Below, piece by piece: positions 1 to 64,000 of a DNA stretch of 64,000 nucleotides. The position numbers were made by a program, and so were the translations under genes. Location of the stretch: assembly GCA_023397475.1 (NCBI GenBank), contig JAEWUD010000047.1, positions 3,543 to 67,542 on the forward strand, in the 5' to 3' direction. The notes below the pieces were generated by a model, which saw nothing but the letters and a program-made list of their open reading frames with translations, had not been told where the DNA came from and ran no database searches. This DNA comes from Bacillota bacterium. Its GTDB lineage: Bacteria > Bacillota > Clostridia > Saccharofermentanales > Saccharofermentanaceae. Within the stretch, counting starts at the first letter, position 1; every line of letters begins with the position of its first letter.

Positions 1-129
1 ACGATTGATTCCAAAAATGCAGAGGAATTTAATCAAACGCTTCTCCATTATTACGATACCGATGACAATGGACCATTGCTCAGTTGTCTTACAAAGTGCA
101 TTAAGAGTCTGGAGCGCAACGCTACATAA
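1..129 (+). CDS. 3' end of a CDS truncated by the window edge; hypothetical protein
   Basis: Frame 1 is open from base 1 to TAA at 127-129 (...NAEEFNQTLLHYYDTDDNGPLLSCLTKCIKSLERNAT*). No family recognised. Confidence 0.3.
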   Translation, partial: TIDSKNAEEFNQTLLHYYDTDDNGPLLSCLTKCIKSLERNAT

Positions 130-211
130 AAAATGTTGGGAAATATCACTATGAGTTCTGTAATATAACCATCGAGGTCAATTAGAAATTCATAAACTGG
201 AGTCAGTCAGA

Positions 212-441
212 ATGAAAAAGAACATCATCAGGGTAATTCTTCTTCTTGCCGCGATTCCGCTTGTTTAGGCGGGATTTTTCTCGTAATATTTGCTAACGAA
301 CTGCGAAGCCTGGCTTTTTTTCGAGAGGTGGACGCGTATGGCATGTACCAGATGACCTATTAAGGGGACTATGGATTTGACGAGTTTCTCAAGGTCGGCG
401 CAGGGTCGGACGAGGAGATCGAGGCGTTTGTAACAAATCGA
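212..441 (+). pseudogene. Disrupted 5' part (membrane anchor plus propeptide) of the downstream Ntn-hydrolase gene
   Basis: ATG at 212 gives MKKNIIRVILLLAAIPLV and stops at TAG 266-268. The hydrophobic segment continues in frame 1 (LGGIFLVIFANELRSLAFFREVDAYGMYQMTY) and then hits an in-frame TAA at 361-363. GDYGFDEFLKVGAGSDEEIEAFV follows and runs into the 442 ORF. Confidence 0.55.
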
Positions 442-1101
442 TTGTTGAAAGGGATGCCGATTGATTTGGCGGTGACGTCGGGAGGATGCTCCGCGTTTGT
501 GGTGCCGGGAGAGAACGGCGAGATTCTTTTCGGGAGAAATTTCGACTTCGGATATTCGCCGTCGATGCAGGTGTTCACGGATCCGGACAACGGATACGCT
601 TCGGTCTCGACGGTGAACCTCTCGTTTCTGCGTTACGACGCGGAGAACTTGCCGGAGGGGATGACGGTCGACGAAGCCGTCGAGTTGCTCGAGAAGTATA
701 ATGTGTACTTTTCGGGCGGATTCTACTGCCATTATCTGATCGGGGATTCCAGCGGCCGATCGGTCATCGTCGAATATTATGACGGCGAAATGCAGGTGAT
801 TGAAGCCGACACGACGTACCAGGCCGTGACGAACTTCATCGCGTACAATGGTCTGAACAATGGGCTGGGCGGCGATGAGTTCGAGCGATATGACAGAGTT
901 CTGCAGGTCAACATGGAGAATAACGGCGTGCTGAACGAGTCGCAGGCGGTGCAATTACTGGCGGATGTCGGCATCCGAAATGAGAAAGAAGACTATCTGC
1001 AGTGGTCCGTCGTCTATAACCTGACAAGCGGCGACAATATCCTTTTCGCCCATCGAAACACGGAGAATCTTCTGCACTCGAGGTTGGAGATGACTTCCTG
1101 A
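442..1101 (+). CDS. Linear amide C-N hydrolase / C45-type (acyl-CoA:6-APA acyltransferase-like) Ntn-hydrolase; the longest intact ORF starts at TTG, and the gene is probably degraded upstream
   Basis: 219-aa ORF with the nucleophile context TSGGCSAFVV...FGRNFDF typical of Ntn hydrolases. The first possible start after the upstream stop is TTG 442. Confidence 0.6.
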   Translation: MLKGMPIDLAVTSGGCSAFVVPGENGEILFGRNFDFGYSPSMQVFTDPDNGYASVSTVNLSFLRYDAENLPEGMTVDEAVELLEKYNVYFSGGFYCHYLIGDSSGRSVIVEYYDGEMQVIEADTTYQAVTNFIAYNGLNNGLGGDEFERYDRVLQVNMENNGVLNESQAVQLLADVGIRNEKEDYLQWSVVYNLTSGDNILFAHRNTENLLHSRLEMTS

Positions 1102-1127
1102 TAGGAGGGGCTTGGATGCTCGTTTCC

Positions 1128-1282
1128 TTCAAAAAACGCTTGACGATTTCTCGTGCCTAGCGTTCTTCTGACATTCATTCGTCATTCAGTAGTATTCTCT
1201 CTGCTTAGCACCAGTAAATCTGTGCGACCTCGGTCACAACGTCACCTTCGACCGTAATCCGGAAAACGAGCCATCTATTTCA
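1128..1282 (-). pseudogene. Relic of the 3' end plus terminator of a paralogue of the lipoprotein gene at 2459-3199
   Basis: 1205-1279 (minus) reads NRWLVFRITVEGDVVTEVAQIYWC*. The intact gene ends ...YWVTVEDDVVTEVKQVYWC*. By eye, roughly 80 percent nt identity over about 66 nt. The flanking hairpin AACGCT...AGCGTT mirrors AACGCC...GGCGTT at 2401-2427. An upstream stop at 1280-1282 truncates the relic. Confidence 0.5.
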
Positions 1283-1380
1283 GCCACATCAGTGTATGCA
1301 CCAAATCTTGCTCGCACAACTAAATCTGCCTATCGACAATGGAGAGCAACAGATGCGTATCGTCCTGCCGGAGGGACGAC

Positions 1381-1680
1381 GTACCGACGAAAACGTCGTC
1401 AGCGACCCGTTTCGTCGGTGCATCAGCGAGTTTCAACACGCGCCGGAGAGGCGGCGCACCGACGAAATCGACATCAGCGGCCCGTTTCGTCGGTGCATCA
1501 ACGAGTTTCAACACGCGCCGGAGGGGAGATGCACCGACGAAAACGTCATCAGCGACCCGTTTCGTCGGTGCATCAGCGAATTTCAACACGCGTCGGGAAG
1601 CTGACGAACCTACTCAACCGCGCTCAACGGACGTTTTAGTAGGTTCGTGCATGAAAAGCCCCGCGTAAAGGGTCGGCGAA
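1381..1680. repeat. Tandem 75-bp hairpin repeat array A (4 units)
   Basis: Units start at 1381, 1456, 1531 and 1606. Each is GCACCGACGAAA + 16-nt loop + GTTTCGTCGGTGC + 34-nt spacer. The fourth unit carries a CCTACTCAA/TTTAGTAGG hairpin instead. Confidence 0.9.
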
Positions 1681-1720
1681 ACCTCATTGGCTAGCGACAA
1701 ATATCGAATGGAGGTTAAAC

Positions 1721-2224
1721 ATGAAGGTCAATGAGTCGGCTACAACCTACTACGATAGTTATGAGACTTTGTACGAGAACGAAGTTGAGGCCTTCTTGAC
1801 GGCGGCAGAATCGGGGGACGAAGAGACACTAATTAAGTTTTTCACGGCATCGCGAAGAGAGGATCCGGAACTTCGCCGGCAAATCTCGGAGCTTATTGCG
1901 GAGTTCCCGGGGCCGGTTGATTCAAGAGAGGAAGCGTTTTTCCCGTCGAAGTCCAGTAATTGGGACGAAGGTTTCGAAAACATGAAATGTGACAGTACCT
2001 TCTATTTTGTTTCGCGCGGTGTGCATTATTATGTAGACCTAACTTGTACGATTGTAAGAGATCGGAATTACGAGGAGGCCGGCATCACGTACGTTGCACT
2101 GTGGTCAGCGGAGGCATTCAGCGAGAAAGATCGCGATCATCCGGAACACGACGGGGTTTATGCGTTCCTTGAGACTGAGGAAGCGAATCAAAGAACATAT
2201 TGTACGTATCCGTCCGGGACGTGA
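1721..2224 (+). CDS. Hypothetical protein (possibly DUF5104-like)
   Basis: 167-aa ORF with RBS GGAGG 7 nt upstream of the ATG. There is no signal peptide. The family assignment is only a weak recollection. Confidence 0.55.
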   Translation: MKVNESATTYYDSYETLYENEVEAFLTAAESGDEETLIKFFTASRREDPELRRQISELIAEFPGPVDSREEAFFPSKSSNWDEGFENMKCDSTFYFVSRGVHYYVDLTCTIVRDRNYEEAGITYVALWSAEAFSEKDRDHPEHDGVYAFLETEEANQRTYCTYPSGT

Positions 2225-2394
2225 GAATGTTGAGTAAGCGGGATTTCGCCTCGAATCGGGGCGCTGAGACTAACAACGGCTTTATACATAAATTCTCATT
2301 CTTTATACTACAAGGTGAATCAGAGTTGGAATTTAGAGATTATATAAAGACTGACTATCTGCAAGAGAGATCTTCCGAGACTAATTTATTTCAA

Positions 2395-2430
2395 ATAAAA
2401 AACGCCAAACGTTTTGCGCTCGGCGTTCTT
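2395..2430. terminator. Bidirectional intrinsic terminator between convergent genes
   Basis: Hairpin AACGCC(2401-2406)...GGCGTT(2422-2427). An A-run lies on the plus-strand side (a T-run for the minus-strand lipoprotein gene) and CTTTTCG lies on the other side. Confidence 0.55.
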
Positions 2431-2458
2431 TTCGTGCATTATAGGTGATCATTCTCAC

Positions 2459-3199
2459 TCAGCACCAGTAAACCTGTTTGACCTCGGTCACGACGTCATC
2501 CTCGACGGTTACCCAGTAGAAGAGGCCTTTCATGACGTAGGAGATGCCGTCCGGATCGACCTTTTCGAGCTCATAGAGCGCGACAAAGTCCTCGTAGGAG
2601 ATTGATTCGGAATCCGGCCAAGTTGCTGTCTGGGAACCGTCGGCGTAATGGATGGCCTCGAGTGGGGTTACAACCAGATCGACGGTGCGCAGTTGCGGGT
2701 TGATATTCTTCATGAAGAACTCGCCGTCCATGTAGTTGTTGACCTCTTCTTCGGCCTCGGCCGGCGTATAGCCTTCGTTGTTGACGAGCCAGTCGATCGC
2801 GTCCTGGCCGGTCAGCATGTCGAAATAATCGAACTTCGCCAGGCCTGTCTCGGGATCAAATGACTTCATTATCGCGTAGCTCGAATACATCGTCGCCGTA
2901 TTCACGACGGGAGGGCGGGTGGTCTCGGAAGGTTCGGTGGGGGTCGGGGCGGCTGTGGTCGCCGCGACTGTTGTCTCGACGGCAATAGTTGCGTCTGCAG
3001 TGGTGGACTCTGCCGTTGTCGGTTCCTCCGTAGTATCCGTGGTCTCTTCCTCGGCGGCCGTTTCTGGCGCTGAGGTCGTGGATTCGTTAGCTACATAATA
3101 GAACTGACAACCAGTCGCGGCGAAAAAAAGTGCAGTACACAGGGAAATTGTTAGGATGATCTTCCGAATGGTCCGGTGATGAAGTACGTTCTTGCTCAT
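2459..3199 (-). CDS. Lipoprotein with a Thr/Ala/Glu-rich linker; hypothetical
   Basis: Start MSKNV at 3199 behind RBS GAGGTGAG. Lipobox-like FFAATGC. Low-complexity TTSAPETAAEEETTDTTEEPTT linker. Confidence 0.7.
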   Translation of the reverse strand: MSKNVLHHRTIRKIILTISLCTALFFAATGCQFYYVANESTTSAPETAAEEETTDTTEEPTTAESTTADATIAVETTVAATTAAPTPTEPSETTRPPVVNTATMYSSYAIMKSFDPETGLAKFDYFDMLTGQDAIDWLVNNEGYTPAEAEEEVNNYMDGEFFMKNINPQLRTVDLVVTPLEAIHYADGSQTATWPDSESISYEDFVALYELEKVDPDGISYVMKGLFYWVTVEDDVVTEVKQVYWC

Positions 3200-3454
3200 C
3201 GGCTCACCTCTTCTCAAATTGATGGCACTCATATTATATCATGATTGCTTGAGGGTGGATGAATATCCTGAGATCTTCGAGTTGGAGGCGACATGATTGA
3301 TACGGGTAGAGGTCAAAAATTTGACAGCAAGTTGAATAAAAAAAAAGTCCTTATTATGGGGGAGGTCGCGCCGCGACTCCGATAAAATTGGAGATTCTTT
3401 TCGCAAACTCCCTGAAGCAGTATATATTCATGAGGTCAGTTGGTTATTCGTTGT

Positions 3455-3550
3455 AATCAATGACAAGCAAACGCCTCGAGGTCTACCCAGAACGAGATTG
3501 TCCGGAATTATAGGTACGCGCCGAACCGGCGCGATTTTTTCGACATCAAT
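3455..3550. repeat. Solo, degenerate copy of the array-B repeat unit upstream of gap
   Basis: Contains ATCAATGACAA (3464-) and TAGGTACGCGCCGAACCGGCGCGATTTTTTCGACATCAATAC. Compare the B unit GTAGGTACGCCGGTCGCCCGGCGCGGGTTTCTTATCAATGAC. Confidence 0.5.
3517..3541 (+). terminator. Orphan intrinsic terminator inside the solo repeat unit
   Basis: Perfect 7-bp GC stem CGCGCCG-aac-CGGCGCG followed by ATTTTTT. No plus-strand CDS lies upstream. Confidence 0.5.
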
Positions 3551-3719
3551 ACAGTTCCGCTAGAGTGTTCGCGCGCCATACTCTATGAGGAAATTTCCAT
3601 ACCACCCCACTCCGACGCATATGAAGGCAGGGGATTCGGAACTTGCAAACATTGTGTAAAATGAACAAGGAAAGGGCTCGTTTTCGTGTCAATTTTTTGT
3701 GTCGTTTGAGAATCAAAGG

Positions 3720-3748
3720 TTGTATTAGACGGGTATTTGCGGTAAAAT
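3720..3748 (+). promoter_or_regulatory. Candidate sigma-A promoter of gap
   Basis: TTGTAT - 17 nt - TAAAAT, about 70 nt upstream of the gap ATG. Confidence 0.35.
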
Positions 3749-3783
3749 CTTTGTGGTGCAAAGTGCACACGTAGTAAATCTAA

Positions 3784-4830
<1,047 letters not shown>

Positions 4831-4854
4831 TTTTCCCTCCCGATAACGTATGAG

Positions 4855-4897
4855 ACCCGCTCCGTCGCGCCGCAAGGCTTGACGGGGCGGGTTTTTC
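4855..4897 (+). terminator. Intrinsic terminator of gap
   Basis: ACCCGCTCCGTC ... GACGGGGCGGGT stem followed by TTTTT. Confidence 0.75.
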
Positions 4898-5105
4898 GTT
4901 GTGCGTTCCGACGGGAGGAAGGCCTGAGGGGCGGGTTTTTTATGAGATCAATCCGCGCGAAAAGCATGGCGAGGCGGGTTATCATTGCGCTCCGTCCGAT
5001 TGCAATGCCTGACTGGGCAGGTTTTCTTATGAGATCAATCCGTGCGAGGATGGAGGTTGTCGGGGTTTGACGATGCGCCGTTGGCCGTACAGTTGGAGGT
5101 CGCCG
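4884..5105. repeat. Degenerate 43-44-bp tandem repeat (about 5 units) related to the 3' half of the array-B unit
   Basis: GGGCGGGTTTTT-type motif recurs at 4891, 4935, 4978, 5021 and 5065. Two units share GGTTTT(T/C)TTATGAGATCAATCCG. This resembles CGGGTTTCTTATCAATGAC of array B. Confidence 0.6.
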
Positions 5106-5289
5106 ATTCTGACATAGCACTATCCGTCGTGCCGTTAGACGTCGTTTGGTTGTTGAACTCTGTTTGTTGTGCGGGCAGGTGACGCCATATTTTGTCTTCA
5201 GCGATAAGTGTTTTATGAGATCCTCTCGAGCCGCCGTCTGAGAGCCATCCATTTGATAATGGTCGCAAGCCAACCGGGTTCACAGGGCC

Positions 5290-5737
5290 AACCTACCCCG
5301 GTACGGGTTTCTTATCAATGACAAACCTACTCAAATGGCCAATTCGTGCATTTGAGTAGGTACACCGGTCGCCCGGCGCACGTTTCTTATCAATGACAAA
5401 CCTACTCAATTGGCTGTTTTGCGCGTTTGAGTAGGTACGCCGACCGCCCGGCGCGGGTTTCTTATCAATGACAAACTTACTCAAATGGCCAATTCGTGCA
5501 TTTGGGTAGGTACGCCGGTCGCCCGGCGCGGGTTTCTTGTCAATGACAAACCTACTCAGATGGCCAATTCGTGGGATTGAGTAGGTACGCCGGTCGCCCG
5601 GCGCGGGTTTCTTATCAATGACAAACCTACTAAATAAGCATCGGAGCGTGTTTTAGTAGGTCAGCCTGCCTTGTGGCGTGCGTTTCTTATCATTGACAAA
5701 CCTACTAAATCGGCCTCTTAGCGTGTTTTAGTAGGTT
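5290..5737. repeat. Tandem 75-bp hairpin repeat array B (6 units)
   Basis: TTTCTTATCA motif at 5308, 5383, 5458, 5533, 5608 and 5683 (exact 75-bp period). Each unit is ATCAATGACAAA + CCTACTCAAA-N15-TTTGAGTAGG + CGCCGG-tcgc-CCGGCG + GGGTTTCTT. Confidence 0.92.
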
Positions 5738-6014
5738 GAACTACTAATCACTCATGAGTGACCTCTGTTTCCCAACAAAAAAGACGATACGCAGGTGTTT
5801 CTCTCCATTATCAAAAGGTAGATCTCTCAGCGCGAGCAAGTGGCTATCAAATTCCGCGATGATGGCTCTATCTACGCGCATATGGTTCTACCCTGACGCA
5901 TTTCGCACCGTACTTGTCCTTTCGAAATGAGAGTTTTCGCGGTATAATAAATATGCCCACGTTTGCGTATATGTTGTACGAAGCGCGGGTAATGATTCAA
6001 AGGAGGACTTACTT

Positions 6015-6506
6015 ATGGCACTTTTTGATCCGAAGGCCAGGACGATTTCACTGCTGCAGCGGGCGATCGAGGAGAAGAACGCGAGCATCAACCGTTATTT
6101 TGACGAAATCGGGCGCCTCTATTACGGTCAATACCGCGATGTCTCGGTCGATGTATCCAAAGACATCAACGCAAGATGTGACGCGATTTCTACATTGTTT
6201 ATTGATATCGAGGCGAACAAGCTGAAGATTCTTTTTGAGAAGGGGCTGAAGCTATGCTCCAGCTGTAAGAGGGAGAATCCTCTTGAGCATGCGTTCTGTT
6301 CCGCATGTGGGACGAAGTTCCCGGAAGGGTCGGATAAGCAGGTTGAGGTTCCGACCTCGTTGCCTCCGGTGCCGCCGACTCTTGTTCCCAAGGGCACTCA
6401 GGCTGCGACGGATATTGCCGCGCATGAAGTTCAGGCGGTTCCGGTTCAATCCGAACCGATTCCCGTGAACGGCGAAGCGCCGGCCAATCCACCGCAGAAT
6501 CTCTGA
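6015..6506 (+). CDS. Zinc-ribbon domain-containing protein
   Basis: CSSC...CSAC zinc-ribbon motif and a Pro-rich tail. RBS AAGGAGG. Confidence 0.7.
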   Translation: MALFDPKARTISLLQRAIEEKNASINRYFDEIGRLYYGQYRDVSVDVSKDINARCDAISTLFIDIEANKLKILFEKGLKLCSSCKRENPLEHAFCSACGTKFPEGSDKQVEVPTSLPPVPPTLVPKGTQAATDIAAHEVQAVPVQSEPIPVNGEAPANPPQNL

Positions 6507-6658
6507 CCGAGGAATTGCCCGACGCAACACTTTAATTGTACCATGAATCCGTTTTTTGCGCAGTGATGAACGTTACGGGTTTTTTTCCTCCGTTACGTAT
6601 AATGGAGGTAAGAATCCTGTAAAGGATTCGCGAAAAGAAGCCGGAAGGAAGTGATTCT

Positions 6659-7198
6659 ATGAAGATCACGACACAGGGTATCGGAATTCACGTCGGACAG
6701 AGATTGGAGGAGAAGATCAGCGATAAGCTCTCGAAATTCAATAAGTACTTCGGAGAAGAGGCTGCTTTTTCCGTCAAGATCCGACCGGAACGCGATGTGA
6801 AGAAGGTTGAGATCACGTTAAGACTTCAGAACCATATCTATCGGGCAGAAGCGAAGGACGAAGAGATTCTCACAGCGGTTGACCGCACGGTGGACAAGCT
6901 CGAGTCGCAGATTCGCCGACAGAAGACAAGAATTCAGAAACAGATTCACGACTATTCCTACATGAAGGAGTACCTCGACGACATCGTACCGGATGCGGAA
7001 GATGAAGAGTACGAGGAGAAGACGATCATCAAGCGCAAGACTTTCGCTCTGGTTCCGATGACATCGGACGACGCGGTTTTGCAGATGGAAATGCTCGGAC
7101 ACAGCTTTCTGGTATATCTGGACGCTGAGACCGGAAATGTCTGTGTTGTGTATAAACGCAAGGACGGCAACTATGGTCTGATCGAACCTACCTATTGA
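6659..7198 (+). CDS. hpf: Ribosome hibernation-promoting factor, long form
   Basis: 179 aa. N-terminal sigma-54-modulation/S30EA fold and the C-terminal dimerisation domain ...MEMLGHSFLVYLDAETGNVCVVYKRKDGNYGLIEP. Confidence 0.92.
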   Translation: MKITTQGIGIHVGQRLEEKISDKLSKFNKYFGEEAAFSVKIRPERDVKKVEITLRLQNHIYRAEAKDEEILTAVDRTVDKLESQIRRQKTRIQKQIHDYSYMKEYLDDIVPDAEDEEYEEKTIIKRKTFALVPMTSDDAVLQMEMLGHSFLVYLDAETGNVCVVYKRKDGNYGLIEPTY

Positions 7199-7347
7199 TG
7201 TTTTATCTTTAACCTTTTGAACTTTTGAATGAACCTTTGCTTGATTTCGAATTGCTGAGAAAGGAAGGCTAGGGAGTATATCGATTCCGATACTTGACTG
7301 ATTTCGGTTTTTGATGAATTTCTGTTACTGCCGTTCGATGCGTGATA

Positions 7348-7384
7348 AGAGAGGGTGATCCTACAAAGGGTCACCCTCTTTTTA
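7348..7384 (+). terminator. Intrinsic terminator downstream of hpf
   Basis: AGAGGGTGA-12 nt-TCACCCTCT followed by TTTTT. Confidence 0.7.
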
Positions 7385-7393
7385 TGGTATAAT
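7385..7393 (+). promoter_or_regulatory. Extended -10 element (TGGTATAAT), candidate pcrA promoter
   Basis: TGnTATAAT match directly after the hpf terminator, about 45 nt upstream of the proposed pcrA start. Confidence 0.35.
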
Positions 7394-7438
7394 AAACCGG
7401 CAAAAATCATAAATTACCGATGCTACGGAGGACATATT

Positions 7439-10030
7439 TTGGACGATCTATTTCTCTTTGACAGTGATGACCAACAGCCGATTGCTAAGGCACCGGCGGC
7501 GGAGGACAATAGCCAATTTTACACGGCGCCGGCCACGAGCGAACCCTTGCCTGCGGCGTGGGACGAGAGTATGCTCGCAGGTCTCAATCCTGAGCAGAAG
7601 GAGGCCGTGTGTCATCATGAGGGGCCGCTTCTGATCCTGGCGGGCGCGGGCTCCGGGAAGACGCGCGTCATCACCTTCCGTATCGCGTACCTCCTGCGCG
7701 TTCGCAAGGTGCGCCCGTCGTCGATTCTGGCGATCACCTTCACGAACAAGGCGGCGAACGAGATGAAGGAGCGTATCCGCGATCTTGTGGGCGACACAGC
7801 TTCGTATATGTGGGTAGGCACTTTCCACTCGATGTTCTCACGCATCTTGCGTCGGCATGCCGAACTTCTGGGTTTCACGCGGAGTTTCTCGATTCTTGAT
7901 ACGGACGATCAGCTGAAGGCGATTAAGGAGTGCATCTCCGAGATGAACCTGAATGACAAGATCTTCATTCCGCGATCGATTGCCGGTGAGATCAGCCGGG
8001 CCAAGAATGAGATGACGACACCGGAGATGATGGAGCGAGATGCGGGAGCTGACTTCCGCCTCTCTAAGACGGCGGCGATCTACCGCCGGTATAAGGAGAA
8101 GATGCGCGCCGCGAACGCGATGGATTTTGATGATATTCTTTACTACGCCGTCGAGCTTTTCGAGAAGAATGCCGATGTGCTGACGTATTATCAGGAGCAG
8201 TTCCGCTATATTATGGTCGATGAGTATCAGGATACGAATCACGCGCAGTACCGACTGATTCTGCAACTTGCCAAACTCTATCACAATCTGTGCGTCGTCG
8301 GCGACGATGATCAGTCGATTTATTCTTTTCGCGGCGCTAATATCCGGAACATTCTCGATTTTGAGAAGGATTTCCGCAATACGAAGGTGATTAAGCTTGA
8401 GCAGAATTACCGCTCGACGGATAATATTCTGCAGGCGGCAAACAGCTTGATCCGTCGGAACTCCTCGCGCAAGAGCAAGACCTTGCGCACAGAGCTCGGC
8501 GCGGGGGAGAAGATCACGTGGTACAGCGCGGACCACCACGGGGCGGAGGCGTACTATGTGACGGATCAGATCAACCGATTGATCGCAACGAAGAAGTTCG
8601 CATATAAGGATATCGCAGTTCTTTATCGTATGAACGCCTTGTCGAGAACGATTGAGACGGCGCTGCGCGAGCAGGGGATTCCGTATCGCGTCTACGGCGG
8701 ACAGCGGTTCTATGACCGTAAGGAGATTAAGGACATTCTGGCGTATCTCAGACTGATTATGTCGCCGGATGACAATTATGCGTTCGACCGCGTTATCAAT
8801 GTACCTAAGCGAGGGATCGGCGACACAACGGTCGAGAAACTTCGGGAGATCGCGCTTCGCGAGAATTGCGGCCTTTTAACCGTCTGCGCTTCGGCGGCCG
8901 TGTATCCGGAGCTGCAACGCTCGGCGCCGCGCCTGATGCAGTTCTACGATCTGATCGTCTCTTTTCGCGAAAAGATTGACGAGAATAAGATGAACTTCGC
9001 CGAATTCATCGAGTTTGTTCAGGATCAGTCGGGCATGATGCAGGAGATCATCGAGCAGAAGGAGAAGAAGGGGGAGACGGTCGACCGTGTCGAGAACCTG
9101 AAGGAACTCTTATCGGAAGCGGTTGAATTTGAAACGCGCAGAAGAAGTCTCCGGCCTGTTGATGAAGAGAATGACGATATCGCTTCGGATGCGATCGACA
9201 CCGACAATTTCGAGAGCCTCGATGCGACCTTTTCTACGGATCTTCGCGGAATCCTTGAGGCGTATCTGGAGAACGCCGCGCTATATTCCGAAGGCGATAA
9301 CGACGATACGAACGATGACTTCGTCCGCCTTCTCACGATTCACAGCGCCAAGGGTCTGGAATTCGGCGTCGTCTTTCTTGTCGGTGCCGAGGAGGGATTG
9401 TTCCCGAGCGCACGGTCGATCGAGAGCAACGAAGCGATCGAGGAGGAGCGTCGGTTAGCTTATGTGGCGATTACGCGCGCGAAAAAGAAACTCCACATCA
9501 TCTCCTCGCGAAGCCGGATTGTGTTCGGGCAGACGCAGCAGATGCCGCCATCGCGGTTTATTCTGGAGGTCGATCAGACATACATCGAGCCGATCGGAAC
9601 GATGCGCAAGTCCTTTGTCGATTCGAACGATGAACTCAGTCGCTATCGCACGGCACCCGGAGCCGCGGGCGGACGGACAACCACCGGAGTTTCGGGATAT
9701 CCGGCTCGCGGGGGCGCGACCGTCGGTTCGGGATTCTCGTCCGGAAGTTCCGGATCAACGGTTGGCGGAATGGCGGCGTTCGGACGTGTGCCGGGGTATT
9801 CCGGAACCACGGTTGCGAGCGGTACAGGTTCTTCTGCGGGAGGAGATTCGGCGGATTACCTGACGCCGGAGACGATCGCGAAGGGCATGGATGTCAAACA
9901 CCCGCGCTTCGGCAAGGGCCGCGTCATCACGGTGGAGAAGGTTGCGGGAGACGCATTGGTCGCCGTCGCGTTCGATAACAAGACGACGAAGAATATGCTT
10001 GTCCGTCAGGCGAAACTGGTCAAGGCGTAA
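7439..10030 (+). CDS. pcrA: ATP-dependent DNA helicase PcrA/UvrD family
   Basis: Walker A AGAGSGKT, DEYQDTN, and the VTRAKKKL-like motif ITRAKKKL. C-terminal Gly/Ser linker plus a Tudor-like domain. The start is set at TTG 7439 behind GGAGGA, because the longer ORF contains the hpf terminator. Confidence 0.9.
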   Translation: MDDLFLFDSDDQQPIAKAPAAEDNSQFYTAPATSEPLPAAWDESMLAGLNPEQKEAVCHHEGPLLILAGAGSGKTRVITFRIAYLLRVRKVRPSSILAITFTNKAANEMKERIRDLVGDTASYMWVGTFHSMFSRILRRHAELLGFTRSFSILDTDDQLKAIKECISEMNLNDKIFIPRSIAGEISRAKNEMTTPEMMERDAGADFRLSKTAAIYRRYKEKMRAANAMDFDDILYYAVELFEKNADVLTYYQEQFRYIMVDEYQDTNHAQYRLILQLAKLYHNLCVVGDDDQSIYSFRGANIRNILDFEKDFRNTKVIKLEQNYRSTDNILQAANSLIRRNSSRKSKTLRTELGAGEKITWYSADHHGAEAYYVTDQINRLIATKKFAYKDIAVLYRMNALSRTIETALREQGIPYRVYGGQRFYDRKEIKDILAYLRLIMSPDDNYAFDRVINVPKRGIGDTTVEKLREIALRENCGLLTVCASAAVYPELQRSAPRLMQFYDLIVSFREKIDENKMNFAEFIEFVQDQSGMMQEIIEQKEKKGETVDRVENLKELLSEAVEFETRRRSLRPVDEENDDIASDAIDTDNFESLDATFSTDLRGILEAYLENAALYSEGDNDDTNDDFVRLLTIHSAKGLEFGVVFLVGAEEGLFPSARSIESNEAIEEERRLAYVAITRAKKKLHIISSRSRIVFGQTQQMPPSRFILEVDQTYIEPIGTMRKSFVDSNDELSRYRTAPGAAGGRTTTGVSGYPARGGATVGSGFSSGSSGSTVGGMAAFGRVPGYSGTTVASGTGSSAGGDSADYLTPETIAKGMDVKHPRFGKGRVITVEKVAGDALVAVAFDNKTTKNMLVRQAKLVKA

Positions 10031-10050
10031 GGTGCCCGCCCTGCGTCATA

Positions 10051-10059
10051 TGGTATAAT
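10051..10059 (+). promoter_or_regulatory. Extended -10 element (TGGTATAAT) upstream of dgt
   Basis: TGnTATAAT match 27 nt upstream of ATG 10086. Confidence 0.3.
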
Positions 10060-10085
10060 GACAAGGGCAAAGAGAGGTCTTACTT

Positions 10086-11318
10086 ATGGACTATGATGAT
10101 AAAGTACAGAGCCTGTTTGACGATATTCCATCCGGCGAGGAGATCGGGCGTTCAGCGGTCGATCTGACGGATAATCCGAGAGATCGGGAGCTCCTGGCGA
10201 TGTTGCGCGACGAGCGGGAGAAGTATCTGTCCCCGTATGCGTTTCGCAGCCGTGACAGCCGCGGGCGCTTATTTCCCGAAGAGAAATGCACGGTGCGTTC
10301 GGACTTCGAACGAGACACCGGACGGATTATCTACTCGCAGGCTTTTCGCAGACTTCGCCACAAGACGCAGGTCTTCTTCAACCCCCAGAACGATCATATC
10401 TGCTCGCGCATTGAGCATGTTATCTATGTGAACTACATCGCGACAACGATCGCTCGCGCGTTAAATCTGAATCTGGATCTCGTACAGGCGATCTCGCTCG
10501 GCCATGATATCGGTCATGCGCCGTATGGGCATTCCGGCGAGCGCACGTTGAATGCGTGTGTACAGGCAAGGGATTCTTCTCTCTATTTCCAGCATGAATT
10601 ACAGAGCCTGCGTGTCGCGGATATACTTTCATCGCGTAAAGATAAGGGTAGGGGCATGAATCTGTCCTTTGAGGTGCGCGACGGAATCGCATCCCATTGC
10701 GGGGAGACATACAGCGAATACCGGCTCCATCCGGACCGATCGAAATCGACCGAATCTATCCTCGAATATTGTAAGGGGCGTCACCCGATGCCGGCGACTC
10801 TCGAGGGTTGTGTCGTCCGAATCGCTGACAAGATCGCGTATATCGGACGGGATATCGAGGACGCGGCGAGAGCCGGGATTATGGAGTTTGAAGACATTCC
10901 GCCGGCGATCACATCGACGCTCGGATCGACGAACTCACAGATCATTCACACCTTGGTGACGGATATCATTCACAACAGTCTCGACAGAGATCAGATCTGT
11001 ATGTCCGATGAGGCGGGGTCTGCGATGGAGCAACTCCTGAAGGAGAATGTCAGTCGAATTTATCGATCGGAGAAGATCAAGCGTTATGAGACGCGGGTGA
11101 AGAATACCGTAGAGGGACTTTTCGAGGCGCTGATGAACGCGATAACTGATCCGGAGAAGTCTTTGGCCTCCCGAAATCCGGTTTTTGTCGGGCTGGTCGA
11201 ATATGCGCAGGGTTATCCTGTGGAAGGTGCCTCGGGTCTTCAGATTGTCACGGATTATATCGCGGGGATGACGGATTCCTACGCGGATAAGTGTTATGAG
11301 ATGATTTACTGGGTGTGA
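10086..11318 (+). CDS. dgt: dGTPase-like dNTP triphosphohydrolase (HD domain)
   Basis: FERDTGRIIYSQAFRRLRHKTQVF and HDIGHAPYGHSGE motifs. Confidence 0.88.
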   Translation: MDYDDKVQSLFDDIPSGEEIGRSAVDLTDNPRDRELLAMLRDEREKYLSPYAFRSRDSRGRLFPEEKCTVRSDFERDTGRIIYSQAFRRLRHKTQVFFNPQNDHICSRIEHVIYVNYIATTIARALNLNLDLVQAISLGHDIGHAPYGHSGERTLNACVQARDSSLYFQHELQSLRVADILSSRKDKGRGMNLSFEVRDGIASHCGETYSEYRLHPDRSKSTESILEYCKGRHPMPATLEGCVVRIADKIAYIGRDIEDAARAGIMEFEDIPPAITSTLGSTNSQIIHTLVTDIIHNSLDRDQICMSDEAGSAMEQLLKENVSRIYRSEKIKRYETRVKNTVEGLFEALMNAITDPEKSLASRNPVFVGLVEYAQGYPVEGASGLQIVTDYIAGMTDSYADKCYEMIYWV

Positions 11319-11325
11319 GGTTACG

Positions 11326-11967
11326 ATGATGGAAGATATGGCGAATCCTGTTGCCGCAGCAAATGACGAATATTCCTTCTACGCGATGCTGGACCGGATG
11401 CAATACATCGGCCGGTGGGGACTGATGCGGAATAATCGTACCGAGAATCTGAAGGAGCACAGTATGGATGTTGCGATGATCGCGCATTCGCTGGCGACGA
11501 TCCGCAACCGTTTTTTCGCGGACGGGAGAGAGCCGATGGATGCTCTTTACGTGATGGGTGTCGCACTTCTTCATGACGCGGCGGAGATTATTACGGGCGA
11601 TCTGCCGACGCCGATCAAGTATTACAGCCCGGAGATCACCGAGGCCTACAAGAAGGTCGAGGGACGTGCGACGGAGACGCTTCTCGGACTTCTGCCCGAG
11701 GAGCTCAAGGGGGACTACCGAAGCCTGTTCTCGCCGGACGCGAGTACGAACGCGGGCCGTGAGGTTCTGGCCGTGGTCAAGGCTGCGGATAAGATCAGCG
11801 CGTATATCAAGTGCGTTACGGAAGAACAGTCCGGCAACCACGAATTCTCCTCCGCAAAGGATTCTCTGGCACAAACCATCCAGCATATTGATCTGCCGGA
11901 GGTCCGTTACTTCCTCGAGCATTTCCTGCCGGCTTATGGCAGAACTCTCGATCAGATCAGCAGGTAA
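11326..11967 (+). CDS. yfbR: 5'-deoxynucleotidase, YfbR-like HD-domain protein
   Basis: RWGLMRN..ENLKEHS and LLHDAAEIITGDLPTPIK motifs. Confidence 0.85.
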   Translation: MMEDMANPVAAANDEYSFYAMLDRMQYIGRWGLMRNNRTENLKEHSMDVAMIAHSLATIRNRFFADGREPMDALYVMGVALLHDAAEIITGDLPTPIKYYSPEITEAYKKVEGRATETLLGLLPEELKGDYRSLFSPDASTNAGREVLAVVKAADKISAYIKCVTEEQSGNHEFSSAKDSLAQTIQHIDLPEVRYFLEHFLPAYGRTLDQISR

Positions 11968-11974
11968 CGGGCGC

Positions 11975-14542
11975 ATGCGGGTAAGAAGACTTCGGATTTC
12001 CTATTTGCTTGCCGCAGTGGCGCTCTTGTTATCAGCTGTCATTGGTCTGATTCTCTCGCGAACTCTGTGGGCTTCACAGGAGAGACGGGAACTTGATGCG
12101 AACGAGTCGGCGATTGTGACACGGGTACTCGCGTCAACTTCTCTGAGCGGTGAGAATGTATGGATGGACGAGATCTCTTCCGGTCGTTCCACCTTGAATG
12201 AGTTTGTGCGACATTGTTTTACGGGCACGACATATCTCCTCTCGGGCAAGGATGACGCTGCCTTTGCGTCGGACCTCTCGTTTGCGCTCTATGGAAGTGT
12301 AGATCAGAGTGCCAATATTGCCGCGCTTCTGTCGGAACAATCCCGTGTGTATGTCATTGAGAGCCTGCTGTATTCACTCAATACAGGCTATTCTCCGGCA
12401 TTCTCGCCGGATGCAGATGCGGCTGCGACACGGGTTCTCGCCGTAAACCTCGAGGATCCGATTCACGATGAGGAGAATTTCGCGTTTGGGATTCGCAAGG
12501 TTGGAGGGACGATAACCATTTCGGGTGATCAGGCGCGGACGGATTTCTACGTGGACGGAGATCTCAAGCCGGGACAACTGCAACTCTCGAGTGATTCCGG
12601 AGAATCCAGTCGATTCTCCTTGCTGTGGGATACCCGTCGGGAAGTCCCCGGTGAACACTCGGTTCAGGTTCTTCTGCGGACCAGTGACGGACGCGGAACT
12701 ATCCTTACCGGGGGGAGAGTCATGTTGCCGGAGTTCTTGCCGCTGATCAACGACGGCGTGCAGATGGGTACTCTCAAGGCGAATGATTCGGACGTCTGGT
12801 ACAATCTTGACGCCATGGACCGGAATGCGTACGTCAATTTTGTCAACGCGTCGGGTGATCTTCTCGTCACGATGTATGACGGCAATGGCAACAAGATCGG
12901 AACCAATGATCTTCCGGGTTTGTCTGTCGAGATTCTGCGAGGGAAGAAACAGGAGATTATTGCGGGAGACGGGTCAGATCCCTTTGTTGACCCGCCGCAG
13001 AATATGTTCTATGTTCGCGTCCAGAAGGGGAAAACAGCCGCTATCAGTGCGGATATTACATATCTGATGGTACAGAGCAAGAATGTCGCCCGGGATTCGG
13101 ATGGGAACTACTACGCGGTGGTCGGCGAACTTCCGCCCGTGCCCACACCGTATCCATCTGTTGCTCCTGCGGTAGATATTCTGGAAGAGACAATTTCCCT
13201 CAAGGACAACAATTCGAATGTGGTGTCGCTCAAGAGATCGGAGATAACCATCCTGCCAATCAACGGCTGCCTGTCGTCGCTGGCTTTCCGGTTCGCCGAC
13301 GGGTCGAAGGTTCCCACATACCCGCTTTTCGCGCCGGAGGAACAGGCGTACGGCTATGTGGATGCCGGCTCGAACGCCATGCTTCAGATCGAGGCCGTCG
13401 CGGCGGAAGGATATGCGGCCAAGGTCGAGATTCTGGCAGAGTCGTCGGCTGTCAATGGGATCGTCGATCCCTTATCGATTCCGATCGCGCCGTCACGCAA
13501 TATTATTCGCGTTCGTGTCACGGATTTTGACGGCATAGTAACGGAATACCCGCTCTACTATCTCTCGGGATCGGACAGTGAAGGGTATGACGTAGATACA
13601 CTGGTAAAGTTTCCGGCGAGCTATCGGAGCGGCCTGTGGTTGATGCATAATTTGGCGCCGAATTATCGCTTCGTGGCAGTTGAGACGGGGGTCTCATGGA
13701 CGGATCTGATGGCTGAACAAGACAAGAAGGATCGCAGTCTCGTCAGTGACACGTACAGTCCGGGCTGGGTCAAGGACGGAAGTCCTGTTTATGATGGCAG
13801 CTCCTGGCGATCGGCGCGTACAGAGGTTGTGTCGTATTTTCTGGACCCGCGGAATTTCTTCGACCCGGTCTATATCTTCCAGTTTGAGAAGCTGTCGTTT
13901 GATATAAATATTCATACGATCGACGGGGTAAGAAGTATCGTGAAGAATTCTTTCCTGGAGGCGGGGGATCCCGACTTTGCGCAGATCCTCTTGTCGGCGG
14001 GTCAGGATGCCGGAATCTCACCGTATTTTCTCGCGAGCCGGATCATCCAGGAGATGGGGCGTCAGGGGCAATCAATGCTGTCGACCGGAACCTTGCCGGG
14101 CTATGAAGGATATTATAATTTCTACAATATCGGATCGACGCCGAATCCGGAGGTGGAGAACGGCGCATTGATCAACGGAGCGAAATACGCGATGTGGGGC
14201 AAAGATCCCCAGTTCAAGGATTTGACTCCGGAGGAGGAGGCACTGCTTCTGCCGTGGACGACTCCGGATCTTGCGATTCGCGGCGGTGCAATGTGGATTG
14301 CCGGAAGTTATGTCGATATCGGTCAGGATACTCTGTATTTCCAGAAGTTTGATGTAATCAATAACGAGGATGGACTCTTTAAGCATCAGTACGCACAGAA
14401 TGTTCAGATGGCCTATTCGGAGAGTGCCCGTTATTATCGGGCGTACCTGTCACAGAACATGATCGGAGAACCGTTTGTCTTCGAAATACCGGTATATTCC
14501 AATATGCCGGACGCTTACGGAATGTTGCCGCCGCCGATTTGA
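11975..14542 (+). CDS. Membrane-anchored cell-wall hydrolase with a cadherin-like beta-sandwich and a C-terminal GH73 N-acetylglucosaminidase domain
   Basis: Start ATG 11975 (MRVRRLRISYLLAAVALLLSAVIGLIL, TM anchor). The C-terminus ...YFLASRIIQEMG...YNFYNIG...YFQKFDV...HQYAQNV is typical of GH73. The longer ORF from 11558 overlaps yfbR and was rejected. Confidence 0.8.
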   Translation: MRVRRLRISYLLAAVALLLSAVIGLILSRTLWASQERRELDANESAIVTRVLASTSLSGENVWMDEISSGRSTLNEFVRHCFTGTTYLLSGKDDAAFASDLSFALYGSVDQSANIAALLSEQSRVYVIESLLYSLNTGYSPAFSPDADAAATRVLAVNLEDPIHDEENFAFGIRKVGGTITISGDQARTDFYVDGDLKPGQLQLSSDSGESSRFSLLWDTRREVPGEHSVQVLLRTSDGRGTILTGGRVMLPEFLPLINDGVQMGTLKANDSDVWYNLDAMDRNAYVNFVNASGDLLVTMYDGNGNKIGTNDLPGLSVEILRGKKQEIIAGDGSDPFVDPPQNMFYVRVQKGKTAAISADITYLMVQSKNVARDSDGNYYAVVGELPPVPTPYPSVAPAVDILEETISLKDNNSNVVSLKRSEITILPINGCLSSLAFRFADGSKVPTYPLFAPEEQAYGYVDAGSNAMLQIEAVAAEGYAAKVEILAESSAVNGIVDPLSIPIAPSRNIIRVRVTDFDGIVTEYPLYYLSGSDSEGYDVDTLVKFPASYRSGLWLMHNLAPNYRFVAVETGVSWTDLMAEQDKKDRSLVSDTYSPGWVKDGSPVYDGSSWRSARTEVVSYFLDPRNFFDPVYIFQFEKLSFDINIHTIDGVRSIVKNSFLEAGDPDFAQILLSAGQDAGISPYFLASRIIQEMGRQGQSMLSTGTLPGYEGYYNFYNIGSTPNPEVENGALINGAKYAMWGKDPQFKDLTPEEEALLLPWTTPDLAIRGGAMWIAGSYVDIGQDTLYFQKFDVINNEDGLFKHQYAQNVQMAYSESARYYRAYLSQNMIGEPFVFEIPVYSNMPDAYGMLPPPI

Positions 14543-14612
14543 TGCTTTGACGCCGGTATGTGTATAATACGTAGGGAAAAGATCCTTTTGAAGGATATAG
14601 AGGAGGACATAC

Positions 14613-16079
14613 ATGAAGCTTAGAAGAATTCTGACAGCGGCCTTTATGGCTACCGTGCTTCTTCTGCAGACAACAGCCATGCTCCGCGCTGACGCATCTT
14701 TGACGGTGAATCTGTCGTCGTCCGAGGATCCTGTGAAATCGGGAGATACCATATCTGTTCGCGTGAACTTCAGTAATTTTCCGAACCTGACACGTTTCGG
14801 ACCGATTGAGGTCGCATTTGATCCTGCCTATGTAACCTTTTCGGGAATGGACAAGGGCGGAGATATGCCCTCGACCTTCTCTGTCACAAGCACCGCATCG
14901 ACCAGTGTCATCTCGATTGCCGGTCTCGATCAGACGGTCGAGTCTCAGGTCGCCACGAACGCGACGGCTCCTACGGTGGACGATTCCGGAAATCCGATCG
15001 CGCCGCCTGCGGATCCGAGTATGTTTTCCGGGGAGCGGGTGACGGTCTGTGTTCTGTATTTCAAGGTGATTGAGAATGTCAAGAAGGGCGATGCCAAGTT
15101 CTCGCTGGGGAGCCTCGGCGGATTCAAGAATAGTACGATGTCGCAGGTTACCGCGACCGTCGGAAATTCTGCCACCGTTCCCGTCGAGAGCATCATGTCG
15201 TCGAATGCATCTCTTGCGGCGATGACGATTGAAGATGTTCTCTTCACGCCGGAGTTCTCGCCATCGGTTTTCCAGTATGAAGCACATGTCTCCCGAAGTG
15301 TGACATCGATCAAGGTCATTGCTTCGGCCGCGGACCCGACGGCAGTTGTAACGATAACCGGAGCGGATAATCTCGTGGTCGGCTCGAATCAGGTTGTGAT
15401 CAAAGTAGACGCGCAGGATGGGCAGACAGCTCTCACGTATACGATAACGGTTGTTCGGGACGCGAACTTTGTGCCGGAGGGCGCGACGATCGCGGATAAG
15501 AACGGTAAGGTATATACGTTTGCCGAGTTGCCGCAAGCCCTTCCGCTGCCTTTTAACTTTGTTCAGGAGTCGAGAATTATCGGCGAGAATACCGTTCCCG
15601 TATTTACGGGAAGCGGCGTCAAGAGCCTGCTTCTGTATCTGCAGGACGGCGAGAATGCTCCTGAGCTCTTTCAATATTTTCCCGATACCGCAGAGATCCG
15701 CAAGTTCCTTCCCGGTGCGACCCTTTATCAGGCGGCTCAGCTGCTGACGATCACGAAGGTAACCGCCGGCGTTCCGATTCCGTCCGGTTTTGCAGAGAAG
15801 GATACGACGGTCAACGGTATAACGGTGAAGGCCTTTGTGGACCAGGAAGATACGACATTAATCTATCTGACCGACGAAGCCGGTGTGAGCGGTTTCTATA
15901 TCTTCGATCCTGCCGACGGCTCATTATGTCCGTATGTCGATAAGGACAACTCCTCCACGTTCCTTGTGCCGTTCATCATCGCATCCGTCGTTGCGGTCGC
16001 AGAATTTTTCATGCTCGTATTTATTATTCAACAGATTCGGCGCCGGTTCCGGCCGTCGGAGGAAGTGAGACACGTATAA
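14613..16079 (+). CDS. Cell-surface protein with an N-terminal cohesin-like domain, a cadherin-like beta-sandwich domain and a C-terminal TM anchor
   Basis: Signal peptide, a cohesin-like segment (SGDTISVRVNFSNFPNLTRFGPIEVAFDPAYVTF), SNASLAAMTIEDVLFTPEFSPSVFQYEAHV, and a C-terminal hydrophobic helix plus RRRFR. Confidence 0.75.
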   Translation: MKLRRILTAAFMATVLLLQTTAMLRADASLTVNLSSSEDPVKSGDTISVRVNFSNFPNLTRFGPIEVAFDPAYVTFSGMDKGGDMPSTFSVTSTASTSVISIAGLDQTVESQVATNATAPTVDDSGNPIAPPADPSMFSGERVTVCVLYFKVIENVKKGDAKFSLGSLGGFKNSTMSQVTATVGNSATVPVESIMSSNASLAAMTIEDVLFTPEFSPSVFQYEAHVSRSVTSIKVIASAADPTAVVTITGADNLVVGSNQVVIKVDAQDGQTALTYTITVVRDANFVPEGATIADKNGKVYTFAELPQALPLPFNFVQESRIIGENTVPVFTGSGVKSLLLYLQDGENAPELFQYFPDTAEIRKFLPGATLYQAAQLLTITKVTAGVPIPSGFAEKDTTVNGITVKAFVDQEDTTLIYLTDEAGVSGFYIFDPADGSLCPYVDKDNSSTFLVPFIIASVVAVAEFFMLVFIIQQIRRRFRPSEEVRHV

Positions 16080-16666
16080 TGGCTTCATTAAGCGCATGGA
16101 TTCGCGGTGATTCTACTCTTTCGGCCTCGGAGAAGAAGACGCGGGAGATCGTCCTGTATTTTATTTTCGGCGCGTTGACGACGCTGGTGAACCTTATATC
16201 ATTCATCGGATTCGACAAGCTGTTTGGCATGTATGAAGTGCCCCTGACGATTGCCGCCCTTCGTTTCGACCTGTTGGACGCGGTGAACACGACGATCGCC
16301 TGGATACTCGCGGTTCTGTTTGCCTTTGTGACGAACCGTGCCTTTGTATTCTGTTCGAAGGGTCCCTTTTTTCGCGAGATGATCGGATTCTTCTCGTCTC
16401 GAATCCTGACCTTGATCGTGTTTGAGATCGGATTTCTGCAGTTGGGCATTCTTATCGTCGAACAAGTGCTGCTACAGAGTAAAGATACGTCGATCTTCGC
16501 GATCGGGACTTTCACCGTGACCTATCTCTATATGGTCAAGATCGCGATTGCCGTATTCGTGGTGATCGGTAATTATATTTTGAGCAAGCTCTTCGTATTC
16601 CGTCAGAAGAAATCCAACCCCGCCGCGACAAACGATGCGGAATCTGACGCCGGGAAGGAGACCTGA
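16079..16666 (+). CDS. GtrA family membrane protein
   Basis: 195 aa with four TM segments and a GtrA-like N-terminus (YFIFGALTTLVNLISF). The ATG overlaps the upstream TAA (TAATG). Confidence 0.75.
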   Translation: MASLSAWIRGDSTLSASEKKTREIVLYFIFGALTTLVNLISFIGFDKLFGMYEVPLTIAALRFDLLDAVNTTIAWILAVLFAFVTNRAFVFCSKGPFFREMIGFFSSRILTLIVFEIGFLQLGILIVEQVLLQSKDTSIFAIGTFTVTYLYMVKIAIAVFVVIGNYILSKLFVFRQKKSNPAATNDAESDAGKET

Positions 16667-16669
16667 CGC

Positions 16670-18112
16670 GTGACCGGTGATTTGAACGTTCCGCCCTTTC
16701 TCCTTTCTTCGGTCAAATTCGGAATCCAGCTCGGTCTGATGCGTATGCAGAGCCTTCTGCGTCGTCTGGGAAATCCCGAGGCAGACATGCGATGCATTCA
16801 TGTTGCCGGTACCAACGGCAAGGGATCGACCGTAGCTTTTATCTCCTCGATTCTCGCTGCCGCGGGTCATCGAACCGGCATATATACGTCTCCTTATCTC
16901 GAACGCTTCAGCGAACGTATCCGAATTCTCGACGGGCAGGATTCCCTGGACCGGTATTTTACAGATGACCGGGAGGGAGAGATTCCGCGTGAGGCCTTAT
17001 TTCGACTCTCTTCGCGGGTGGAGGCGGCTGTCGGTGACATGCTCGCCGACGATGAAGAACATCCGACCGAATTTGAATTAGTCACCGCGGTGGCTTTTCT
17101 GTATTTTCGCGAAAAGAATTGCGACTATATCGTCCTTGAAACCGGTCTTGGGGGACGACTCGACTCCACAAACGTCATCGAAAAGCCGATCGCAACCGTA
17201 ATCACAGCGCTCGGCTACGACCATACCGACCGTCTGGGCACGACGATTCGGGAGATAGCCTTCGAGAAAGCGGGCATTATCAAGGACGGCTGTCCGGTCT
17301 TTCTGTATGATCCGCATGCGTTGTCGCTCACTCCGAATGAGGCAGCAGATATATTTACGGTTATTAATGAACGGGCGAAGGAGTTGCATACCTCGTGTGT
17401 TGTCGTCTCTCCTGACACGATATCGGATGTGACCGCGAACGTTGACGGACAGAGCTTCACACTGGAATTCTTTGGGGAACGCGTATCCATCGGGCTTCTT
17501 GGCGCACATCAGACCATGAACGCGGCGCTTTCGGTCCGGGTGATGTTGCATCTGGTCCCTCATGATGCGATTCTCGAAGGTCTTCGAAAAGCGATCTGGA
17601 AAGGTCGCCTTGAGGTCTTGCGCAAAAGCCCTCTCATCCTACTGGACGGCGGACACAATCCGCAGGGAGCCGAGGCATTCGCACGCGCGACCGGCGAGAT
17701 TTTCGCGGAAGAATTTCGCCATCATCCGCCTCGTCTGATCCTTGGCTTTATGCGGGATAAAGATGTTTCCTCAATTCTTTCTGTGCTGGAGGAGAATGTC
17801 GGATATCCGATCGAGGAGTTTCTGTGTGTTACCCCCGATAATCCGCGATCCATGCCGGGAGAAGAGCTTGCCGGGATTCTGCGTTTCCGCCGCAAAGAGT
17901 GGCAAAAGTTTTACAAGAATACCCCGTCTATGTATAATGGGCAAGGAAAGATTCAGGCGTTCCCGACGGTACCGTCCGCGTGCCGTGAGGCGCTTCTGTC
18001 TTCCGGCAGGGACGATGCCCCGATCTTGTGTGTGGGCTCACTTTATCTCGCGGGAGAAGCGAGACAAATCCTTGTCGAGGGACGTAAGGAGACAACTGAT
18101 GAATTGGCTTGA
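16670..18112 (+). CDS. folC: Bifunctional folylpolyglutamate synthase / dihydrofolate synthase
   Basis: P-loop HVAGTNGKGST. Mur-ligase family layout. GTG start behind GGAAGGAG. Confidence 0.9.
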   Translation: MTGDLNVPPFLLSSVKFGIQLGLMRMQSLLRRLGNPEADMRCIHVAGTNGKGSTVAFISSILAAAGHRTGIYTSPYLERFSERIRILDGQDSLDRYFTDDREGEIPREALFRLSSRVEAAVGDMLADDEEHPTEFELVTAVAFLYFREKNCDYIVLETGLGGRLDSTNVIEKPIATVITALGYDHTDRLGTTIREIAFEKAGIIKDGCPVFLYDPHALSLTPNEAADIFTVINERAKELHTSCVVVSPDTISDVTANVDGQSFTLEFFGERVSIGLLGAHQTMNAALSVRVMLHLVPHDAILEGLRKAIWKGRLEVLRKSPLILLDGGHNPQGAEAFARATGEIFAEEFRHHPPRLILGFMRDKDVSSILSVLEENVGYPIEEFLCVTPDNPRSMPGEELAGILRFRRKEWQKFYKNTPSMYNGQGKIQAFPTVPSACREALLSSGRDDAPILCVGSLYLAGEARQILVEGRKETTDELA

Positions 18113-19196
18113 GGCCGCACAGGCCGCACCTTCCGTCGAAGCGAAGGATCTCATGCATTTGCAGCTTTCGGAGGAAGAGAGTGCGAAGCTTATCGCGCTT
18201 TACGCACGCTCTTTGTCGAATGCGCGATCCGACAGCGCGGATATTGCGATGATCGCCCTGAAGAAAGCTTTGTCCGATCATCCGGGTTGGGGAGAGGCCG
18301 CTCTGCTTTTCGGTATTTGCCTTGCGCAGGACGGTAAACTCAAGCGTGCCAAGGCAAGCTTTGAGCATGCTTTATCCGTCGGACTTGTCTCTGAGTGCGC
18401 TACGTATCTGACACAAGAACTGTATCGGGATGTCACAAACATGACCGAGAATCCGTCGGCAGCCCTGTCCGGCGATGAGCCGGTTCCGGGACGCAGATTT
18501 TTGGAGAATATTCGCGGACCGAAGAAGGCGTCGATTTTCGAGGCCCCCGATGCGGACACCAAAGGACGCATGCGGGCACCGATTCTCACGCGTGCACCCA
18601 AATCCGCCGCCAAGGCGAAACTCGCGACGGACAGAGAGCGCAGGGATGTTCTGATGCAGGCGAATGCCTCACCGGAGACAGGCGACGAAGAGATCGATGT
18701 ATCGATTCCGAAGACACCCGCAGAGAAGCTTCGCATTTTTCTGCTGTTATCCGGCGTCGTACTGGCAGCCGCGGCTCTCGGTCTTTTCGTGTGGTATATC
18801 GCGATTCCCGGCGTGTCGGATCTGATTCGGGCGCAGCAAGCGCAGACACGATTGGATTTCCTTCTCACGGAAATGCAGAAGGAGAAGGCGGATCCGGAGA
18901 TCGCCAAGATAATGGATCAGTACGTGCAGGAATTTGCCGCATCTGATCCGGCGAATGGCTCTGGCGAGTCTGTGATAGGCTCGAATACGACAGGTACGGA
19001 TCTTGTGCAAACGCCGACGCCTACCGTCGCTGTAACACCCCAGACGACACCGACGACACCTTCGCAGGTAACGGATACGACAACGATCCCGTCACAGGAT
19101 TCGACAACCGTCTCGGTGACAGGGGAGACCACCGGCACAATAACGGAAGCGAATCCGGAAGGCGCGAGAACGGACACGACCACCGCGGCCGAGTGA
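18099..19196 (+). CDS. Single-pass membrane protein with a TPR-like N-terminal region and a Thr-rich C-terminal tail; hypothetical
   Basis: ATG 18099 behind AAGGAG overlaps the folC end by 14 nt. TM helix IFLLLSGVVLAAAALGLFVWYIAI. Confidence 0.65.
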   Translation: MNWLEAAQAAPSVEAKDLMHLQLSEEESAKLIALYARSLSNARSDSADIAMIALKKALSDHPGWGEAALLFGICLAQDGKLKRAKASFEHALSVGLVSECATYLTQELYRDVTNMTENPSAALSGDEPVPGRRFLENIRGPKKASIFEAPDADTKGRMRAPILTRAPKSAAKAKLATDRERRDVLMQANASPETGDEEIDVSIPKTPAEKLRIFLLLSGVVLAAAALGLFVWYIAIPGVSDLIRAQQAQTRLDFLLTEMQKEKADPEIAKIMDQYVQEFAASDPANGSGESVIGSNTTGTDLVQTPTPTVAVTPQTTPTTPSQVTDTTTIPSQDSTTVSVTGETTGTITEANPEGARTDTTTAAE

Positions 19197-19260
19197 CGAT
19201 ATACAGAAGAATACGGCAAGTCATACGTAGATGTGGAAACACCGCATAACAGGAGGATTT

Positions 19261-20766
19261 ATGAGATACATCAGCACACGGGGAACCGACTTCGGATATA
19301 CTTCGGCACAGGCGATCAAGCAGGGCCTGGCTCCGGACGGCGGATTGTTTGTTCCGGAATCGATACCGACACTCAGCAAAGAGGATGTCCTTCGGATGGC
19401 GGCTCAACCTTACGTAAACACGGCGGCAGATGTTCTGTCTCTGTATTTGACGGACTATACCTATCAGGAACTCCTCGACGCCTGCCGTCTAGCATATGAC
19501 CCGGAGAAGTTCGGAGAGAATCCGATTCCTCTTGTTCAGCTCAACGCATACAACGATCGCGAGTATATTCTGGAGCTCTGGCACGGGCCGACGGCGGCAT
19601 TTAAAGATGTTGCTTTGCAGCTACTGCCGTATCTACTTACCGGAGCGATCCGTAAGACCGGGGAGAATCGCAAGGTTTGCATTCTTACGGCTACCTCGGG
19701 AGACACGGGCAAGGCCGCTCTTGAAGGCTTCAAGGACGTACCGGGAACCGAAGTGATCGTATTCTATCCCTCGGACGGTGTCTCCGAAGCCCAGCGTCTT
19801 CAAATGGTGACGACGGAAGGAAGTAACGTGCACGTCGTAGCCGTCGACGGCTGCTTCGATGACGCGCAGACCGGGGTGAAGCGAATCTTCGGTGACGAGG
19901 AGTACGCGGCGCAGCTGGCTTCGGCTGATGTTGTCCTCTCGTCCGCCAATTCAATCAATTGGGGAAGACTCGTACCCCAGATCGCCTACTATGTCGCTTC
20001 CTACGCCGACCTTGTGGCTCGCGAAAAGATCGCCTACGGCGAGCCGATCAATATTGTTGTTCCCACCGGAAATTTCGGAAATATCATGGCGGCCTGGTAT
20101 GCGATGAAGATGGGAATTCCCGTCAACAAGCTGCTCTGCGCTTCGAACCGCAACAAGGTCCTTTCGGATTTCCTGCGCACCGGCAAATATGATCGCAACC
20201 GTGAGTTCTATAAGACGAATTCACCTTCGATGGATATCCTCGTATCCTCGAATCTCGAGAGATTGCTTTTCGAGATTTCGGGTCATAACGGCGCGAAGAT
20301 CATGGAGTGGATGAACCAGCTCAATTCCTCCGGGCAATACACCGTTGATGCGTCAACCTTGCGCGTATTGCAGAGTGTCTTTGTCGGCGGTTTCTCGGAT
20401 GAGGCAGGAATAATGAAGACCATACGCGAGGTCTATGACCGTTGTGATCACGTCGTTGATACACATACCGCAGTAGGTTTCAATGTTTACAGCCGCTATT
20501 ACGCCCGCTCGGGTGATGAGAACAAGACCATCTTCGTCTCTACAGCGAGTCCTTTTAAGTTTGCGGATTCCGTCATGGACGCGTTGAATGGCAACGGATA
20601 CAGCAGAGGGCGCTCATCCGAGGTAATTATTCGAGAGTTGTCCGAAGAGAGTTCACTTGATGTTCCCGCAGGACTTGTTAACCTTAGCGAGAAGCCTGTT
20701 CTGCATGACACGGTCATCAAGAAAGAAGAAATGAAGAATGCGGTCTCGCAGATTCTGAACGTATAA
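19261..20766 (+). CDS. thrC: Threonine synthase (long form)
   Basis: MRYISTRG N-terminus and the PLP-lysine context TAAFKDVALQ. RBS AGGAGG. Confidence 0.93.
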   Translation: MRYISTRGTDFGYTSAQAIKQGLAPDGGLFVPESIPTLSKEDVLRMAAQPYVNTAADVLSLYLTDYTYQELLDACRLAYDPEKFGENPIPLVQLNAYNDREYILELWHGPTAAFKDVALQLLPYLLTGAIRKTGENRKVCILTATSGDTGKAALEGFKDVPGTEVIVFYPSDGVSEAQRLQMVTTEGSNVHVVAVDGCFDDAQTGVKRIFGDEEYAAQLASADVVLSSANSINWGRLVPQIAYYVASYADLVAREKIAYGEPINIVVPTGNFGNIMAAWYAMKMGIPVNKLLCASNRNKVLSDFLRTGKYDRNREFYKTNSPSMDILVSSNLERLLFEISGHNGAKIMEWMNQLNSSGQYTVDASTLRVLQSVFVGGFSDEAGIMKTIREVYDRCDHVVDTHTAVGFNVYSRYYARSGDENKTIFVSTASPFKFADSVMDALNGNGYSRGRSSEVIIRELSEESSLDVPAGLVNLSEKPVLHDTVIKKEEMKNAVSQILNV

Positions 20767-20801
20767 ACGATCCGGGCTGCGATCATTCAACGTCCGAAAA
20801 A

Positions 20802-20852
20802 AACCCTCCGCTGCTTCCGGATATCCTTGATCCCGGAACGAGGCGGAGGGTT
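20802..20852. terminator. Bidirectional terminator between thrC and the convergent padR-family gene
   Basis: AACCCTCCGC ... GCGGAGGGTT with inner TTCCGG/CCGGAA pairing. An A8 run on the plus strand gives a T8 tail for the minus-strand gene. Confidence 0.75.
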
Positions 20853-20911
20853 AATTTATGTCTGATTTGTGTCGACGACCTTGTCGAACCCTATCTTGTC
20901 GGAAAATAGGA

Positions 20912-21268
20912 TTACCCCTTGATGATCATCTGGATGCCCTTGTTCAATTCGTTGAAGTCTTCCTTGAGAGAAACCAGATATGCCTTACCCGAATCCGTGA
21001 TCGCGTAGTACCGGCGCAGACGATTATCCTCGGAAATCTTCTTCTCAAATTCCTCGATATAGCCGAACTTCATCAGACGATAAATCGCGGGGTAGAGGGT
21101 AGCAACCTTATACAGGCCCTTGCTCCTGGACTCGAACGACTGAATCAACTGGTAAACATACATCGGACTCTCGGAAAGAAGATGCAGGATTAGCATCTCG
21201 ACAGTGGCCTTCTTGTAATTCTCTCTCATCCCTTCAGGTGTTCCGCTTCTTGTCGTGTTCTCTAACAT
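20912..21268 (-). CDS. PadR family transcriptional regulator
   Basis: Winged-helix core EMLILHLLSESPMYVYQLIQ...LYPAIYRLMKFGYIEE. ATG 21268 behind GAGGTGA. Confidence 0.85.
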   Translation of the reverse strand: MLENTTRSGTPEGMRENYKKATVEMLILHLLSESPMYVYQLIQSFESRSKGLYKVATLYPAIYRLMKFGYIEEFEKKISEDNRLRRYYAITDSGKAYLVSLKEDFNELNKGIQMIIKG

Positions 21269-21449
21269 AGCTCTCACCTCACTTCATAAGTTATAAGAGG
21301 ATACCGACATTTCCAACTTCATTTTATCAAAATTTAAACATTCGTCTACAATTTATAATAGTTGTTTTCAGCATGTTTACTGATATATATAAAAAAATAT
21401 TCAATTTACGCGAAAAAATCGGAAAAAATTCGTAAAAATTGATATAAAT

Positions 21450-21492
21450 CAAATAAAACATAAAGAATGACCCCGCGTTTCCGCAAGGTCAT
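21450..21492 (-). terminator. Candidate intrinsic terminator of prfC
   Basis: ATGACC...GGTCAT hairpin with an inner GCG/CGC stem, followed on the minus strand by a T-rich tract. Confidence 0.45.
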
Positions 21493-21517
21493 CTGCGCAC
21501 AAGAGAGCAAAAAAGTG

Positions 21518-23125
21518 TTATTCGTGGATATCTTCCAATAATAGACCAGGGTTCCTCTCCAGAGCCCAGGAGATACCCCATTCAGACTCGAAAAGGATCA
21601 CGGGGGCATTATCTTTGTCCAACACCAGAAGGGATGTCGATGTTATCGTGAGACGCTTGGGTTCCACGGGTTGCGAAGGATTCTCTGACGAGACCCAACG
21701 GGCATGCCGGTAATTCAAATTCGTACGCAGGATCTCGACGCCATATTCATTCTTGAGTCGATGTTCCAGCACTTCGAACTGAAGAACGCCGACCACACCC
21801 ATAATGTACGTCTCAGTTCCGATATCCGGTTGTTTGTAGAGCTGAATCGCCCCCTCCTCCGACAACTGGTCGATACCCTTCAGAAATTGTTTGCGCTTCA
21901 TCGAATCCATCGGCATGACCTTCGCGAAAAACTCCGGAGGGAAGACGGGTATGCCCTCAAAGCGGAAGGGCTGCGAGGCGGACGTCAATGTGTCTCCGAT
22001 ACGGAAGATTCCCGGATCAAATACGCCGATGATATCCCCCGCATAGGCATCCTCAACAATCGTGCGCTCCTGTGCCATAAACTGCTGCGGTTGTGCGAGC
22101 GTGATCTTCTTGTCCAAACGCACATGCTTGACGGACATGTTCTTGTCGTACTTGCCGGAGCAAATACGCATGAATGCCATGCGATCCCTGTGATTCGGAT
22201 CCATGTTCGCCTGGATCTTGAACACAAAGCCGGAAAAATTCGCGTCGTCCGGCGCCAATATTCCTTTGTCTGTCTTGCGCGGTCCCGGAGCAGGTGCAAG
22301 GGAGAGGAAAGATTTCAGAAACGGTTCCACACCAAAGTTCGTAATCGCGGATCCGAAATATACCGGCGTGAGCTCGCCGCCGAGAACCTTCTCCCGGTCG
22401 AAAGGATCTCCGGCCATATCCAGAAGTTCAATGTCCGCCATCAACGTGTCGTAATGATGTACACCCAGCGTTGTCTTGAGCTCGTTGTCCGTTGTGTTGC
22501 GCGTGCTGCTCTTCACGACGCTCGCGCCGTGATCCCCCGATGTCGAATCGAAAAGAGTGACCTGCCCGTCTGCGCGGCTGTAAACGCCCTTGAAATCGCC
22601 GTCCGTACCGATCGGCCAGTTCATCGGCGTCGACCTTATACCCAAGACCTTCTCGAGTTCATCGATCAGGTCGAAGGGATTCTTCGCGGCGCGGTCCATC
22701 TTATTAATAAAGGTGAAGATCGGAATTCCTCTCTTCCTACATACCGTGAAAAGCTTGATCGTCTGCGCCTCGACACCCTTGGCACCGTCGAGCAGCATGA
22801 CCGCCGCGTCGGCGGCACAGAGCGTGCGATAGGTGTCTTCGGAGAAATCCTGATGTCCGGGTGTATCGAGGATATTGATGCAATATCCGTCATAGTTGAA
22901 CTGCATGACCGAGGATGTGACAGAGATACCTCTCTGCTTCTCGATCTCCATCCAGTCGGAGGTGGCGTGGCGCGACGCTTTACGGGCCTTAACCGAACCC
23001 GCCATGTGAATGGCGCCTCCGTAAAGCAGAAGCTTCTCCGTCATCGTCGTCTTACCGGCGTCAGGGTGCGATATGATCGCAAATGTCCTTCGTATATCAA
23101 TCTGTCTCTTCGTCTCGGCGTCCAT
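21518..23125 (-). CDS. prfC: Peptide chain release factor 3
   Basis: GTPase motifs AIISHPDAGKTT and DTPGHQDF. RF3-length protein. Start MDAETKRQ behind AGGAAG. Confidence 0.93.
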   Translation of the reverse strand: MDAETKRQIDIRRTFAIISHPDAGKTTMTEKLLLYGGAIHMAGSVKARKASRHATSDWMEIEKQRGISVTSSVMQFNYDGYCINILDTPGHQDFSEDTYRTLCAADAAVMLLDGAKGVEAQTIKLFTVCRKRGIPIFTFINKMDRAAKNPFDLIDELEKVLGIRSTPMNWPIGTDGDFKGVYSRADGQVTLFDSTSGDHGASVVKSSTRNTTDNELKTTLGVHHYDTLMADIELLDMAGDPFDREKVLGGELTPVYFGSAITNFGVEPFLKSFLSLAPAPGPRKTDKGILAPDDANFSGFVFKIQANMDPNHRDRMAFMRICSGKYDKNMSVKHVRLDKKITLAQPQQFMAQERTIVEDAYAGDIIGVFDPGIFRIGDTLTSASQPFRFEGIPVFPPEFFAKVMPMDSMKRKQFLKGIDQLSEEGAIQLYKQPDIGTETYIMGVVGVLQFEVLEHRLKNEYGVEILRTNLNYRHARWVSSENPSQPVEPKRLTITSTSLLVLDKDNAPVILFESEWGISWALERNPGLLLEDIHE

Positions 23126-23241
23126 ATTATCACTTCCTGCCCTGTGGCTCTTCACTCTCCAAGGTAGTCGCCAAGCATAGAATGCGCTAGGAACGAGCCC
23201 CGAAATAAGCTATAATGATTGTAGTTATTAACAGCCGAATT

Positions 23242-23271
23242 ATTATATCAGGCTTTCCGCTTACGTGGCAA
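23242..23271 (-). promoter_or_regulatory. Candidate sigma-A promoter of prfC
   Basis: On the minus strand: TTGCCA - 18 nt - TATAAT with a TG extension (TGATATAAT). Confidence 0.35.
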
Positions 23272-23287
23272 GCTGGAGAGGTAGTAT

Positions 23288-24106
23288 ATGTCAGATATTG
23301 GAGATATACGGCTTGCGGTACTGATAGATGCGGATAATGTCTCATCAAGCTATATCAAGCTGATGATCGAAGAGCTCGCGCGCTACGGGAACCCAACCAT
23401 TAAGCGAATCTACGGGGATTGGACAAGGCCGAATCTGGGCAGTTGGAAGTCGGTTCTTCTCGATTATGCCTTCCAGCCGATTCAGCAGTTCGGTTATACC
23501 AGCGGCAAGAATTCGACAGACAGCGCGCTGATTATCGACGCGATGGATATTCTCTACGCGGAGAAGGTCGAGGGCTTCTGTCTCGTGTCGAGTGACAGCG
23601 ACTTTACGCGACTGGCGACGAGACTTCGCGAGGCGGGGAAGATCGTGTACGGGATCGGAGAGAAGAAGACACCGACGCCCTTTATTGCGGCATGTGATCG
23701 GTTTATTTATCTGGAGATTCTCGGCGTGAGTAATTCTTTCGAGGAGCCTGCGAAAGAGTCCTCCGAAACCTCAGGGCGTTCGTCTACAAACGGGGACTCG
23801 AAGGTTGCGAAGCCATCCGCACCGGAACGCAGTAACAAACGACTTGTTTCGAAGCTTGACCGAGAGACGGTCGGTCTGATCCGGTCCTCGATATCGGATC
23901 TGGCGGACGATCAGGGTTGGGCCTTTCTCGGTGCTGTCGGCAATCTGGTTCTCAAGAAGAGACCCTCGTTCGACTCTCGCAACTTCGGGTTTGCCAAGCT
24001 GTCTCAACTGATTCGATCGATCGACAGTATCGAATGTGAAGAGCGCATCAACGAGAAGAATCCGTTGGTAACCCTCATCTACATCCGTGACCGGGAGGAC
24101 GAATGA
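23288..24106 (+). CDS. NYN (LabA-like) domain protein with a C-terminal OST-HTH/LOTUS domain
   Basis: LAVLIDADNV...YGDW...LVSSDSDFTRLATRLREAGKIVYGIG pattern of NYN/LabA, plus a C-terminal OST-HTH-like segment. Confidence 0.85.
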   Translation: MSDIGDIRLAVLIDADNVSSSYIKLMIEELARYGNPTIKRIYGDWTRPNLGSWKSVLLDYAFQPIQQFGYTSGKNSTDSALIIDAMDILYAEKVEGFCLVSSDSDFTRLATRLREAGKIVYGIGEKKTPTPFIAACDRFIYLEILGVSNSFEEPAKESSETSGRSSTNGDSKVAKPSAPERSNKRLVSKLDRETVGLIRSSISDLADDQGWAFLGAVGNLVLKKRPSFDSRNFGFAKLSQLIRSIDSIECEERINEKNPLVTLIYIRDREDE

Positions 24107-25641
24107 CGATGGCAAACAGATCCGGCGGAGTCCTTCTGCATATCTCTTCTTTACCGGGCCCCTTCGGAATCGGTTGTTTTGGAGAGGAGGCGGTGGAGTT
24201 TGCCGCCAGAATTCGCGGTGCGGGATTCTCGTTTTGGCAGGTTCTGCCCTTTTCCAAGCCGGGAAGCGGCGATTCACCCTACCAGAGTTTCTCCGCTTTT
24301 GCGGGGAATCCGTATTTTATCGATCCTCGCGAGTTGCTCGTTCTGGATCTGATCACACCTTCCGAACTGGAGAACGCGATCGATACCGGTCCGCAATATG
24401 CCGTGGATTTCCCGAAGCTCTACGCGAGTCGGGAGAACCTTCTGCGTCAGGCTTACAGCCGCATTTCGCCGGAGATTACCGAGGCTATCCGCGATTTTTT
24501 ACGCTCGAATCCATGGCTTGACGATGTTGCGCTTTTCGAGACATTGAAGCTTCGCAATGATGGCATGCCTTGGTGGGAGTGGCCGCATGATGAGCGCCTG
24601 CATGAAGCGAATGCGATGGACGCGGTTCGGCGTGATTATCACGAGGACTATTTCTATTTCTGTTTCCTGCAATATGAATTTTATCGGGAATGGACGGAGC
24701 TCAAGGCCAAGATCAATCAGAAGGGCATCGGCGTCATCGGGGATATTCCGATCTATGTCTCCGCGGACAGTTCGGATGTTTGGGCGAACAGCCGACTCTT
24801 CCAGGTACGTGCGGATCATACTTTCTCGCGCGTGGCGGGAGTTCCTCCGGATTATTTCTGCGAGGACGGTCAGTTGTGGGGCAATCCCTTGTACGACTGG
24901 GATGCGCACAAACGCGAAGGGTACACCTGGTGGCTGATGCGCCTTGGCTTGAACTTCAAGCTCTATGATAAGGTGCGTATCGATCATTTCCGTGGATTCT
25001 GCTCCTATTGGAGCGTCGATGCGGCCGAGACCACAGCCCGTAAGGGTACATGGGTCGAGGGCCCCGGCATGGATCTGTTCCGCAAGATCGCGTCGGTATT
25101 TCCCGATCCGCCGATCATCGCCGAGGACTTGGGTGATGTGGACGACGCAGTGCGCGATTTTCTGCAAGAGACCGGTTTTCCCGGCATGCGGGTCCTGCAG
25201 TTCGGGTTTGATCCTTGCGGAGACAGCACGAATTTGCCGCACAATTATGAATACAACTGTGTCGCGTATACCGGCACGCACGACAACAATACCCTGTTGG
25301 GATGGCTGTGGGATTCCTCCGAGAGCGAGCGTGACTTTGCTCTTGCATATTGCGGAGTCGAAGGAGAAGACTGGGGCAGAGGAGGTCCGCAGAGCAAGGT
25401 CTGCAGGGCTTTGGTTCGACAGGTTTGGCAATCGCACGCGATGCTGACGGTAGCGCCCATGCAGGATCTTCTGGGTTACGGCGCGGATACACGCATGAAT
25501 ATTCCGGGTACTCCGACGCAGAACTGGCGATATCGGATGACGTTCGAGAGCATGGCGGAGCTCGATACGGCATGGCTTAAACGATTGAATCTTCTGTACC
25601 GCAGAGACGAACCTTTCGGGAGGCTTGCAGGCGATGAATGA
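24103..25641 (+). CDS. malQ: 4-alpha-glucanotransferase (amylomaltase)
   Basis: GVLLHISSLPGPFGIG, SPYQSFSAFAGNPYFID and RIDHFRGF motifs of GH77. Confidence 0.93.
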   Translation: MTMANRSGGVLLHISSLPGPFGIGCFGEEAVEFAARIRGAGFSFWQVLPFSKPGSGDSPYQSFSAFAGNPYFIDPRELLVLDLITPSELENAIDTGPQYAVDFPKLYASRENLLRQAYSRISPEITEAIRDFLRSNPWLDDVALFETLKLRNDGMPWWEWPHDERLHEANAMDAVRRDYHEDYFYFCFLQYEFYREWTELKAKINQKGIGVIGDIPIYVSADSSDVWANSRLFQVRADHTFSRVAGVPPDYFCEDGQLWGNPLYDWDAHKREGYTWWLMRLGLNFKLYDKVRIDHFRGFCSYWSVDAAETTARKGTWVEGPGMDLFRKIASVFPDPPIIAEDLGDVDDAVRDFLQETGFPGMRVLQFGFDPCGDSTNLPHNYEYNCVAYTGTHDNNTLLGWLWDSSESERDFALAYCGVEGEDWGRGGPQSKVCRALVRQVWQSHAMLTVAPMQDLLGYGADTRMNIPGTPTQNWRYRMTFESMAELDTAWLKRLNLLYRRDEPFGRLAGDE

Positions 25642-27142
25642 GTATATTCTGGCGATAGATCAGGGGACGACCTCGTCCCGCTGCATGATTTTCGACGCGT
25701 CCGGCAATTCCGTTGCGATGGCCCAATATAGCTTCGCGCAACATTTTCCGGAACCCGGTTGGGTGGAACAGGACCCGATGGATATCCTGGGAACGGTTCT
25801 GCACGCGATGGGAGAAGCCTTCGAGAAGAGTAATTTGTCTGCGACGAATATCGCGGCGATCGGAATTACAAACCAGCGCGAGACGACCGTAATCTGGGAT
25901 CGCGAATCGGGATTGCCGATCTATCCGGCGATCGTTTGGCAGTGCAGGCGGACGGCGCCGATGTGCGATGCGATCAAGGCGGAGGGTTACCAGAAGCTGA
26001 TCTCGGAGCGGACGGGTCTGGTTGTCGACGCGTATTTTTCGGCGACAAAGATCAAATGGATTCTCGATCATGTTCCCGGAGCTCGCGAGAAGGCATCGGA
26101 CGGCAAGCTCCTTTTTGGCACGGTAGACACATGGCTGATCTGGAATCTTACGGGAGGGGCGTCGCACACGACAGATTATTCGAACGCTTCCCGGACGATG
26201 CTGTTTGACATTGACCGACTGCAATGGGATGAAGAGCTCTGTCGACTTCTGGGCATCCCCTTTGAGATGTTGCCGGAAGCGAAGCCCTCATGCACGAATT
26301 TCGGCATGATTACCGCGGGCATTAAGGGAATCGAGAAGCTCTCCGGCATTCCGATCAGCGCTGCGGCGGGGGATCAGGCGGCGGCACTTTTCGGGCAGAT
26401 GTGCTTTGATGTGGGCGATACCAAGAATACCTACGGGACCGGTTGTTTTACGTTGATGAACACGGGATCGAGAAGAATACGTTCGGAGAGCGGCCTATTG
26501 TCCTCCGCGGCCTGGTCGATCAACGGTGTGACGACCTATGCTCTTGAGGGCAGTGTGTTCAATGCCGGTTCGACGATATCCTGGCTGAAGGATGAGCTGA
26601 AGATGATCGCGACGCATCGCGAGTGTGACGAGTTGGCTGAGCTTGTCGATGACAACAACGGCGTATATCTGGTGCCGGCGTTTACGGGACTGGGTGCGCC
26701 GTACTGGGATATGTATGCGCGCGCACTGATTATCGGACTGACGCGAGGGACCGGACGCGAGCATATCGCGCGAGCGGCGCTCGAGAGTATCGCGTATCAG
26801 GTGAGGGATCTTGTTGAGCTAATGAAGGATGATTCCGGTCATTCGATCGCGGAACTTAAGGTCGACGGCGGTTCGACGGTAAGTGAATTCCTGATGCAGT
26901 TCCAATCGGACATTCTAGGGATTCCCGTCAACCGTTCGCTGGTTACCGAGGCGACCAGTTGCGGAATTGCGAATCTTGCCGGAATGACTTGCGGTCTGTT
27001 CACATCGACGGAACAACTTCGTAAGAATCGTGTTGTCGCCAAGCTGTATGAGCCATCAATGGAGGATGTCCGCCGCGAACGATATTATGCGGACTGGAAA
27101 CGCGCTGTTATACGCGCGGGCAAATGGTCCTCCTCTGATTAA
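25634..27142 (+). CDS. glpK: Glycerol kinase
   Basis: YILAIDQGTTSSR and GITNQRETTVIWD motifs of FGGY kinases. The start could also be TTG 25625. Confidence 0.93.
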   Translation: MNEYILAIDQGTTSSRCMIFDASGNSVAMAQYSFAQHFPEPGWVEQDPMDILGTVLHAMGEAFEKSNLSATNIAAIGITNQRETTVIWDRESGLPIYPAIVWQCRRTAPMCDAIKAEGYQKLISERTGLVVDAYFSATKIKWILDHVPGAREKASDGKLLFGTVDTWLIWNLTGGASHTTDYSNASRTMLFDIDRLQWDEELCRLLGIPFEMLPEAKPSCTNFGMITAGIKGIEKLSGIPISAAAGDQAAALFGQMCFDVGDTKNTYGTGCFTLMNTGSRRIRSESGLLSSAAWSINGVTTYALEGSVFNAGSTISWLKDELKMIATHRECDELAELVDDNNGVYLVPAFTGLGAPYWDMYARALIIGLTRGTGREHIARAALESIAYQVRDLVELMKDDSGHSIAELKVDGGSTVSEFLMQFQSDILGIPVNRSLVTEATSCGIANLAGMTCGLFTSTEQLRKNRVVAKLYEPSMEDVRRERYYADWKRAVIRAGKWSSSD

Positions 27143-27175
27143 CAACAAATCTGTGCATATAAGGCGGTATAGCGA

Positions 27176-28102
27176 ATGTCCTTTGTGACGATTCTCGAAC
27201 TTCTTGTCAAAATGGCATTCATGATTTCGCTTGGGTATTTTCTCCGGCGACGCAATATCATTACCGAAGAGGTCCAGACCGGCCTATCCGATATTCTTCT
27301 GATCGCGGTATTGCCGCTGAGTGTGCTGTCTTCGTCGGCACATGCGTTTGACGAGGGGACCTTTAGCTCGCTGCTGTTTGTCGGAGCGGCGTCGTTTTGT
27401 TTCTATGGCATCGGATTACTTGTCATGCGTTTTATCTCTAAGCGGTTGCCGATCGAGTCGCGTGAACAGAGAGTATTCGCAACGATGACGGTTTTCGCGA
27501 ATACCGGTTTTGTCGGCATTCCGATTATGACGGAACTGTACGGGAAACCCGGACTCCTGATGGCCGTCGTCTATAACATGATGTACAACCTGTTCATGTA
27601 CACCTTCGGACTCGGGATATTAAGCGGCAGAAGGAAGGTCGACGTTCGGCGTATTCTCCTGAATCCCGTGACCATCGCGTCCGTCGTCGCACTCGGTATC
27701 TTTGTCTCCCCCTTTCGGATTCCGCAGATCCTTATGCAGCCGGTGGAAGCAGTGGGGGGGATGAGCGTTCCGTTATCCATGATCATTATGGGAACCAGTC
27801 TGGTGCGCGTGTCTTTTCGCGATCTTATACGGGACGGATATGCCTTCCTCGCTTCGATGATTCGATTGATGGTATTCCCGCTGATTATGCTCGGAGTTAT
27901 GCTTCTGATCCGACCGGACCCGATAACGGCCTCTGTCGTCGTGCTGATGACAGGGCTCCCCTGCGGGACGATGAATGTCATATTCGCCGAGAAATTCGAT
28001 TGTGCTCCTGCTTTCGCTTCAAGAGCAGTGATGCAGAGTACCGTGCTGATGGCGCTGACGATTGTTTTCTGGAGCTTTGTCAATTCGACTCTTCTGACGT
28101 AA
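27176..28102 (+). CDS. AEC (auxin efflux carrier) family transporter
   Basis: 308-aa polytopic membrane protein with an AEC-like layout. Confidence 0.75.
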   Translation: MSFVTILELLVKMAFMISLGYFLRRRNIITEEVQTGLSDILLIAVLPLSVLSSSAHAFDEGTFSSLLFVGAASFCFYGIGLLVMRFISKRLPIESREQRVFATMTVFANTGFVGIPIMTELYGKPGLLMAVVYNMMYNLFMYTFGLGILSGRRKVDVRRILLNPVTIASVVALGIFVSPFRIPQILMQPVEAVGGMSVPLSMIIMGTSLVRVSFRDLIRDGYAFLASMIRLMVFPLIMLGVMLLIRPDPITASVVVLMTGLPCGTMNVIFAEKFDCAPAFASRAVMQSTVLMALTIVFWSFVNSTLLT

Positions 28103-28718
28103 CAACCGGAGATTTCCCGGAATTCTCTATAGGAACATAAACATCGCAACCGACGACATCATCCCGATCATAGACGAGGGTGGTCTTTGCGTCGTATTTA
28201 CGCAAGACCCAAACGATCCAGAGATCACCGCCGGAGCCTGAAATCATGATCAATGTCAGAAGGAACAGCTCCCAGTTCGGAATAAAAAGAGAGAGCACAG
28301 CGACGGGGAGACAGATTACCCAGAGTGGGGCGAGGCAGCTTCTCCGGTAGGCTTGCAAGGTGAGAATTTCTTCGCAGTGACAGAACGGCGTGAGCTGTTT
28401 AACTCCAAATATGATGCTTTTGCGTCCGCCCTCACAGGCCGGCAGGAAGAATGCTGCGTGCACAAGTTCATGAAGAATAACGAATACAGCCAAGAAGAGA
28501 AAAAGGGCGATAAAGCTCGCGAACCATAGATTGGGAAACGGATTCGATACCTGTAGTGTCATTGATTCCGGCAACCAGACTCGAAATCCGATAAATAACA
28601 GTACATAGGGAATCATGAACGGAAGAGGATGTACGAGAGCGTAGAGGTTTGCTTTGACAAACGACGTAGTGTGCTCTGTCTTCGTATATTTATCTGCTTC
28701 GAGATTCTTCTTATACAT
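28080..28718 (-). CDS. DUF3267-like putative membrane zincin metallopeptidase
   Basis: HELVH motif within a multi-TM protein. Start MYKKN behind AGGAGG. Confidence 0.65.
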   Translation of the reverse strand: MYKKNLEADKYTKTEHTTSFVKANLYALVHPLPFMIPYVLLFIGFRVWLPESMTLQVSNPFPNLWFASFIALFLFLAVFVILHELVHAAFFLPACEGGRKSIIFGVKQLTPFCHCEEILTLQAYRRSCLAPLWVICLPVAVLSLFIPNWELFLLTLIMISGSGGDLWIVWVLRKYDAKTTLVYDRDDVVGCDVYVPIENSGKSPVVTSEESN

Positions 28719-28787
28719 GCGACACCTCCTCATTTCTGTTGAGTATAACAGAATCCGAAAAAATTGAAAAATGTTTGCCGAAGTACC

Positions 28788-28816
28788 TTGACAGACATAG
28801 TAACTCGGAATAGAAT
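28788..28816 (+). promoter_or_regulatory. Candidate sigma-A promoter of the PadR operon
   Basis: TTGACA - 17 nt - TAGAAT, about 50 nt upstream of ATG 28867. Confidence 0.5.
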
Positions 28817-28866
28817 CTACTTTGACAGAGAGAATATCTCGAATCTGTGTTCAGGAGGTACAGCTT

Positions 28867-29202
28867 ATGTCTATTACATCGGATTTACTGCGCGGCCATA
28901 CGGATACCATTATCCTGGCTCATCTGAAAATGAAAGACAGTTACGGATATGAGATCAATAAAGCAATACAGGAGAAGACGGACAATCGCTACGAGTTGAA
29001 GGAAGCCACTTTATATTCGGCTTTCCGCCGGCTGGAGGAAGCGACAATGATCACATCCTATTGGGGGGACGAAACTACGGGAGCCCGTCGAAGATATTAC
29101 TCGATCACGGATCTCGGACGAATGGTGTTGCGCAAGAACAAAGTTGATTGGGAAGAAACCAAGGGAATCATTGACCAGTTATTGAAGGAGGAATCTGTAT
29201 GA
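28867..29202 (+). CDS. PadR family transcriptional regulator
   Basis: LLRGHTDTIILAHLKMKDSYGYEI...LYSAFRRLEE...RRYYSITDLG. RBS AGGAGG. Confidence 0.88.
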   Translation: MSITSDLLRGHTDTIILAHLKMKDSYGYEINKAIQEKTDNRYELKEATLYSAFRRLEEATMITSYWGDETTGARRRYYSITDLGRMVLRKNKVDWEETKGIIDQLLKEESV

Positions 29203-29855
29203 ACGAACGGATTAAGGCATATGTCGACAGCATCTTCACAGGAGCACCGTCGACCAAGAAGATCCTGGACCTTAAAGAAGAAATGTTATCCAATATGAAC
29301 AGCCGCTATGATGATTTACTGAAAGACGGTTTCACCCCGGACGACGCGTACCACACGGTCGTTGTCGGCGTCGGAGATATCTCGGAGCTTTTACGTCAGA
29401 TCCAGAATGAGACGGCCTTCAATGCGCAGTTCTCGCAGAAGGATCGTCAGAAGAACGCGATCTTTGTATCTGTTGCCGTAATGCTGTTTGTGCTCGCACC
29501 GGTTACACTTATCGCAGTGGATGCCTTTGCCTACAATTCTGTTCTGGGTGTTGTCGCCATGCTGACACTCGTGGCCCTTGGCGTCGGTATGCTGGTCTAC
29601 AATGCCTTATCTAAGCCGAAATACGTTAAGGAAGACGAGACAATTGTCGAGGAGTTCAAGGAGTGGAAGAGCAAGAATTCAGAGACGAAGAGACTACGCG
29701 GTGCGATCTCGAGCGTACTGTGGACCTTGATTGTCATCATCTACTTCGCAGTTAGCTTCCTACTGGGCGCATGGCCGATATCTTGGATTATCTTCATCAT
29801 CGGCGCGTGCATCGAGGCAGTGATCGGCCTGATTTTCACGATCAAAGGAGAGTAA
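29199..29855 (+). CDS. Membrane protein of the PadR-associated 'permease prefix / DUF1700-like' type
   Basis: N-terminal helical domain (KAYVDSIFTGAPSTKKILDLKEEMLSNM) followed by TM helices. The start overlaps the padR stop. Confidence 0.65.
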   Translation: MNERIKAYVDSIFTGAPSTKKILDLKEEMLSNMNSRYDDLLKDGFTPDDAYHTVVVGVGDISELLRQIQNETAFNAQFSQKDRQKNAIFVSVAVMLFVLAPVTLIAVDAFAYNSVLGVVAMLTLVALGVGMLVYNALSKPKYVKEDETIVEEFKEWKSKNSETKRLRGAISSVLWTLIVIIYFAVSFLLGAWPISWIIFIIGACIEAVIGLIFTIKGE

Positions 29856-29856
29856 T

Positions 29857-30867
29857 ATGAAGGCGCTTAAGATCGTACAACTCATTCTCTATCTTGTTCT
29901 TATTGTTTTTCTGGTCGGCATTATCATTGTTTTCGTGAATGGGAAGATGAATTTCAATCAGATCTTCCATATTGAACCTGCGGTTCAAATCAGCGAAACA
30001 ACAGAGAAAAGTTCAGATATCGAAAAAATCAGCACGGAGCTTCTGGATGTCGACATCCGGATTCTTGAGGGGTCAGAAGACCAGGTTCGCGTTGTCTATT
30101 TGGGACCTAAGTCCGAGATGGAGGACCCGAAGGTCACTGTGAGCCTGGATGGTGATGAGTTACGAATCGTTCAGGAAGGGAATACCTTCCAGATTTTCCA
30201 GTGGACAACGACATCGAGAACCATCGAGATCTATGTCCCGGAGAATTGTGACGCCTCATATGATCTGAGAACGGCATCCGGAGATCTCAAATCAGATCTG
30301 GCGATAGATGCACCTGAATTCAGCTTGAAGCTCTTAAGTGGCGATGTGTCCCTGACATCGCTCGAGACCGATAAGGCACAGATCAATCTGACATCGGGAT
30401 CTCTGTCGATGGATCGCCTGATTGCGAACACAACCTCGATTGACGCGAAGTCCGGTGATATCAATATCGGGGAATTCGAGAGCGACGCAGAGCTTCGTGT
30501 CCTGTCCGGTGATGTGAATATTACATCCTTCACCCATAAACTCAACATGAATCTCAGCAGCGGAGACATTCTGATCTCAAGCTTCTCCGGATCGGGAGAC
30601 ATTCACACAACGGCCGGATCGATCGATCTCCAGATTGTGGAGTCGAACGGCGACCTTGATATCTCTTCTACCTCCGGCGATGTCTCGGTCAAGCTTTCCG
30701 AGGCGGTGTCGTACCGCTTCGATGTGAATACGGTTGCGGGAGATGTCACCACGAACATTCCGACGATAAACAGCGGTGACAATCATGTATCCGGAGAGAT
30801 CGGGGAAGATCCCGCGTATGAGTTAACCGTACAGGTTACTGCCGGTGATGTCCTCCTGAATGACTGA
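29857..30867 (+). CDS. DUF4097 beta-strand repeat (putative adhesin) protein with an N-terminal TM anchor
   Basis: Repeated SGD(V/I/L)xxxx strands (SGDLKSDL, SGDVSLTS, SGSLSMDR, SGDINIGE, SGDVNITS, SGDILISS...). Confidence 0.8.
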   Translation: MKALKIVQLILYLVLIVFLVGIIIVFVNGKMNFNQIFHIEPAVQISETTEKSSDIEKISTELLDVDIRILEGSEDQVRVVYLGPKSEMEDPKVTVSLDGDELRIVQEGNTFQIFQWTTTSRTIEIYVPENCDASYDLRTASGDLKSDLAIDAPEFSLKLLSGDVSLTSLETDKAQINLTSGSLSMDRLIANTTSIDAKSGDINIGEFESDAELRVLSGDVNITSFTHKLNMNLSSGDILISSFSGSGDIHTTAGSIDLQIVESNGDLDISSTSGDVSVKLSEAVSYRFDVNTVAGDVTTNIPTINSGDNHVSGEIGEDPAYELTVQVTAGDVLLND

Positions 30868-30915
30868 TTCTCCGTAACGAGTACCGCATACCGCAAAACA
30901 TCACAGGAAAAAGTA

Positions 30916-31019
30916 GAGAACCCAACGCCCGGCTTCGAAACATTCGGAGCTGCCGAAAGTGAAGCCGCAGACTCCCCGCGGTGCACGACGGACAAACGCG
31001 TTGGGCTCTCTTTTTTTTT
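30916..31019 (+). terminator. Long nested-hairpin terminator / structured 3' element
   Basis: GAGAACCCAACGC (30916-30928) pairs 12/13 with GCGTTGGGCTCTC (30998-31010), followed by T9. The 69-nt interior contains GGCTTC..TTCGG-agctg-CCGAA..GAAGCC. Confidence 0.6.
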
Positions 31020-31117
31020 GCCGCTCATGATATAATGCGCTTGAAGATTTGTCATTCGTATCCAGATAAGTTTATTGTTCCGGACAACTAGGGAATTACG
31101 GTAAGGGAGAACGCGGG

Positions 31118-31951
31118 ATGTATATTCCGAAAGAAGCTTTGGGTCTGCGCATAACGAATTTCGCATTCTACCTTGTCATGGTGATTTCGATGTACGCGTT
31201 TGATCGAATCTCCTTGAACGGGGTTACGCTTTTTGATGCGCTTCTTTCTCTGGATACACCACTGACGCCGGACCGTTTCGCATTTTCTGTGTTGCAGGCC
31301 ATATATGTTCTTTTATTCTGTCTGAATCTCTATTCCTTCGGAGCTTTTCACGGAAATTCGAGAGGGGATAACCCAGATCTTATCCATGTCATGGGGCCCT
31401 TTTTCTTCTTCGCAATGGGTGCTGCGGGAGCTTACAGCTTTTCGCTGCATTTCAAGAATCTGTTGGTTTGCATGATCCTGGCGTTTTTCTTGTGGTTTTG
31501 CCTTCAACGGGCCCTCGCAGGCATCCGGGAAGAGGCGAAGCGAACAAGGGAGAAGATCTTTTTTCGAGCCCCGTTAAGCGCGGCATATGCGGTTTCGACG
31601 TCCGTTTTTTTCCTCACGGCAGCTATGCTCTTCCGGGATATGAGACATAATATCCCGGATTTTGGCTACTCCATGTGGATGTACGGGAGCCTGATATTTA
31701 TGATCATCATCGGCGTCTACTATACGACACGGTACAGTGATTATGTCTTCAATCTGGGAATGACATGGATGCTGATCGGAGTTTTTTATAAGAACATCCA
31801 GATTGTCGGAGAAGAGACATCCTTTACGGTTGCCTTACTTGCGTCGGTCGGTATAGGGGTTCTTCTTATTGTAGCGGGCGTTACTTATCTTGCCGGCCGT
31901 AACAAGCCGAAGCTGCCGGAAGGCCCGGGGCATTGGATTCTTTACGACTGA
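31118..31951 (+). CDS. Polytopic integral membrane protein; hypothetical
   Basis: 277 aa with about 7 hydrophobic helices. RBS AAGGGAG. A TGATATAAT extended -10 lies at 31028-31036. Confidence 0.65.
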   Translation: MYIPKEALGLRITNFAFYLVMVISMYAFDRISLNGVTLFDALLSLDTPLTPDRFAFSVLQAIYVLLFCLNLYSFGAFHGNSRGDNPDLIHVMGPFFFFAMGAAGAYSFSLHFKNLLVCMILAFFLWFCLQRALAGIREEAKRTREKIFFRAPLSAAYAVSTSVFFLTAAMLFRDMRHNIPDFGYSMWMYGSLIFMIIIGVYYTTRYSDYVFNLGMTWMLIGVFYKNIQIVGEETSFTVALLASVGIGVLLIVAGVTYLAGRNKPKLPEGPGHWILYD

Positions 31952-33151
31952 TTCCATGCGCTGTTCATGACGTATGATCTTGCGATCCAACGTATGCATA
32001 TATACGTCCTCGACCCGTGCGCCAAACGACTCCGCGGAATAGGATTTGACTCCTTCGTACGCATTCTTCACATAACCGGATGCCAGCGAACGATTGGTAA
32101 GAACGCTCTCGACGAGCTCGGGAATTTGAACCGGGTCATCAAAGAGTCGACCGTCAATCTTGTCGCGAATAATCCGACGAATACAATCATCGTTGCGCGC
32201 GATGATCGGGAGTTCTGCGGCCATCGCCTCATAATATGTCAGTCCCTGCGTCTCTGTCGTTGAACAACACAAGAACAGGTCTCCCAGACGATAGTACTTG
32301 CCGATCTCCAGATAGGGAACCGCTCCGATAAAAATAACATGTTTCTTAACGCCGATCTCTTCAGCCAGAGACGCTAAAGAGTCCAGCGCCGGCCCTTTGC
32401 CGACGATAACCATACGCGCCAGGGGAATTCGTCGCAGGATCTCCGGCATCTGGCGAATCGCCTGGTCGAGACTCTTCTCCTTTGCGACTCGTCCGAGACA
32501 GAGGATAATCGGCCAGGATGGATCTATACCGTGCTTCTTCTTGATTGCGAGGACATCCTTGTCTGCGTACCCGTTCTTGCGAAAGGGATCGAGATCAATT
32601 CCCGTCGGGATGACATAGATCGGCTTGGTAACACCGCAATCCAGCAAATATTGCTTCGTCTTATCCGTAGGCGCGATAACAGTTGACGCAAGATTACTGA
32701 AGAACTTGCTGTACGTGTGCGCCATCTGTGGCGTCGCGATCTTTCCGTTGCCGATATAATGGATATAGTCCGCCCACATCGTATGATAGGTATGAACGAT
32801 CGGTATGCGAAAAGATGTCGCGGCGTAGAGTGCCATGAATCCCATAAAAAACTCAGATTGCGTGTGAATAAGGTCGATCTTGAACTTCTTGATCAATCGG
32901 ATCAGACGCATCGAACGGAACGAGAAAAGCGATGCGGCACGGTACGGCTTAAGAAAAATGATCGGAACGCTGGTGAAGCGATAGACAAATTGATCTTCCG
33001 GTGCCTTCTTCTTAACGGATCTTGATTCAGTAACCGTAAAAACATATACCTTATGACCGCGCTTGCGTAATTCCTGCGACAAGGTGTGGACGGAAGCGGC
33101 CACGCCGTTGATGTCAGGGAAGTAGGTATCCGTAAATATCGCGATATTCAT
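31835..33151 (-). CDS. Glycosyltransferase family 4 (glycolipid/diacylglycerol glycosyltransferase-like)
   Basis: MNIAIFTDTYFPDINGVA N-terminus and the GT4 C-terminal E-x7-E region (TETQGLTYYEAMA). The C-terminal ~50-aa tail overlaps the convergent gene. Confidence 0.85.
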   Translation of the reverse strand: MNIAIFTDTYFPDINGVAASVHTLSQELRKRGHKVYVFTVTESRSVKKKAPEDQFVYRFTSVPIIFLKPYRAASLFSFRSMRLIRLIKKFKIDLIHTQSEFFMGFMALYAATSFRIPIVHTYHTMWADYIHYIGNGKIATPQMAHTYSKFFSNLASTVIAPTDKTKQYLLDCGVTKPIYVIPTGIDLDPFRKNGYADKDVLAIKKKHGIDPSWPIILCLGRVAKEKSLDQAIRQMPEILRRIPLARMVIVGKGPALDSLASLAEEIGVKKHVIFIGAVPYLEIGKYYRLGDLFLCCSTTETQGLTYYEAMAAELPIIARNDDCIRRIIRDKIDGRLFDDPVQIPELVESVLTNRSLASGYVKNAYEGVKSYSAESFGARVEDVYMHTLDRKIIRHEQRMESVVKNPMPRAFRQLRLVTAGKISNARYNKKNPYTDRRK

Positions 33152-33220
33152 GCAAATCTCCGTTTCGTCGGCTCTCCGATCAGTATAATACCAGAAAACC
33201 ATAAAAGAATGACAGAATTG

Positions 33221-33868
33221 TTAGGGTTCATCCCCGATTCCGGCTGCGCGTTTTAAATAAAAGATCGCAAGTTGCGTCCGCGACTTCAGGGATAACTTAT
33301 CCAGAAGAATACTGATTGCGTTACGGACTGTGCCCTCGCTGCTGTAAAGCTTTTCCGCGATCTCTTTATTACTTAAACCCTCAGAGACCAGTTCGATGAT
33401 CGAGAGTTCCTTCGGCGTTAAGAGGTAGGAGGAGAGATCCGGCGCATCCGGAGATACCGGTCGATTCAGTAGGGAGAATCGCGCTGCAATATCTCCTCCG
33501 AAAACACTCTGCCCGGCAAAAACCGCACGAAGCGAAGGCACGATACTGTCGAAATCCTGCTTCAGGAGGTATCCGCGAGCGCCCATCCGCAAAGCTTTCA
33601 CAATATAATCATCATCGGAGAACGTAGTAAGAAAGAAAACCCTGGCATCGGGAAACATCGCGAGAAGCGACTCCCCCGCGGCAAGTCCGCTTGTCTTCTT
33701 CATGCGAATATCCATGAGGAGAATATCCGGCCGATGTGCGTTGTATAAAGGAATAGCATCTGATCCGTCCGACCCGGTCGCGGGAACCGATATGTCGCCC
33801 GACGCTTCGAGAATCGTCTTGAGCGCCTGTGAGACAAGTGGATCATCATCGATAATTACAATCTTCAT
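33221..33868 (-). CDS. Response regulator, NarL/LuxR family
   Basis: Receiver domain (IIDDDP...LLMDIRM) plus LuxR HTH (LTPKELSIIELVSEGLSNKEIAEKLYSSEGTVRN). Confidence 0.9.
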   Translation of the reverse strand: MKIVIIDDDPLVSQALKTILEASGDISVPATGSDGSDAIPLYNAHRPDILLMDIRMKKTSGLAAGESLLAMFPDARVFFLTTFSDDDYIVKALRMGARGYLLKQDFDSIVPSLRAVFAGQSVFGGDIAARFSLLNRPVSPDAPDLSSYLLTPKELSIIELVSEGLSNKEIAEKLYSSEGTVRNAISILLDKLSLKSRTQLAIFYLKRAAGIGDEP

Positions 33869-34941
33869 TCTTCCTCCTTGGGTACGGCGACGAATACCTC
33901 GAATCCGTTCTGTTCGCGAAAAACCACATTGCCGTGAAGACTCTCAATACGTGTTCGAATGTTCCGCAGACCCATGCCTTCTGTTTCCGCAACGGAAGAC
34001 TCTTTCCGGAGGCTTCCGTTATCGCGCACGACCAGCTGGTACAATGCGGGATGCTCTATGATCATTACGGTCACTTGAGTGGCATTCGAATGACGGGCGA
34101 TATTTGCGAGAGACTCCTTAAGAACGGAGAGGAACGCATAACGAATCTTAACGGACGGAGTAGAATCAACCGCGTATTTGAAGGTCAACGGACAGAATGC
34201 GAACCGGTCCGTCAGCGCCTTCGTCTCATCGAAAAGGCTGAAGGATTCATCTCGCAGATTATGAATGCTCGATCGGACTTCGTCCATTCCGTCGGACAGT
34301 GTGTCGCGAAGGAGGGTCAACCCCGCCTTCGTACTCTCCTCTTTGCTGGTAGCCAGAAGCGCACCGGTTTGAAGAAGAGACCCGGTCAGAACATGTCCAA
34401 TATTATCATGAAGTTCTACGGCAATCCTGTTTCTCTCCTTAAGAGTTGCTAAATGAATCTCATAATCCTGTTTCTCGAGAAGTTCGCGATTGGACTTCTC
34501 AAGAAGATACTGCTTCTCGGTAACCTCGTCGCGCAGGCGATGATATTCCGACTTCATCCTCTCCGCATCTCTCGTCCGGATTCGAAGAATGATCGAGAGG
34601 AGCACCAGAAGCGCGATAATAACGGCCGGCATGATGGTGATCTGTGAAGCGGAGAGGGCAATCGGAAACAGACATAGGAGATTAACGTACAGGAAGCGTC
34701 CGTTTGACACATCGTAGGAAAAGATCGGGAGGAAGAAGACAAGCGGAGGAAAGAAGATCGATCCGATCATGCAAAGACCCAAGCCGCAGAGGTAACCCTT
34801 GTCATTATCCCAGAGCGTCAATACAGCCGTACCGAGCAATGAAGCTATCACGAAAAGTACCGCGAAAGGTTCGGCGGTATTTACAAGAAAAAACGTAAGG
34901 CAGAAAACGAAAAGAATAGCCTTATCCAGCAATGCAGTCAT
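33865..34941 (-). CDS. Sensor histidine kinase, HisKA_3 type with a multi-TM sensor
   Basis: H-box RNRIAVELHDNIGHVLT and an HATPase_c C-terminus. Overlaps the regulator gene by 4 nt. Confidence 0.88.
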   Translation of the reverse strand: MTALLDKAILFVFCLTFFLVNTAEPFAVLFVIASLLGTAVLTLWDNDKGYLCGLGLCMIGSIFFPPLVFFLPIFSYDVSNGRFLYVNLLCLFPIALSASQITIMPAVIIALLVLLSIILRIRTRDAERMKSEYHRLRDEVTEKQYLLEKSNRELLEKQDYEIHLATLKERNRIAVELHDNIGHVLTGSLLQTGALLATSKEESTKAGLTLLRDTLSDGMDEVRSSIHNLRDESFSLFDETKALTDRFAFCPLTFKYAVDSTPSVKIRYAFLSVLKESLANIARHSNATQVTVMIIEHPALYQLVVRDNGSLRKESSVAETEGMGLRNIRTRIESLHGNVVFREQNGFEVFVAVPKEEE

Positions 34942-35011
34942 GTAAAGGCTCCATTTCTTGAGAAGTACGAATCCTTTCTTATTCTATCATGTTCGTAAGA
35001 TTCGCGTTTGA

Positions 35012-35061
35012 TGACATTTGTCACAGGAGAATGAGGAGGTTTGTCACTTATGCGGACAAAC
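35012..35061. promoter_or_regulatory. Two inverted repeats sharing TTTGTCAC in the divergent TCS/ABC intergenic region; candidate regulator binding sites
   Basis: TGACA-tt-TGTCA (35012-35023) and GTTTGTC-9 nt-GACAAAC (35039-35061). The TTTGTCAC copies are 22 bp apart. Confidence 0.3.
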
Positions 35062-35121
35062 AGGGAACAGTACAATGGAGACACAATAAAACAGATGCGG
35101 GTGGTAACCCGGGAGGGAAAT

Positions 35122-36060
35122 ATGGTTGTTAAGGTTTCAAAGCTAGTGAAGCGATACGGCGATCTCATCGCATTAGACCATCTGGAGCTTGAGGTACGCG
35201 AGGGCGAGGTCTTCGGCCTTCTGGGTCCGAATGGTTCGGGCAAGACAACGGTGATCAACTGCATCCTTTCTCTCTTGTCTTTTGACAAGGGTGAGATCGA
35301 AGTGTTCGGAAAGTCGATGAAGCCGTCGTCCTATGATCTGAAAAGAGACATCGGCATCGTCATGCAGAATGTCGCGGTGATCAACGAATTGACCGTTTAT
35401 GAGAATATCGATTATTTCTGCGGTATGTATATTTCGGATAAGGCAACGCGCAAGAAACTTGTCGAAGAGGCTATCGAATTCGTAGGCTTGGGTGATTTTC
35501 GCAAGTTCTATCCCAAGAAACTCTCCGGCGGTCTGTTACGCCGCCTCAACATTGCTTGCGGCATTGCTCACAAGCCGAAACTGATCATTATGGATGAGCC
35601 GACGGTTGCGGTCGATCCGCAGAGCAGAAACAGTATCCTCGAGGGTATCGAGAAACTGAACGCCCAGGGCGCGACAGTTATCTACACTTCGCATTATATG
35701 GAAGAGGTCGAGCAGATCTGCACACGAATCGGAATTATGGACAAGGGGCGGATTATCGCTTCAGGAACAAAGGAAGACCTGAAGAGCATGATTCGCGTAG
35801 GTGAGAAGATCAGCGTCGAATGCCTAGCCGGAGATACCGATTCCCTCGTTCAGCATATCAATGAACTCCCACATGTCGCCGACGCTCTAATGAGTGGAAA
35901 TATGCTGCGTGTGACGACGGAGAGAGGGCATAACGGGTTGACGACCATTCTCGAGAAGGTACAGGGACGTGGGATCCATGTCGGTCGCGTCTATTGTGAA
36001 CTTCCGACCTTGAACGATGTCTTCCTCGAGATCACCGGCAAAGAGTTAAGAGATTCCTAA
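35122..36060 (+). CDS. ABC transporter ATP-binding protein (ABC-2 subfamily partner)
   Basis: Walker A GPNGSGKTT, signature LSGGLLRR, Walker B LIIMDEP. ATG behind GGGAGGG. Confidence 0.92.
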   Translation: MVVKVSKLVKRYGDLIALDHLELEVREGEVFGLLGPNGSGKTTVINCILSLLSFDKGEIEVFGKSMKPSSYDLKRDIGIVMQNVAVINELTVYENIDYFCGMYISDKATRKKLVEEAIEFVGLGDFRKFYPKKLSGGLLRRLNIACGIAHKPKLIIMDEPTVAVDPQSRNSILEGIEKLNAQGATVIYTSHYMEEVEQICTRIGIMDKGRIIASGTKEDLKSMIRVGEKISVECLAGDTDSLVQHINELPHVADALMSGNMLRVTTERGHNGLTTILEKVQGRGIHVGRVYCELPTLNDVFLEITGKELRDS

Positions 36061-36072
36061 GGAGGGCGTTAC

Positions 36073-37212
36073 ATGTTCTGGCATGTTTTCTACTACAACA
36101 TCAAAACAACGATCCGGGACAGGGAGCTGATTTTCTGGACGCTTGGCTTCCCGGTAATACTGGCAACATTCTTCGGATTTGCCTTCACCAATATCAGTCA
36201 GTCGGCAGATTTTGATGCGATTCCCATGGGTGTTGTGGAGACGGTCGAATACCAGGAAGACACTCGTTTTCAGGAACTGCTCAAAGATCACAGTTCTGAT
36301 GAAGACCCGATGTTCTCGATCACAAACTATCCGGATGAGGAGAGCGCTAAATCAGCTCTCAAAGATAAGGAAATCCGTGGATACATTGTCGTCGAGGATA
36401 CGATCCAAATGGCCGTGGCAGGCTCGGAAATCGGCGAATCGATCATGAAACAATTTTTCGACTATTACCTACAGATGACGTCCGCATCGGAACGGATTCT
36501 TGCAGACGATCCGATGAACGGACTAAGAATCGGCGATGTTCTCGGTCAGGAGATCACATATCTCAAGGACGAGGAATCGCAGACCAATACTCCCGACAGT
36601 GCTCTCACGTATTACTATGCCTTGATTGCAATGACTTGTCTGTACGCAGCATTCCACGGAATCAAGCAAGTTAGCCTGGTACAAGCCAACCAATCTGCCG
36701 AGGCGGCGCGCATCAGCCTGACTCCGGTGAATAAATTGAAGATTTTCTTCGGATCCATTCTATCCGTGCTTCTGGTTCAGTTCTTTTCGATCACACTGTT
36801 ACTCGCGTACATGCATTTTGTCCAGGGCGTCGATTTTGGCAATAATATTCCGTTCATTCTGTTTGCGGCTGCGGTTGGTTGCTTGTTCGGTGTTTCATTT
36901 GGAGCATTTCTCGGCGTATTGATCAAGGGTGGAGAGGGAATCAAGACAGCTGTGATTATCTCCTTCACGATGACCATGTCCTATTTCGCCGGTCTGATGA
37001 ATGCCGGGGCCAAGCTGGACACAGTGAAGAACCTGCCGTTCATGGCGTACCTGAACCCCGCAACATTGATCGCGGATTCCTTCTACGCACTCTACTACTA
37101 CCACACATATGATCGCTTTTTGCAGAACATCTCGATTCTGCTTGTGATGACGGTCGTATTAATTACCGGATTTACTCTGATCATGAGGAGGCAGCAATAT
37201 GAAAGTCTTTGA
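36073..37212 (+). CDS. ABC-2 type transporter permease
   Basis: An N-terminal TM, a large extracytoplasmic loop, then 5 C-terminal TM helices. RBS AAGGAGG. Confidence 0.8.
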   Translation: MFWHVFYYNIKTTIRDRELIFWTLGFPVILATFFGFAFTNISQSADFDAIPMGVVETVEYQEDTRFQELLKDHSSDEDPMFSITNYPDEESAKSALKDKEIRGYIVVEDTIQMAVAGSEIGESIMKQFFDYYLQMTSASERILADDPMNGLRIGDVLGQEITYLKDEESQTNTPDSALTYYYALIAMTCLYAAFHGIKQVSLVQANQSAEAARISLTPVNKLKIFFGSILSVLLVQFFSITLLLAYMHFVQGVDFGNNIPFILFAAAVGCLFGVSFGAFLGVLIKGGEGIKTAVIISFTMTMSYFAGLMNAGAKLDTVKNLPFMAYLNPATLIADSFYALYYYHTYDRFLQNISILLVMTVVLITGFTLIMRRQQYESL

Positions 37213-38380
37213 TGTCTACGGAAGAATTATTAAGAGAAACCTGCCGGCCTTGTCGATCTACTTCGCGATCTTCTGTGTCTTTGCGGCCCTCCTGTCCATG
37301 AGCGGAAATGATGCAATTACGGGCTATTTCGAGAAACAGAGTCGCGTGATGATTATTAATCACGATTCTTCGAATCCGGTAACCGACGGACTGGTCGAAT
37401 ACCTTTCTTCCAATAGCAAGGTGATCACAGCGGTCGACACGCTCGAGGGCAAAGCAGATTCACTTTTCTATGAGGAGTCCCAGTACATTCTGACCATACC
37501 GGAAGGGTTCGGAGAGAGCCTCATAGCCAATGAAACACCGGATCTCTTGCAGAAACTCACGGTCGACGGATCATCCGCTGACGTGAAAACCAATCTGTTG
37601 ATCGAGAAGTACCTGAACACTTTCCGCCTTTATGTGAAGACCATGGAAATTCTCCCGACAGATACCGCAGCACTGGAAGAGATTCGTACGAACGTCAAAG
37701 AGGATCTGGCAGAACAAGTCTCTGTCGAGTTTCAGGGGGCGGAGCGTAAGGCCGGGATCGAGAAAGCCGGCCAGTTCTTCAAATACATGCCGTATTCGAT
37801 GATTTCGATACTGATTCTCGGAATAACCTCGGTCATGCAGGTCTTCAATCAGAAGGATCTCAAGCGTCGCACAATGTGTGCTCCTGTTTCCCAGCAGAGA
37901 ATCAGCCTCTCGCTGTTTGTCGGTAATCTTTGTTTTGCGGTCGTCGCATGGCTGGCTCTTGTAGTAACCGCCGCATTTCTTACAGGATTTCCGCTCAGCG
38001 ATCCGCGCTTTCTCCTGATGTGCCTGGAAGCTCTAGTCTTCACGATGGCGGCGCTATCACTATCCTTTTTCTGCAGCATCTTCATCAAGACCCCCGCCGC
38101 CCAACACTCTTTTGCCAACGTTATCGCCCTCGGTACCAGCTTTATCAGCGGAGTATTCGTACCCTTGTCAATGCTCGGAGAGAATGTCAAACATGTGGCG
38201 AGCTTCACGCCGACCTACTGGTACGTCAGCGGTATCGAGACAACGGCGGCATTGACCACCTTTGGTTGGGAAGATCTCAAGTACATCGTCCTGGCCATGG
38301 CGATTCAGCTTCTCTTCGCGGCGGTATTTCTGGCGCTGGCTCTGGTACTGACAAGACAAAGAAAAAGGAAAGAAGTGTAA
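37199..38380 (+). CDS. ABC-2 type transporter permease (second subunit)
   Basis: Same topology as the preceding gene. Overlaps it by 14 nt. RBS GAGGAGG. Confidence 0.8.
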   Translation: MKVFDVYGRIIKRNLPALSIYFAIFCVFAALLSMSGNDAITGYFEKQSRVMIINHDSSNPVTDGLVEYLSSNSKVITAVDTLEGKADSLFYEESQYILTIPEGFGESLIANETPDLLQKLTVDGSSADVKTNLLIEKYLNTFRLYVKTMEILPTDTAALEEIRTNVKEDLAEQVSVEFQGAERKAGIEKAGQFFKYMPYSMISILILGITSVMQVFNQKDLKRRTMCAPVSQQRISLSLFVGNLCFAVVAWLALVVTAAFLTGFPLSDPRFLLMCLEALVFTMAALSLSFFCSIFIKTPAAQHSFANVIALGTSFISGVFVPLSMLGENVKHVASFTPTYWYVSGIETTAALTTFGWEDLKYIVLAMAIQLLFAAVFLALALVLTRQRKRKEV

Positions 38381-38404
38381 CGTATTCGACAATAGGAATG
38401 CAAG

Positions 38405-38448
38405 GGGCTGTCTCATGACGAGAGTTGAGAGACAGCCCTTCTTTATAT
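38405..38448 (+). terminator. Intrinsic terminator of the ABC operon
   Basis: GGGCTGTCTC-14 nt-GAGACAGCCC followed by TTCTTTATATT. Confidence 0.7.
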
Positions 38449-38541
38449 TAAAAGGGTTAAGAGGCGAGCATATCTCAGAGCGCTGACGGCAGTACGAGAA
38501 TACAATACTCGGGGAGGCGGGCGCCGCGGGCGTTATGATTT

Positions 38542-39196
38542 GTGGACGAAACCGGTCATTCGAGGCACTTTCGTCCACAAGGGGAGCCCCGCTGGGTGCC
38601 ACTGGCGTTGAGATTTGTGGGCGTACGAAAAAACGGTTTGGAGCATGTTTCGTATATGCATCAATGACAAATAACGGCTCCAGAAAGGCCGCCGCACATA
38701 CGAAATCCTGTGAAGTAGGCAGTTTCGTATGTGCATCAATGACAAAATAACCGTCGCCGGGTCACCGGCGCACATACGAAAAGCTGTGAAGGAGGCAGTT
38801 TCGTATCTGCGTCAATGATAAATTACCGCTCTGGGATTGCTGGCGCACATACGAAATCCCGGGTTGAAGCATGTTTCGTATGTGCATCATTGACAAATAA
38901 CGCCTCTGGGAAACCTAGCGCACATACGAAAACCTGTGAAGGAGGCAGTTTCGTATGTGCATCAATGACAAATATCGGCTCCAGCAAGGCCGCCGCACAT
39001 ACGAAATCCTGTGAAGGAGGCAGTTTCGTATGTGCATCAATGATAAATAACCGCTCTGGGATTGCTGGCGCACATACGAAAACCCGTTAAGATGTCTGTT
39101 TCGTATGTGCATCAATGATAAATAACCGCTCCAGCAAGGACGCCGGACATACGAAAACCCGTGAAAGACCCTGTTTCGTATGTGCCTCATTAATAT
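38542..39196. repeat. Tandem 75-bp hairpin repeat array C (about 9 units)
   Basis: GTTTCGTATGTGC arm at 38647, 38722, 38797, 38873, 38947, 39023, 39098 and 39173. Each unit is GCACATACGAAA + 16-nt loop + GTTTCGTATGTGC + ATCAATGACAAA... 34-nt spacer. The first unit uses GTGGACGAAA/TTTCGTCCAC. Confidence 0.92.
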
Positions 39197-39375
39197 ATAT
39201 TTCTACTTGCCCAGACTAGCCCAACTACGAATCACTACAGCCTTCATTATCTCGAAGTCATAACTCAGAATGCGAGCATATGATGAGCTTCCCCTACATA
39301 GGATCGAAGATTCTGGATCTACGGAAGTGAGAAATATTCGAGTCCTGCAACATCGTCATTTGAAAATGTAACAAG

Positions 39376-39412
39376 GCAGTCTCTCAACATGCGTTTTGAG
39401 ACTGCTTATTTA
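39376..39412 (+). terminator. Orphan intrinsic terminator-like hairpin
   Basis: GCAGTCTC-14 nt-GAGACTGC followed by TTATTTA. No CDS lies upstream. Confidence 0.4.
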
Positions 39413-39547
39413 CGTGGACAAATGTAAGAGAAGTTTTTGCTCTATATCCTGGATCTGTGGAACGATAGATATAGGTGCTTGTAGAGAAATGCCTGCCGAA
39501 CAAGAAGGCTTAACCTTGGGGATTATGGATGTGAATCGAGAATCACG

Positions 39548-39672
39548 TCTGCAAGCAGTGCTCCGCACAAGCGGTGCTCCGCTGGGCTCTGTTACACTCG
39601 CACAAGCAGTGCTCTGCCGGCCTCCGTTACATTCGCACTAGCGGTGCTTCGCCGGGCTCTGTTACATCCGCA
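39548..39672. repeat. 35-bp tandem repeat (3 full units plus partial units)
   Basis: GCACAAGCGGTGCTCCGCTGGGCTCTGTTACACTC-type units start at 39565, 39600 and 39635. Confidence 0.8.
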
Positions 39673-39763
39673 GATTTGTTACTACAAGCCCAAGTATTTT
39701 ACAAGGATCACGTTCTTACCTATAATGAATCTGCCAAGGAAACGGCCAGAAGGAGTGATTCCA

Positions 39764-40963
39764 ATGAACGATGTGCTTACGAAATCTATGCTCGAAGAGA
39801 GAATACACAAGTTGCTCGCCGCACTGCAGGCGGCGGATGATTCATATGATACTGTGATCCTTACCCGAAAAATTAACCAGTATTACTATACCGGAACCAT
39901 GCAGGATGGCTTGCTGATCCTTCGGCGAGACGGTCAGGTTTTTTATTTCGTGCGAAAAAGCGCGGAGCGCGCCAAACAGGAATCTCCTCTTGCCGTTGTC
40001 GTACCGATTCGGTCGTACGCGGATATTCGAGCCTATCTGCCGGAGAATCTCGGCTCCGTGTATCTCGAGACCGAATCGATGCCTCTGGCGATGATCGAGA
40101 GAATTCGGAAGTATTTTCATATGGATCGAATCACCCCGGTGGATCGCATTATCTCGCTGGAACGTTCTGTGAAGACGGCATATGAACTGGAATTCATACG
40201 CGAGAGCGGCAGACTGCATTGCAAAGCCCTGGAAGAGAAAGTGCCGATGCTGCTTCAGGAAGGAATCTGCGAGGCCGATTTTACGGCGCGTCTTTATTCG
40301 GAACTTGTACAAATGGGTCATCACGGAGTATCCCGTTTCTCGATGTATCAGGTCGAGATGATCGTCGGCCAGCTCGGATTCGGTGTGACTTCGATGTATC
40401 CGACCTATTTTGACGGACCGGGCGGAATGCAGGGACTCTGTCCGGCGGTTCCCCTTCTGGGTCGCCGTGATGTCTTTCTTCGCAAGGGGGATATCGTGTT
40501 CGTCGATGTCGGATTTGGGTATCTGGGCTATCAGACCGATAAAACACAAGTATATTCTTTCGGGGCCGAACCGTCAGAGTTGGTCACGCGTACGCATACG
40601 GCCTGTATTGATGTCATGAACAAGGCAAGCCAGGCGATGCGCCCCGGTCTTCAGTGCCAGCAGGTATATCATCAGGCGATGAGAGATCTTCCGGAGGTCC
40701 TTAGATCTTCGGATTATTTCATGGGTTACAAAGAAGAGCGCGTGAAGTTCCTCGGTCACGGCGTAGGCCTAGAGATTGACGAGCTTCCGGTCATCGCAGA
40801 TAAGGTGGCGACGCCGATTTGCGAGAGCATGGTGATCGCTCTTGAACCGAAATGCGGAATCGAAGGCATCGGTATGGTCGGGGTGGAGGAGACTTTCCTG
40901 ATCGGACCGGACGGTGCCGAATGCCTTACCGGGGGACCTTCGCCGATCATGAGGGTCTCCTGA
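39764..40963 (+). CDS. M24 family metallopeptidase (Xaa-Pro peptidase-like)
   Basis: Creatinase/prolidase N-domain plus a pita-bread C-domain (VDVGFGYLGYQTD, GHGVGLEIDE, ALEP, VEET). ATG behind GAAGGAG. Confidence 0.85.
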   Translation: MNDVLTKSMLEERIHKLLAALQAADDSYDTVILTRKINQYYYTGTMQDGLLILRRDGQVFYFVRKSAERAKQESPLAVVVPIRSYADIRAYLPENLGSVYLETESMPLAMIERIRKYFHMDRITPVDRIISLERSVKTAYELEFIRESGRLHCKALEEKVPMLLQEGICEADFTARLYSELVQMGHHGVSRFSMYQVEMIVGQLGFGVTSMYPTYFDGPGGMQGLCPAVPLLGRRDVFLRKGDIVFVDVGFGYLGYQTDKTQVYSFGAEPSELVTRTHTACIDVMNKASQAMRPGLQCQQVYHQAMRDLPEVLRSSDYFMGYKEERVKFLGHGVGLEIDELPVIADKVATPICESMVIALEPKCGIEGIGMVGVEETFLIGPDGAECLTGGPSPIMRVS

Positions 40964-41029
40964 ACGTTCTTCTTACGGCGATGCGTAGGATTTTGCCGCG
41001 GATATGCATGGAAAGCTTAAGGGCTATGT

Positions 41030-41437
41030 TCAATCGCTGATTCCCTTTTCAAGAGCGTTGGTGACAGCGCTTTTAATCGTGTCACTTGAGAGGGTGGCTC
41101 CGCTTATGGAGTCGACCGCCACGCGGTTTTGCCCGGTGATATCGTCGACGATAACCTCGGCTTTCTCACCCATGCCGTTCTTGTGTTCTATCAGCTCAAT
41201 ATCGGCAATGGCATGGTCTTGTACCGTAACCCTGACCCTGACGTAGACAAGTCCTGCATCCGCTTCGCCCTCGTACGAGCCGTCGGAGACCTTTGTCATG
41301 TCGACATCATGAATCTCAAGATTCGCTTGACCGGACGCGGCGGTTCGTCCCATAGCGAGAAAACCGGCTATACCGGCGATGACCAGGATGACAACGATAG
41401 CGGATACGATCAGAAGGGATTTCTTTTTTGCGCTCAT
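41030..41437 (-). CDS. FMN-binding domain protein with an N-terminal TM anchor
   Basis: A TM helix followed by an FMN_bind domain ending DSISGATLSSDTIKSAV. Confidence 0.8.
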   Translation of the reverse strand: MSAKKKSLLIVSAIVVILVIAGIAGFLAMGRTAASGQANLEIHDVDMTKVSDGSYEGEADAGLVYVRVRVTVQDHAIADIELIEHKNGMGEKAEVIVDDITGQNRVAVDSISGATLSSDTIKSAVTNALEKGISD

Positions 41438-41462
41438 ACGAATACCTCATTCAATTTTTTCG

Positions 41463-42044
41463 TTAGGGAAGAAGACCTCGGGTCACGATGTCAAACTCGA
41501 CTTGAAAACGCGCCTTGGCTTCGTCAAACGTCAAGTCGGGAAGACGACTCAACATAAGATGAAAGCCGTGAAATGAACTCCAGATCGCAAACGCTGTCCT
41601 CTCGGGATCTGACGGCCGAATTCTGCCGTCACTCATTGCCTTCTCCAGATGTCTGGCGAGCATTGCAAGGCGCGGAGAGGTTCCCGTGGATTTGCGACTG
41701 TACTTCCGAGTAACGATCAACATATATTTCTCGGATTCTTCGTACGCGAGTTGCATCATTCGGTAGAAGACGCCATGAATCATCTCGAAAATATCGTCCT
41801 TATCCGTCAGAATGGAGCGGATCTCTTGGTCCAGCCAATCAAACTGAGCTTTCTCAATCTCGTCGATGATTTCTTGACGGTCGACGAAATAGTGATAGAT
41901 TACTCCGGTGGAATAATTCATTCGCTTGCTGATCTTGCGCACAGAAACAGCAGGAAAGCCCTCCTCGAGACCGATTGCCAAAGCGGTATCCAGAATCTCC
42001 TGCCTTGTCTTATCGCTGCGTTCTTTCTGATAATCTCGAACCAT
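41463..42044 (-). CDS. TetR/AcrR family transcriptional regulator
   Basis: HTH VSVRKISKRMNYSTGVIYHYF. Start ATG 42044 behind GGAGGA. Confidence 0.88.
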   Translation of the reverse strand: MVRDYQKERSDKTRQEILDTALAIGLEEGFPAVSVRKISKRMNYSTGVIYHYFVDRQEIIDEIEKAQFDWLDQEIRSILTDKDDIFEMIHGVFYRMMQLAYEESEKYMLIVTRKYSRKSTGTSPRLAMLARHLEKAMSDGRIRPSDPERTAFAIWSSFHGFHLMLSRLPDLTFDEAKARFQVEFDIVTRGLLP

Positions 42045-42073
42045 GATCTCCTCCAAAAATAACTGAGTTCAAA

Positions 42074-42092
42074 AACATAACGGCGTTATGTT
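42074..42092. promoter_or_regulatory. Perfect palindrome AACATAAC-GGC-GTTATGTT; candidate TetR operator
   Basis: 8-bp arms, 30-48 nt upstream of the TetR start at 42044. Confidence 0.35.
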
Positions 42093-42098
42093 AATAAA

Positions 42099-42341
42099 CT
42101 AACAGACGGGTAATATTCTTGTCAAGGTTGGATTTCCTTTGGCATGATGTTGGGCGGTCAATACAAAAGACGCGAAGTCGATGTTTTTCTCATCATCTCT
42201 TCGCGTCTTTCTTGTGTAAGCTCTTGGATTCTCACTTCTTCGTGTCACCGGGTTGATGTCTCCCCAGGTGCCGCGTCGCTTGCTGTCCGCTTCTTTCTTC
42301 ATGCGTTTCGACAGCTTCTCATAAGGAACATAGCGATCCAT
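42099..42341 (-). CDS. Small basic hypothetical protein
   Basis: MDRYVPYEKLSKRMKKEADSKRRGTWGDINPVTRRSENPRAY... behind GAGGAGGA. The N-terminus looks like a small protein family I recall from Clostridia. Confidence 0.55.
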   Translation of the reverse strand: MDRYVPYEKLSKRMKKEADSKRRGTWGDINPVTRRSENPRAYTRKTRRDDEKNIDFASFVLTAQHHAKGNPTLTRILPVC

Positions 42342-42423
42342 AATCATTCCTCCTCGCTGTAATGCTCACTCATTGTAGCAAAGAGTGGCAAGAACTCGCA
42401 AGTGATGTCATGTCGACACGTTC

Positions 42424-43023
42424 TTATGCGCTTAACAACGAAAGAATCATCCGGATCAGGAGTTTTTTCATCACAACATAATCGAGATTTTCATCTCGTG
42501 AGAAGACAAGCTCATGGACATATTGCTCTACTAAAGTCATCATCAGGTGCATCTTCTCGCGAGGGAAATCGAAGGGAATTCCGAGTTCGGCGACAATACG
42601 TACGAGCTCATCATTCATACGCGCGTAGCTCTCGTCAAAAAATGACTTTACCTCGGGGTCGGAGAAAGAAAGGGCGGAAATCTCAGCGTAGGCGGCCGGG
42701 GAAGAGTCGTGACTTGCAATCACCGCTTCAATAATGTCATCGATGATCTTCTCATAGTCGAGCGGCAGGGAGAGTGAGGAGAAGACTTTGCGAATTCGCT
42801 CGTTAAATAATGCGAAATACATCGGCAAGGACGCAATAAAGATCTCGTGTTTGTCTTCGAAATATCTGTAGACAATACCGGTCGAAACACCGGCGCGTTT
42901 GGCAATTTCAGCGGTATTGGTATTGCGCATGCCTTTCTCATTGAAAAGAGCGTATCCGGCTTCGATAATCCGGTTTTTCTTATCAATGGAACGTCGCTGC
43001 TTCGGCTCGGATGTAGCTTTCAC
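42424..43023 (-). CDS. TetR/AcrR family transcriptional regulator
   Basis: HTH TNTAEIAKRAGVSTGIVYRYF. Divergent from the ABC transporter operon. Confidence 0.88.
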   Translation of the reverse strand: MKATSEPKQRRSIDKKNRIIEAGYALFNEKGMRNTNTAEIAKRAGVSTGIVYRYFEDKHEIFIASLPMYFALFNERIRKVFSSLSLPLDYEKIIDDIIEAVIASHDSSPAAYAEISALSFSDPEVKSFFDESYARMNDELVRIVAELGIPFDFPREKMHLMMTLVEQYVHELVFSRDENLDYVVMKKLLIRMILSLLSA

Positions 43024-43117
43024 TGTGTATTCCTCCGCAAATTCTATGCTTCCATTCTCAGCATATCCTAAAATAAACGATTGTCAAACAGAATGTGAAA
43101 CAATATTCATATTCATG

Positions 43118-43146
43118 TTGACGCGAATGAATCTCGGCCTTATCAT
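43118..43146 (+). promoter_or_regulatory. Candidate sigma-A promoter of the MacB-type ABC operon
   Basis: TTGACG - 17 nt - TATCAT. The ATTCAT-N10-ATGAAT inverted repeat overlaps the -35 element and is a possible TetR operator. Confidence 0.5.
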
Positions 43147-43184
43147 GAAAGTGAAATCAATTTCAAATAAATAGGCGGACGGTG

Positions 43185-43889
43185 ATGATCATGAATATCT
43201 CGTTTCGATACTTGAGCAAGAGTTACGGAGCAATCCCTGCAAAAACAACGGTTCTGCAAAGTGTGGCTGCGGAAATCCGGGATGGTGAGGTTTGCGCGAT
43301 TCTGGGACCCTCGGGTAGTGGCAAGTCGACGCTTCTTCAGCTCATCGGCGGTCTTGAAAGTGCCGACGAGGGAAGTATTGTCGTCGCGGGGCGGGACATC
43401 ACCAAGATGTCTCCCCGCGAGATCGGAAGATACAGGAGAGAACTTTTGGGTTTCGTATTTCAGTTTTACAATCTGATTCCGAATCTGACCGTTCGCGAGA
43501 ATATTGAACTCTGTGCGAATTTGACACGAAACCCGGTGCCGGTCGATGACCTTCTTACGGAAATCGGAATGATAGAGCATAAAAATAAGTTTCCCGCACA
43601 ATTATCCGGCGGTCAGCAACAGCGCTGCGCCATCGCGCGAGCCTTGGTTAAGAAGCCTCCGATCCTCCTGTGCGACGAACCGACCGGAGCCTTGGACTCA
43701 CAAAATGCCAGAGAGATCATGTGCCTTCTGGAACGAGTTAATCGAGAATTCGGAACGACAATTCTGATCGTGTCTCACAATCCTGTCATCGTCGACACGG
43801 TTCATCACGTTCTCCAACTTAAGGACGGCAGAATTGTTTCCGATCGGGTGAATACATCACCGGTTGCTGCCGCAAAGCTGGATTGGTAA
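43185..43889 (+). CDS. ABC transporter ATP-binding protein (MacB/LolD-like)
   Basis: GPSGSGKST, LSGGQQQR and LLCDEPTGALD motifs. The start is ambiguous among 43182, 43185 and 43191. Confidence 0.9.
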   Translation: MIMNISFRYLSKSYGAIPAKTTVLQSVAAEIRDGEVCAILGPSGSGKSTLLQLIGGLESADEGSIVVAGRDITKMSPREIGRYRRELLGFVFQFYNLIPNLTVRENIELCANLTRNPVPVDDLLTEIGMIEHKNKFPAQLSGGQQQRCAIARALVKKPPILLCDEPTGALDSQNAREIMCLLERVNREFGTTILIVSHNPVIVDTVHHVLQLKDGRIVSDRVNTSPVAAAKLDW

Positions 43890-43902
43890 GGGAGTGAAGA
43901 AA

Positions 43903-46140
43903 ATGATATTGTACAGACGAATTTCTCGAGAATTACGCACACATTGGGTTCGATGGTCATCACTGATGTTTCTTACTGCCGTCGGCCTGGCGATGGTCGG
44001 TGCGCTTACGGGAGCTTCTTTTTCTGTCTTCAACGTGACGGAGCGTAACGCTCTTGAAAGCCGGGTTGAAGACGGCCAGTTTATCGTTGCCTCACCGCTC
44101 AGCGACACCGTCGTCGAGGACCTGGATGAGGCCGGATTCCGGGTGGAGAGAAATTTCTATTGTGATTTTTCCGGAGAGAACGGGTCGACACTTCGCGTCT
44201 TTGGCACTCGTGAGAACATCAATCTTGCGACGCCGGATCGCGGTGACTTGCCGACCCGGTCGAGTGAAGTTTTCCTCGAGAAGCTTTTCGCGAAAAAAAT
44301 GAAGATCACGATCGGTGATAAGATCGAAATCGGCGATACTGCATATGATGTTATCGGCATCGGATCGTTTCCCGACTACGAGGCGCTCTTCAAAAACTTC
44401 GGCGATGTCGGATGCGATCCGGCGAGATTCAGTGTTGCCATGCTGACCGATTCGGATTATGAGAACCTCGTGCAAACCGGATCTTCCGCAGGATCAGAGA
44501 CCTTTCTGTACGCATTTGATTGCGACGAAGATATATCATCCGACGACCTGAAGCACGAGCTTCGAAGTCGGGCGGAGGAGGGCGTGTTTCTCCTGTCCTT
44601 TCTTACCGCCGAGAATAATCAAAGAATCGGAGCCGCCGGTGAAGACATCGTGATAACAGGCATTTCCGGCATGGTTGGCGCCGTTATCTTTCTTCTTTTG
44701 CTCGGATACGTCATCTCCGTCTTTATGGTGCAGACAATTGACCGGGAAAGCAGCGTGATCGGCGCTCTCGTCGCTCTTGGCCTTACGAACGCAGAACTGA
44801 TCCGATATTATATGGCGCTTCCTGCGCTTGTCGGTTTTGTCGGTGCCTGCATCGGGACCCTCGCAGGGTATTGTCTGACACCAACGCAATTTTCTGATTC
44901 GAGCGGTTACTTCTCCTATCCCGATCCTCAGGTGCTTATTCCGCCTGCGTGGATCGTGATCTCGCTCGTGTTGCCGCCGCTTCTTTGCGGGCTTGTGAAC
45001 TGGATCGTCGTCCGCCGGCGACTTTGTGTTTCGTCGCTTTCACTTCTTCGCGGAGAACACCGGGAGAAAACAGCCGGCGGCCCCGAACTTCGAAGCATGT
45101 CTTTTTCGATGCGCTTCGGCATCCGTCACGCACTTCATGAATGGCGTTCCGCGGCTGCCCTCCTGGGAGCTTTGTTTCTATCGCTCCTGTTGATCATGCT
45201 CGCCGTAGACTGTTACGCGGCGATTGAGAATATGATTCGGGACAACCGTGAGAGCACAAGATTTATCGAGATGATCTTTCTCAACGCGACGCCGGAAGAA
45301 ATTCCGCCGAATACCGAGGAAGGATATGCCGAGAAACTGAAGAAGGAAGCATGGGGATATGAGATTGATGTTACCCTTCTGGGTATCCATCCGGGGAATC
45401 CCTATTTTCCCTTTGACATACCACTGGGAGAGAACGAGGTCATTATTTCTTCTTCGGCGATGCGCAAGTTCAATCTATCGAAGGGAGATACGATCACACT
45501 CCATGAAGCAACGGGTGACAGGACCCGAAGTTTCCGTATCACCGGAGTGGCTGAGTATTCCGCGGGATCGTTCCTGTTTATGGATATCGACGCGATGAGA
45601 GAGCTTTATGCGCGGGGGGACAGTTTTACGAATGTCCTTTTTACCGACGGGAAGATTGACATGGAACGGGAGAGAATCGCGTATCGGGTGAGTCGGGAAG
45701 ACATTATCGGATATGGAGATATCTTCCGCCAATTGATGTCGGGACTTCTGCGAATGCTTACGATCGTATCAACATTCATTCTTATCACCGTCTTGTATCT
45801 GATGCAGAAGAATGTGATTGATCGTTCGACCTATTCGATCGCTCTGAGTAAAACATTTGGGTATACGGAGAAGGAGGTTCGAAGACTTTATCTGCGATTC
45901 GGATTCGTCGTTGTCGCGTCAGGTTCAATCTTTCTTGTGCCTCTATCGAAAATCGTGATCGACCGGATATTTCCGATCATGGTATCAAACGTCAGTGTCG
46001 GTATGGATACCTCGGTTCCCCTTCTTATTTATCCGATGATCATGCTCTGGATATTTCTCGTTTACGGAGCGGTGTACGTGCTTCTTGCCCGACGACTTAG
46101 AAGTGTACGTGCGGCCGAGATTCTGAAACAACGGGAATAG
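43903..46140 (+). CDS. FtsX-like ABC transporter permease (two FtsX modules)
   Basis: 745-aa protein. Each half has a TM helix, a large extracytoplasmic domain and 3 TM helices. ATG behind AAGGGAG. Confidence 0.82.
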   Translation: MILYRRISRELRTHWVRWSSLMFLTAVGLAMVGALTGASFSVFNVTERNALESRVEDGQFIVASPLSDTVVEDLDEAGFRVERNFYCDFSGENGSTLRVFGTRENINLATPDRGDLPTRSSEVFLEKLFAKKMKITIGDKIEIGDTAYDVIGIGSFPDYEALFKNFGDVGCDPARFSVAMLTDSDYENLVQTGSSAGSETFLYAFDCDEDISSDDLKHELRSRAEEGVFLLSFLTAENNQRIGAAGEDIVITGISGMVGAVIFLLLLGYVISVFMVQTIDRESSVIGALVALGLTNAELIRYYMALPALVGFVGACIGTLAGYCLTPTQFSDSSGYFSYPDPQVLIPPAWIVISLVLPPLLCGLVNWIVVRRRLCVSSLSLLRGEHREKTAGGPELRSMSFSMRFGIRHALHEWRSAAALLGALFLSLLLIMLAVDCYAAIENMIRDNRESTRFIEMIFLNATPEEIPPNTEEGYAEKLKKEAWGYEIDVTLLGIHPGNPYFPFDIPLGENEVIISSSAMRKFNLSKGDTITLHEATGDRTRSFRITGVAEYSAGSFLFMDIDAMRELYARGDSFTNVLFTDGKIDMERERIAYRVSREDIIGYGDIFRQLMSGLLRMLTIVSTFILITVLYLMQKNVIDRSTYSIALSKTFGYTEKEVRRLYLRFGFVVVASGSIFLVPLSKIVIDRIFPIMVSNVSVGMDTSVPLLIYPMIMLWIFLVYGAVYVLLARRLRSVRAAEILKQRE

Positions 46141-46142
46141 AA

Positions 46143-46814
46143 TCAGCGAATTCTGCCCCCGTGATAGAAACATTCAAAGATCAGTTCATCGTCGCGAAAA
46201 ATCTCCTCATATCCCTGAAACCAATCAAGGGATCCTGACGCAGAGCATCGATACGTGTATGGCCCGTCGTGAAAAAAAGCGGGTCCGCGATAGGGCGCTG
46301 CTTCGGGCACATGAGAAAGCGCCGCTTTGAGAAAATCTCCGCTAAAACCGTCGCCGATCACCCGACCGACATAGTTCATGGAGAAGATCGGAACTTCACG
46401 AAGCCATACGGCTTCTTCTCCGGAAAAAGCTTCGCCGCCGAGAAACGTATCGATGTAGAGGTAATCTCCTTCACGGTAGAGAAGATCGTGAGAAGAAGGA
46501 CGGGAAGACGCAGTCTCCGCCCCTTTGCCGGCGTACGTCTTGCGTTTGGCTTCGAGGAGAAAACGAACAAAATCATCCGACAAATCGATGTCGGAAGGTA
46601 TAGGTTGGCGGATGCAGGGATCCTCTTTCACCAGATAATCCACCGTCACGAGCAAAACTTCGCTCAGAAGAATGAGATTCGTAATATCCGGGAAGCCTTG
46701 TCCGGCCTCCCACTTCGCAACCGCCTGGCGGGAGATATTCAAGCGCTCGGCGAGCGTCTCCTGTGTCATTCCTTTGCTTCGTCGTAGAAATGCGAGTTTC
46801 TCACAAAATTGCAT
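46143..46814 (-). CDS. XRE family HTH transcriptional regulator with a C-terminal DUF5680-like domain
   Basis: LRRSKGMTQETLAERLNISRQAVAKWEAG HTH_3 motif. Confidence 0.82.
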   Translation of the reverse strand: MQFCEKLAFLRRSKGMTQETLAERLNISRQAVAKWEAGQGFPDITNLILLSEVLLVTVDYLVKEDPCIRQPIPSDIDLSDDFVRFLLEAKRKTYAGKGAETASSRPSSHDLLYREGDYLYIDTFLGGEAFSGEEAVWLREVPIFSMNYVGRVIGDGFSGDFLKAALSHVPEAAPYRGPAFFHDGPYTYRCSASGSLDWFQGYEEIFRDDELIFECFYHGGRIR

Positions 46815-46981
46815 ATCTTTGCACCTCCTTGGCTTCTAATCGCATGATATCACGTGAGAATGGCAAGGAGACATCACCGCCTCGTTTCGTTTTCGCAACG
46901 TAACGTTGCATCCCAGCCCGGAGAAAGTATGGGATAGTAGAAGCCCGGCCATCGATCTACCGACGGCCGGGCTTCTTCTGT

Positions 46982-47070
46982 TGGCGGAGACGGTGGGATT
47001 CGAACCCACGTGCCCTTGCGGACAACTCGATTTCGAGTCGAGCTCGTTATGACCACTTCGATACGTCTCC
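46982..47070 (-). tRNA. tRNA-Ser (anticodon CGA), class II with a long variable arm and encoded CCA
   Basis: Hand-folded cloverleaf. Acceptor GGAGACG/CGTCTCC, anticodon stem CTCGA/TCGAG with loop CTCGAAA, variable arm GTCC-gcaa-GGGC, and T-arm GTGGG-TTCGAAT-CCCAC. Confidence 0.95.
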
Positions 47071-47083
47071 GTGACGTCATTCG

Positions 47084-47112
47084 ATTATGGGGGTTTTGGG
47101 GTGAAAAGTCAA
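47084..47112 (-). promoter_or_regulatory. Candidate sigma-A promoter of tRNA-Ser
   Basis: Minus strand TTGACT - 17 nt - CATAAT. The -10 element ends 13 nt before the mature tRNA 5' end. Confidence 0.55.
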
Positions 47113-47282
47113 TACTTTCAAGGCTCGTGAGGTCGGCTTTTTTCGTGAAGATCGCAGATATGCGAAACGTTTCACAGGAACATCCATTTGCTTATTCATA
47201 CAAAGAATTTTTGTTGCTCATTTTCATGAAACGCGATAAGATTATTCTACGATGAAAAAAAGCTGAGGGTTTGATAGACGGC

Positions 47283-47939
47283 ATGACGGAAGAACTCAAA
47301 GATATCGTTTATAGCGATTTATACCGGTTTACCGGAAATAAGCGTCGCCTGTCGAAGGTCTATCTGACTTTCATTCAGGAGTGGTTTTCGAGTCCCGAAT
47401 TTAAGTTCCTAAATTCGTTTCGCCGAACACAGTACTATTTTCTGGCGATGGAGAAGGGGCCGAAGGGAATTAAGAACTTCAAAAACCATTTTCTCTTCAA
47501 TCTTTACAATATCAGCCTGAACCACTATACGACCAAGTACCAGTTCCAGATTCCCTACGAGACGAGAATCGGCAAGGGTCTATACATCGCGCACTTCGGA
47601 CGCATTATTATCCATCCGAAGTCGGTGATCGGTCATAACGTCAACATCTCAACGGGCGTCGTCATCGGAACACAATTCCGCGGACCACGTAAGGGTGCTC
47701 CGAATATCGGCAATTACGTCTGGATCGGGGCGAACGCGGTTATCGTCGGTAATATTCGTGTCGGCAACAATGTTCTGATCGCACCGGGCGCGTATATCAA
47801 CTTCGATGTTCCGGACAACTCGATCGTGATCGGCAACCCGGGCTTAATTCGCCGTTCACCCGGAGCGACGCTCGGATATATTAATAACACGATCCTTTTT
47901 GACGAATATAATGTTCGATCGGGAGAACCGACGCAATGA
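47283..47939 (+). CDS. Serine O-acetyltransferase-like hexapeptide-repeat acetyltransferase
   Basis: Left-handed beta-helix repeats IGKGLYIAHFGRIIIHPKSVIGHNVNISTGVVIG...IGANAVIVGNIRVGNNVLIAPGA. The start is either ATG 47283 or TTG 47271. Confidence 0.8.
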   Translation: MTEELKDIVYSDLYRFTGNKRRLSKVYLTFIQEWFSSPEFKFLNSFRRTQYYFLAMEKGPKGIKNFKNHFLFNLYNISLNHYTTKYQFQIPYETRIGKGLYIAHFGRIIIHPKSVIGHNVNISTGVVIGTQFRGPRKGAPNIGNYVWIGANAVIVGNIRVGNNVLIAPGAYINFDVPDNSIVIGNPGLIRRSPGATLGYINNTILFDEYNVRSGEPTQ

Positions 47940-49213
47940 TAGAAGACGTACGAGAGATCAGATTACCGGTATCCTTTTTTCGCGAGAATCGACAGAAGCT
48001 TTTCAGGTGCTTGCCGGAGAAGGTTCTTGTTGTGCTGTACGCGGGACGCGCGACGATCATGTCGGCGGATACGGAGTATCCTTTTTTCGCGAACCGCAAT
48101 TTTTACTACTTTGCCGGGATTGAGCAGGAGGAATCGATTCTTCTTCTGTATCGCGACGGAGATGCGATCCGCGAAGTGATCTTTGTTCAGACACAGGATC
48201 CGCTGAAGGAGCGTTGGACCGGCAAGCGCCTCACATATGATGAAGTTGTCGCAGCATCCGGCATTGCGGAAGTACACTTTCTTCCTACCTTCGAAGACTA
48301 TATGAAGCCGTATTTATCAGACACGGAACTTCCGATTGCTCTGGAAGAAGGGTCGAAGTCCGGACCGTGTAAAGAATTCGAGAAACAGATTCGTTCTCTT
48401 GACGATGAGCGTGAGATGATTTCTCTCGAGAAGATCTGCGCGCGTATCCGTATGGTCAAAGAGCCCTGCGAGTTGGACATGATTCGCGAGGCGATCCGTC
48501 TGACCTATGAGGCTACGAAGGAAACGTGTGCGCACATTCGACCCGGCGTGACGGAGCTCGAACTGACAAGTGCCTTTGACTACGCGTTGGCGAAGCGAGG
48601 ATGCAGAGTCTCCGCTTTCCCTCCGATTTTTGCCGCGGCAAAGAACGCTCTGTGTCTGCATCACATGAATCCGACCGGCATCGCGAATGCGGGAGATCTG
48701 ATTCAGATGGATGTCGGCGGAAGAGTTGCCGGTTTGTGTGCGGATATCTCCCGGGTGTATCCCGCGTCGGGAAAATTTGACGAACGCCAGCTCGCATTAT
48801 ACGCGGCGGTACGATCACTTCAGGAGACGGCATTCCGGACGATTAAGCCCGGAGTCACCTTGTCCGAAGTCAATGAAGCTACGAAGAAGGCGGCACGCGA
48901 TCTGTTGATTCCGCTTGGTCTTCTCGATACCGGAACGGAATCGCACAAAGATGTTACCAATTATTACTGGCACAATGTCTCACACCACATGGGACATGAT
49001 GTTCACGATGTCAGCCTGCGCGAGTTGCCGCTTGAGGCCGGAATGGTGATCACGGTTGAACCGGGTCTTTATGTAGAAGAGTGGATGACCGGATTTCGAA
49101 TCGAAGACGATGTGGTTGTCACGGCGAACGGTTGCGAATTGCTGTCGGATTTTTTCCCGCGGGAAGCGGATGAGATGTGCTCCATGACCGAATCTGCGGA
49201 GGGGGGCGAATAG
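47936..49213 (+). CDS. pepP: Xaa-Pro aminopeptidase (M24B, with AMP_N domain)
   Basis: N-terminal AMP_N pattern (YPFFANRNFYYFAGI) and metal ligands in DVGGRVAGLCADISR, HHMGHDVHD, VEPG and RIEDD. Confidence 0.85.
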   Translation: MIEDVREIRLPVSFFRENRQKLFRCLPEKVLVVLYAGRATIMSADTEYPFFANRNFYYFAGIEQEESILLLYRDGDAIREVIFVQTQDPLKERWTGKRLTYDEVVAASGIAEVHFLPTFEDYMKPYLSDTELPIALEEGSKSGPCKEFEKQIRSLDDEREMISLEKICARIRMVKEPCELDMIREAIRLTYEATKETCAHIRPGVTELELTSAFDYALAKRGCRVSAFPPIFAAAKNALCLHHMNPTGIANAGDLIQMDVGGRVAGLCADISRVYPASGKFDERQLALYAAVRSLQETAFRTIKPGVTLSEVNEATKKAARDLLIPLGLLDTGTESHKDVTNYYWHNVSHHMGHDVHDVSLRELPLEAGMVITVEPGLYVEEWMTGFRIEDDVVVTANGCELLSDFFPREADEMCSMTESAEGGE

Positions 49214-49215
49214 TT

Positions 49216-50199
49216 TTGCCATCTTCCAATGTCTGGGTGATTGTTTTACTTGTACTACTAATTGTTCTCATCCTCGTGCTTGTATTTATTGCGGTTATTG
49301 CATTTCTTGCGCGAAAAGCCTGGCATATGGTCTTCGATCGTCCGTACCCGCGTCCTTTGGTCGATCGCTCCCCCAAAAACATCAATCAGGATACGCTGTA
49401 TGGAAGAGGTCAGAATTGGTTCTACACGAATCGATTGGACTTTCTGGATTTGTCCATCACCGCCTATGACGGTATCAAATTAGCCGGATATTATCGGCCC
49501 GCAGAGCGCAGAGATTCCAAACGACTTGTCATACTTTTGCATGGGTACAAGGACGTTGCTTCCGGTATGGGTGTATTCGCGCAACTCTATCTGCAAAAAT
49601 CCGACTGCCATATTCTGATCCCACATATGCGTGCCCACGGTATGAGCTACGGAGCCTATACCGGTTACGGACTTGCCGAGAGTCAGGATCTGATATCGTG
49701 GATCCGTTATATGCAGAAGATTCTGGGCAAGGACCTCCGGATTATCTGTCACGGTCGATCCATGGGTGCGGCCACCGTGCTTCTTGCCGCGGGAAGCGGG
49801 AAGATGCCGCCGGAGGTAAAGGGGGTTGTCGCGGACAGCAGTTTTACCTCGCTGTTCGCGCTGGTACGGTATTTGATGCGTAAGAGATATCACGTCGCTC
49901 CGCGTTTTTTTATCCGTGAGATCAGCCGCGTTGCCGGCCGTCACATCGAGTACCGGCCGGAAAGAGTATCTCCGGTTGCCCGGGCGAGCCGGATCAAGGT
50001 GCCGGTTCTCCTGATCCACGGTTCGGAGGATACCGTCATACCGCCGTCACACTCGGAAGAACTCTATCAGCGCATCCGGTCGCCCAAGAGGCTTCTTTAT
50101 ATCGAAGGGGCGGAACATGTGGAGACCTATGACGTCGCACCTTCGGCATTTTCCACGGAGGTCGACCGTTTGCTCGAGGTTTCCGGCTTCTTCTTGTAA
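49216..50199 (+). CDS. Alpha/beta hydrolase with an N-terminal TM anchor
   Basis: Nucleophile elbow HGRSMGA and HG oxyanion LLHGY. TTG start behind GGAGGGGGG (uncertain). Confidence 0.75.
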   Translation: MPSSNVWVIVLLVLLIVLILVLVFIAVIAFLARKAWHMVFDRPYPRPLVDRSPKNINQDTLYGRGQNWFYTNRLDFLDLSITAYDGIKLAGYYRPAERRDSKRLVILLHGYKDVASGMGVFAQLYLQKSDCHILIPHMRAHGMSYGAYTGYGLAESQDLISWIRYMQKILGKDLRIICHGRSMGAATVLLAAGSGKMPPEVKGVVADSSFTSLFALVRYLMRKRYHVAPRFFIREISRVAGRHIEYRPERVSPVARASRIKVPVLLIHGSEDTVIPPSHSEELYQRIRSPKRLLYIEGAEHVETYDVAPSAFSTEVDRLLEVSGFFL

Positions 50200-50237
50200 A
50201 TAACATCCTGATTGATCGAACGAGGGCCGAGGTACCC

Positions 50238-50266
50238 TTGCAACGGTCCGTCGACTGCTGTATGAT
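50238..50266 (+). promoter_or_regulatory. Candidate sigma-A promoter of the thiT leader
   Basis: TTGCAA - 17 nt - TATGAT, about 15 nt upstream of the riboswitch. Confidence 0.55.
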
Positions 50267-50278
50267 GCAAAGTAGACA

Positions 50279-50425
50279 AACACGGGGAGCTGGAACCAGA
50301 TCCGGCTGAGAGGATACGATATTCAGGCGTATCGACCCGAATACCTGAACCGGATAATGCCGGCGGAGGGATCAATTGCTGAAGTGTAACACTTCTCCTT
50401 GTTCACCTGCCGGAATCAAGGAGGA
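50279..50425 (+). promoter_or_regulatory. TPP (THI-box) riboswitch with an SD-sequestering expression platform
   Basis: GGGGAGC...GGCTGAGAGG...ACCC...ACCTGAACCGGATAATGCCGGCGGAGGGA matches the THI-box core. CTCCTTG (50394-50400) can pair with CAAGGAG (50417-50423), the thiT RBS. Confidence 0.85.
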
Positions 50426-50433
50426 GTATTTTT

Positions 50434-51264
50434 ATGACATCGATCTCTTCGACCAACAAATCCCGTGAACTTCTGATGGCGGTTTCCGCCGGAGGAATCT
50501 GTCTTGCGATGGCAGAGATTCTGTCCCTGATCAAGGTGTTTGAGATGCCGCAGGGCGGATCCGTAACTGCTGCATCCATGCTTCCCATCATACTATTCGC
50601 ACTCTGCTTCGGACCCGGATACGGGCTTGCACTCGCATTTGCCTACAGTCTCCTGCAGACCTTCATCGGCGGTTACCTGATGTCTTTCCCACAAGTTCTT
50701 CTCGATTATACGGTAGCTTTCACCGGACTCGGAATCGCCGGTTTTTTCGCCGCGAAGAAGTCTGTTCGCGAACTGGAATCCAATATGCTTCGAAGGCTGA
50801 AACTCATTCCCGTCTGGCGTATTGTACTCGGCACGTCTCTTGCGATCCTCATGCGACTGATCTCGTCGTTTCTCGCAGGGATCGTCTTCTGGGCGGAATA
50901 TGCGCCGGAAGGACAGACTGTATGGGGGTATTCCTTAGCGTACAACGCATCGTACCTGATTCCGGAAACCCTGATAACGCTCGTCGTCCTTTTCGCCTTG
51001 TCCTCGACGCTTCTTGTCACAAAGAATGTTCCGGCTGCGGACACGACACCCCGGATGACAAAGAAGGCATGGATCCTAACCGTTATCATCTCACTACTAC
51101 CGGTATTCGGGCAGATCTTTCTTATTGTCTGGACGTTTGATAAGACATCTCCGCGCAGCAAGAAGATTTACTCTGCGATATTTCTCGGGCTGATCGTCCT
51201 CGCATTCGGTGTATGGATCGGGATCTCACTTGCACAGAAGGCGCCTTTTGTACCCTTTCAGTAA
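50434..51264 (+). CDS. thiT: Energy-coupling-factor thiamine transporter S component ThiT, with an extra C-terminal two-TM extension
   Basis: Lies downstream of the TPP riboswitch. ThiT-like core (FEMPQGGSVT...). 276 aa, versus about 180 aa as I recall for typical ThiT. Confidence 0.8.
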   Translation: MTSISSTNKSRELLMAVSAGGICLAMAEILSLIKVFEMPQGGSVTAASMLPIILFALCFGPGYGLALAFAYSLLQTFIGGYLMSFPQVLLDYTVAFTGLGIAGFFAAKKSVRELESNMLRRLKLIPVWRIVLGTSLAILMRLISSFLAGIVFWAEYAPEGQTVWGYSLAYNASYLIPETLITLVVLFALSSTLLVTKNVPAADTTPRMTKKAWILTVIISLLPVFGQIFLIVWTFDKTSPRSKKIYSAIFLGLIVLAFGVWIGISLAQKAPFVPFQ

Positions 51265-51447
51265 TCGAAGTACGATTCGCAATAATGGCCTCGTCATCTG
51301 TTTTGACGGATGCGGGGCTTTATTCTGCTCGCAAAATCTCTATTTCAACAACAAAATCGAAAGTAGTTTTATAGCGTCACATACGCTTTTTGTGCTATCA
51401 TACTAGGCAAACATTTAGGCCACGGTTAACCAACGGAGGATTATAGC

Positions 51448-52953
51448 ATGGCAATGATTTTTGCGGAGGAATCCCGCACATTCAGTGAATACCTTCTCGT
51501 GCCGAACCTGACAACGGCAGAGCATACACCGGAGAAGGTCGACCTGTCGACGGCAATCGTCCGATACAGGAAGGGCGAAGAGAACCCGAAGCTTAAGATC
51601 AATATCCCACTTGTTTCCGCGATTATGCAGTCTGTCTCTGATTCCGGCATGGCGGTAGCCTTGGCACGATATGGTGGATTGTCCTTCGTTTTCCAATCCC
51701 AGAGCATCGAGAGCCAGTGCGATATGGTTCGCAAGGTCAAGAAGTATAAGGCCGGAATTGTTTCCTCGGATTCGAACCTTACTCCGGAAGCTACTTTGGA
51801 AGACATCCTGCGTCTCAAAGAATCCCGCGGTCATTCGACGGTTGCGATTACCGATGACGGTACTCCGAACGGTAAGCTGATGGGACTGGTCACTTCGAAG
51901 GATTATCGTATCAGCCGTATGGATCCTCAGACCAAGGTTTCAGAATTTATGACGCCGTTTGACAGTCTGATCACGGCGCCTGAGGGTACAACACTGAAGA
52001 CGGCCAATGATATTATCTGGGAGCATAAGGTCAATCAGTTACCGATTGTCGATGATGAGAATCGACTTGTCGGTCTAGTATTCCGCAAGGACTATGATTC
52101 GCATAAGGAGAATCCTCAGGAGCTTCTCGATGCAAACAAACGCTTAATTGTAGGTGCCGGAATCAATACGCGGGATTATGCCGAGCGTGTTCCCGCTCTT
52201 GTTGCCGCGGGCGCCGACGTTCTCTGTATTGATTCGTCCGACGGTTTTTCCGAATGGCAGCTGCGTACGATTTCGTGGATCAAGTCTTACAATCCTTCGA
52301 TTCTTGTCGGAGCGGGCAACGTCGTCGACGAAGAAGGATTCCGCTATCTGGCGGATGCCGGCGCGGACTTTGTTAAGGTCGGCATCGGCGGCGGTTCGAT
52401 CTGCATCACCCGCGAACAGAAGGGTATCGGTTGCGGACAGGCATCGGCAATACTCGCTGTCTCCAAAGCGCGCGATAAGTATTATAATGATACAGGTGTT
52501 TATATTCCGATTTGTTCGGACGGCGGCATCGTGCACGATTATCACATGACACTTGCGTTGGCGATGGGCGCGGATTTCATTATGCTCGGCCGTTATTTCG
52601 CCCGTTTCGACGAGAGCCCGACGCGCAAAATGCTCGTCGGTGGTAATTATGTCAAGGAGTATTGGGGCGAAGGATCCAACCGCGCCCGCAACTGGCAGCG
52701 CTACGATGATGGCGGTACCGGAGGGAAGATGTCCTTTGAGGAAGGTGTTGATTCCTATGTTCCGTATGCCGGAACGCTCAAGGATAACCTGGATTCCGCG
52801 ATGGCGAAGATGAAGTCAACGATGTGCTCTTGCGGATCGAAGTCCATCGCGGACTTGCAGGAGAAAGCCCGACTCGTCGTCGTGTCGTCGACGTCGATCA
52901 TTGAGGGTGGCGCGCACGACGTCATTCGCAAGGAGAGCGACCGACCCCGTTAA
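51448..52953 (+). CDS. guaB: IMP dehydrogenase
   Basis: CBS pair insertion, catalytic loop [14 protein letters not shown], and GGI..D..KALA-like [17 protein letters not shown]. Confidence 0.88.
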
Positions 52954-53019
52954 GATAAGAACCAGGATGTAATGAATGTCATATGAATGGATAACCGTAA
53001 GGTAGAAAAGGAGCCAACC

Positions 53020-53505
53020 ATGGTGGAACTTGAGAAGAACGCTTTTACCGTCGAAGGATTGAAGAGACTGCAGGATGAGCTTGCCGAGCGCAAGACGGTC
53101 AAGGCCGCCGAGATATCGGAACGTTTGAAGGAAGCCCGCGCACAGGGCGACCTCTCGGAGAACTCGGAGTACGATGATGCCAAGGAAGCGCAGGCGAAGA
53201 ATGAGACGCGAATTCTGGAGCTCGAAGATCTCCTGAAGAACGCGCGTGTTATCGATGAAGATGAGATCAGCAAGACGAAGGTCTCGCTGGGATCTCTCGT
53301 TACCTTGCGTGATGAGGAAACGAAGGAAGAGATCGATTACAGTATCGTCAATGCGAGCGAAGGCGATATCTTTATGAACCGTATTTCGACGGAATCCCCT
53401 GTCGGACAGTCGATTCTCGGGAAGAAGAAGGGACAGATCGTAGAGGTCTCCACACCGATGGGAACTCTTAAATACAAGATCGTCAAGATTGGCAAGCCCG
53501 GCTGA
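53020..53505 (+). CDS. greA: Transcription elongation factor GreA
   Basis: GDLSENSEYDDAKEAQ acidic tip motif. 161 aa. ATG behind AAGGAG. Confidence 0.93.
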   Translation: MVELEKNAFTVEGLKRLQDELAERKTVKAAEISERLKEARAQGDLSENSEYDDAKEAQAKNETRILELEDLLKNARVIDEDEISKTKVSLGSLVTLRDEETKEEIDYSIVNASEGDIFMNRISTESPVGQSILGKKKGQIVEVSTPMGTLKYKIVKIGKPG

Positions 53506-53542
53506 CGAACTTGATCCCATCCGAAGGAGAGGACGATTATAC

Positions 53543-55048
53543 ATGCAGGATACCGTTGACGAGAACCAGTTGAACGAGGAATCTTCCGAGCTTGAACAGG
53601 CTGAGCAGATGCGCATTCGCATCGCAAAGCTGAAGGAGTTACAGGCATGTGGGCAGGACCCTTTTGAGGTCGTGCGTTTCGATGTCGATACATACTCCGC
53701 TGATATCATCGAATCCTTTGAGGCGATGGAGGGGCGTGAGGTACGAATCGCCGGACGGCTTATGTCCAAGCGCGGCATGGGCAAAGTAAGTTTCTGTGAC
53801 CTGCACGACAAGAAGGGTCGCATACAGCTTTTCACGAAGATCGACGCGATCGGTCCCGAAGCCTATGCCACATGGCAGAAGCTGGATATCGGCGATATCG
53901 TCGGTATCCGCGGCGAAGTTTTTCGCACGATGAAGGGCGAGATTTCCGTTCGAACAGAAGAGTACACGCTTTTAACGAAGTCGTTGCGACCTCTGCCCAA
54001 TAAGTTCCATGGCTTGAAGAACACCGAGCTTCGTTACCGTCAAAGGTATGTCGATCTCATCGTGAATCCGGAAGTCAGAGATACCTTCGCGAAGAGATCC
54101 GCGATCCTCTCCGAAATCCGACGTTTCATGGACTCTTTGGATTATATGGAGGTTGAGACTCCGATACTAAACGCGATTCCCGGCGGCGCGACCGCCAGAC
54201 CCTTTGTCACCCACCACAACACGCTGGATATCGATATGTTTCTTCGTATCGCTCCGGAACTGTACCTGAAGCGTCTGATCGTCGGCGGATTTGAGCGCGT
54301 CTACGAGATGGGTCGACTGTTCCGCAACGAGGGTATGTCGATCAAGCACAATCCCGAGTTCACAACCATTGAGATGTACCAAGCATACACGGATCTGCGG
54401 GGCATGATGGATCTTTGCGAGAATTTGCTCTCCGGTGTAGCGCAGAAGGTTCTCGGAACGACCGAGATCAGTTATCAGGGCACCCCAATTTCGCTTACGC
54501 CGCCTTTTGCGCGCATGACGATGATCGAGGCTGTCAAGATGTATGCCGAAGTCGATTTCGCAACAATCAGTACCGATGAGGATGCCAGAAGAGTTGCTGA
54601 GGAGAAGGGGATCGAACCGGAAGCTTCGTTCCGTCGCGGTGAGATTCTCAATCTGTTTTTCGAGATATTTTGTGAGGAACAGCTGATTCAGCCGACCTTT
54701 ATCTGTGAATACCCGATTGAGATATCTCCCCTTACCAAGAAGAAGCCGGGCGATCCGTCGCTGACCGAGCGTTTTGAACTCTTTATCGGAGGCCGGGAAT
54801 ATGCGAACGCGTATTCCGAGCTGAATGACCCGATCGACCAGCGTGAGCGCTTCGCCGATCAGATCCGCAAGAGAGAAGCCGGCGATGACGAAGCGAATCT
54901 TCTGGATGAGGATTTCTGCGTATCGCTCGAATACGGCATGCCGCCGACCGGAGGCATGGGAATCGGTATCGACCGATTCGTCATGCTGTTGACGGATCGG
55001 GCATCGATTCGCGATGTGCTTTTGTTCCCGACAATGAAGCCGCTCTGA
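53543..55048 (+). CDS. lysS: Lysine--tRNA ligase, class II
   Basis: OB-fold N-domain and class II motifs (FRNEG, ...GGMGIGIDRFVMLLT). 501 aa. Confidence 0.94.
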   Translation: MQDTVDENQLNEESSELEQAEQMRIRIAKLKELQACGQDPFEVVRFDVDTYSADIIESFEAMEGREVRIAGRLMSKRGMGKVSFCDLHDKKGRIQLFTKIDAIGPEAYATWQKLDIGDIVGIRGEVFRTMKGEISVRTEEYTLLTKSLRPLPNKFHGLKNTELRYRQRYVDLIVNPEVRDTFAKRSAILSEIRRFMDSLDYMEVETPILNAIPGGATARPFVTHHNTLDIDMFLRIAPELYLKRLIVGGFERVYEMGRLFRNEGMSIKHNPEFTTIEMYQAYTDLRGMMDLCENLLSGVAQKVLGTTEISYQGTPISLTPPFARMTMIEAVKMYAEVDFATISTDEDARRVAEEKGIEPEASFRRGEILNLFFEIFCEEQLIQPTFICEYPIEISPLTKKKPGDPSLTERFELFIGGREYANAYSELNDPIDQRERFADQIRKREAGDDEANLLDEDFCVSLEYGMPPTGGMGIGIDRFVMLLTDRASIRDVLLFPTMKPL

Positions 55049-55071
55049 TGCGAGCGAAGAGGCAGATAATA

Positions 55072-56193
55072 ATGGAAGACAAGACGATTACGACAGATAA
55101 CGTAGTGACGGATACTGATCTTGGGACGGCGGATTCCACCGCAGCTTCCGCTGAATTGACCAAACCTGCGGGCGACACAAGCTTTGGCTCACGCGATGAG
55201 GCTTTGGCTGCCCTTGGTCTTCGCCCTGATGCGGATACAGCCGCACTAGATCAGCGCTTCTACCAGCTGACCAAGCGCTACCGTATCGAGAAGGACGAGG
55301 AGAACCTTTTGCGCATCACCGCCGCGTATGACGTTGCGTCCGGTCGTGCGGCAGAGAAGGAAGCAGAGATTCACGAGAAGACCGTCGCAAAAAGAACTCT
55401 CGGCAAGACGAAACGTGAATGGAAGACTTTCTTCTACTATTCCTGGTGGAAGTTTGCTCTCGTCGCCGCGGTACTCTTTGTGTTCGTCTATATCGGCGGA
55501 CAGCTCATCAGCGGGAACTCCTTTGATATTCGTGTTGTCTGTCTCGGACATTTCAAACTCGACAGCCAGTATATTACGGACTTCTCTATGGAGGAACTTT
55601 CCTATACGAATCCATATGTCGTCGGCTCGGATATCGACTTCGCCGATCCTACGGCGCGTGGTGCTAATGCGATGAATGAATCGCTCGCGGCATTCGCATA
55701 TCTTTCGGCAACACCGGATATCATCCTTTTAGATGAGCCGACGGTGCCGTATTTTCTCGACTACCTCCAGAATCTAGACGCATACTATGAGAAGCTTCGA
55801 CTCGGACTGCCGGCTGAAGTTTTCGAGACAATCGAGCCCGTCTCCTACTCGTTGCTGGAGAGTTACAAGCTTCGCGAAGTTAACCCTGAGGAATATGAGG
55901 GAGAAGAAGGAATCGAGGATGCTCATATCTATGGACTGAAGTTCAAGAATCCGGAACTATTTCAAGCGGTAGGATTCATGACAAATTGGGAGTCCGGCGA
56001 TAAGCCGGTGGTCATCGCGATTTCCAACACGACGGAGAACATTGTCGGCGCCGAACTATTTGTTACGGACTTCATCCAGAGTCAGGATGTCTTAGTCGAG
56101 AGATACGAGGCGGTTAACGGTGCGATTGCCATTATCACCGGTCGCGTGAAGGATGTGGAGGAAACAGATGCCTCCGTTTCCGGCGCCGCGTAA
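55072..56193 (+). CDS. Hypothetical single-TM protein with a short J-domain-like N-terminal segment
   Basis: ALAALGLRPDADTAALDQRFYQLTKRYRIEKDEE followed by TM FFYYSWWKFALVAAVLFVFVYIGG. The start could also be 55048. Confidence 0.6.
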   Translation: MEDKTITTDNVVTDTDLGTADSTAASAELTKPAGDTSFGSRDEALAALGLRPDADTAALDQRFYQLTKRYRIEKDEENLLRITAAYDVASGRAAEKEAEIHEKTVAKRTLGKTKREWKTFFYYSWWKFALVAAVLFVFVYIGGQLISGNSFDIRVVCLGHFKLDSQYITDFSMEELSYTNPYVVGSDIDFADPTARGANAMNESLAAFAYLSATPDIILLDEPTVPYFLDYLQNLDAYYEKLRLGLPAEVFETIEPVSYSLLESYKLREVNPEEYEGEEGIEDAHIYGLKFKNPELFQAVGFMTNWESGDKPVVIAISNTTENIVGAELFVTDFIQSQDVLVERYEAVNGAIAIITGRVKDVEETDASVSGAA

Positions 56194-56235
56194 CCGCTGG
56201 GAACCTGCCGTGTTTTGTTGGGATGCGGGATGAAT

Positions 56236-56976
56236 TTACTTCTGATTCTCCATACCGGCAACCTGATACAGACGACGAATTTCGACCTCATCAAGCTGGC
56301 GCCACTCGCCGGGCTTCTGATCTTCACGAAGCAATATTCCGCCGACACTCTCGCGATGAAGGGCAATAACCGGCCGACGGACTGCGGCGAACATTCGCTT
56401 CACCTGGTGAGTCTTGCCTTCTGTAAGTGTCAGGAGACAGGTGATCGAATCAAGAATTTCAACGGACGCCGGGGCGAGGAGCTCCGGCGTTGTTTCTTTG
56501 TCGCATAGGGACATTCCGGATCGGAAGAGCTGTATTTCCTCGGCGCCGATCGGATCGCCTTCGTAGGTTACCCGATATACTTTGTCGGCATGCCATTTCG
56601 GACTCGTCAAACGATGGGAGAGTGTCCCGTCGTTTGTAAGGAGCAAAAGACCGGTCGTGTGGAAGTCCAGTCGACCGACCGGACTTACGCCCTGGAAGAG
56701 AAATTCCTGCGGGAGAAGATCCGCTACGGTGGGAAGCCTCTTATCCTCGAGGGCCGTCAGATAACCGTCGGGTTTGTAGAGCGCGATATACAGATATCTG
56801 GATAGGCGAACCGGCGCGCGATCCAGCGACACCACATCCCCTTTGCCGGTATCGACGTTCACTGAGGGGTCTTTGGCGGCCTGTCCATTCACCTCGATAC
56901 GGCCAGATCGTATCAGATCGCGGACCTCGGATCGGGTTCCATATCCGGAATTGCTTAACAATCGATCAAGTCTCAT
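56236..56976 (-). CDS. rsuA: Pseudouridine synthase, RsuA/RluB family (S4 domain plus catalytic GRLD)
   Basis: MRLDRLLSNSGYGTRSEVRDLI S4 domain and the catalytic VGRLDFHTTGLLLLTNDG motif. Confidence 0.85.
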   Translation of the reverse strand: MRLDRLLSNSGYGTRSEVRDLIRSGRIEVNGQAAKDPSVNVDTGKGDVVSLDRAPVRLSRYLYIALYKPDGYLTALEDKRLPTVADLLPQEFLFQGVSPVGRLDFHTTGLLLLTNDGTLSHRLTSPKWHADKVYRVTYEGDPIGAEEIQLFRSGMSLCDKETTPELLAPASVEILDSITCLLTLTEGKTHQVKRMFAAVRRPVIALHRESVGGILLREDQKPGEWRQLDEVEIRRLYQVAGMENQK

Positions 56977-57209
56977 AGGGGCATTATAGCAAACATCCGT
57001 TGATTTCGATCTCGTATTCTATCTGTTGCGATTCGATTTATGTTATAATACGGGTGTACGTGATGATGGCAGAGTTATGCATTTAGCAGATACTTTTCGT
57101 TGCGAAGCTTTTTGGGGATATCACAGAGAATAAGGATTGCGACATGATTTGACGGGCTTTTCGGACTGTCGAGCCGAAGGTTTTGTGTGTTGTTTTTCGA
57201 GAGGTAGGT

Positions 57210-57554
57210 ATGGCAGCAAGTATTATCAACATTGAAGAAGGCATGCCGCGCGTCGATGGGGCAATGAAGAAGCTCAAGCTTGAGCTTAACACGATGCGTC
57301 GTATCGGAATCAATCAGGTGAAGGTCATTCACGGCTACGGATCGTCGGGTTGCGGCGGCTCGCTGAAGTCCGCGACACACGAGTGCCTGCGCATTATGAA
57401 GCATGAGGGTCGTATTAAGGATTTCTGTCCTGGCGAGCAGTTCGGACCATTTGAGAAATCAGGAAGAAGTCTTATCGAGATTTGTCCGGCCTTTCGGTCA
57501 GACCCGGATTGGGCTAGGTCGAATGACGGAGTGACGATCGTCGTTCTTAAGTAA
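57210..57554 (+). CDS. Smr/MutS2-C domain protein
   Basis: VKVIHGYGSSGCGG pattern of Smr domains. 114 aa. Confidence 0.7.
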   Translation: MAASIINIEEGMPRVDGAMKKLKLELNTMRRIGINQVKVIHGYGSSGCGGSLKSATHECLRIMKHEGRIKDFCPGEQFGPFEKSGRSLIEICPAFRSDPDWARSNDGVTIVVLK

Positions 57555-57577
57555 GATTTTTATCATAGTATTGATTA

Positions 57578-57611
57578 GCTCTCCGCATACTGGCGGGGGG
57601 CTTTTTGTTTT
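57578..57611 (+). terminator. Intrinsic terminator after the Smr gene
   Basis: AGCTCTCCGC-atactg-GCGGGGGGCT (two G-U pairs) followed by TTTTGTTTT. Confidence 0.65.
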
Positions 57612-57620
57612 CCCTGGTGG

Positions 57621-57668
57621 TTTACATAGATTTAACTTCGATCTAATCATTCTTTACTGTCTGATAAT
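57621..57668 (+). promoter_or_regulatory. Pho-box-like direct repeats plus a -10 element; candidate PhoP-dependent pstS promoter
   Basis: TTTACA-N5-TTAACT-N5-CTAATC-N5-TTACTG at about 11-bp phasing, then TGATAAT at 57662-57668. Confidence 0.45.
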
Positions 57669-57726
57669 CCTGGGCTAAAGGCGCATGCGTATGATGAGAC
57701 CATAAGCGATTTAGGAGGAAGAAAGA

Positions 57727-58650
57727 ATGATGAAAAGAACAAAGATGATTCTTACCGCACTACTGGCGGGAGTGATCATGATCGGAACTGCTGCTTGCGG
57801 CGAAGTACAGGTTGAAACGGTAGCCACGACCACGAAGGCAACGACAGCTACAGAAGCTACAGAAACATCTGATACCGCGGCTGCGACGCCGGCGGAGGAC
57901 ACGAAGGTTGTTCTGTCCGGAGCTCTGACACTTACCGGATCAACGTCCATGTCGGATGTAGGTACGGCTCTCGCAGAAGCCTTCATGATTGCCAATCCTG
58001 ATGTAACTGTGTCGGTCGGCGGTAATGGTTCGGGTGAAGGCCCGACGGCTGTCAATGACGGAACCGCGCAGATCGGAATGCTTTCCAGAGAACTCAAGGA
58101 TAAGGAAACTCCGGATGCATTTGATCAGTACATTATTGGTTTTGACGGCATAGCAGTTATCGTAAATCCCGCTTGTGGTGTCGAGGATATCACGCCGGAG
58201 CAGATTGCCGACATTTACACAGGAAAGATTACCAACTGGAGTGAACTTGGCGGGGAAGACCAGCCGATTCAGTGTATCGGTCGTGAGGCCGCATCCGGAA
58301 CGCGAGGCGCGTTCGAGGAACTCATCGGTATCGAGGACATTGCGATCTATGCCGAGGAGCAGAACTCTACGGGAAATGTTAAGCAGTCGGTCGCAGGGAA
58401 CCCCAACGCAATTGGATATGTATCTCTTTCCGCTGTGGATGATACCGTAAAGGCGTTAAAACTCAACGGTGTCGACGCCTCTGAGGAGACCGTGAAGACC
58501 GGAGATTATGTTCTGCAGCGTCCTTTCCTGATGATTGCGAAGAGCGGAACAACGGATGAACTGACGAACGCCTTCCTTGACTTCGTATACTCTGCGGAAG
58601 GCCAGACGATCATCGCGGACGACGGCATTGTACCGAATCCGAATAAGTAA
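57727..58650 (+). CDS. pstS: Phosphate ABC transporter substrate-binding lipoprotein PstS
   Basis: Lipobox IGTAAC, and GSTSM...GGNGSGEG...GMLSREL motifs of the PstS family. Confidence 0.9.
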   Translation: MMKRTKMILTALLAGVIMIGTAACGEVQVETVATTTKATTATEATETSDTAAATPAEDTKVVLSGALTLTGSTSMSDVGTALAEAFMIANPDVTVSVGGNGSGEGPTAVNDGTAQIGMLSRELKDKETPDAFDQYIIGFDGIAVIVNPACGVEDITPEQIADIYTGKITNWSELGGEDQPIQCIGREAASGTRGAFEELIGIEDIAIYAEEQNSTGNVKQSVAGNPNAIGYVSLSAVDDTVKALKLNGVDASEETVKTGDYVLQRPFLMIAKSGTTDELTNAFLDFVYSAEGQTIIADDGIVPNPNK

Positions 58651-58667
58651 GTAACGAGGTAACGATC

Positions 58668-60023
58668 TTGGAGAGTCAAACGATACGTTTACGCCGAGAT
58701 ACGAAGAAAGCCGTGCGCACAGGTGTGCGTGCGGCCGGATTCGTTTTCGGGATTCTGGGAATTCTTGCCTTTTTCCTGCCGTATGTCATAGTCCGTCTGG
58801 ACAACTTCATCATTCGCTTTACCGGTCTTTCGATCTTCCTTAATAATATACGACTGGCAAACGGCATTCTGCTTGAAATTCCCCTTCTGTTACGGATATC
58901 TTTTATTGCGGTTTTACTTAGCGTCCTGGCCGGTGTAATTCTTCTTGTTCGCAAGAAGGATGTTCTTGCCGCGGGCTTCTATTTCCTTGCAATTCTCTTT
59001 ACGGCACTTCAGACGATTTTCCTCTCGGAACTGAAACAGTCCGTTATTCGTGCCGGAGCCGCGACATGTGAAACGGAATCCGAAGTCGGATATCTTCTCA
59101 TGCTGTTACTCTTTCTTCTGGCGGCAATAGCAACACTGTTGCTCAGCGGAAAAGAGAAGGCCGCGGAAACCATTTTCAAGCTTGCAGCGACCATCTCCAT
59201 CGGAATTGTTGCGATTATCACGATTTATATGTTCATCTACGGTTCGCCGGCGATTGTCGAGATCGGATTGTTCCGGTTTATCTTTGGCACGACGTGGCTG
59301 CCGACAGCAGCCGAACCGCAGTTCGGAATCTTCTATATGATTCTGGCATCGATCTTCGCCTGTATCGGTGCCATTCTCATCGGCGTGCCCATTGCTCTTC
59401 TGACGGCGGTTTTTCTTTCGGAGATTGCGCCGAAATGGGTCGTATCGATTGTACGTCCCGCCGTCGAACTCCTTGCCGGTATTCCTTCGGTTATTTACGG
59501 CTTCTGGGGCATGAAGGTCCTGGTGCCGCTTCTTCGTGACATCTCAACGAAGATGGGAATTAACTCGACGGGCTCCGGTCTTCTCGCCGTAATTTTGATC
59601 CTTGCCGTGATGATCCTTCCTACCATCATCCGGGTTGCGGAGACCTCATTGCTCAGCGTGCCGTCCTCCTATACCGAAGCATCCCTCGCTCTGGGAAATA
59701 CGAAGATCTCGACGATCTTCCAGGTTCAGATCCCCGCCGCTCGATCCGGTATTCTTGCCGGTGTCATTTTGGGTGTGGGACGCGCGATCGGAGAGACGAT
59801 GGCGGTCATTATGGTCGCCGGAAATATTGTACGCTTCCCGGAACTGTTCAACTCGATCCGGCCGCTTACCGCCGGAATCGCATTTGAGATGGGATATGCC
59901 GAAGCAGGCCTCCATCGCCAGTCGCTTTTCGCGATCGGACTCGTGCTGTTCATCTTTATCATGCTGGTGAACATCTCCTTTACTTTCATATCCAAACAGG
60001 GGGTCAAAGCCGATGCAAAATAA
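58668..60023 (+). CDS. pstC: Phosphate ABC transporter permease PstC with an N-terminal multi-TM extension of about 150 aa
   Basis: The C-terminal ~300 aa are PstC-like (IPSVIYGFWG, EAS.ALG). The N-terminal 150 aa form extra hydrophobic helices. TTG start. Confidence 0.85.
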   Translation: MESQTIRLRRDTKKAVRTGVRAAGFVFGILGILAFFLPYVIVRLDNFIIRFTGLSIFLNNIRLANGILLEIPLLLRISFIAVLLSVLAGVILLVRKKDVLAAGFYFLAILFTALQTIFLSELKQSVIRAGAATCETESEVGYLLMLLLFLLAAIATLLLSGKEKAAETIFKLAATISIGIVAIITIYMFIYGSPAIVEIGLFRFIFGTTWLPTAAEPQFGIFYMILASIFACIGAILIGVPIALLTAVFLSEIAPKWVVSIVRPAVELLAGIPSVIYGFWGMKVLVPLLRDISTKMGINSTGSGLLAVILILAVMILPTIIRVAETSLLSVPSSYTEASLALGNTKISTIFQVQIPAARSGILAGVILGVGRAIGETMAVIMVAGNIVRFPELFNSIRPLTAGIAFEMGYAEAGLHRQSLFAIGLVLFIFIMLVNISFTFISKQGVKADAK

Positions 60024-60885
60024 GAGACATGTCAAAAAGGCAGATGTTATACTCGGTTCGCTGATCTGGATCAGCGCCGGTATTACGGTTGCGGTTCTTA
60101 TCCTGATTCTCGGGTATATCCTGATTAACGGCCTCCCGAATATGACGCTTCATTTCCTGACAAGCACCTATTCCGCTTCCAAGAACGGCGACAAGGGAAT
60201 CCTTCCCATGATCATCAACACACTGTACATCGTTCTTCTGAGTCTTATACTGGCGACGCCGATCGGTGTGTTCAGCGCGATCTATCTGACACAATATGCG
60301 CGACAGGGTCGACTGGTAAAGGCGATTCGATTTGCCACGGAGGTTCTCACCGGCATACCGTCGGTTATCTTCGGTTTGTTCGGATACGCTTTGTTTGTTG
60401 TGCTCTTTGGATTCAAACTCTCCGTTCTCTCGGGAAGTCTTACCATGATGATCTGTATTCTTCCTACGATTGTCCGAACGACAGAGGAAGCGCTCTTGTC
60501 AGTTCCGGCGGCCTATCGGGAAGGCGGTCTTGCTTTGGGTGCGGGTAAGCTTCGCGTCACGATGGGAATCGTTCTGCCTTGCGCAATGCCCGGCGTCCTT
60601 ACCGGTATCATTCTTGCAATGGGGCGTATTGTCGGAGAGACGGCGGCGCTTTTATTTACCGTTGGCGTCTCGGGCAACGCGATGCCCAAAGGAGATAATG
60701 TCTTCGATGCGCTTTTCGGGCACATTTTCGAACAAGGAAATACTTTGGCACTGCATCTGTATAATTCGGCGATGAACGGTAAGGATCCTGTATCGGTTCC
60801 GTTTGCTACCGCTGCCGCCCTTATGATTCTTGTTTTCGGCTTGAATCGACTTGCGGGTGTCGCTGCCAAACGACTTAGAAAGTAA
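60013..60885 (+). CDS. pstA: Phosphate ABC transporter permease PstA
   Basis: EAA-loop region [20 protein letters not shown]. 290 aa. Overlaps pstC by 11 nt. Confidence 0.9.
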
Positions 60886-60895
60886 AGGTGAGAAT

Positions 60896-61654
60896 ATGAC
60901 ACACGAGAAAATAACAATTGAGAATCTTAACCTCTTCTACGGAGATTTTCAGGCACTCAAAGACGTGAATCTGACGATTGCCGAGAATGAGATCACTGCA
61001 TTTATCGGTCCCTCCGGATGCGGGAAATCAACTTGTATCAAGACACTCAACCGGATGAATGATCTGATACCCGATTGCCGGGTGGAAGGGCTGATTCGCA
61101 TCGAGGGCGAGGACATCTACTCAAAGGAATGCGACGTGACTCTGTTGCGCAAACGTGCCGGCATGGTGTTCCAAAAGCCGAATCCGTTTCCGATGTCCAT
61201 TTATGATAACATTGCATATGGGCCTCGTGTTCATGGCATGAAGAAGAAGGCAGACCTCGACGAGATCGTCGAGAAAGCCTTGCGCAACGCCGCCCTGTGG
61301 GATGAGGTGAAGGACCGGCTCAAGGGTTCTGCGCTCGGGATCTCCGGCGGTCAGCAACAGCGTCTTTGTATCGCGAGAGCTTTGGCCGTCGAACCGGATA
61401 TTCTCCTTATGGACGAGCCGACCTCGGCGTTGGATCCGATCTCAACACTCAAGATCGAAGATCTGATGTTTGAACTCAAGAAAAAATACACCGTCATTAT
61501 CGTCACGCACAACATGCAACAGGCGGTTCGAATTTCGGATAAAACAGCATTCTTCCTTCTCGGTGAGGTTGTGGAATTCGGATCAACAATTGATATCTTC
61601 AATGAACCGAAGAATAAGAAGACAGAAGACTATGTCACCGGCCGCTTCGGTTGA
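60896..61654 (+). CDS. pstB: Phosphate ABC transporter ATP-binding protein PstB
   Basis: [22 protein letters not shown] and [12 protein letters not shown] motifs, with the C-terminal YVTGRFG typical of PstB. Confidence 0.94.
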
Positions 61655-61680
61655 TTGACAAAAAGAAAGGAAGGTATCCT

Positions 61681-62346
61681 ATGATGGTACGAGGAGAATT
61701 TGAGAAGGAGCTTACCGAGCTTCACGAGATGATCGTGCGAATGGGCACCATGACCCAGAACGCAATCAGTGACGCTGTTACAGCATTAGTAGAGATGGAT
61801 CCTGACAAAGCGAGGATCGTCATCGAGAACGACGATGTGATTGATGATATGGAGCGTCAGATCGACAAGGCTTGCGTCGAACTTATCGCTCGCCAGCAAC
61901 CGGTCGCTCGCGATTTGCGTGACGCAATCTCTACCTTGAAGTTAATTACGGATCTTGAACGTATCGCGGATCACGCCGCGGATATCTCGGAGAAGGTTCT
62001 GATTCTGCACGGGTTTGACACAAATATCATTATCCCCGCCGATCTCATCCGTATGAGCGATCTGTCTCAGCTGATGATTCGATCTGCTTTGGAATCCTAT
62101 GTGACAAAGAATGAAGAGACAGCAGCGGCTGTTGTTCATATGGACGATAAAGTCGACGCATTATATGATAAAGTAAAGTCGTACCTGGTCCAGCGGATGC
62201 GTCAGGATCCCGAGAACATCGAGAACCTTACGGAGCTTCTTTTGGTTTGCAAGTATTTTGAACGCATCTCCGACCACGCGCAGAACGTTGCGGAGTGGGT
62301 GTTATTCTACGTCAGAGGCAGGAGGCCCGATGGCAATGGCTGTTAA
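61681..62346 (+). CDS. phoU: Phosphate signalling complex protein PhoU
   Basis: Two PhoU repeats with the E(R)xxD motifs LERIADHAADI and FERISDHAQNV. Confidence 0.92.
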   Translation: MMVRGEFEKELTELHEMIVRMGTMTQNAISDAVTALVEMDPDKARIVIENDDVIDDMERQIDKACVELIARQQPVARDLRDAISTLKLITDLERIADHAADISEKVLILHGFDTNIIIPADLIRMSDLSQLMIRSALESYVTKNEETAAAVVHMDDKVDALYDKVKSYLVQRMRQDPENIENLTELLLVCKYFERISDHAQNVAEWVLFYVRGRRPDGNGC

Positions 62347-63148
62347 ACAGCAGATTATTCTGGTTGAGGATGACGCGGCAATCGCAGAATTAATCAAATA
62401 CAATCTCACCAATGAGGGCTTTGATGTCGGGAGTTACCGCTCCGGGGCCCAGATGTTCGAGGAACTCAGAGACAGTGAGGGCATATGTCTTTTCATTCTG
62501 GATATTATGTTGCCGGGCATGGATGGATTTGAAATTTGCCGGAGAATTCGAGAGATTGAGAGATTCCTTCCCGTCCCTGTCATTATGCTTACAGCCCGGG
62601 CATCCGAGAGCGACAAGGTTAAGGGTCTGGAGGCGGGTGCCGACGATTATGTGACGAAGCCTTTCGGTATTCGTGAATTTCTCGCTCGTGTGCATGCGCA
62701 AATTCGCCGGTACGAGACCTCGATGCGCCTCAAATCGACGGGTGAAGGTTCCGTGGATCGACCGGAAAAGACAGCGGATACTGTCAAGCCCGCGTCTGTC
62801 GATGCGGGGACTCCTTCGTCGCGCAACACGGCATTGACGCATGCGGGGGTTATTCGTTGTGCGGATATTGTTCTTGATGATGTCAAGCATCGTGTGTACG
62901 CATCCGACGATGAGATCGAGATGACGAACCGGGAATATGAACTGTTGAAGTTCCTGATGTTGAATCGGGGGATCGCATTCTCGCGGGACGAATTATTGAA
63001 TCATGTATGGGGATACGAGTATTCCGGTGAGACTCGAACCGTCGATGTGCACATTCGTCAGCTTCGCAGGAAGATCGAGAAGGATGACGCGAATCCAGAA
63101 TACATTGAGACCGTAAGAGGCCGAGGATATCGGTTCTGCGAGAATTAA
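62330..63148 (+). CDS. phoP: OmpR/PhoB-family response regulator (PhoP) with an unusually long inter-domain linker
   Basis: Receiver (ILVEDD...LDIMLPGMDG...TKPF) and winged-helix (REYELLKFLM...VDVHIRQLRRKIE...VRGRGYRF). ATG behind AGGAGG, overlapping the phoU end. Confidence 0.9.
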   Translation: MAMAVKQQIILVEDDAAIAELIKYNLTNEGFDVGSYRSGAQMFEELRDSEGICLFILDIMLPGMDGFEICRRIREIERFLPVPVIMLTARASESDKVKGLEAGADDYVTKPFGIREFLARVHAQIRRYETSMRLKSTGEGSVDRPEKTADTVKPASVDAGTPSSRNTALTHAGVIRCADIVLDDVKHRVYASDDEIEMTNREYELLKFLMLNRGIAFSRDELLNHVWGYEYSGETRTVDVHIRQLRRKIEKDDANPEYIETVRGRGYRFCEN

Positions 63149-63160
63149 CCGGGGAGCCTT

Positions 63161-64000
63161 ATGCTGAAACGACTGACCTTCTTCTTTGTTGTCCTCGTAC
63201 TTCTGGCCGTCTCGGCAACGGGACTGGCGTATCTGTATTTCCTTTCGCAGTACTCCGATACAATGAACGAGCGAATACTGGGATCAGCAAGCGAGTTATT
63301 TGTACACGATGTGTCATCGGGGGACTCCTATGAAGACGCCAGTATTTCTGTGCGCGATATTTTCAATACAGAAGGACAGGCGATTCGCATCACGGTCATC
63401 GATCCGGACGGAACCGTCTTGTATGACAACGAAGAAAATGCGGCGTTGATGGAGAATCACGCGGGTCGATCGGAAGTAAGACAGGCGATAGAAACCATGT
63501 CTACCGCGACGACGAAGCGTCACAGCTCCACCCTTGACTCCGATATGCTCTATATGGCCCGGTATTATCCGGATCTCGGTCTTGTCGTCCGCACGGCGAT
63601 ACCACTCATCCTGTACCAGGCCGGCGTACGGCAGATGCAGGCAACTTTTCTGATGGTGATGATTGTAACGCTCCTTCTGCTTGGCGTTGTCAGTTTCTTT
63701 TCGGCACGCAGGATTACGCGCCCTCTGATCGAGCTTCGCAATGCGGCGAAGACAATGTCTGACGGCAAGTACTCCATTCGGGTACAAGTCACAAGTAACG
63801 ATGAGATCGGAGCCTTGTCGACGGCATTCAACAGCATGGCGGATCAGTTGGAGAAGGAAGTCCACGAACTGGAAGAGAAGAATATCAAGCTTGCAGAGCT
63901 TCAGGACATGCGCTCGGAATTTGTCGCGAATGTATCGCATGAACTTAAGACCCCCCTGACCTCGATTCGGGGATTTGTCGATACCCTTCGAAACGGGAAT
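63161..64000 (+). CDS. phoR: Phosphate-sensing histidine kinase PhoR (5' part; continues beyond the window)
   Basis: Frame open from ATG 63161 to the window end. TM, extracytoplasmic domain, TM, HAMP ([18 protein letters not shown]...[12 protein letters not shown]) and H-box [16 protein letters not shown]. Confidence 0.88.

Follow-up and report, generated by a model that had tools for sequence, protein, structure and literature searches.

Repeats of 75 bp form three tandem arrays in a 64-kb stretch of DNA, here called the window. The arrays are probably the tandem internal parts of a lineage-specific, non-coding and non-autonomous modular interspersed repeat of a BOX/BIME/NIME-like kind. The family belongs to an uncultured lineage of Clostridia near Saccharofermentans/Mageeibacillus. 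In the anatomy of the element, end modules surround two to nine modules of 73-75 bp, each consisting of a T-rich run, a quasi-palindromic TCA-W-TGA motif, a stem of 10-12 bp closing a loop of 17 nt, and a GC-rich linker that drifts. The repeat family itself is previously undescribed, and no family in Rfam matches the arrays, in agreement with an earlier note on this DNA which had recognised no described family. The kind of genomic passenger that it represents is already known and is not a new type of system.

Arrays and units in the window

The arrays occupy positions 1381-1646 (A), 5297-5738 (B) and 38540-39185 (C). Tandem Repeats Finder reported 75-bp arrays at 1367-1596 (3.1 copies), 5297-5715 (5.6 copies) and 38647-39189 (7.2 copies). 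A stem scan with the loop length fixed placed hairpin starts at 1381, 1456, 1531 and 1606 in array A, at 5323, 5398, 5473, 5548, 5623 and 5698 in array B, and at 38540, 38619, 38694, 38770, 38845, 38920, 38995, 39070 and 39145 in array C, every hairpin having arms of 10-12 bp and a loop of 17 nt. Motif counts in the window were far above expectation, with 12 occurrences of ACGAAA-N12-20-TTTCGT (0.07 expected), 13 of ATCAATGACAAA at no more than one mismatch (0.37 expected) and five of CTACTNAA...TTNAGTAG (0 expected). The arrays are thus genuine, as had been claimed, and their assignment to one repeat family at three loci is supported. The period of exactly 75 bp described for A and B also stands, but in C the spacings are 79, 75, 76 and then five times 75, and not 74-76; the 16-nt loop and 13-nt arm of the earlier description are in fact a 17-nt loop and 12-nt arms.

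Array A matches the covariance model on the minus strand at 39-56 bits. Its units had been taken as uniform, but three A-type units (stem GCACCGACGAAA/TTTCGTCGGTGC) are accompanied by a fourth, terminal hairpin at 1606-1646 whose stem, CCTACTCAA/TTTAGTAGG, is B-type. An orthologous copy of this array is present in L073. Array B comprises six B-type units on the plus strand (60-71 bits), each laid out as ATCAATGACAAA followed by CCTACT(C)AAA, the loop, TTT(G)AGTAGG, the GC-rich linker and TTTCTT. Array C has nine units, which match on the minus strand at 39-70 bits: unit 1 has the stem TTGTGGACGAAA/TTTCGTCCACAA, unit 2 is degenerate and the remaining seven are C-type, with the stem GCACATACGAAA/TTTCGTATGTGC and then ATCAATGAYAAA. 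The order of modules on the plus strand of B (T-run, TCAWTGA, hairpin, GC-rich linker) is that of A and C on the minus strand, and the claim of one architecture on one strand, correct for A and C, therefore fails for B. A degenerate solo B-type unit was recognised at 3456-3545 on the plus strand by motif match and reading of the sequence, the model match being weak (11 bits). It contains ATCAATGACAAG, a decayed hairpin region, GGTACGCGCCGAACCGGCGCG-ATTTTTT and then ATCAAT; the GGTACGCGCCGAACCGGCGCG-ATTTTTT part has a good intrinsic-terminator shape, with the terminator-like site at 3517-3533. A covariance-model census of the window found no units beyond this one and those of the three arrays.

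Pairing of the stem

Covariation of the stems, which the earlier note proposed to test, was assessed on 125 distinct units. These came from one MAG and some 30 metagenome contigs as well as the window, and were placed in a gapless alignment anchored only on the position of the motif and not on pairing. Overall, 89.5% of stem cells were paired (24-46% in slid controls), and the inner 10 pairs were 97-99% Watson-Crick. Changes on both sides of the stem were seen in 153 cells against 62 in shuffles, four stem pairs switch on both sides, and the covariation score of 0.264 (0.078 in shuffles) was reached by none of 500 shuffles. Because the inner pairs are so nearly complete and the covariation exceeds every shuffle, formation of the hairpin is selected; base-pairing of the unit stem is under selection. 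Compensation of the arm substitutions, first described from three loci, now extends to units from many. Drift of the loop with retention of pairing is likewise confirmed, as stem and motif are conserved across units while loop and linker are variable. The separation of the arms is 17 nt in all 125 units. The units are pseudo-palindromic, and the unpaired motif said to be common to B and C is indeed common to both and has a palindromic core, TCA-W-TGA. The suggestion that each unit is a terminator module did not hold, the GC-rich linker folding no better than shuffled sequence.

A larger composite element

The arrays do not stand alone but form the interior of larger composite elements, whose end modules are conserved. 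C-type arrays are flanked by a leader of about 110 nt and a trailer of about 230 nt whose bounding arms (GGGCTGTCTCAAAAC ... GTTTTGAGACAGCCC) are complementary in an F...F-R pattern. In the window, the left boundary hairpin of array C lies at 38405-38438 (GGGCTGTCTC-N14-GAGACAGCCC), 25 nt past the stop codon of an ABC-2 permease. The trailer lies at 39186-39412 on the plus strand (nhmmer E 1e-72) and ends in a hairpin at 39375-39405 (GGCAGTCTC..GAGACTGC) with a T-rich tail behind it. The left and right boundary hairpins are of the same type (repeat pair 38407-38453 and 39359-39405), and the only two of this type in the 64 kb are those flanking array C. Leader and trailer modules recur in at least seven unrelated contigs, HMMs of both matching non-orthologous contigs; for the trailer these are L074, L019, L082, L053, L047, L079 and L067 (nhmmer E 1e-16 to 1e-75), two of which, L053 and L047, carry an insertion of about 170 nt within it. 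No target-site duplication was recognisable at the C-type ends.

B-type arrays have a different trailer of about 100 nt, at 5743-5845 on the plus strand in the window (nhmmer E 1.8e-24). The same module follows the B-type arrays of L070, L030, L014, L059, L062 and L048 (E 1e-8 to 1e-27), so that it was found in seven loci and, in addition, on array A. There the B-trailer HMM matches the minus strand from 1381 to 1306 (E 2.7e-15), the module containing GACGATACGCA..TGCTCTCCATTGTCGA.AGG..GCGAGCAAG, and BLAST aligns 1307-1364 with 5840-5783 at 77.6%. A 14-nt sequence at 5249-5262 (CCATTTGATAATGG) is 93% complementary to 5805-5818 in the trailer, and CTGAGAG...TTGATAATGG around it matches too. It may be a repeat at the left end of the B element, but the case is weak: because CCATTTGATAATGG is near-palindromic, a direct repeat is an equally good reading of the pair.

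Turnover and genomic context

Elements lie in unrelated contexts and appear to be numerous in each genome, most of the related loci coming from two or three metagenomes and having been recovered through the repeat itself. They are intergenic only, with contexts that differ from locus to locus. The position just downstream of plus-strand genes, which had been reported for all three arrays, is true of the window but is no rule at other loci; orientation to the flanking genes is mixed, which speaks against the element being a cis-regulatory RNA dedicated to them. About 10 contigs terminate inside arrays, as expected of a high-copy repeat. The subfamilies A, B and C and hybrid types with periods of 73-74 bp coexist and recombine, and stem types are mixed within single arrays (the last unit of A; units of L047 and L075).

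Whole units are gained and lost rapidly. The number of units varies between near-identical strains, L002 having one unit more in array B than the window and the orthologue of array C in L064 two fewer. The unit content of array B differs in L052 and L073, this turnover between orthologues being accompanied by local duplications. Sister lineages lack the arrays at the orthologous position: the gap-Zn163 spacer, 1185 bp in the window, is about 150 bp and array-free in L088 and L090 (about 70% protein identity), a comparison between genera in which the spacer is too diverged to place insertion boundaries. No arrays were found in about 100 kb of these two relatives. The repeat was also not found in phages or plasmids.

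Alternative explanations

HUH enzymes such as IS200/IS605 TnpA and the RAYTs recognise DNA by a hairpin and a conserved motif that lies single-stranded at its foot. The units have this design, motif and stem are their conserved parts, and the family is high-copy, intergenic and without a linked gene. They might then be REP/REPIN-type elements that depend on an HUH enzyme, either a domesticated Y1 transposase (RAYT) or some other. The enzyme would read the hairpin in DNA that is single-stranded and cleave at the neighbouring TCAWTGA, and arrays would arise as by-products of repeated replicative events. We regard this as unlikely. The CCTAC...GTAGG of the B-type stems, from which the earlier note took its hint of a RAYT, is peculiar to them, A-type stems having GTCG and C-type stems GTAT in place of GTAG/CTAC (pair table); the units are all direct, without alternating REP pairs; the 17-nt loop is far larger than REP loops; and orientation to the leading strand is mixed in the window, B being opposite to A and C under a constant GC skew. 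No Y1_Tnp domain or RAYT gene, and no transposase or other mobile-element protein, was found among about 50 window ORFs scanned against Pfam, and no protein recurs beside the arrays in about 200 kb of array-bearing contigs. A somewhat smaller likelihood attaches to action as RNA, in which a multi-hairpin ncRNA would be cut to 75-nt units or titrate an RNA-binding protein and, in C-type elements, the RNA would begin in the leader, which would hold the promoter, and terminate at the trailer hairpin. C-type conservation does begin at GGGCTGTCTC after A/T-rich sequence and end at a hairpin with a T-rich tail, the outer arms at the 5' and 3' ends are complementary, and the trailer insertion in L053 and L047 is bracketed by a 13-bp stem with the look of an expansion hairpin. 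Reading of the sequences upstream of the arrays revealed no convincing sigma-70 promoter, however, and RNAalifold gave no covariation support for the trailer (covariation term +3.8). On the plus strand B-type units have 23 G.U against 7 A.C mismatches, but this excess is reversed in C-type units (2 against 7), and since the wobbles of the window all fall on the G-rich leading strand they are explained by mutation bias. The shuffled-level folding of the linker, the mixed orientation to neighbouring genes, and a 17-nt loop with rapid unit turnover, unusual for a functional RNA, also speak against it.

The constancy of arm spacing, the exact period and the palindromic core would suit phased double-stranded sites for a dimeric protein, with two half-sites of 12 bp whose centres are 29 bp apart and TTATCA-A-TGATAA recurring every 75 bp (about seven helical turns), in chromosome organisation or in a centromere-like role (sopC, parC). 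The sopC site of the F plasmid consists of tandem repeats with an inverted repeat in each, which is the design of the arrays. This appears improbable, because variable arm positions are strictly complementary, which a protein not contacting them would not enforce, and a protein contacting them would need a paralogue for each stem type, yet types mix within one array. The arrays are moreover too many and too dispersed for a centromere, and no partition or regulator gene is linked to them. Least credible is that the arrays encode protein repeats of 25 residues (75 bp being 25 codons, and a multiple of three). Array A is open in all three plus-strand frames and a candidate ORF at 1353-1604 has a GGAGAG ribosome-binding site 6 nt 5' of its ATG at 1353, but no ORF spans B or C, the period is 75-79 in C and 73-74 in other subfamilies, the B trailer, which is homologous, has CTG in place of this ATG, and conservation tracks base-pairing and not codon position. 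With no reading frames in B, in C or in the subfamilies of 73/74 bp, this coding hypothesis is effectively refuted.

Comparison with known systems

BOX elements have the structure boxA-boxBn-boxC, with alternative end modules in S. suis (PMC3049150). Like those of S. pneumoniae and S. suis, the elements described here are intergenic composites with conserved, mutually complementary ends around a variable tandem internal module, with alternative end-module sets around related internals (cf. boxE/boxF of S. suis), strain-variable unit number, many dispersed non-coding copies and predicted stem-loops. No sequence relationship is seen or expected. The internal module is 75 bp and not the 45 bp of boxB, is itself a hairpin with a 12-bp stem and 17-nt loop beside a palindromic motif, and has several stem 'alleles' that compensatory changes connect. 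At about 110 and 230 nt the end modules exceed those of BOX, the elements are those of an uncultured lineage of Clostridia, and no candidate for a cognate IS with matching ends was identified.

With the REP/BIME/REPIN and RAYT systems of Enterobacteria and Pseudomonas the family shares high-copy extragenic palindromes clustered in arrays, a hairpin kept by compensatory change, a short conserved motif at its foot and, in B-type stems, CTAC/GTAG. The comparison with REP/BIME made in the earlier note thus holds broadly, for a dispersed intergenic hairpin repeat, but not in arrangement, as the units all point the same way at a fixed period of 75 bp, whereas successive REPs of a BIME alternate in orientation. 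The 17-nt loop, the restriction of GTAG to part of the family, the absence of a RAYT from the sequence examined and the position of the arrays between specific leader and trailer modules are further differences. NIMEs resemble the family as mosaic intergenic arrays in which a short conserved inverted repeat alternates with more variable segments, and in their modular, recombining subfamilies; their sequences and sizes are different and their spacers (RS) are heterogeneous and of 50-150 bp, whereas in this family one repeat takes up all 75 bp of the unit. A Correia element differs in being a single unit, with terminal inverted repeats of 26 bp and with TA duplications. CRISPR arrays and the ToxI of type III toxin-antitoxin systems are also direct, hairpin-capable repeats of regular period (about 36-75 bp) in non-coding DNA. 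Here, by contrast, the 'spacers' (loop and linker) are related by drift and not unique, neither a cas nor a toxN-like gene adjoins the arrays, and each genome appears to have many arrays, in unrelated contexts.

Proposed behaviour of the element

For a modular interspersed repeat of this kind we infer mobility from the distribution of copies, since a cognate IS or transposase was not found. The hairpin and the adjacent motif would be the functional part, acting in single-stranded form, either as DNA during replication or transposition or as RNA on read-through, and would probably be the recognition structure for the agent that spreads or maintains the element. Slippage or unequal recombination may lengthen and shorten the arrays. 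Any effect on nearby genes, such as termination, insulation or transcript stability, would be a by-product, as with BOX, REP/BIME and Correia elements. The constant 17-nt loop and the strong conservation of the motif could nevertheless mean that the repeat has a specific host function, which a purely selfish model would not predict.

Hairpin arrays of the window

Arrays with a 75-bp period were located in the window by Tandem Repeats Finder at 1367-1596, 5297-5715 and 38647-39189. Their unit hairpins were placed by sequence reading and by a stem scan with the loop fixed at 17 nt. Array A holds four (1381, 1456, 1531 and 1606), array B six, spaced at exactly 75 bp from 5323 to 5698, and array C nine, from 38540 to 39145, with spacings of 79, 75, 76 and then five times 75 bp. 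In all three arrays the arms are 10-12 bp long and the loop is a constant 17 nt, not the 16 nt of an earlier note made from the sequence alone. The three hairpin arrays of that note were themselves confirmed by both searches and by counts of three diagnostic patterns, observed 12, 13 and 5 times against 0.07, 0.37 and 0 expected by chance. The uniformity that it saw among the A units extends to the first three, but the last (1606) carries a B-type stem. The model-based search for units that it had suggested was run on the window with a covariance model from 125 units. This gave 18 strong matches, every one within arrays A, B and C and none elsewhere in the 64 kb. A solo, decayed B-type unit lies at 3456-3545. 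The long non-coding gaps of the window (1099-1720, 4831-6014 and 38381-39764) are exactly those that bear the arrays, and the family explains the unusually long intergenic gaps of this genome.

The unit is pseudo-palindromic and consists of a T-run, the motif TCAWTGA (W being A or T) at the foot of the hairpin, an arm, the loop and the second arm; in the hybrid subfamilies found outside the window these are followed by TCAWTGA again and an A-run. The module order of array B on the plus strand is that of A and C on the minus strand, so the common architecture on one strand described previously applies to A and C but not to B, which has the opposite order. The exact 12-mer ATCAATGACAAA is on the plus strand in both B and C. 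Counts of G.U and A.C mismatches point to no one functional strand, as B on the plus strand (23 against 7) and C reversed (2 against 7) give opposite signs. All wobbles in the window fall on the G-rich leading strand, and the conflict is sufficiently explained by leading-strand mutation bias. A codon-usage-filtered gene call placed arrays in co-directional, convergent and divergent gene settings, and a position just downstream of plus-strand genes, which holds in the window, is not a rule at other loci.

Selection on the hairpin

For the analysis of pairing, the location of the TCAWTGA core was the sole guide in extracting units, and pairing itself played no part. Orientation was accepted per whole array, 8-12 of 12 pairs being formed at a fixed offset one way and 1-4 the other way. 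The 125 distinct units obtained align without gaps. Standard pairs occupy 89.5% of the cells of the 12-pair helix, compared with 75% in shuffled and 24-46% in slid controls; the inner ten pairs are 97-99% paired and the outer two are paired in the A and C types only. Cells changed on both sides number 153, against 62 in shuffles, and the covariation score of 0.264 (0.078 in shuffles) was reached by none of 500 shuffles, which bears out the compensated stem changes reported in the earlier note. Its observation that loops drift while pairing is kept also stands, since per-position entropy shows conservation in the motif, in the stem and in a T-rich run, and drift in the loop and the GC-rich linker. 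At four pairs the identity is switched (CG/AU, UA/GC, AU/CG and UA/GC), for the most part between subfamilies, so that few events are represented. The freely varying arm positions change only in a complementary manner, which argues for selection of base-pairing in the stem and against two protein half-sites that are read independently. These data show that selection acts on the single-stranded hairpin together with its adjacent motif, and this is the core of the case.

The arrays as parts of composite elements

The arrays are not free-standing. Leader and trailer modules that flank them are matched by HMMs at non-orthologous loci, and the arrays are thus parts of larger elements. The C-type leader and trailer HMMs match at least seven non-orthologous contigs, on which they enclose 2-9 units. 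The trailer of array C (39186-39412) is 72-78% conserved after C-type arrays on seven non-orthologous contigs (E-values of 1e-16 to 1e-75), and a leader of ~110 nt is also conserved before C-type arrays of such contigs. The leader starts with GGGCTGTCTCAAAAC and the trailer ends with GGGCTGTCTCTCAAC-TTTCG-TTTTGAGACAGCCCC and a T-rich tail. It follows from these sequences that the outer arms, GGGCTGTCTCAAAAC and the terminal GTTTTGAGACAGCCC, are complementary and that the element closes on the right with a terminator-shaped hairpin; at this end the arm is also present in a second, direct copy, which gives a local hairpin (F...F-R). Boundary hairpins of this type occur only twice in the window, and the two (38405-38438 and 39375-39405) flank array C. 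An insertion of ~170 nt within the C trailer at two loci (L053 and L047) and the absence of its first half at another (L079) show that the flanks of C-type elements are modular too. No large ORF is present between the outer arm pairs at any locus, and the C trailer as a structured RNA was rejected after RNAalifold gave no covariation support.

The B-type trailer (~100 nt, 5743-5845) differs from that of C. It is present at seven loci, among them L070, L030, L014, L059, L062 and L048, and also, as the reverse complement, beside array A at 1306-1381. Since the B trailer adjoins array A on the minus strand and the far unit is B-type, array A is a minus-strand B-type element with A-type inner units. 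The B-type left end is represented by a 14-nt near-palindromic match only, with CTGAGAG..TTGATAATGG as the candidate end. Homology of the B trailer to the C leader or trailer was not confirmed by nhmmer, the matches GCAGGTGTT, TGCTCTCC and AACTACNAATCACT being visual only.

Distribution and turnover

Relatives were sought with a stem-agnostic pattern of two ATCAATGAYAAA motifs 72-78 bp apart. The only match to the repeat in the genome collection is L014, a MAG labelled Mageeibacillus, where the array is B-type with a 75-bp period and has other genes around it; at 3948-4047 this array is broken by an N run (masked or unassembled sequence), so that its units cannot be counted. About 30 of 66 metagenome matches are true family members and comprise arrays of the B and C types and hybrid subfamilies with a period of 73-74 bp, in which the motif flanks the hairpin on both sides and lengthens the stem. 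Among the loci recovered, L001, L002, L052 and L073 are orthologues of the A/B region of the window and L064 of the C region; all others have different neighbours. The family is thus dispersed, with three arrays and one solo unit in 64 kb and further members on ~30 metagenome contigs and in one MAG with varied flanking genes. Some ten contigs terminate inside an array, as a high-copy repeat is expected to break assembly. Exact-protein look-ups for further strains returned short contigs only. All-against-all clustering of ORFs at the array loci found no recurrent neighbouring protein or transposase, only spurious ORFs that cross arrays. A phage or plasmid origin was rejected for lack of matches in viral contigs and PLSDB.

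The motif pattern also matches AT-rich metagenome contigs (L022, L025, L033, L036-L038, L044-L046, L051, L057, L058, L065 and L069) with repeats of ~36/73 bp period around the 18-bp palindrome ATGACAAATATTTGTCAT. They have the look of iterons or operator arrays from another, AT-rich organism or plasmid. Unrelated tandem repeats with periods of 45-75 bp adjoin family arrays in L014 (4215-4345, minus strand), L059 (~5100-5300) and L047 (5915-6054), and genomes with family arrays seem to be generally rich in intergenic tandem repeats.

Subfamilies recombine, and their turnover between near-identical strains is fast. L002 has one additional B unit between flanks 99% identical to the window, and L064, 97-99% identical, has two fewer C units. 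The B units of the window, L052 (96%) and L073 (88%) show no positional orthology, and identical duplicates lie side by side. In two relatives with a zinc-ribbon protein ~70% identical (L088 and L090), GAPDH is followed by an array-free spacer of ~150 bp, with a terminator, promoter and ribosome-binding site, and then the same zinc-ribbon gene. The corresponding spacer of the window, which holds array B, is 1185 bp, although L088 and L090 are distant relatives and this comparison defines no exact empty site. Neither arrays nor flank modules were found in ~100 kb of such relatives.

Genomic setting

The window is ordinary chromosome of a Firmicutes/Clostridia organism and encodes GAPDH, the long hibernation factor, PcrA, threonine synthase, RF3, GreA, LysRS, IMPDH and the pst operon. 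A scan of ~50 ORFs against Pfam found no transposase, recombinase or cas gene in the window. The genes downstream of the arrays differ per locus (a weak DUF5104 match, a zinc-ribbon protein and an M24 peptidase), and homologues of the small zinc-ribbon protein beside array B are labelled by source as Eubacteriales, Clostridiales or Saccharofermentans.

Several other features were noted. A 52-bp segment upstream of array A (1204-1255) has 85% identity to 2458-2509, where the minus-strand gene 2459-3232 has its 3' end; the same match is present in L073, and the segment is a gene fragment or small local duplication beside the array. Between the GAPDH stop codon and array B, the 466-bp spacer contains a ~90-bp imperfect direct repeat (4866-5047, 75% identity), kept in L073. 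A 35-bp tandem repeat of ~3 copies (CGCACAAGCGGTGCTCCGCCGGGCTCTGTTACATT, 39552-39672), kept in the orthologue L064, sits between the C element and the near-consensus promoter TTTACA-17-TATAAT (39698-39726) of the M24 peptidase gene (ATG 39765). A perfect 12-bp inverted repeat with a 21-nt spacer, AAAGACGCGAAG...CTTCGCGTCTTT (42166-42210), lies between two TetR-family genes and is possibly an operator or bidirectional terminator, unrelated to the repeat family. A tRNA-Ser(CGA) gene (46982-47070, minus strand) adjoins a perfect 12-bp stem with a 14-nt loop (46939-46976), the whole spanning 46939-47070. A TPP riboswitch (50273-50388; RF00059, 55.7 bits) is directly 5' of the thiamine transporter gene Thia_YuaJ (50434-51264), an ordinary arrangement.

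Comparison with known repeats and alternative readings

The BOX element is organised as boxA-boxB(n)-boxC with complementary ends, a strain-variable number of boxB units and, in S. suis, alternative end modules (PMC3049150). In its anatomy, distribution and dynamics the family matches the class of modular interspersed repeats, with BOX the closest known example: end modules enclose a variable number of internal units, copies are dispersed between genes in unrelated contexts, and unit number varies between strains at the same locus. The likeness claimed is one of architecture, not homology. REP/BIME and NIME are looser parallels. In REP/BIME with RAYT, GTAG/CTAC stands at the foot of every palindrome, the palindromes alternate in orientation and the RAYT gene is typically flanked by REPs. 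Membership of this class fails on two tested features, as GTAG/CTAC is restricted to the B type (A has GTCG and C has GTAT, pairs 13-45 and 14-44) and all units within arrays are direct repeats of fixed period. The CTAC/GTAG that the earlier note pointed out in B stems is real, but A and C lack it and no RAYT (Y1 HUH transposase) is among the ~50 window ORFs scanned against Pfam. The family also fails the classic definition of a MITE: sequences read outside the C-type ends of L074, L019, L053 and L079 have no target-site duplications, and no cognate IS is among the window ORFs.

CRISPR arrays have unique spacers between identical repeats and are accompanied by cas genes or a leader, and type III toxin-antitoxin systems place ToxI-like repeats directly 5' of a gene for a ToxN/AbiQ-type endoribonuclease. 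In contrast, the variable segments of the family are drifted copies of each other, no cas gene is in the window, and the downstream genes share no common neighbour; with no unique spacers and no conserved neighbour gene, both readings were rejected. The 75-bp period might suggest tRNA genes, yet the sole ARAGORN call in the window is the tRNA-Ser at 46982-47070. A known RNA family was likewise rejected, and the claim that no described RNA family is involved upheld, by Rfam, which is empty at gathering and permissive thresholds (best sub-threshold scores 17-23 bits against cut-offs of 60-105). As a coding repeat the unit would give 25 amino acids, and array A is indeed crossed by an ORF of 83 codons (1353-1604), with a GGAGAG ribosome-binding site, that would encode such a repeat. 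Frames are open through A only, and not in B, C or the 73/74-bp subfamilies; the lack of an ORF across B or C, together with periods of 73, 74 and 76-79, shows that the arrays are not coding. This ORF, and likewise a 45-aa ORF call for the B trailer of L001 and L002, are judged to be artefacts, of a kind that automatic gene callers may annotate. One promoter per unit was rejected since no sigma-70-like hexamer pair with proper spacing lies within units. One terminator per unit, which a scan flags in some B units, was rejected as well: linkers (64 of B, 38 of C) fold no more stably than their shuffled versions.

Given the constant loop length and the invariant motif, there is some room for a specific trans-acting enzyme or an RNA-processing system. 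It is conceivable, though improbable, that the hairpin-plus-TCAWTGA module is the substrate of a trans-acting, single-strand-specific system with no linked gene. In one version an HUH-type or other structure-specific DNA enzyme would copy the modules; in another an RNase would process long transcripts of the arrays, much as in CRISPR or ToxI systems, and release 75-nt hairpin RNAs that have a function of their own. Both versions would trace the strict 17-nt loop, the invariant motif and the co-existing compensated stem 'alleles' to specific recognition by a molecule, beyond the stability of the hairpin as such.

Significance

The overall interpretation of the earlier note is supported in part, and we file the family as a newly found composite interspersed hairpin repeat, the kind itself being known. 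In metagenomes its arrays interrupt assembly, spurious ORFs arise from them, and their use as VNTR markers for strain typing would be possible. What is known of interspersed mosaic repeats (REP/BIME, BOX, NIME, Correia) comes mostly from a small number of cultured pathogens. The host here belongs to an uncultured Clostridia lineage. To our knowledge it is still unsettled how mosaic repeats spread and why their hairpins are conserved. With its cleanly compensated stem variants, sharply conserved palindromic foot motif and fast recombination and turnover of subfamilies, the family is a good natural data set for asking which is selected: structure, strand or recognition motif.

Follow-up and report, generated by a model that had tools for sequence, protein, structure and literature searches.

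We consider it probable that the tandem array downstream of the gap gene (array B) is a copy of a lineage-specific, non-coding family of modular intergenic repeats of the BOX/BIME kind, selfish or neutral and with no gap-specific role. The array is one of three in the window, that is, the whole stretch of 64,000 nucleotides that was analysed. The initial annotation had placed the array among REP-like repeats, structured and dispersed between genes, and this was borne out by the further copies in the same window and by dozens of related loci. The family is apparently undescribed, and its host is an uncultured Clostridia lineage of the gut or digester type; searching the full-text literature for its motif sequences, or for REP/RAYT systems in Clostridia, returned nothing relevant. 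The features of the window are listed in Table 1.

Table 1. Repeat elements of the window and features of the gap spacer.
Feature	Position	Strand	Remarks
Array A	1328..1646	+	leader remnant 1328-1372, three 75-bp units, stem GCACCGACGAAA/TTTCGTCGGTGC
Array A, terminal CCTACT-type hairpin	1606-1645
gap ORF	3802-4830		Gp_dh domains on the same gene in L060
gap intrinsic terminator	4852..4896	+	long GC-rich stem, then TTTTT; -35.5 kcal/mol, z -6.3
Decayed related repeats	4898..5236	.	fill the remaining spacer; 88% conserved in the same spacer of the relative L178 (= L186)
Inverted repeat bounding array B, left arm	5237..5262	.	CTGAGAGCCATCCATTTGATAATGG
GC-hairpin remnant, terminal to array B	5290-5313
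Array B	5290..5739	-	six direct 75-bp units; Tandem Repeats Finder, in-register layout, family HMM
Array B, unit starts (+ register)	5314, 5389, 5464, 5539, 5614, 5689		exactly 75 bp apart
Leader remnant of array B	5738..5815	-	proximal 78 nt of the ~300-nt conserved leader; contains GGAGAGAAACACCTGCGTATCGTC
Inverted repeat bounding array B, right arm	5805..5831	.	~25 nt, pairs with 5237-5262
TATAAT, candidate -10 box	5943..5948	+	conserved across the spacers of the window, L186, L188, L190 and L192
Zinc-ribbon ORF, next gene after gap	6015-6506
Array C element	38407..39405	+	two diverged units, then seven with stem GCACATACGAAA/TTTCGTATGTGC; array about 38520-39190
Genes after the three arrays			DUF5104, zinc-ribbon protein, ORF read as aminopeptidase

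Arrays of the window

The six units of array B span positions 5314–5737. Tandem Repeats Finder reports a period of 75 at 5297–5715 (5.6 copies, score 505–591). On the minus strand the family unit HMM finds five complete units of 75 bp, scoring 58–73 bits each, as well as a truncated leader-proximal unit (34 bits) and a 26-nt terminal fragment (17 bits). The minus strand is the family orientation of this array, and a unit read on it runs from hairpin 1 through TTTGTCAWTGAYAAGAAAC to a GC-rich segment. The units had been described as six exact copies of 75 bp; the number is six and the period is exactly 75, but the copies match at only 81–86% (Tandem Repeats Finder), with differences in the loops and in the hairpin-2 segment.

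Hairpin 1 (CCTACTCAAA-N15-TTTGAGTAGG) is present in 6/6 units, as initially proposed, and the compensated change suggested for units 5 and 6 is also seen, both arms carrying CCTACTAAA/TTTAGTAGG. Its folding energies lie between -11.8 and -16.7 kcal/mol, with z-scores relative to shuffles between -3.3 and -5.7, and the two strands fold equally well. Hairpin 2 (CGCCGG-tcgc-CCGGCG), assigned earlier to every unit, is clean in units 3–4 and nearly so in unit 2, but mismatched in unit 1, degenerate in unit 5 and missing from unit 6, which ends after hairpin 1.

Three features had gone unnoticed in the initial annotation: the minus-strand family orientation, the leader remnant at 5738–5815 and the two further 75-bp arrays, A and C. 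The trailer of array C (~220 nt) is kept in L184, L068, L127, L115 and L162, and trailers are conserved in subgroups of the family. Elsewhere in the 64-kb window the unit HMM yields no solitary units.

Unit design

Across the family a unit consists of three parts: a perfect 9–12-bp hairpin with a variable loop of 15–17 nt, a near-invariant near-palindrome TCAWTGAYAAGAAAC, which we call the anchor, and a variable GC-rich segment that often forms a small hairpin. Hairpin 1, a 35-nt palindrome, is found in every unit of 69 arrays from 59 loci, all of them outside long ORFs. Its stem exists in four co-varying, compensated versions. The anchor TTTGTCATTGATAAGAAAC is palindromic, and its positions T1, C2, A3, G6 and A7 are invariant in 144 units. 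The anchor and the hairpin arms have an entropy of about 0.3 bit (0.28 for the anchor), compared to 1.2 for the rest of the unit. The loops of C-type units contain a conserved GAAGGAG.

All units of an array are on one strand (unit HMM), that is, they are direct repeats, with identity 0.85 within arrays and 0.71 between arrays, in keeping with local amplification. Mixed arrays are polar: units with CCTACTAAA adjoin the leader and units with CCTACTCAAA are distal, so that the first and the last units are distinct (2...2, then 1...1) and array B reads 221111.

Three stem classes share the period of exactly 75 bp. This regularity, and the fact that the most invariant part of the unit is a palindrome, would fit an array of protein-binding DNA sites, where a dimeric DNA-binding protein, such as a nucleoid-associated or partition-like one, recognises the near-palindrome TTGTCAWTGACAA as a site that recurs in phase, at intervals of 75 bp or about seven helical turns. 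However, A-type units have TCAGCGAGTTTCAAC in place of the anchor with the design kept, the arrays are dispersed with no link to any gene class, and a candidate protein was not found; the exact period is explicable by common descent without indels. We regard such a role as highly improbable.

The length of the units, 75 nt, is that of a tRNA, but ARAGORN and Rfam identify one tRNA only, elsewhere in the window. Coding repeats and RiPP-like precursors were rejected as well, since neither frames nor lengths are conserved and indels are not in multiples of three. ORFs do run through some arrays, for example an ATG plus 83 codons in array A; a protein search with one such ORF returned only 10 similar predicted proteins.

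Constraint on the hairpins

The stems of hairpin 1 are 96% paired. Five pairs have changed on both sides, all by transversion-type substitutions, and G-U intermediates are almost absent. In the GC stem the C>T and G>A substitutions are equally frequent (24 and 24). A raw excess of G-T in that stem (149 vs 63) might be taken for the strand signature of selection on RNA, but it vanishes when one fixed terminal pair is left out. The constraint on the units thus appears to be DNA-like rather than RNA-like, as judged from the substitution patterns together with the negative results on leader structure and in Rfam. On the other hand, the conserved anchor and arms, the 75-bp period and the promoter-like and Shine-Dalgarno-like elements of the leader could equally reflect a selected RNA or protein-binding function.

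Leader and inverted repeats

Many arrays are preceded by a conserved leader. In our data set 26/26 leader matches are directly 5' of an array and on the same strand. The remnant at array B corresponds to profile positions 228–304 of the leader HMM (nhmmer, E 1.2e-13). Several arrays have only the 78-nt remnant or no leader at all, the latter including the array B ortholog in L186. The leader features a Shine-Dalgarno-like GGAGAG plus NTG, and the ORFs that begin at this NTG have lengths of 6 to 133 codons and do not stay in one frame; a conserved leader peptide was rejected, as the peptides are alike only among three close leaders and frame-shifted in others. No consensus RNA structure of the leader was found, the RNAalifold energy being about -1.3 kcal/mol.

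The one-sided leader is the sole CRISPR-like feature of the family. CRISPR or TIGR-like guide arrays were rejected: the variable parts are homologous between units, no associated genes were found and the neighbours are housekeeping genes. A wider possibility is that of a functional RNA array, in which a leader promoter drives a family-strand RNA with multiple hairpins, acting as a protein sponge or yielding unit RNAs, in the manner of CRISPR leader-arrays or CsrB decoys. It would account for a leader that is always one-sided, for the promoter-like TTGGCG-16-TACAAT that occupies the same place in the leaders of L086 and L097, for the compensatory changes that keep hairpin 1, for the conserved GAAGGAG of the C-type loops and for the lower number of terminator-like sites on the family strand. 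Of the four such sites that scanning of L086 and L097 gave, the family strand has one, upstream of the leader in L097; the other three are within arrays on the opposite strand. However, promoter-like matches are no commoner than in shuffled sequences, and several arrays have a short remnant lacking the promoter-like site or are leaderless. The substitutions show neither a G-U signature nor strand asymmetry, and the loops are variants of one another, not unrelated spacers. There is no recurrent neighbour gene, and Rfam has no match on arrays or leaders, whether at the gathering score (window) or at E<=1 (positions 1–7000 and six family loci). A functional RNA array is thus unlikely.

Within this explanation, the one-sided leader, the polar order of units and the strictly kept hairpin would make the arrays transcription units: dozens of loci per genome would each be transcribed from a leader promoter into an RNA with multiple hairpins, to be processed into unit RNAs or to serve as a decoy for an RNA-binding protein. 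We give little credence to this version. Were it true, the GAAGGAG loops of C-type units would be CsrA-like or anti-Shine-Dalgarno-like, and the family would represent a CRISPR-like leader plus array without cas genes.

Array B is bounded by an inverted repeat with a 14-nt core (93% complementary), whose extended 25-nt alignment was equalled by 0/300 shuffles. Array C has a 47-nt inverted repeat at both ends (38407–38453 and 39359–39405, 70% complementary). In a further 14 loci with a leader, the best inverted match is marginal or no better than in shuffles; general terminal inverted repeats were thus rejected, being significant only at elements B and C of the window itself. No target-site duplication, which together with terminal inverted repeats characterises MITEs, was recognised at the elements examined.

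Dispersal of the family

A metagenome scan for the family matched at least 120 loci, and three loci from MAGs labelled 'uncultured Mageeibacillus sp.' contain true family matches. Of the fetched loci, which come from 'Mageeibacillus'-labelled MAGs and metagenomes, at least 59 contain the family, and in these the unit HMM identifies 69 arrays of 1–8 units each. The density is high, three arrays per 64 kb here and often two per contig of 5–14 kb, and the arrays occupy intergenic spacers. Their orientation relative to the neighbours is unbiased (++ 10, +- 7, -- 7, -+ 6), these counts being based on crude longest-ORF gene calls, which at array B picked a spurious ORF.

The flanking genes differ from locus to locus. 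Clustering of 1441 ORFs from 72 loci revealed no recurrent neighbour gene or transposase, but array-derived ORFs, ABC ATPases, surface-repeat proteins and other repeat DNA. Type III toxin-antitoxin systems were rejected, as the downstream genes are unrelated at each locus and none is a recognisable toxin or nuclease; of the three genes following the arrays of the window, the third we take, from its sequence alone, to encode an aminopeptidase. Leader plus units had no blastn match in plasmid and phage collections, and a pattern scan of viral contigs gave chance matches only. The sequence searched yielded neither a transposase nor a recombinase, nor an IS with matching ends. We infer the mobility of the family from its dispersal only.

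The initial annotation had linked hairpin 1 to RAYT transposases through its CTAC/GTAG end. In that case hairpin 1 would be a REP-like palindrome cut as single-stranded DNA by a domesticated Y1 (HUH) transposase encoded once elsewhere, and the arrays would be akin to BIME clusters. The foot of the B-type hairpin 1 is indeed CCTAC...GTAGG within the 35-nt palindrome, the perfect Watson-Crick stems are those expected of a DNA hairpin substrate, and the family is high-copy, intergenic and clustered; the anchor contains TTGAT/ATCAA, which resembles some IS200/IS605 target sites. However, the CTAC/GTAG foot is confined to the CCTACT-type stems, one of the four versions, and is absent from the stems of array A (GCACCGACGAAA, A-type) and array C (GCACATACGAAA, C-type), the unit design being unchanged. 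The units are always direct, in contrast to REPINs, which are inverted pairs, and to BIMEs, in which the orientation alternates, and it is the anchor that is most conserved, rather than the hairpin foot alone. A Pfam search of 20 small ORFs of the window revealed no Y1- or RAYT-like gene, and a tblastn search of 1.24 Mb (the window and the fetched loci) with approximate RAYT queries gave no significant match (best E 0.74), which is a weak negative. The link to RAYT finds no support in the sequence searched, and we consider this origin improbable.

Copy number at orthologous loci

A comparison of unit numbers between strains, suggested in the initial annotation, gave a difference at the array B locus itself: six units in the window and in L060, seven in L061. 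In L124 the array has at least seven units of a different composition, and in L186 it has seven units, no leader, and adjacent units that are identical. Array A has 3.1 units, compared to 5.9 in the orthologous array of L159, and array C has 7.2 units, compared to 5.6 in L152. Hence, for 3/3 arrays of the window, close relatives have counterparts with another number of units: internal units multiply and vanish locally and quickly.

The gap spacer

Another role proposed for array B was that of a dedicated fail-safe terminator or 3'-end stabiliser of the gap mRNA. The array is downstream of gap, and on the plus strand units 1–5 present a GC stem followed by GGGTTTCTT. A terminator consensus scan of 4700–6200 yields 8 sites vs 1.9 expected, and six of them are inside array B, all on the plus strand. 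The plus-strand stems, of 5–6 bp and followed by CGGGUUUCUU, are flagged by the scan, but their fold has a z of only -0.8: hairpin 2 reaches -11.3 kcal/mol, and 34/200 shuffles of the same GC-rich sequence are equally good. Family-wide, the hairpin-2 region folds at -6.8 kcal/mol, compared to -5.5 for shuffles. Thus, hairpin 2 is terminator-like as far as the consensus scan goes, but its tail GGGTTTCTTAT is a weak, interrupted U-tract and its fold is no better than those of composition-matched shuffles. The terminator-like face of array B is simply the reverse strand of the family orientation.

Moreover, gap has a strong intrinsic terminator of its own, 400 nt upstream of array B and independent of it. 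Intrinsic terminators are expected where transcription units end, and in the direction of transcription, whereas here the orientation is random family-wide: the same elements occur in all orientations, also between divergent genes. The number and the type of units change freely from one close strain to another, and a relative has no array in the same spacer. As the reason for the existence of the array, termination or stabilisation of the gap mRNA is hardly credible. Still, since the plus strand bears GC hairpins followed by UUUCUU, a weak stop or protection of gap read-through is possible as a by-product, and array B could have a weak incidental effect on read-through gap transcripts.

The decayed repeats between the gap terminator and the left inverted arm include copies of TTATGAGATC at 4940, 5027 and 5213, of which those at 4940 and 5027 run on as AATCCG, as well as the anchor-like TTATCATTGCG and pieces of a GC hairpin plus T-tract. 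Downstream of the array, the conserved TATAAT is probably the -10 box of the zinc-ribbon gene, given its conservation, although the consensus scan calls no full promoter there. Since it is kept in relatives with and without the array, array B would be situated between the terminator and this promoter. The spacer from gap to the zinc-ribbon gene is 1184 bp in the window vs 157 bp, array-free, in L192; in the array-free, more distant relative the zinc-ribbon protein is 70% identical to that of the window. The spacer being short and array-free in a more distant relative, the array appears to be a secondary insertion.

Proposed mechanism and significance

If array B is a member of a family of selfish or neutral repeats, the element would read, on the minus strand, from the leader (here its proximal 78 nt) into six direct units, bounded at this locus by the 25-nt inverted repeat. 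The unit number would change by replication slippage or unequal recombination. New loci would be seeded by a recombinase or transposase acting in trans and recognising the hairpin, the palindromic anchor or both as DNA. Such an element would need no gap-specific job.

REP/BIME, BOX, NIME and MIRU elements have been studied well in a handful of model pathogens, and those of gut and digester Clostridia, represented mostly by metagenome bins, are hardly described. Assemblies from short reads visibly break at the arrays: seven contigs contain the neighbour gene, and at least two of them begin at the array edge. They create spurious ORFs and may be mistaken for CRISPR-like arrays or terminators. 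Their fast change of copy number makes them ready-made loci for strain typing. The clean design (anchor, hairpin in four versions, exact 75-bp period, one-sided leader) could suit studies of the spread of such elements and of their co-option by the host.

Comparison with known systems

The REP, BIME and REPIN elements of Enterobacteria and Pseudomonas, associated with RAYT, are, like the units described here, short GC-containing palindromes that are high-copy, extragenic and often clustered. Transcribed REPs stabilise the upstream mRNA or attenuate transcription (PMC3049150). The GTAG/CTAC foot is shared only by the B-type hairpin of the family and is missing in two stem classes. Further, the conserved leader and the conserved non-hairpin anchor have no REP counterpart, and the units are direct, not inverted pairs.

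The MIRU minisatellites of Mycobacterium tuberculosis are tandem units of 40–100 bp, found at numerous loci between genes; like the units described here, they have a length that is a multiple of three and a copy number that differs by strain. They are part of operons and point the same way as the genes on either side, and their small ORFs overlap the stop and start codons of the neighbours. Here, in contrast, the orientation is random, reading frames are not kept, and a perfect hairpin dominates the unit.

The NIMEs of Neisseria form mosaic intergenic arrays of 50–150-bp units punctuated by a short conserved inverted repeat, dRS3, which is a phage integration site. Dispersed intergenic units with a short conserved inverted repeat are common to both, but the length of NIME units is heterogeneous, whereas here it is fixed at 75 bp and no link to an integrase or prophage was seen. 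NIMEs, with their RS units and dRS3 inverted repeats, are mentioned in PMC3049150.

The BOX elements of S. pneumoniae and S. suis (boxA - boxB(n) - boxC, with boxE/boxF variants) have in common with the family the flanking modules around a tandem array of short units. They are composite non-coding intergenic repeats with predicted stem-loops, dispersed over numerous loci without a transposase of their own, their unit number varies by strain, larger arrays being more variable, and large arrays can create spurious ORFs (PMC3049150). The likeness thus comprises the leader-units-trailer build, the VNTR behaviour and the ORFs running through arrays. However, boxB is 45 bp long, whereas the unit described here has 75 bp, with a perfect 9–12-bp hairpin, a palindromic anchor and four compensated stem versions; terminal inverted repeats are not general in the family, and no IS with matching ends is known. 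Since the host belongs to the Clostridia and not to the Bacilli, no sequence relationship with BOX is expected, and the likeness is one of analogy in design, not of membership.

Array B in the gap spacer

Array B, at 5290-5737, is placed by Tandem Repeats Finder (TRF) at 5297-5715 with a period of 75 bp and 5.6 copies (score 505-591). In the register of the initial annotation the units start at 5314, 5389, 5464, 5539, 5614 and 5689, that is, at exactly 75 bp spacing. The initial annotation, which described six exact units with two hairpins each, was largely right: the period is exact, while the copies themselves differ (81-86% matches). Hairpin 1, CCTACTCAAA-N15-TTTGAGTAGG, is seen in all six units with a fold of -11.8 to -16.7 kcal/mol (z from -3.3 to -5.7), equally good on either strand, and the reported compensated change in the last two units is real, the arms in units 5 and 6 being CCTACTAAA/TTTAGTAGG. 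Hairpin 2 is not uniform. A clean 6-bp GC stem is found only in units 3 and 4, with unit 2 close to it; unit 1 has mismatches in the stem, unit 5 a degenerate form of it, and the truncated unit 6 lacks it. The fold of hairpin 2 does not beat that of shuffled versions of its GC-rich sequence (z -0.8, equalled by 34 of 200).

Since the gap terminator lies on one side and the conserved TATAAT on the other (see the table), array B is situated between a terminator and a probable promoter. The spacer between gap and the zinc-ribbon gene is 1184 bp in the window and 157 bp, without an array, in L192 (loci from 'Mageeibacillus'-labelled MAGs or from metagenomes are denoted by L and a number), whose zinc-ribbon protein is 70% identical. 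The remainder of the window spacer (4898-5236) consists of decayed repeats of the same kind, with copies of TTATGAGATC, pieces of a GC hairpin with a T-run and an anchor-like TTATCATTGCG; conservation of this part in the sister species (L178/L186) is 88%. The spacer has been filled secondarily.

Features of the window and of related loci
Feature	Position	Strand	Remarks
Array A	1328-1646	+	three 75-bp units (stem GCACCGACGAAA) after a leader remnant; terminal CCTACT-type hairpin
Array A leader remnant	1328-1372		leader profile
gap	3802-4830
gap terminator	4852-4896		strong; fold -35.5 kcal/mol, then U5
TTATGAGATC copies	4940, 5027, 5213		first two run on as AATCCG
Inverted repeat bounding element B	5237-5262 / 5805-5831
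Array B leader remnant	5815-5738	-	leader profile E 1e-13
TATAAT 5' of zinc-ribbon ORF	5943-5948		conserved in relatives whether or not they have the array
Zinc-ribbon ORF	6015-6506		next gene after gap
Array C element	38407-39405	+	seven units, stem GCACATACGAAA; two diverged units upstream
Inverted repeat bounding element C	38407-38453 / 39359-39405
GAAGGAG loops	38690-39170		also C-type units of L066, L068, L069, L072, L152, L162
tRNA-Ser (CGA)	46982-47070	-
TPP riboswitch	50273-50388	+	55.7 bits
74-bp subfamily	L079, L100, L109, L112, L135, L165, L170, L171, L174
FAHT/LWAK repeats	L109 238-674, L126 6150-6523, L142 9985-10334, L165 11119-11478, L168 14052-14437

Related arrays in the window

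The same TRF run yields two more arrays of period 75, at 1367-1596 (array A) and 38647-39189 (array C). Aligned in register, the units of all three share a 9-12-bp inverted repeat with a 15-17-nt loop (stem CCTACTCAAA or CCTACTAAA in array B), a motif containing TCAATGA (TCAGCGA in array A), and a GC-rich stretch. Comparison with arrays of other genomes shows that the motif, TTGTCAWTGACAA, is nearly palindromic; we refer to it as the anchor. Array B runs opposite to A and C: the common order of hairpin, anchor, A-rich run and GC stretch is found on its minus strand. A profile built from 183 units matches array B on the minus strand (58-73 bits per whole unit) and arrays C (42-56 bits) and A (17-42 bits) on the plus strand, with no solitary units outside arrays in the 64-kb window.

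The initial annotation proposed that array B could act as a fail-safe terminator or mRNA stabiliser of gap, and the plus strand at 4700-6200 has eight terminator-like sites by a consensus scan, six of them within array B, versus 1.9 expected. However, as array B matches the family profile on the minus strand, this terminator-like face belongs to the strand opposite to that of the family orientation. Moreover, by crude ORF-based gene calls the arrays occur about evenly in all orientations relative to their neighbours (++ 10, +- 7, -- 7, -+ 6), hairpin 2 is weak, gap has a terminator of its own, and a relative (L192) lacks the array. These last four points contradict the proposal.

An ORF of 83 codons (MRIVLPEGRRTDENVVSDPFRRCISEFQHAPE...) runs through the array A repeats (1353-1604), preceded by GGAGAG with a 6-nt spacer to the ATG; in the orthologous array of L159, which has 5.9 units, it has 133 codons. 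By analogy with large BOX elements, for which such ORFs are reported, it is probably a by-product.

The array C element ends in a 47-nt inverted repeat on each side, each by itself a terminator-like hairpin, and five other loci share its conserved trailer of about 220 nt. In C-type hairpins the 17-nt loop contains a conserved purine-rich GAAGGAG, Shine-Dalgarno-like and with a GGA motif. In several C-type units it lies 9 nt 5' of an ATG opening a 6-codon mini-ORF (MCINDK, stop) that ends in the anchor. The arrangement may be due to chance, or may serve as a decoy for ribosomes or for a CsrA-type protein. A separate 35-bp tandem repeat (CGCACAAGCGGTGCTCCGCCGGGCTCTGTTACATT, 3.1 copies, 39564-39672) is found just 5' of a putative aminopeptidase gene, and a comparable one of about 40 bp lies beside the array of L032 (4200-4350). 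Intergenic tandem repeats seem to be plentiful in these genomes.

The TPP riboswitch and the tRNA-Ser are ordinary features, and the remaining genes have housekeeping roles (hpf, greA, phoU, ABC transporters, a UvrD/PcrA-type helicase, an HD-domain gene), with no mobile-element genes among the ORFs scanned.

Unit anatomy

In the alignment of 144 distinct units, among the matches listed, positions T1, C2, A3, G6 and A7 of the anchor are invariant. The column entropy is about 0.3 bit in the anchor and hairpin arms versus about 1.2 bit in the hairpin loop and GC stretch. For hairpin 1, 96% of cells are paired, a figure that drops to 30-40% if the partner is shifted by 1-3 columns. Both sides have changed in five of its ten pairs (C-G/A-T, T-A/G-C, A-T/C-G), always by transversion-type double changes, and G-T intermediates account for 3 of 1440 cells. 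Judged from the alignment, such a pattern would be expected of a DNA palindrome copied whole or corrected arm against arm, rather than of an RNA helix drifting via wobble pairs. Since the four stem versions represent few historical events, the double changes alone do not prove selection.

With the register fixed, only 60% of the cells of the GC stretch are paired, and its fold barely beats shuffles (-6.8 versus -5.5 kcal/mol). Its apparent excess of G-T over A-C (149 versus 63) is largely due to a single fixed terminal pair, and C>T and G>A substitutions from the array consensus are equally frequent (24 each). Given this symmetry, the origin of the excess and the rarity of G-T intermediates in hairpin 1, no strand-specific RNA signature is seen in the unit alignment.

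Leader, polarity and element ends

Once the flanks are set in the family orientation, a common 5' flank, the leader, is seen; likeness between unrelated loci starts about 320-375 nt 5' of the array. The leader profile (304 positions) has 26 matches among the loci listed, all 26 on the strand of an array and directly 5' of it. Half of them (13 of 26) are full-length; the rest, including those of arrays A and B, retain the proximal part only. The leader has GGAGAG followed six bases on by ATG, TTG or CTG, and ORFs from this start vary in frame and in length, from 6 to 133 codons. It yields no consensus RNA structure. The L086 and L097 leaders have a promoter-like TTGGCG-16-TACAAT in the same place, although the frequency of such sites is no higher than in shuffles. 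That the leader drives an array of functional RNAs seems to us improbable.

Arrays mixing both CCTACT stem versions have CCTACTAAA units proximal to the leader and CCTACTCAAA units distal in about 13 loci, with four exceptions; in array B the order of unit types from the leader is 221111. Trailers are conserved within subgroups only. Inverted repeats bound elements B and C; in 14 other leader-bearing loci the corresponding test was marginal or not significant. The leader, the polar units and the trailers thus give a modular build: tandem units, of which the first and the last are distinct, between two flanking modules.

In L158 (866-2449), a single case, a full-length leader and array lie directly beside a tmRNA gene (Rfam tmRNA, 158 bits, 2069-2449); tmRNA genes are well known as integration hot spots of mobile elements.

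Distribution of the family

When one genome of each species was scanned with the pattern, true matches were found only in three loci, from MAGs of 'uncultured Mageeibacillus sp.' (Oscillospiraceae); the remaining matches were in AT-rich genomes and are due to chance. In metagenome contigs, a stricter three-unit pattern matched at least 120 loci, dozens of them true members. Among the matches listed, the unit profile finds at least 69 arrays in at least 59 loci, with 1-8, mostly 5-7, units each, and several contigs of 5-14 kb carry two arrays. The suggestion of a dispersed REP-like repeat, variable in copy number, holds in spirit. Nothing similar to the family was found in plasmid and phage collections or in Rfam, and full-text literature searches with the motif sequences and for REP/RAYT in Clostridia gave nothing relevant.

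The suggested link to RAYT transposases fails on two defining features, as the GTAG/CTAC foot is not family-wide and units show no inverted pairing. No transposase domain was seen among 20 small window ORFs, and tblastn with one IS608 TnpA and one E. coli RAYT sequence against 1.24 Mb, comprising the window and the related loci, gave nothing below E 0.7, which is a weak negative. The flanking genes differ at every locus: clustering of 1441 ORFs from 72 loci showed no recurrent neighbour beyond array-made ORFs, ABC ATPases, surface-repeat proteins and other repeat DNA.

In a related subfamily the period is 74 bp, with two TCAWTGA anchors per unit and a half-period of about 37 bp (CCACCAAAAT ... 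TTTATACTTCC). Hybrid units, with two hairpin arms from different stem classes, occur in L122, L089 and L142 (9712-9868). A second, unrelated repeat family appears as mutually similar spurious ORFs (motifs ...FAHT...LWAK...). The pattern matches in L098 (69-7589) and L099 (192-7712) arose by chance and are unrelated to the 75-bp family; these are long CRISPR-like arrays of a 37-nt repeat, GTCTCAATCCTTATTGTAATGGATGTACTTCAATGAT, with a period of about 73 and a longest run of up to 38 copies.

Copy-number dynamics

Units amplify locally, their identity being 0.85 within arrays versus 0.71 between arrays, and their number changes fast. A contig differing from the window by one SNP has six units at the gap locus, as against seven, with unit 4 duplicated, in another strain. 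The 96%-identical relative L124 has at least seven, mostly of the other stem version, and L186, whose zinc-ribbon protein is 88% identical to that of the window, has seven with identical neighbour pairs and without the leader. Arrays A and C have 3.1 and 7.2 units versus 5.9 and 5.6 in their orthologues. At least two of the seven contigs with the neighbouring hpf gene begin at the array edge, hence assemblies break at the array.

Nature of the family

The evidence is best fitted by a selfish or neutral modular repeat element, a reading that we hold with moderate rather than high confidence, because the anchor and hairpin arms are strongly conserved, the period is exact and the leader is one-sided; any of these might just as well reflect a role for the host, at the DNA or the RNA level. 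As a selfish or neutral element, the family would gain and lose units via slippage or unequal recombination, new loci might be seeded by an enzyme acting in trans, and array B would have no function specific to gap. The family deserves attention for its abundance in a little-known lineage, for the damage it does to assemblies and annotations, and for its unusually regular design.

The closest analogy is provided by the pneumococcal BOX elements, in which boxA and boxC surround a variable number of tandem boxB units, and which are strain-variable, fold into stem-loops and do not encode their own transposase (PMC3049150). The 75-bp family resembles them in the flanking modules around tandem units, the strain-variable unit number and the stem-loops. 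It belongs to an already known kind of bacterial DNA, of which it is a new member.
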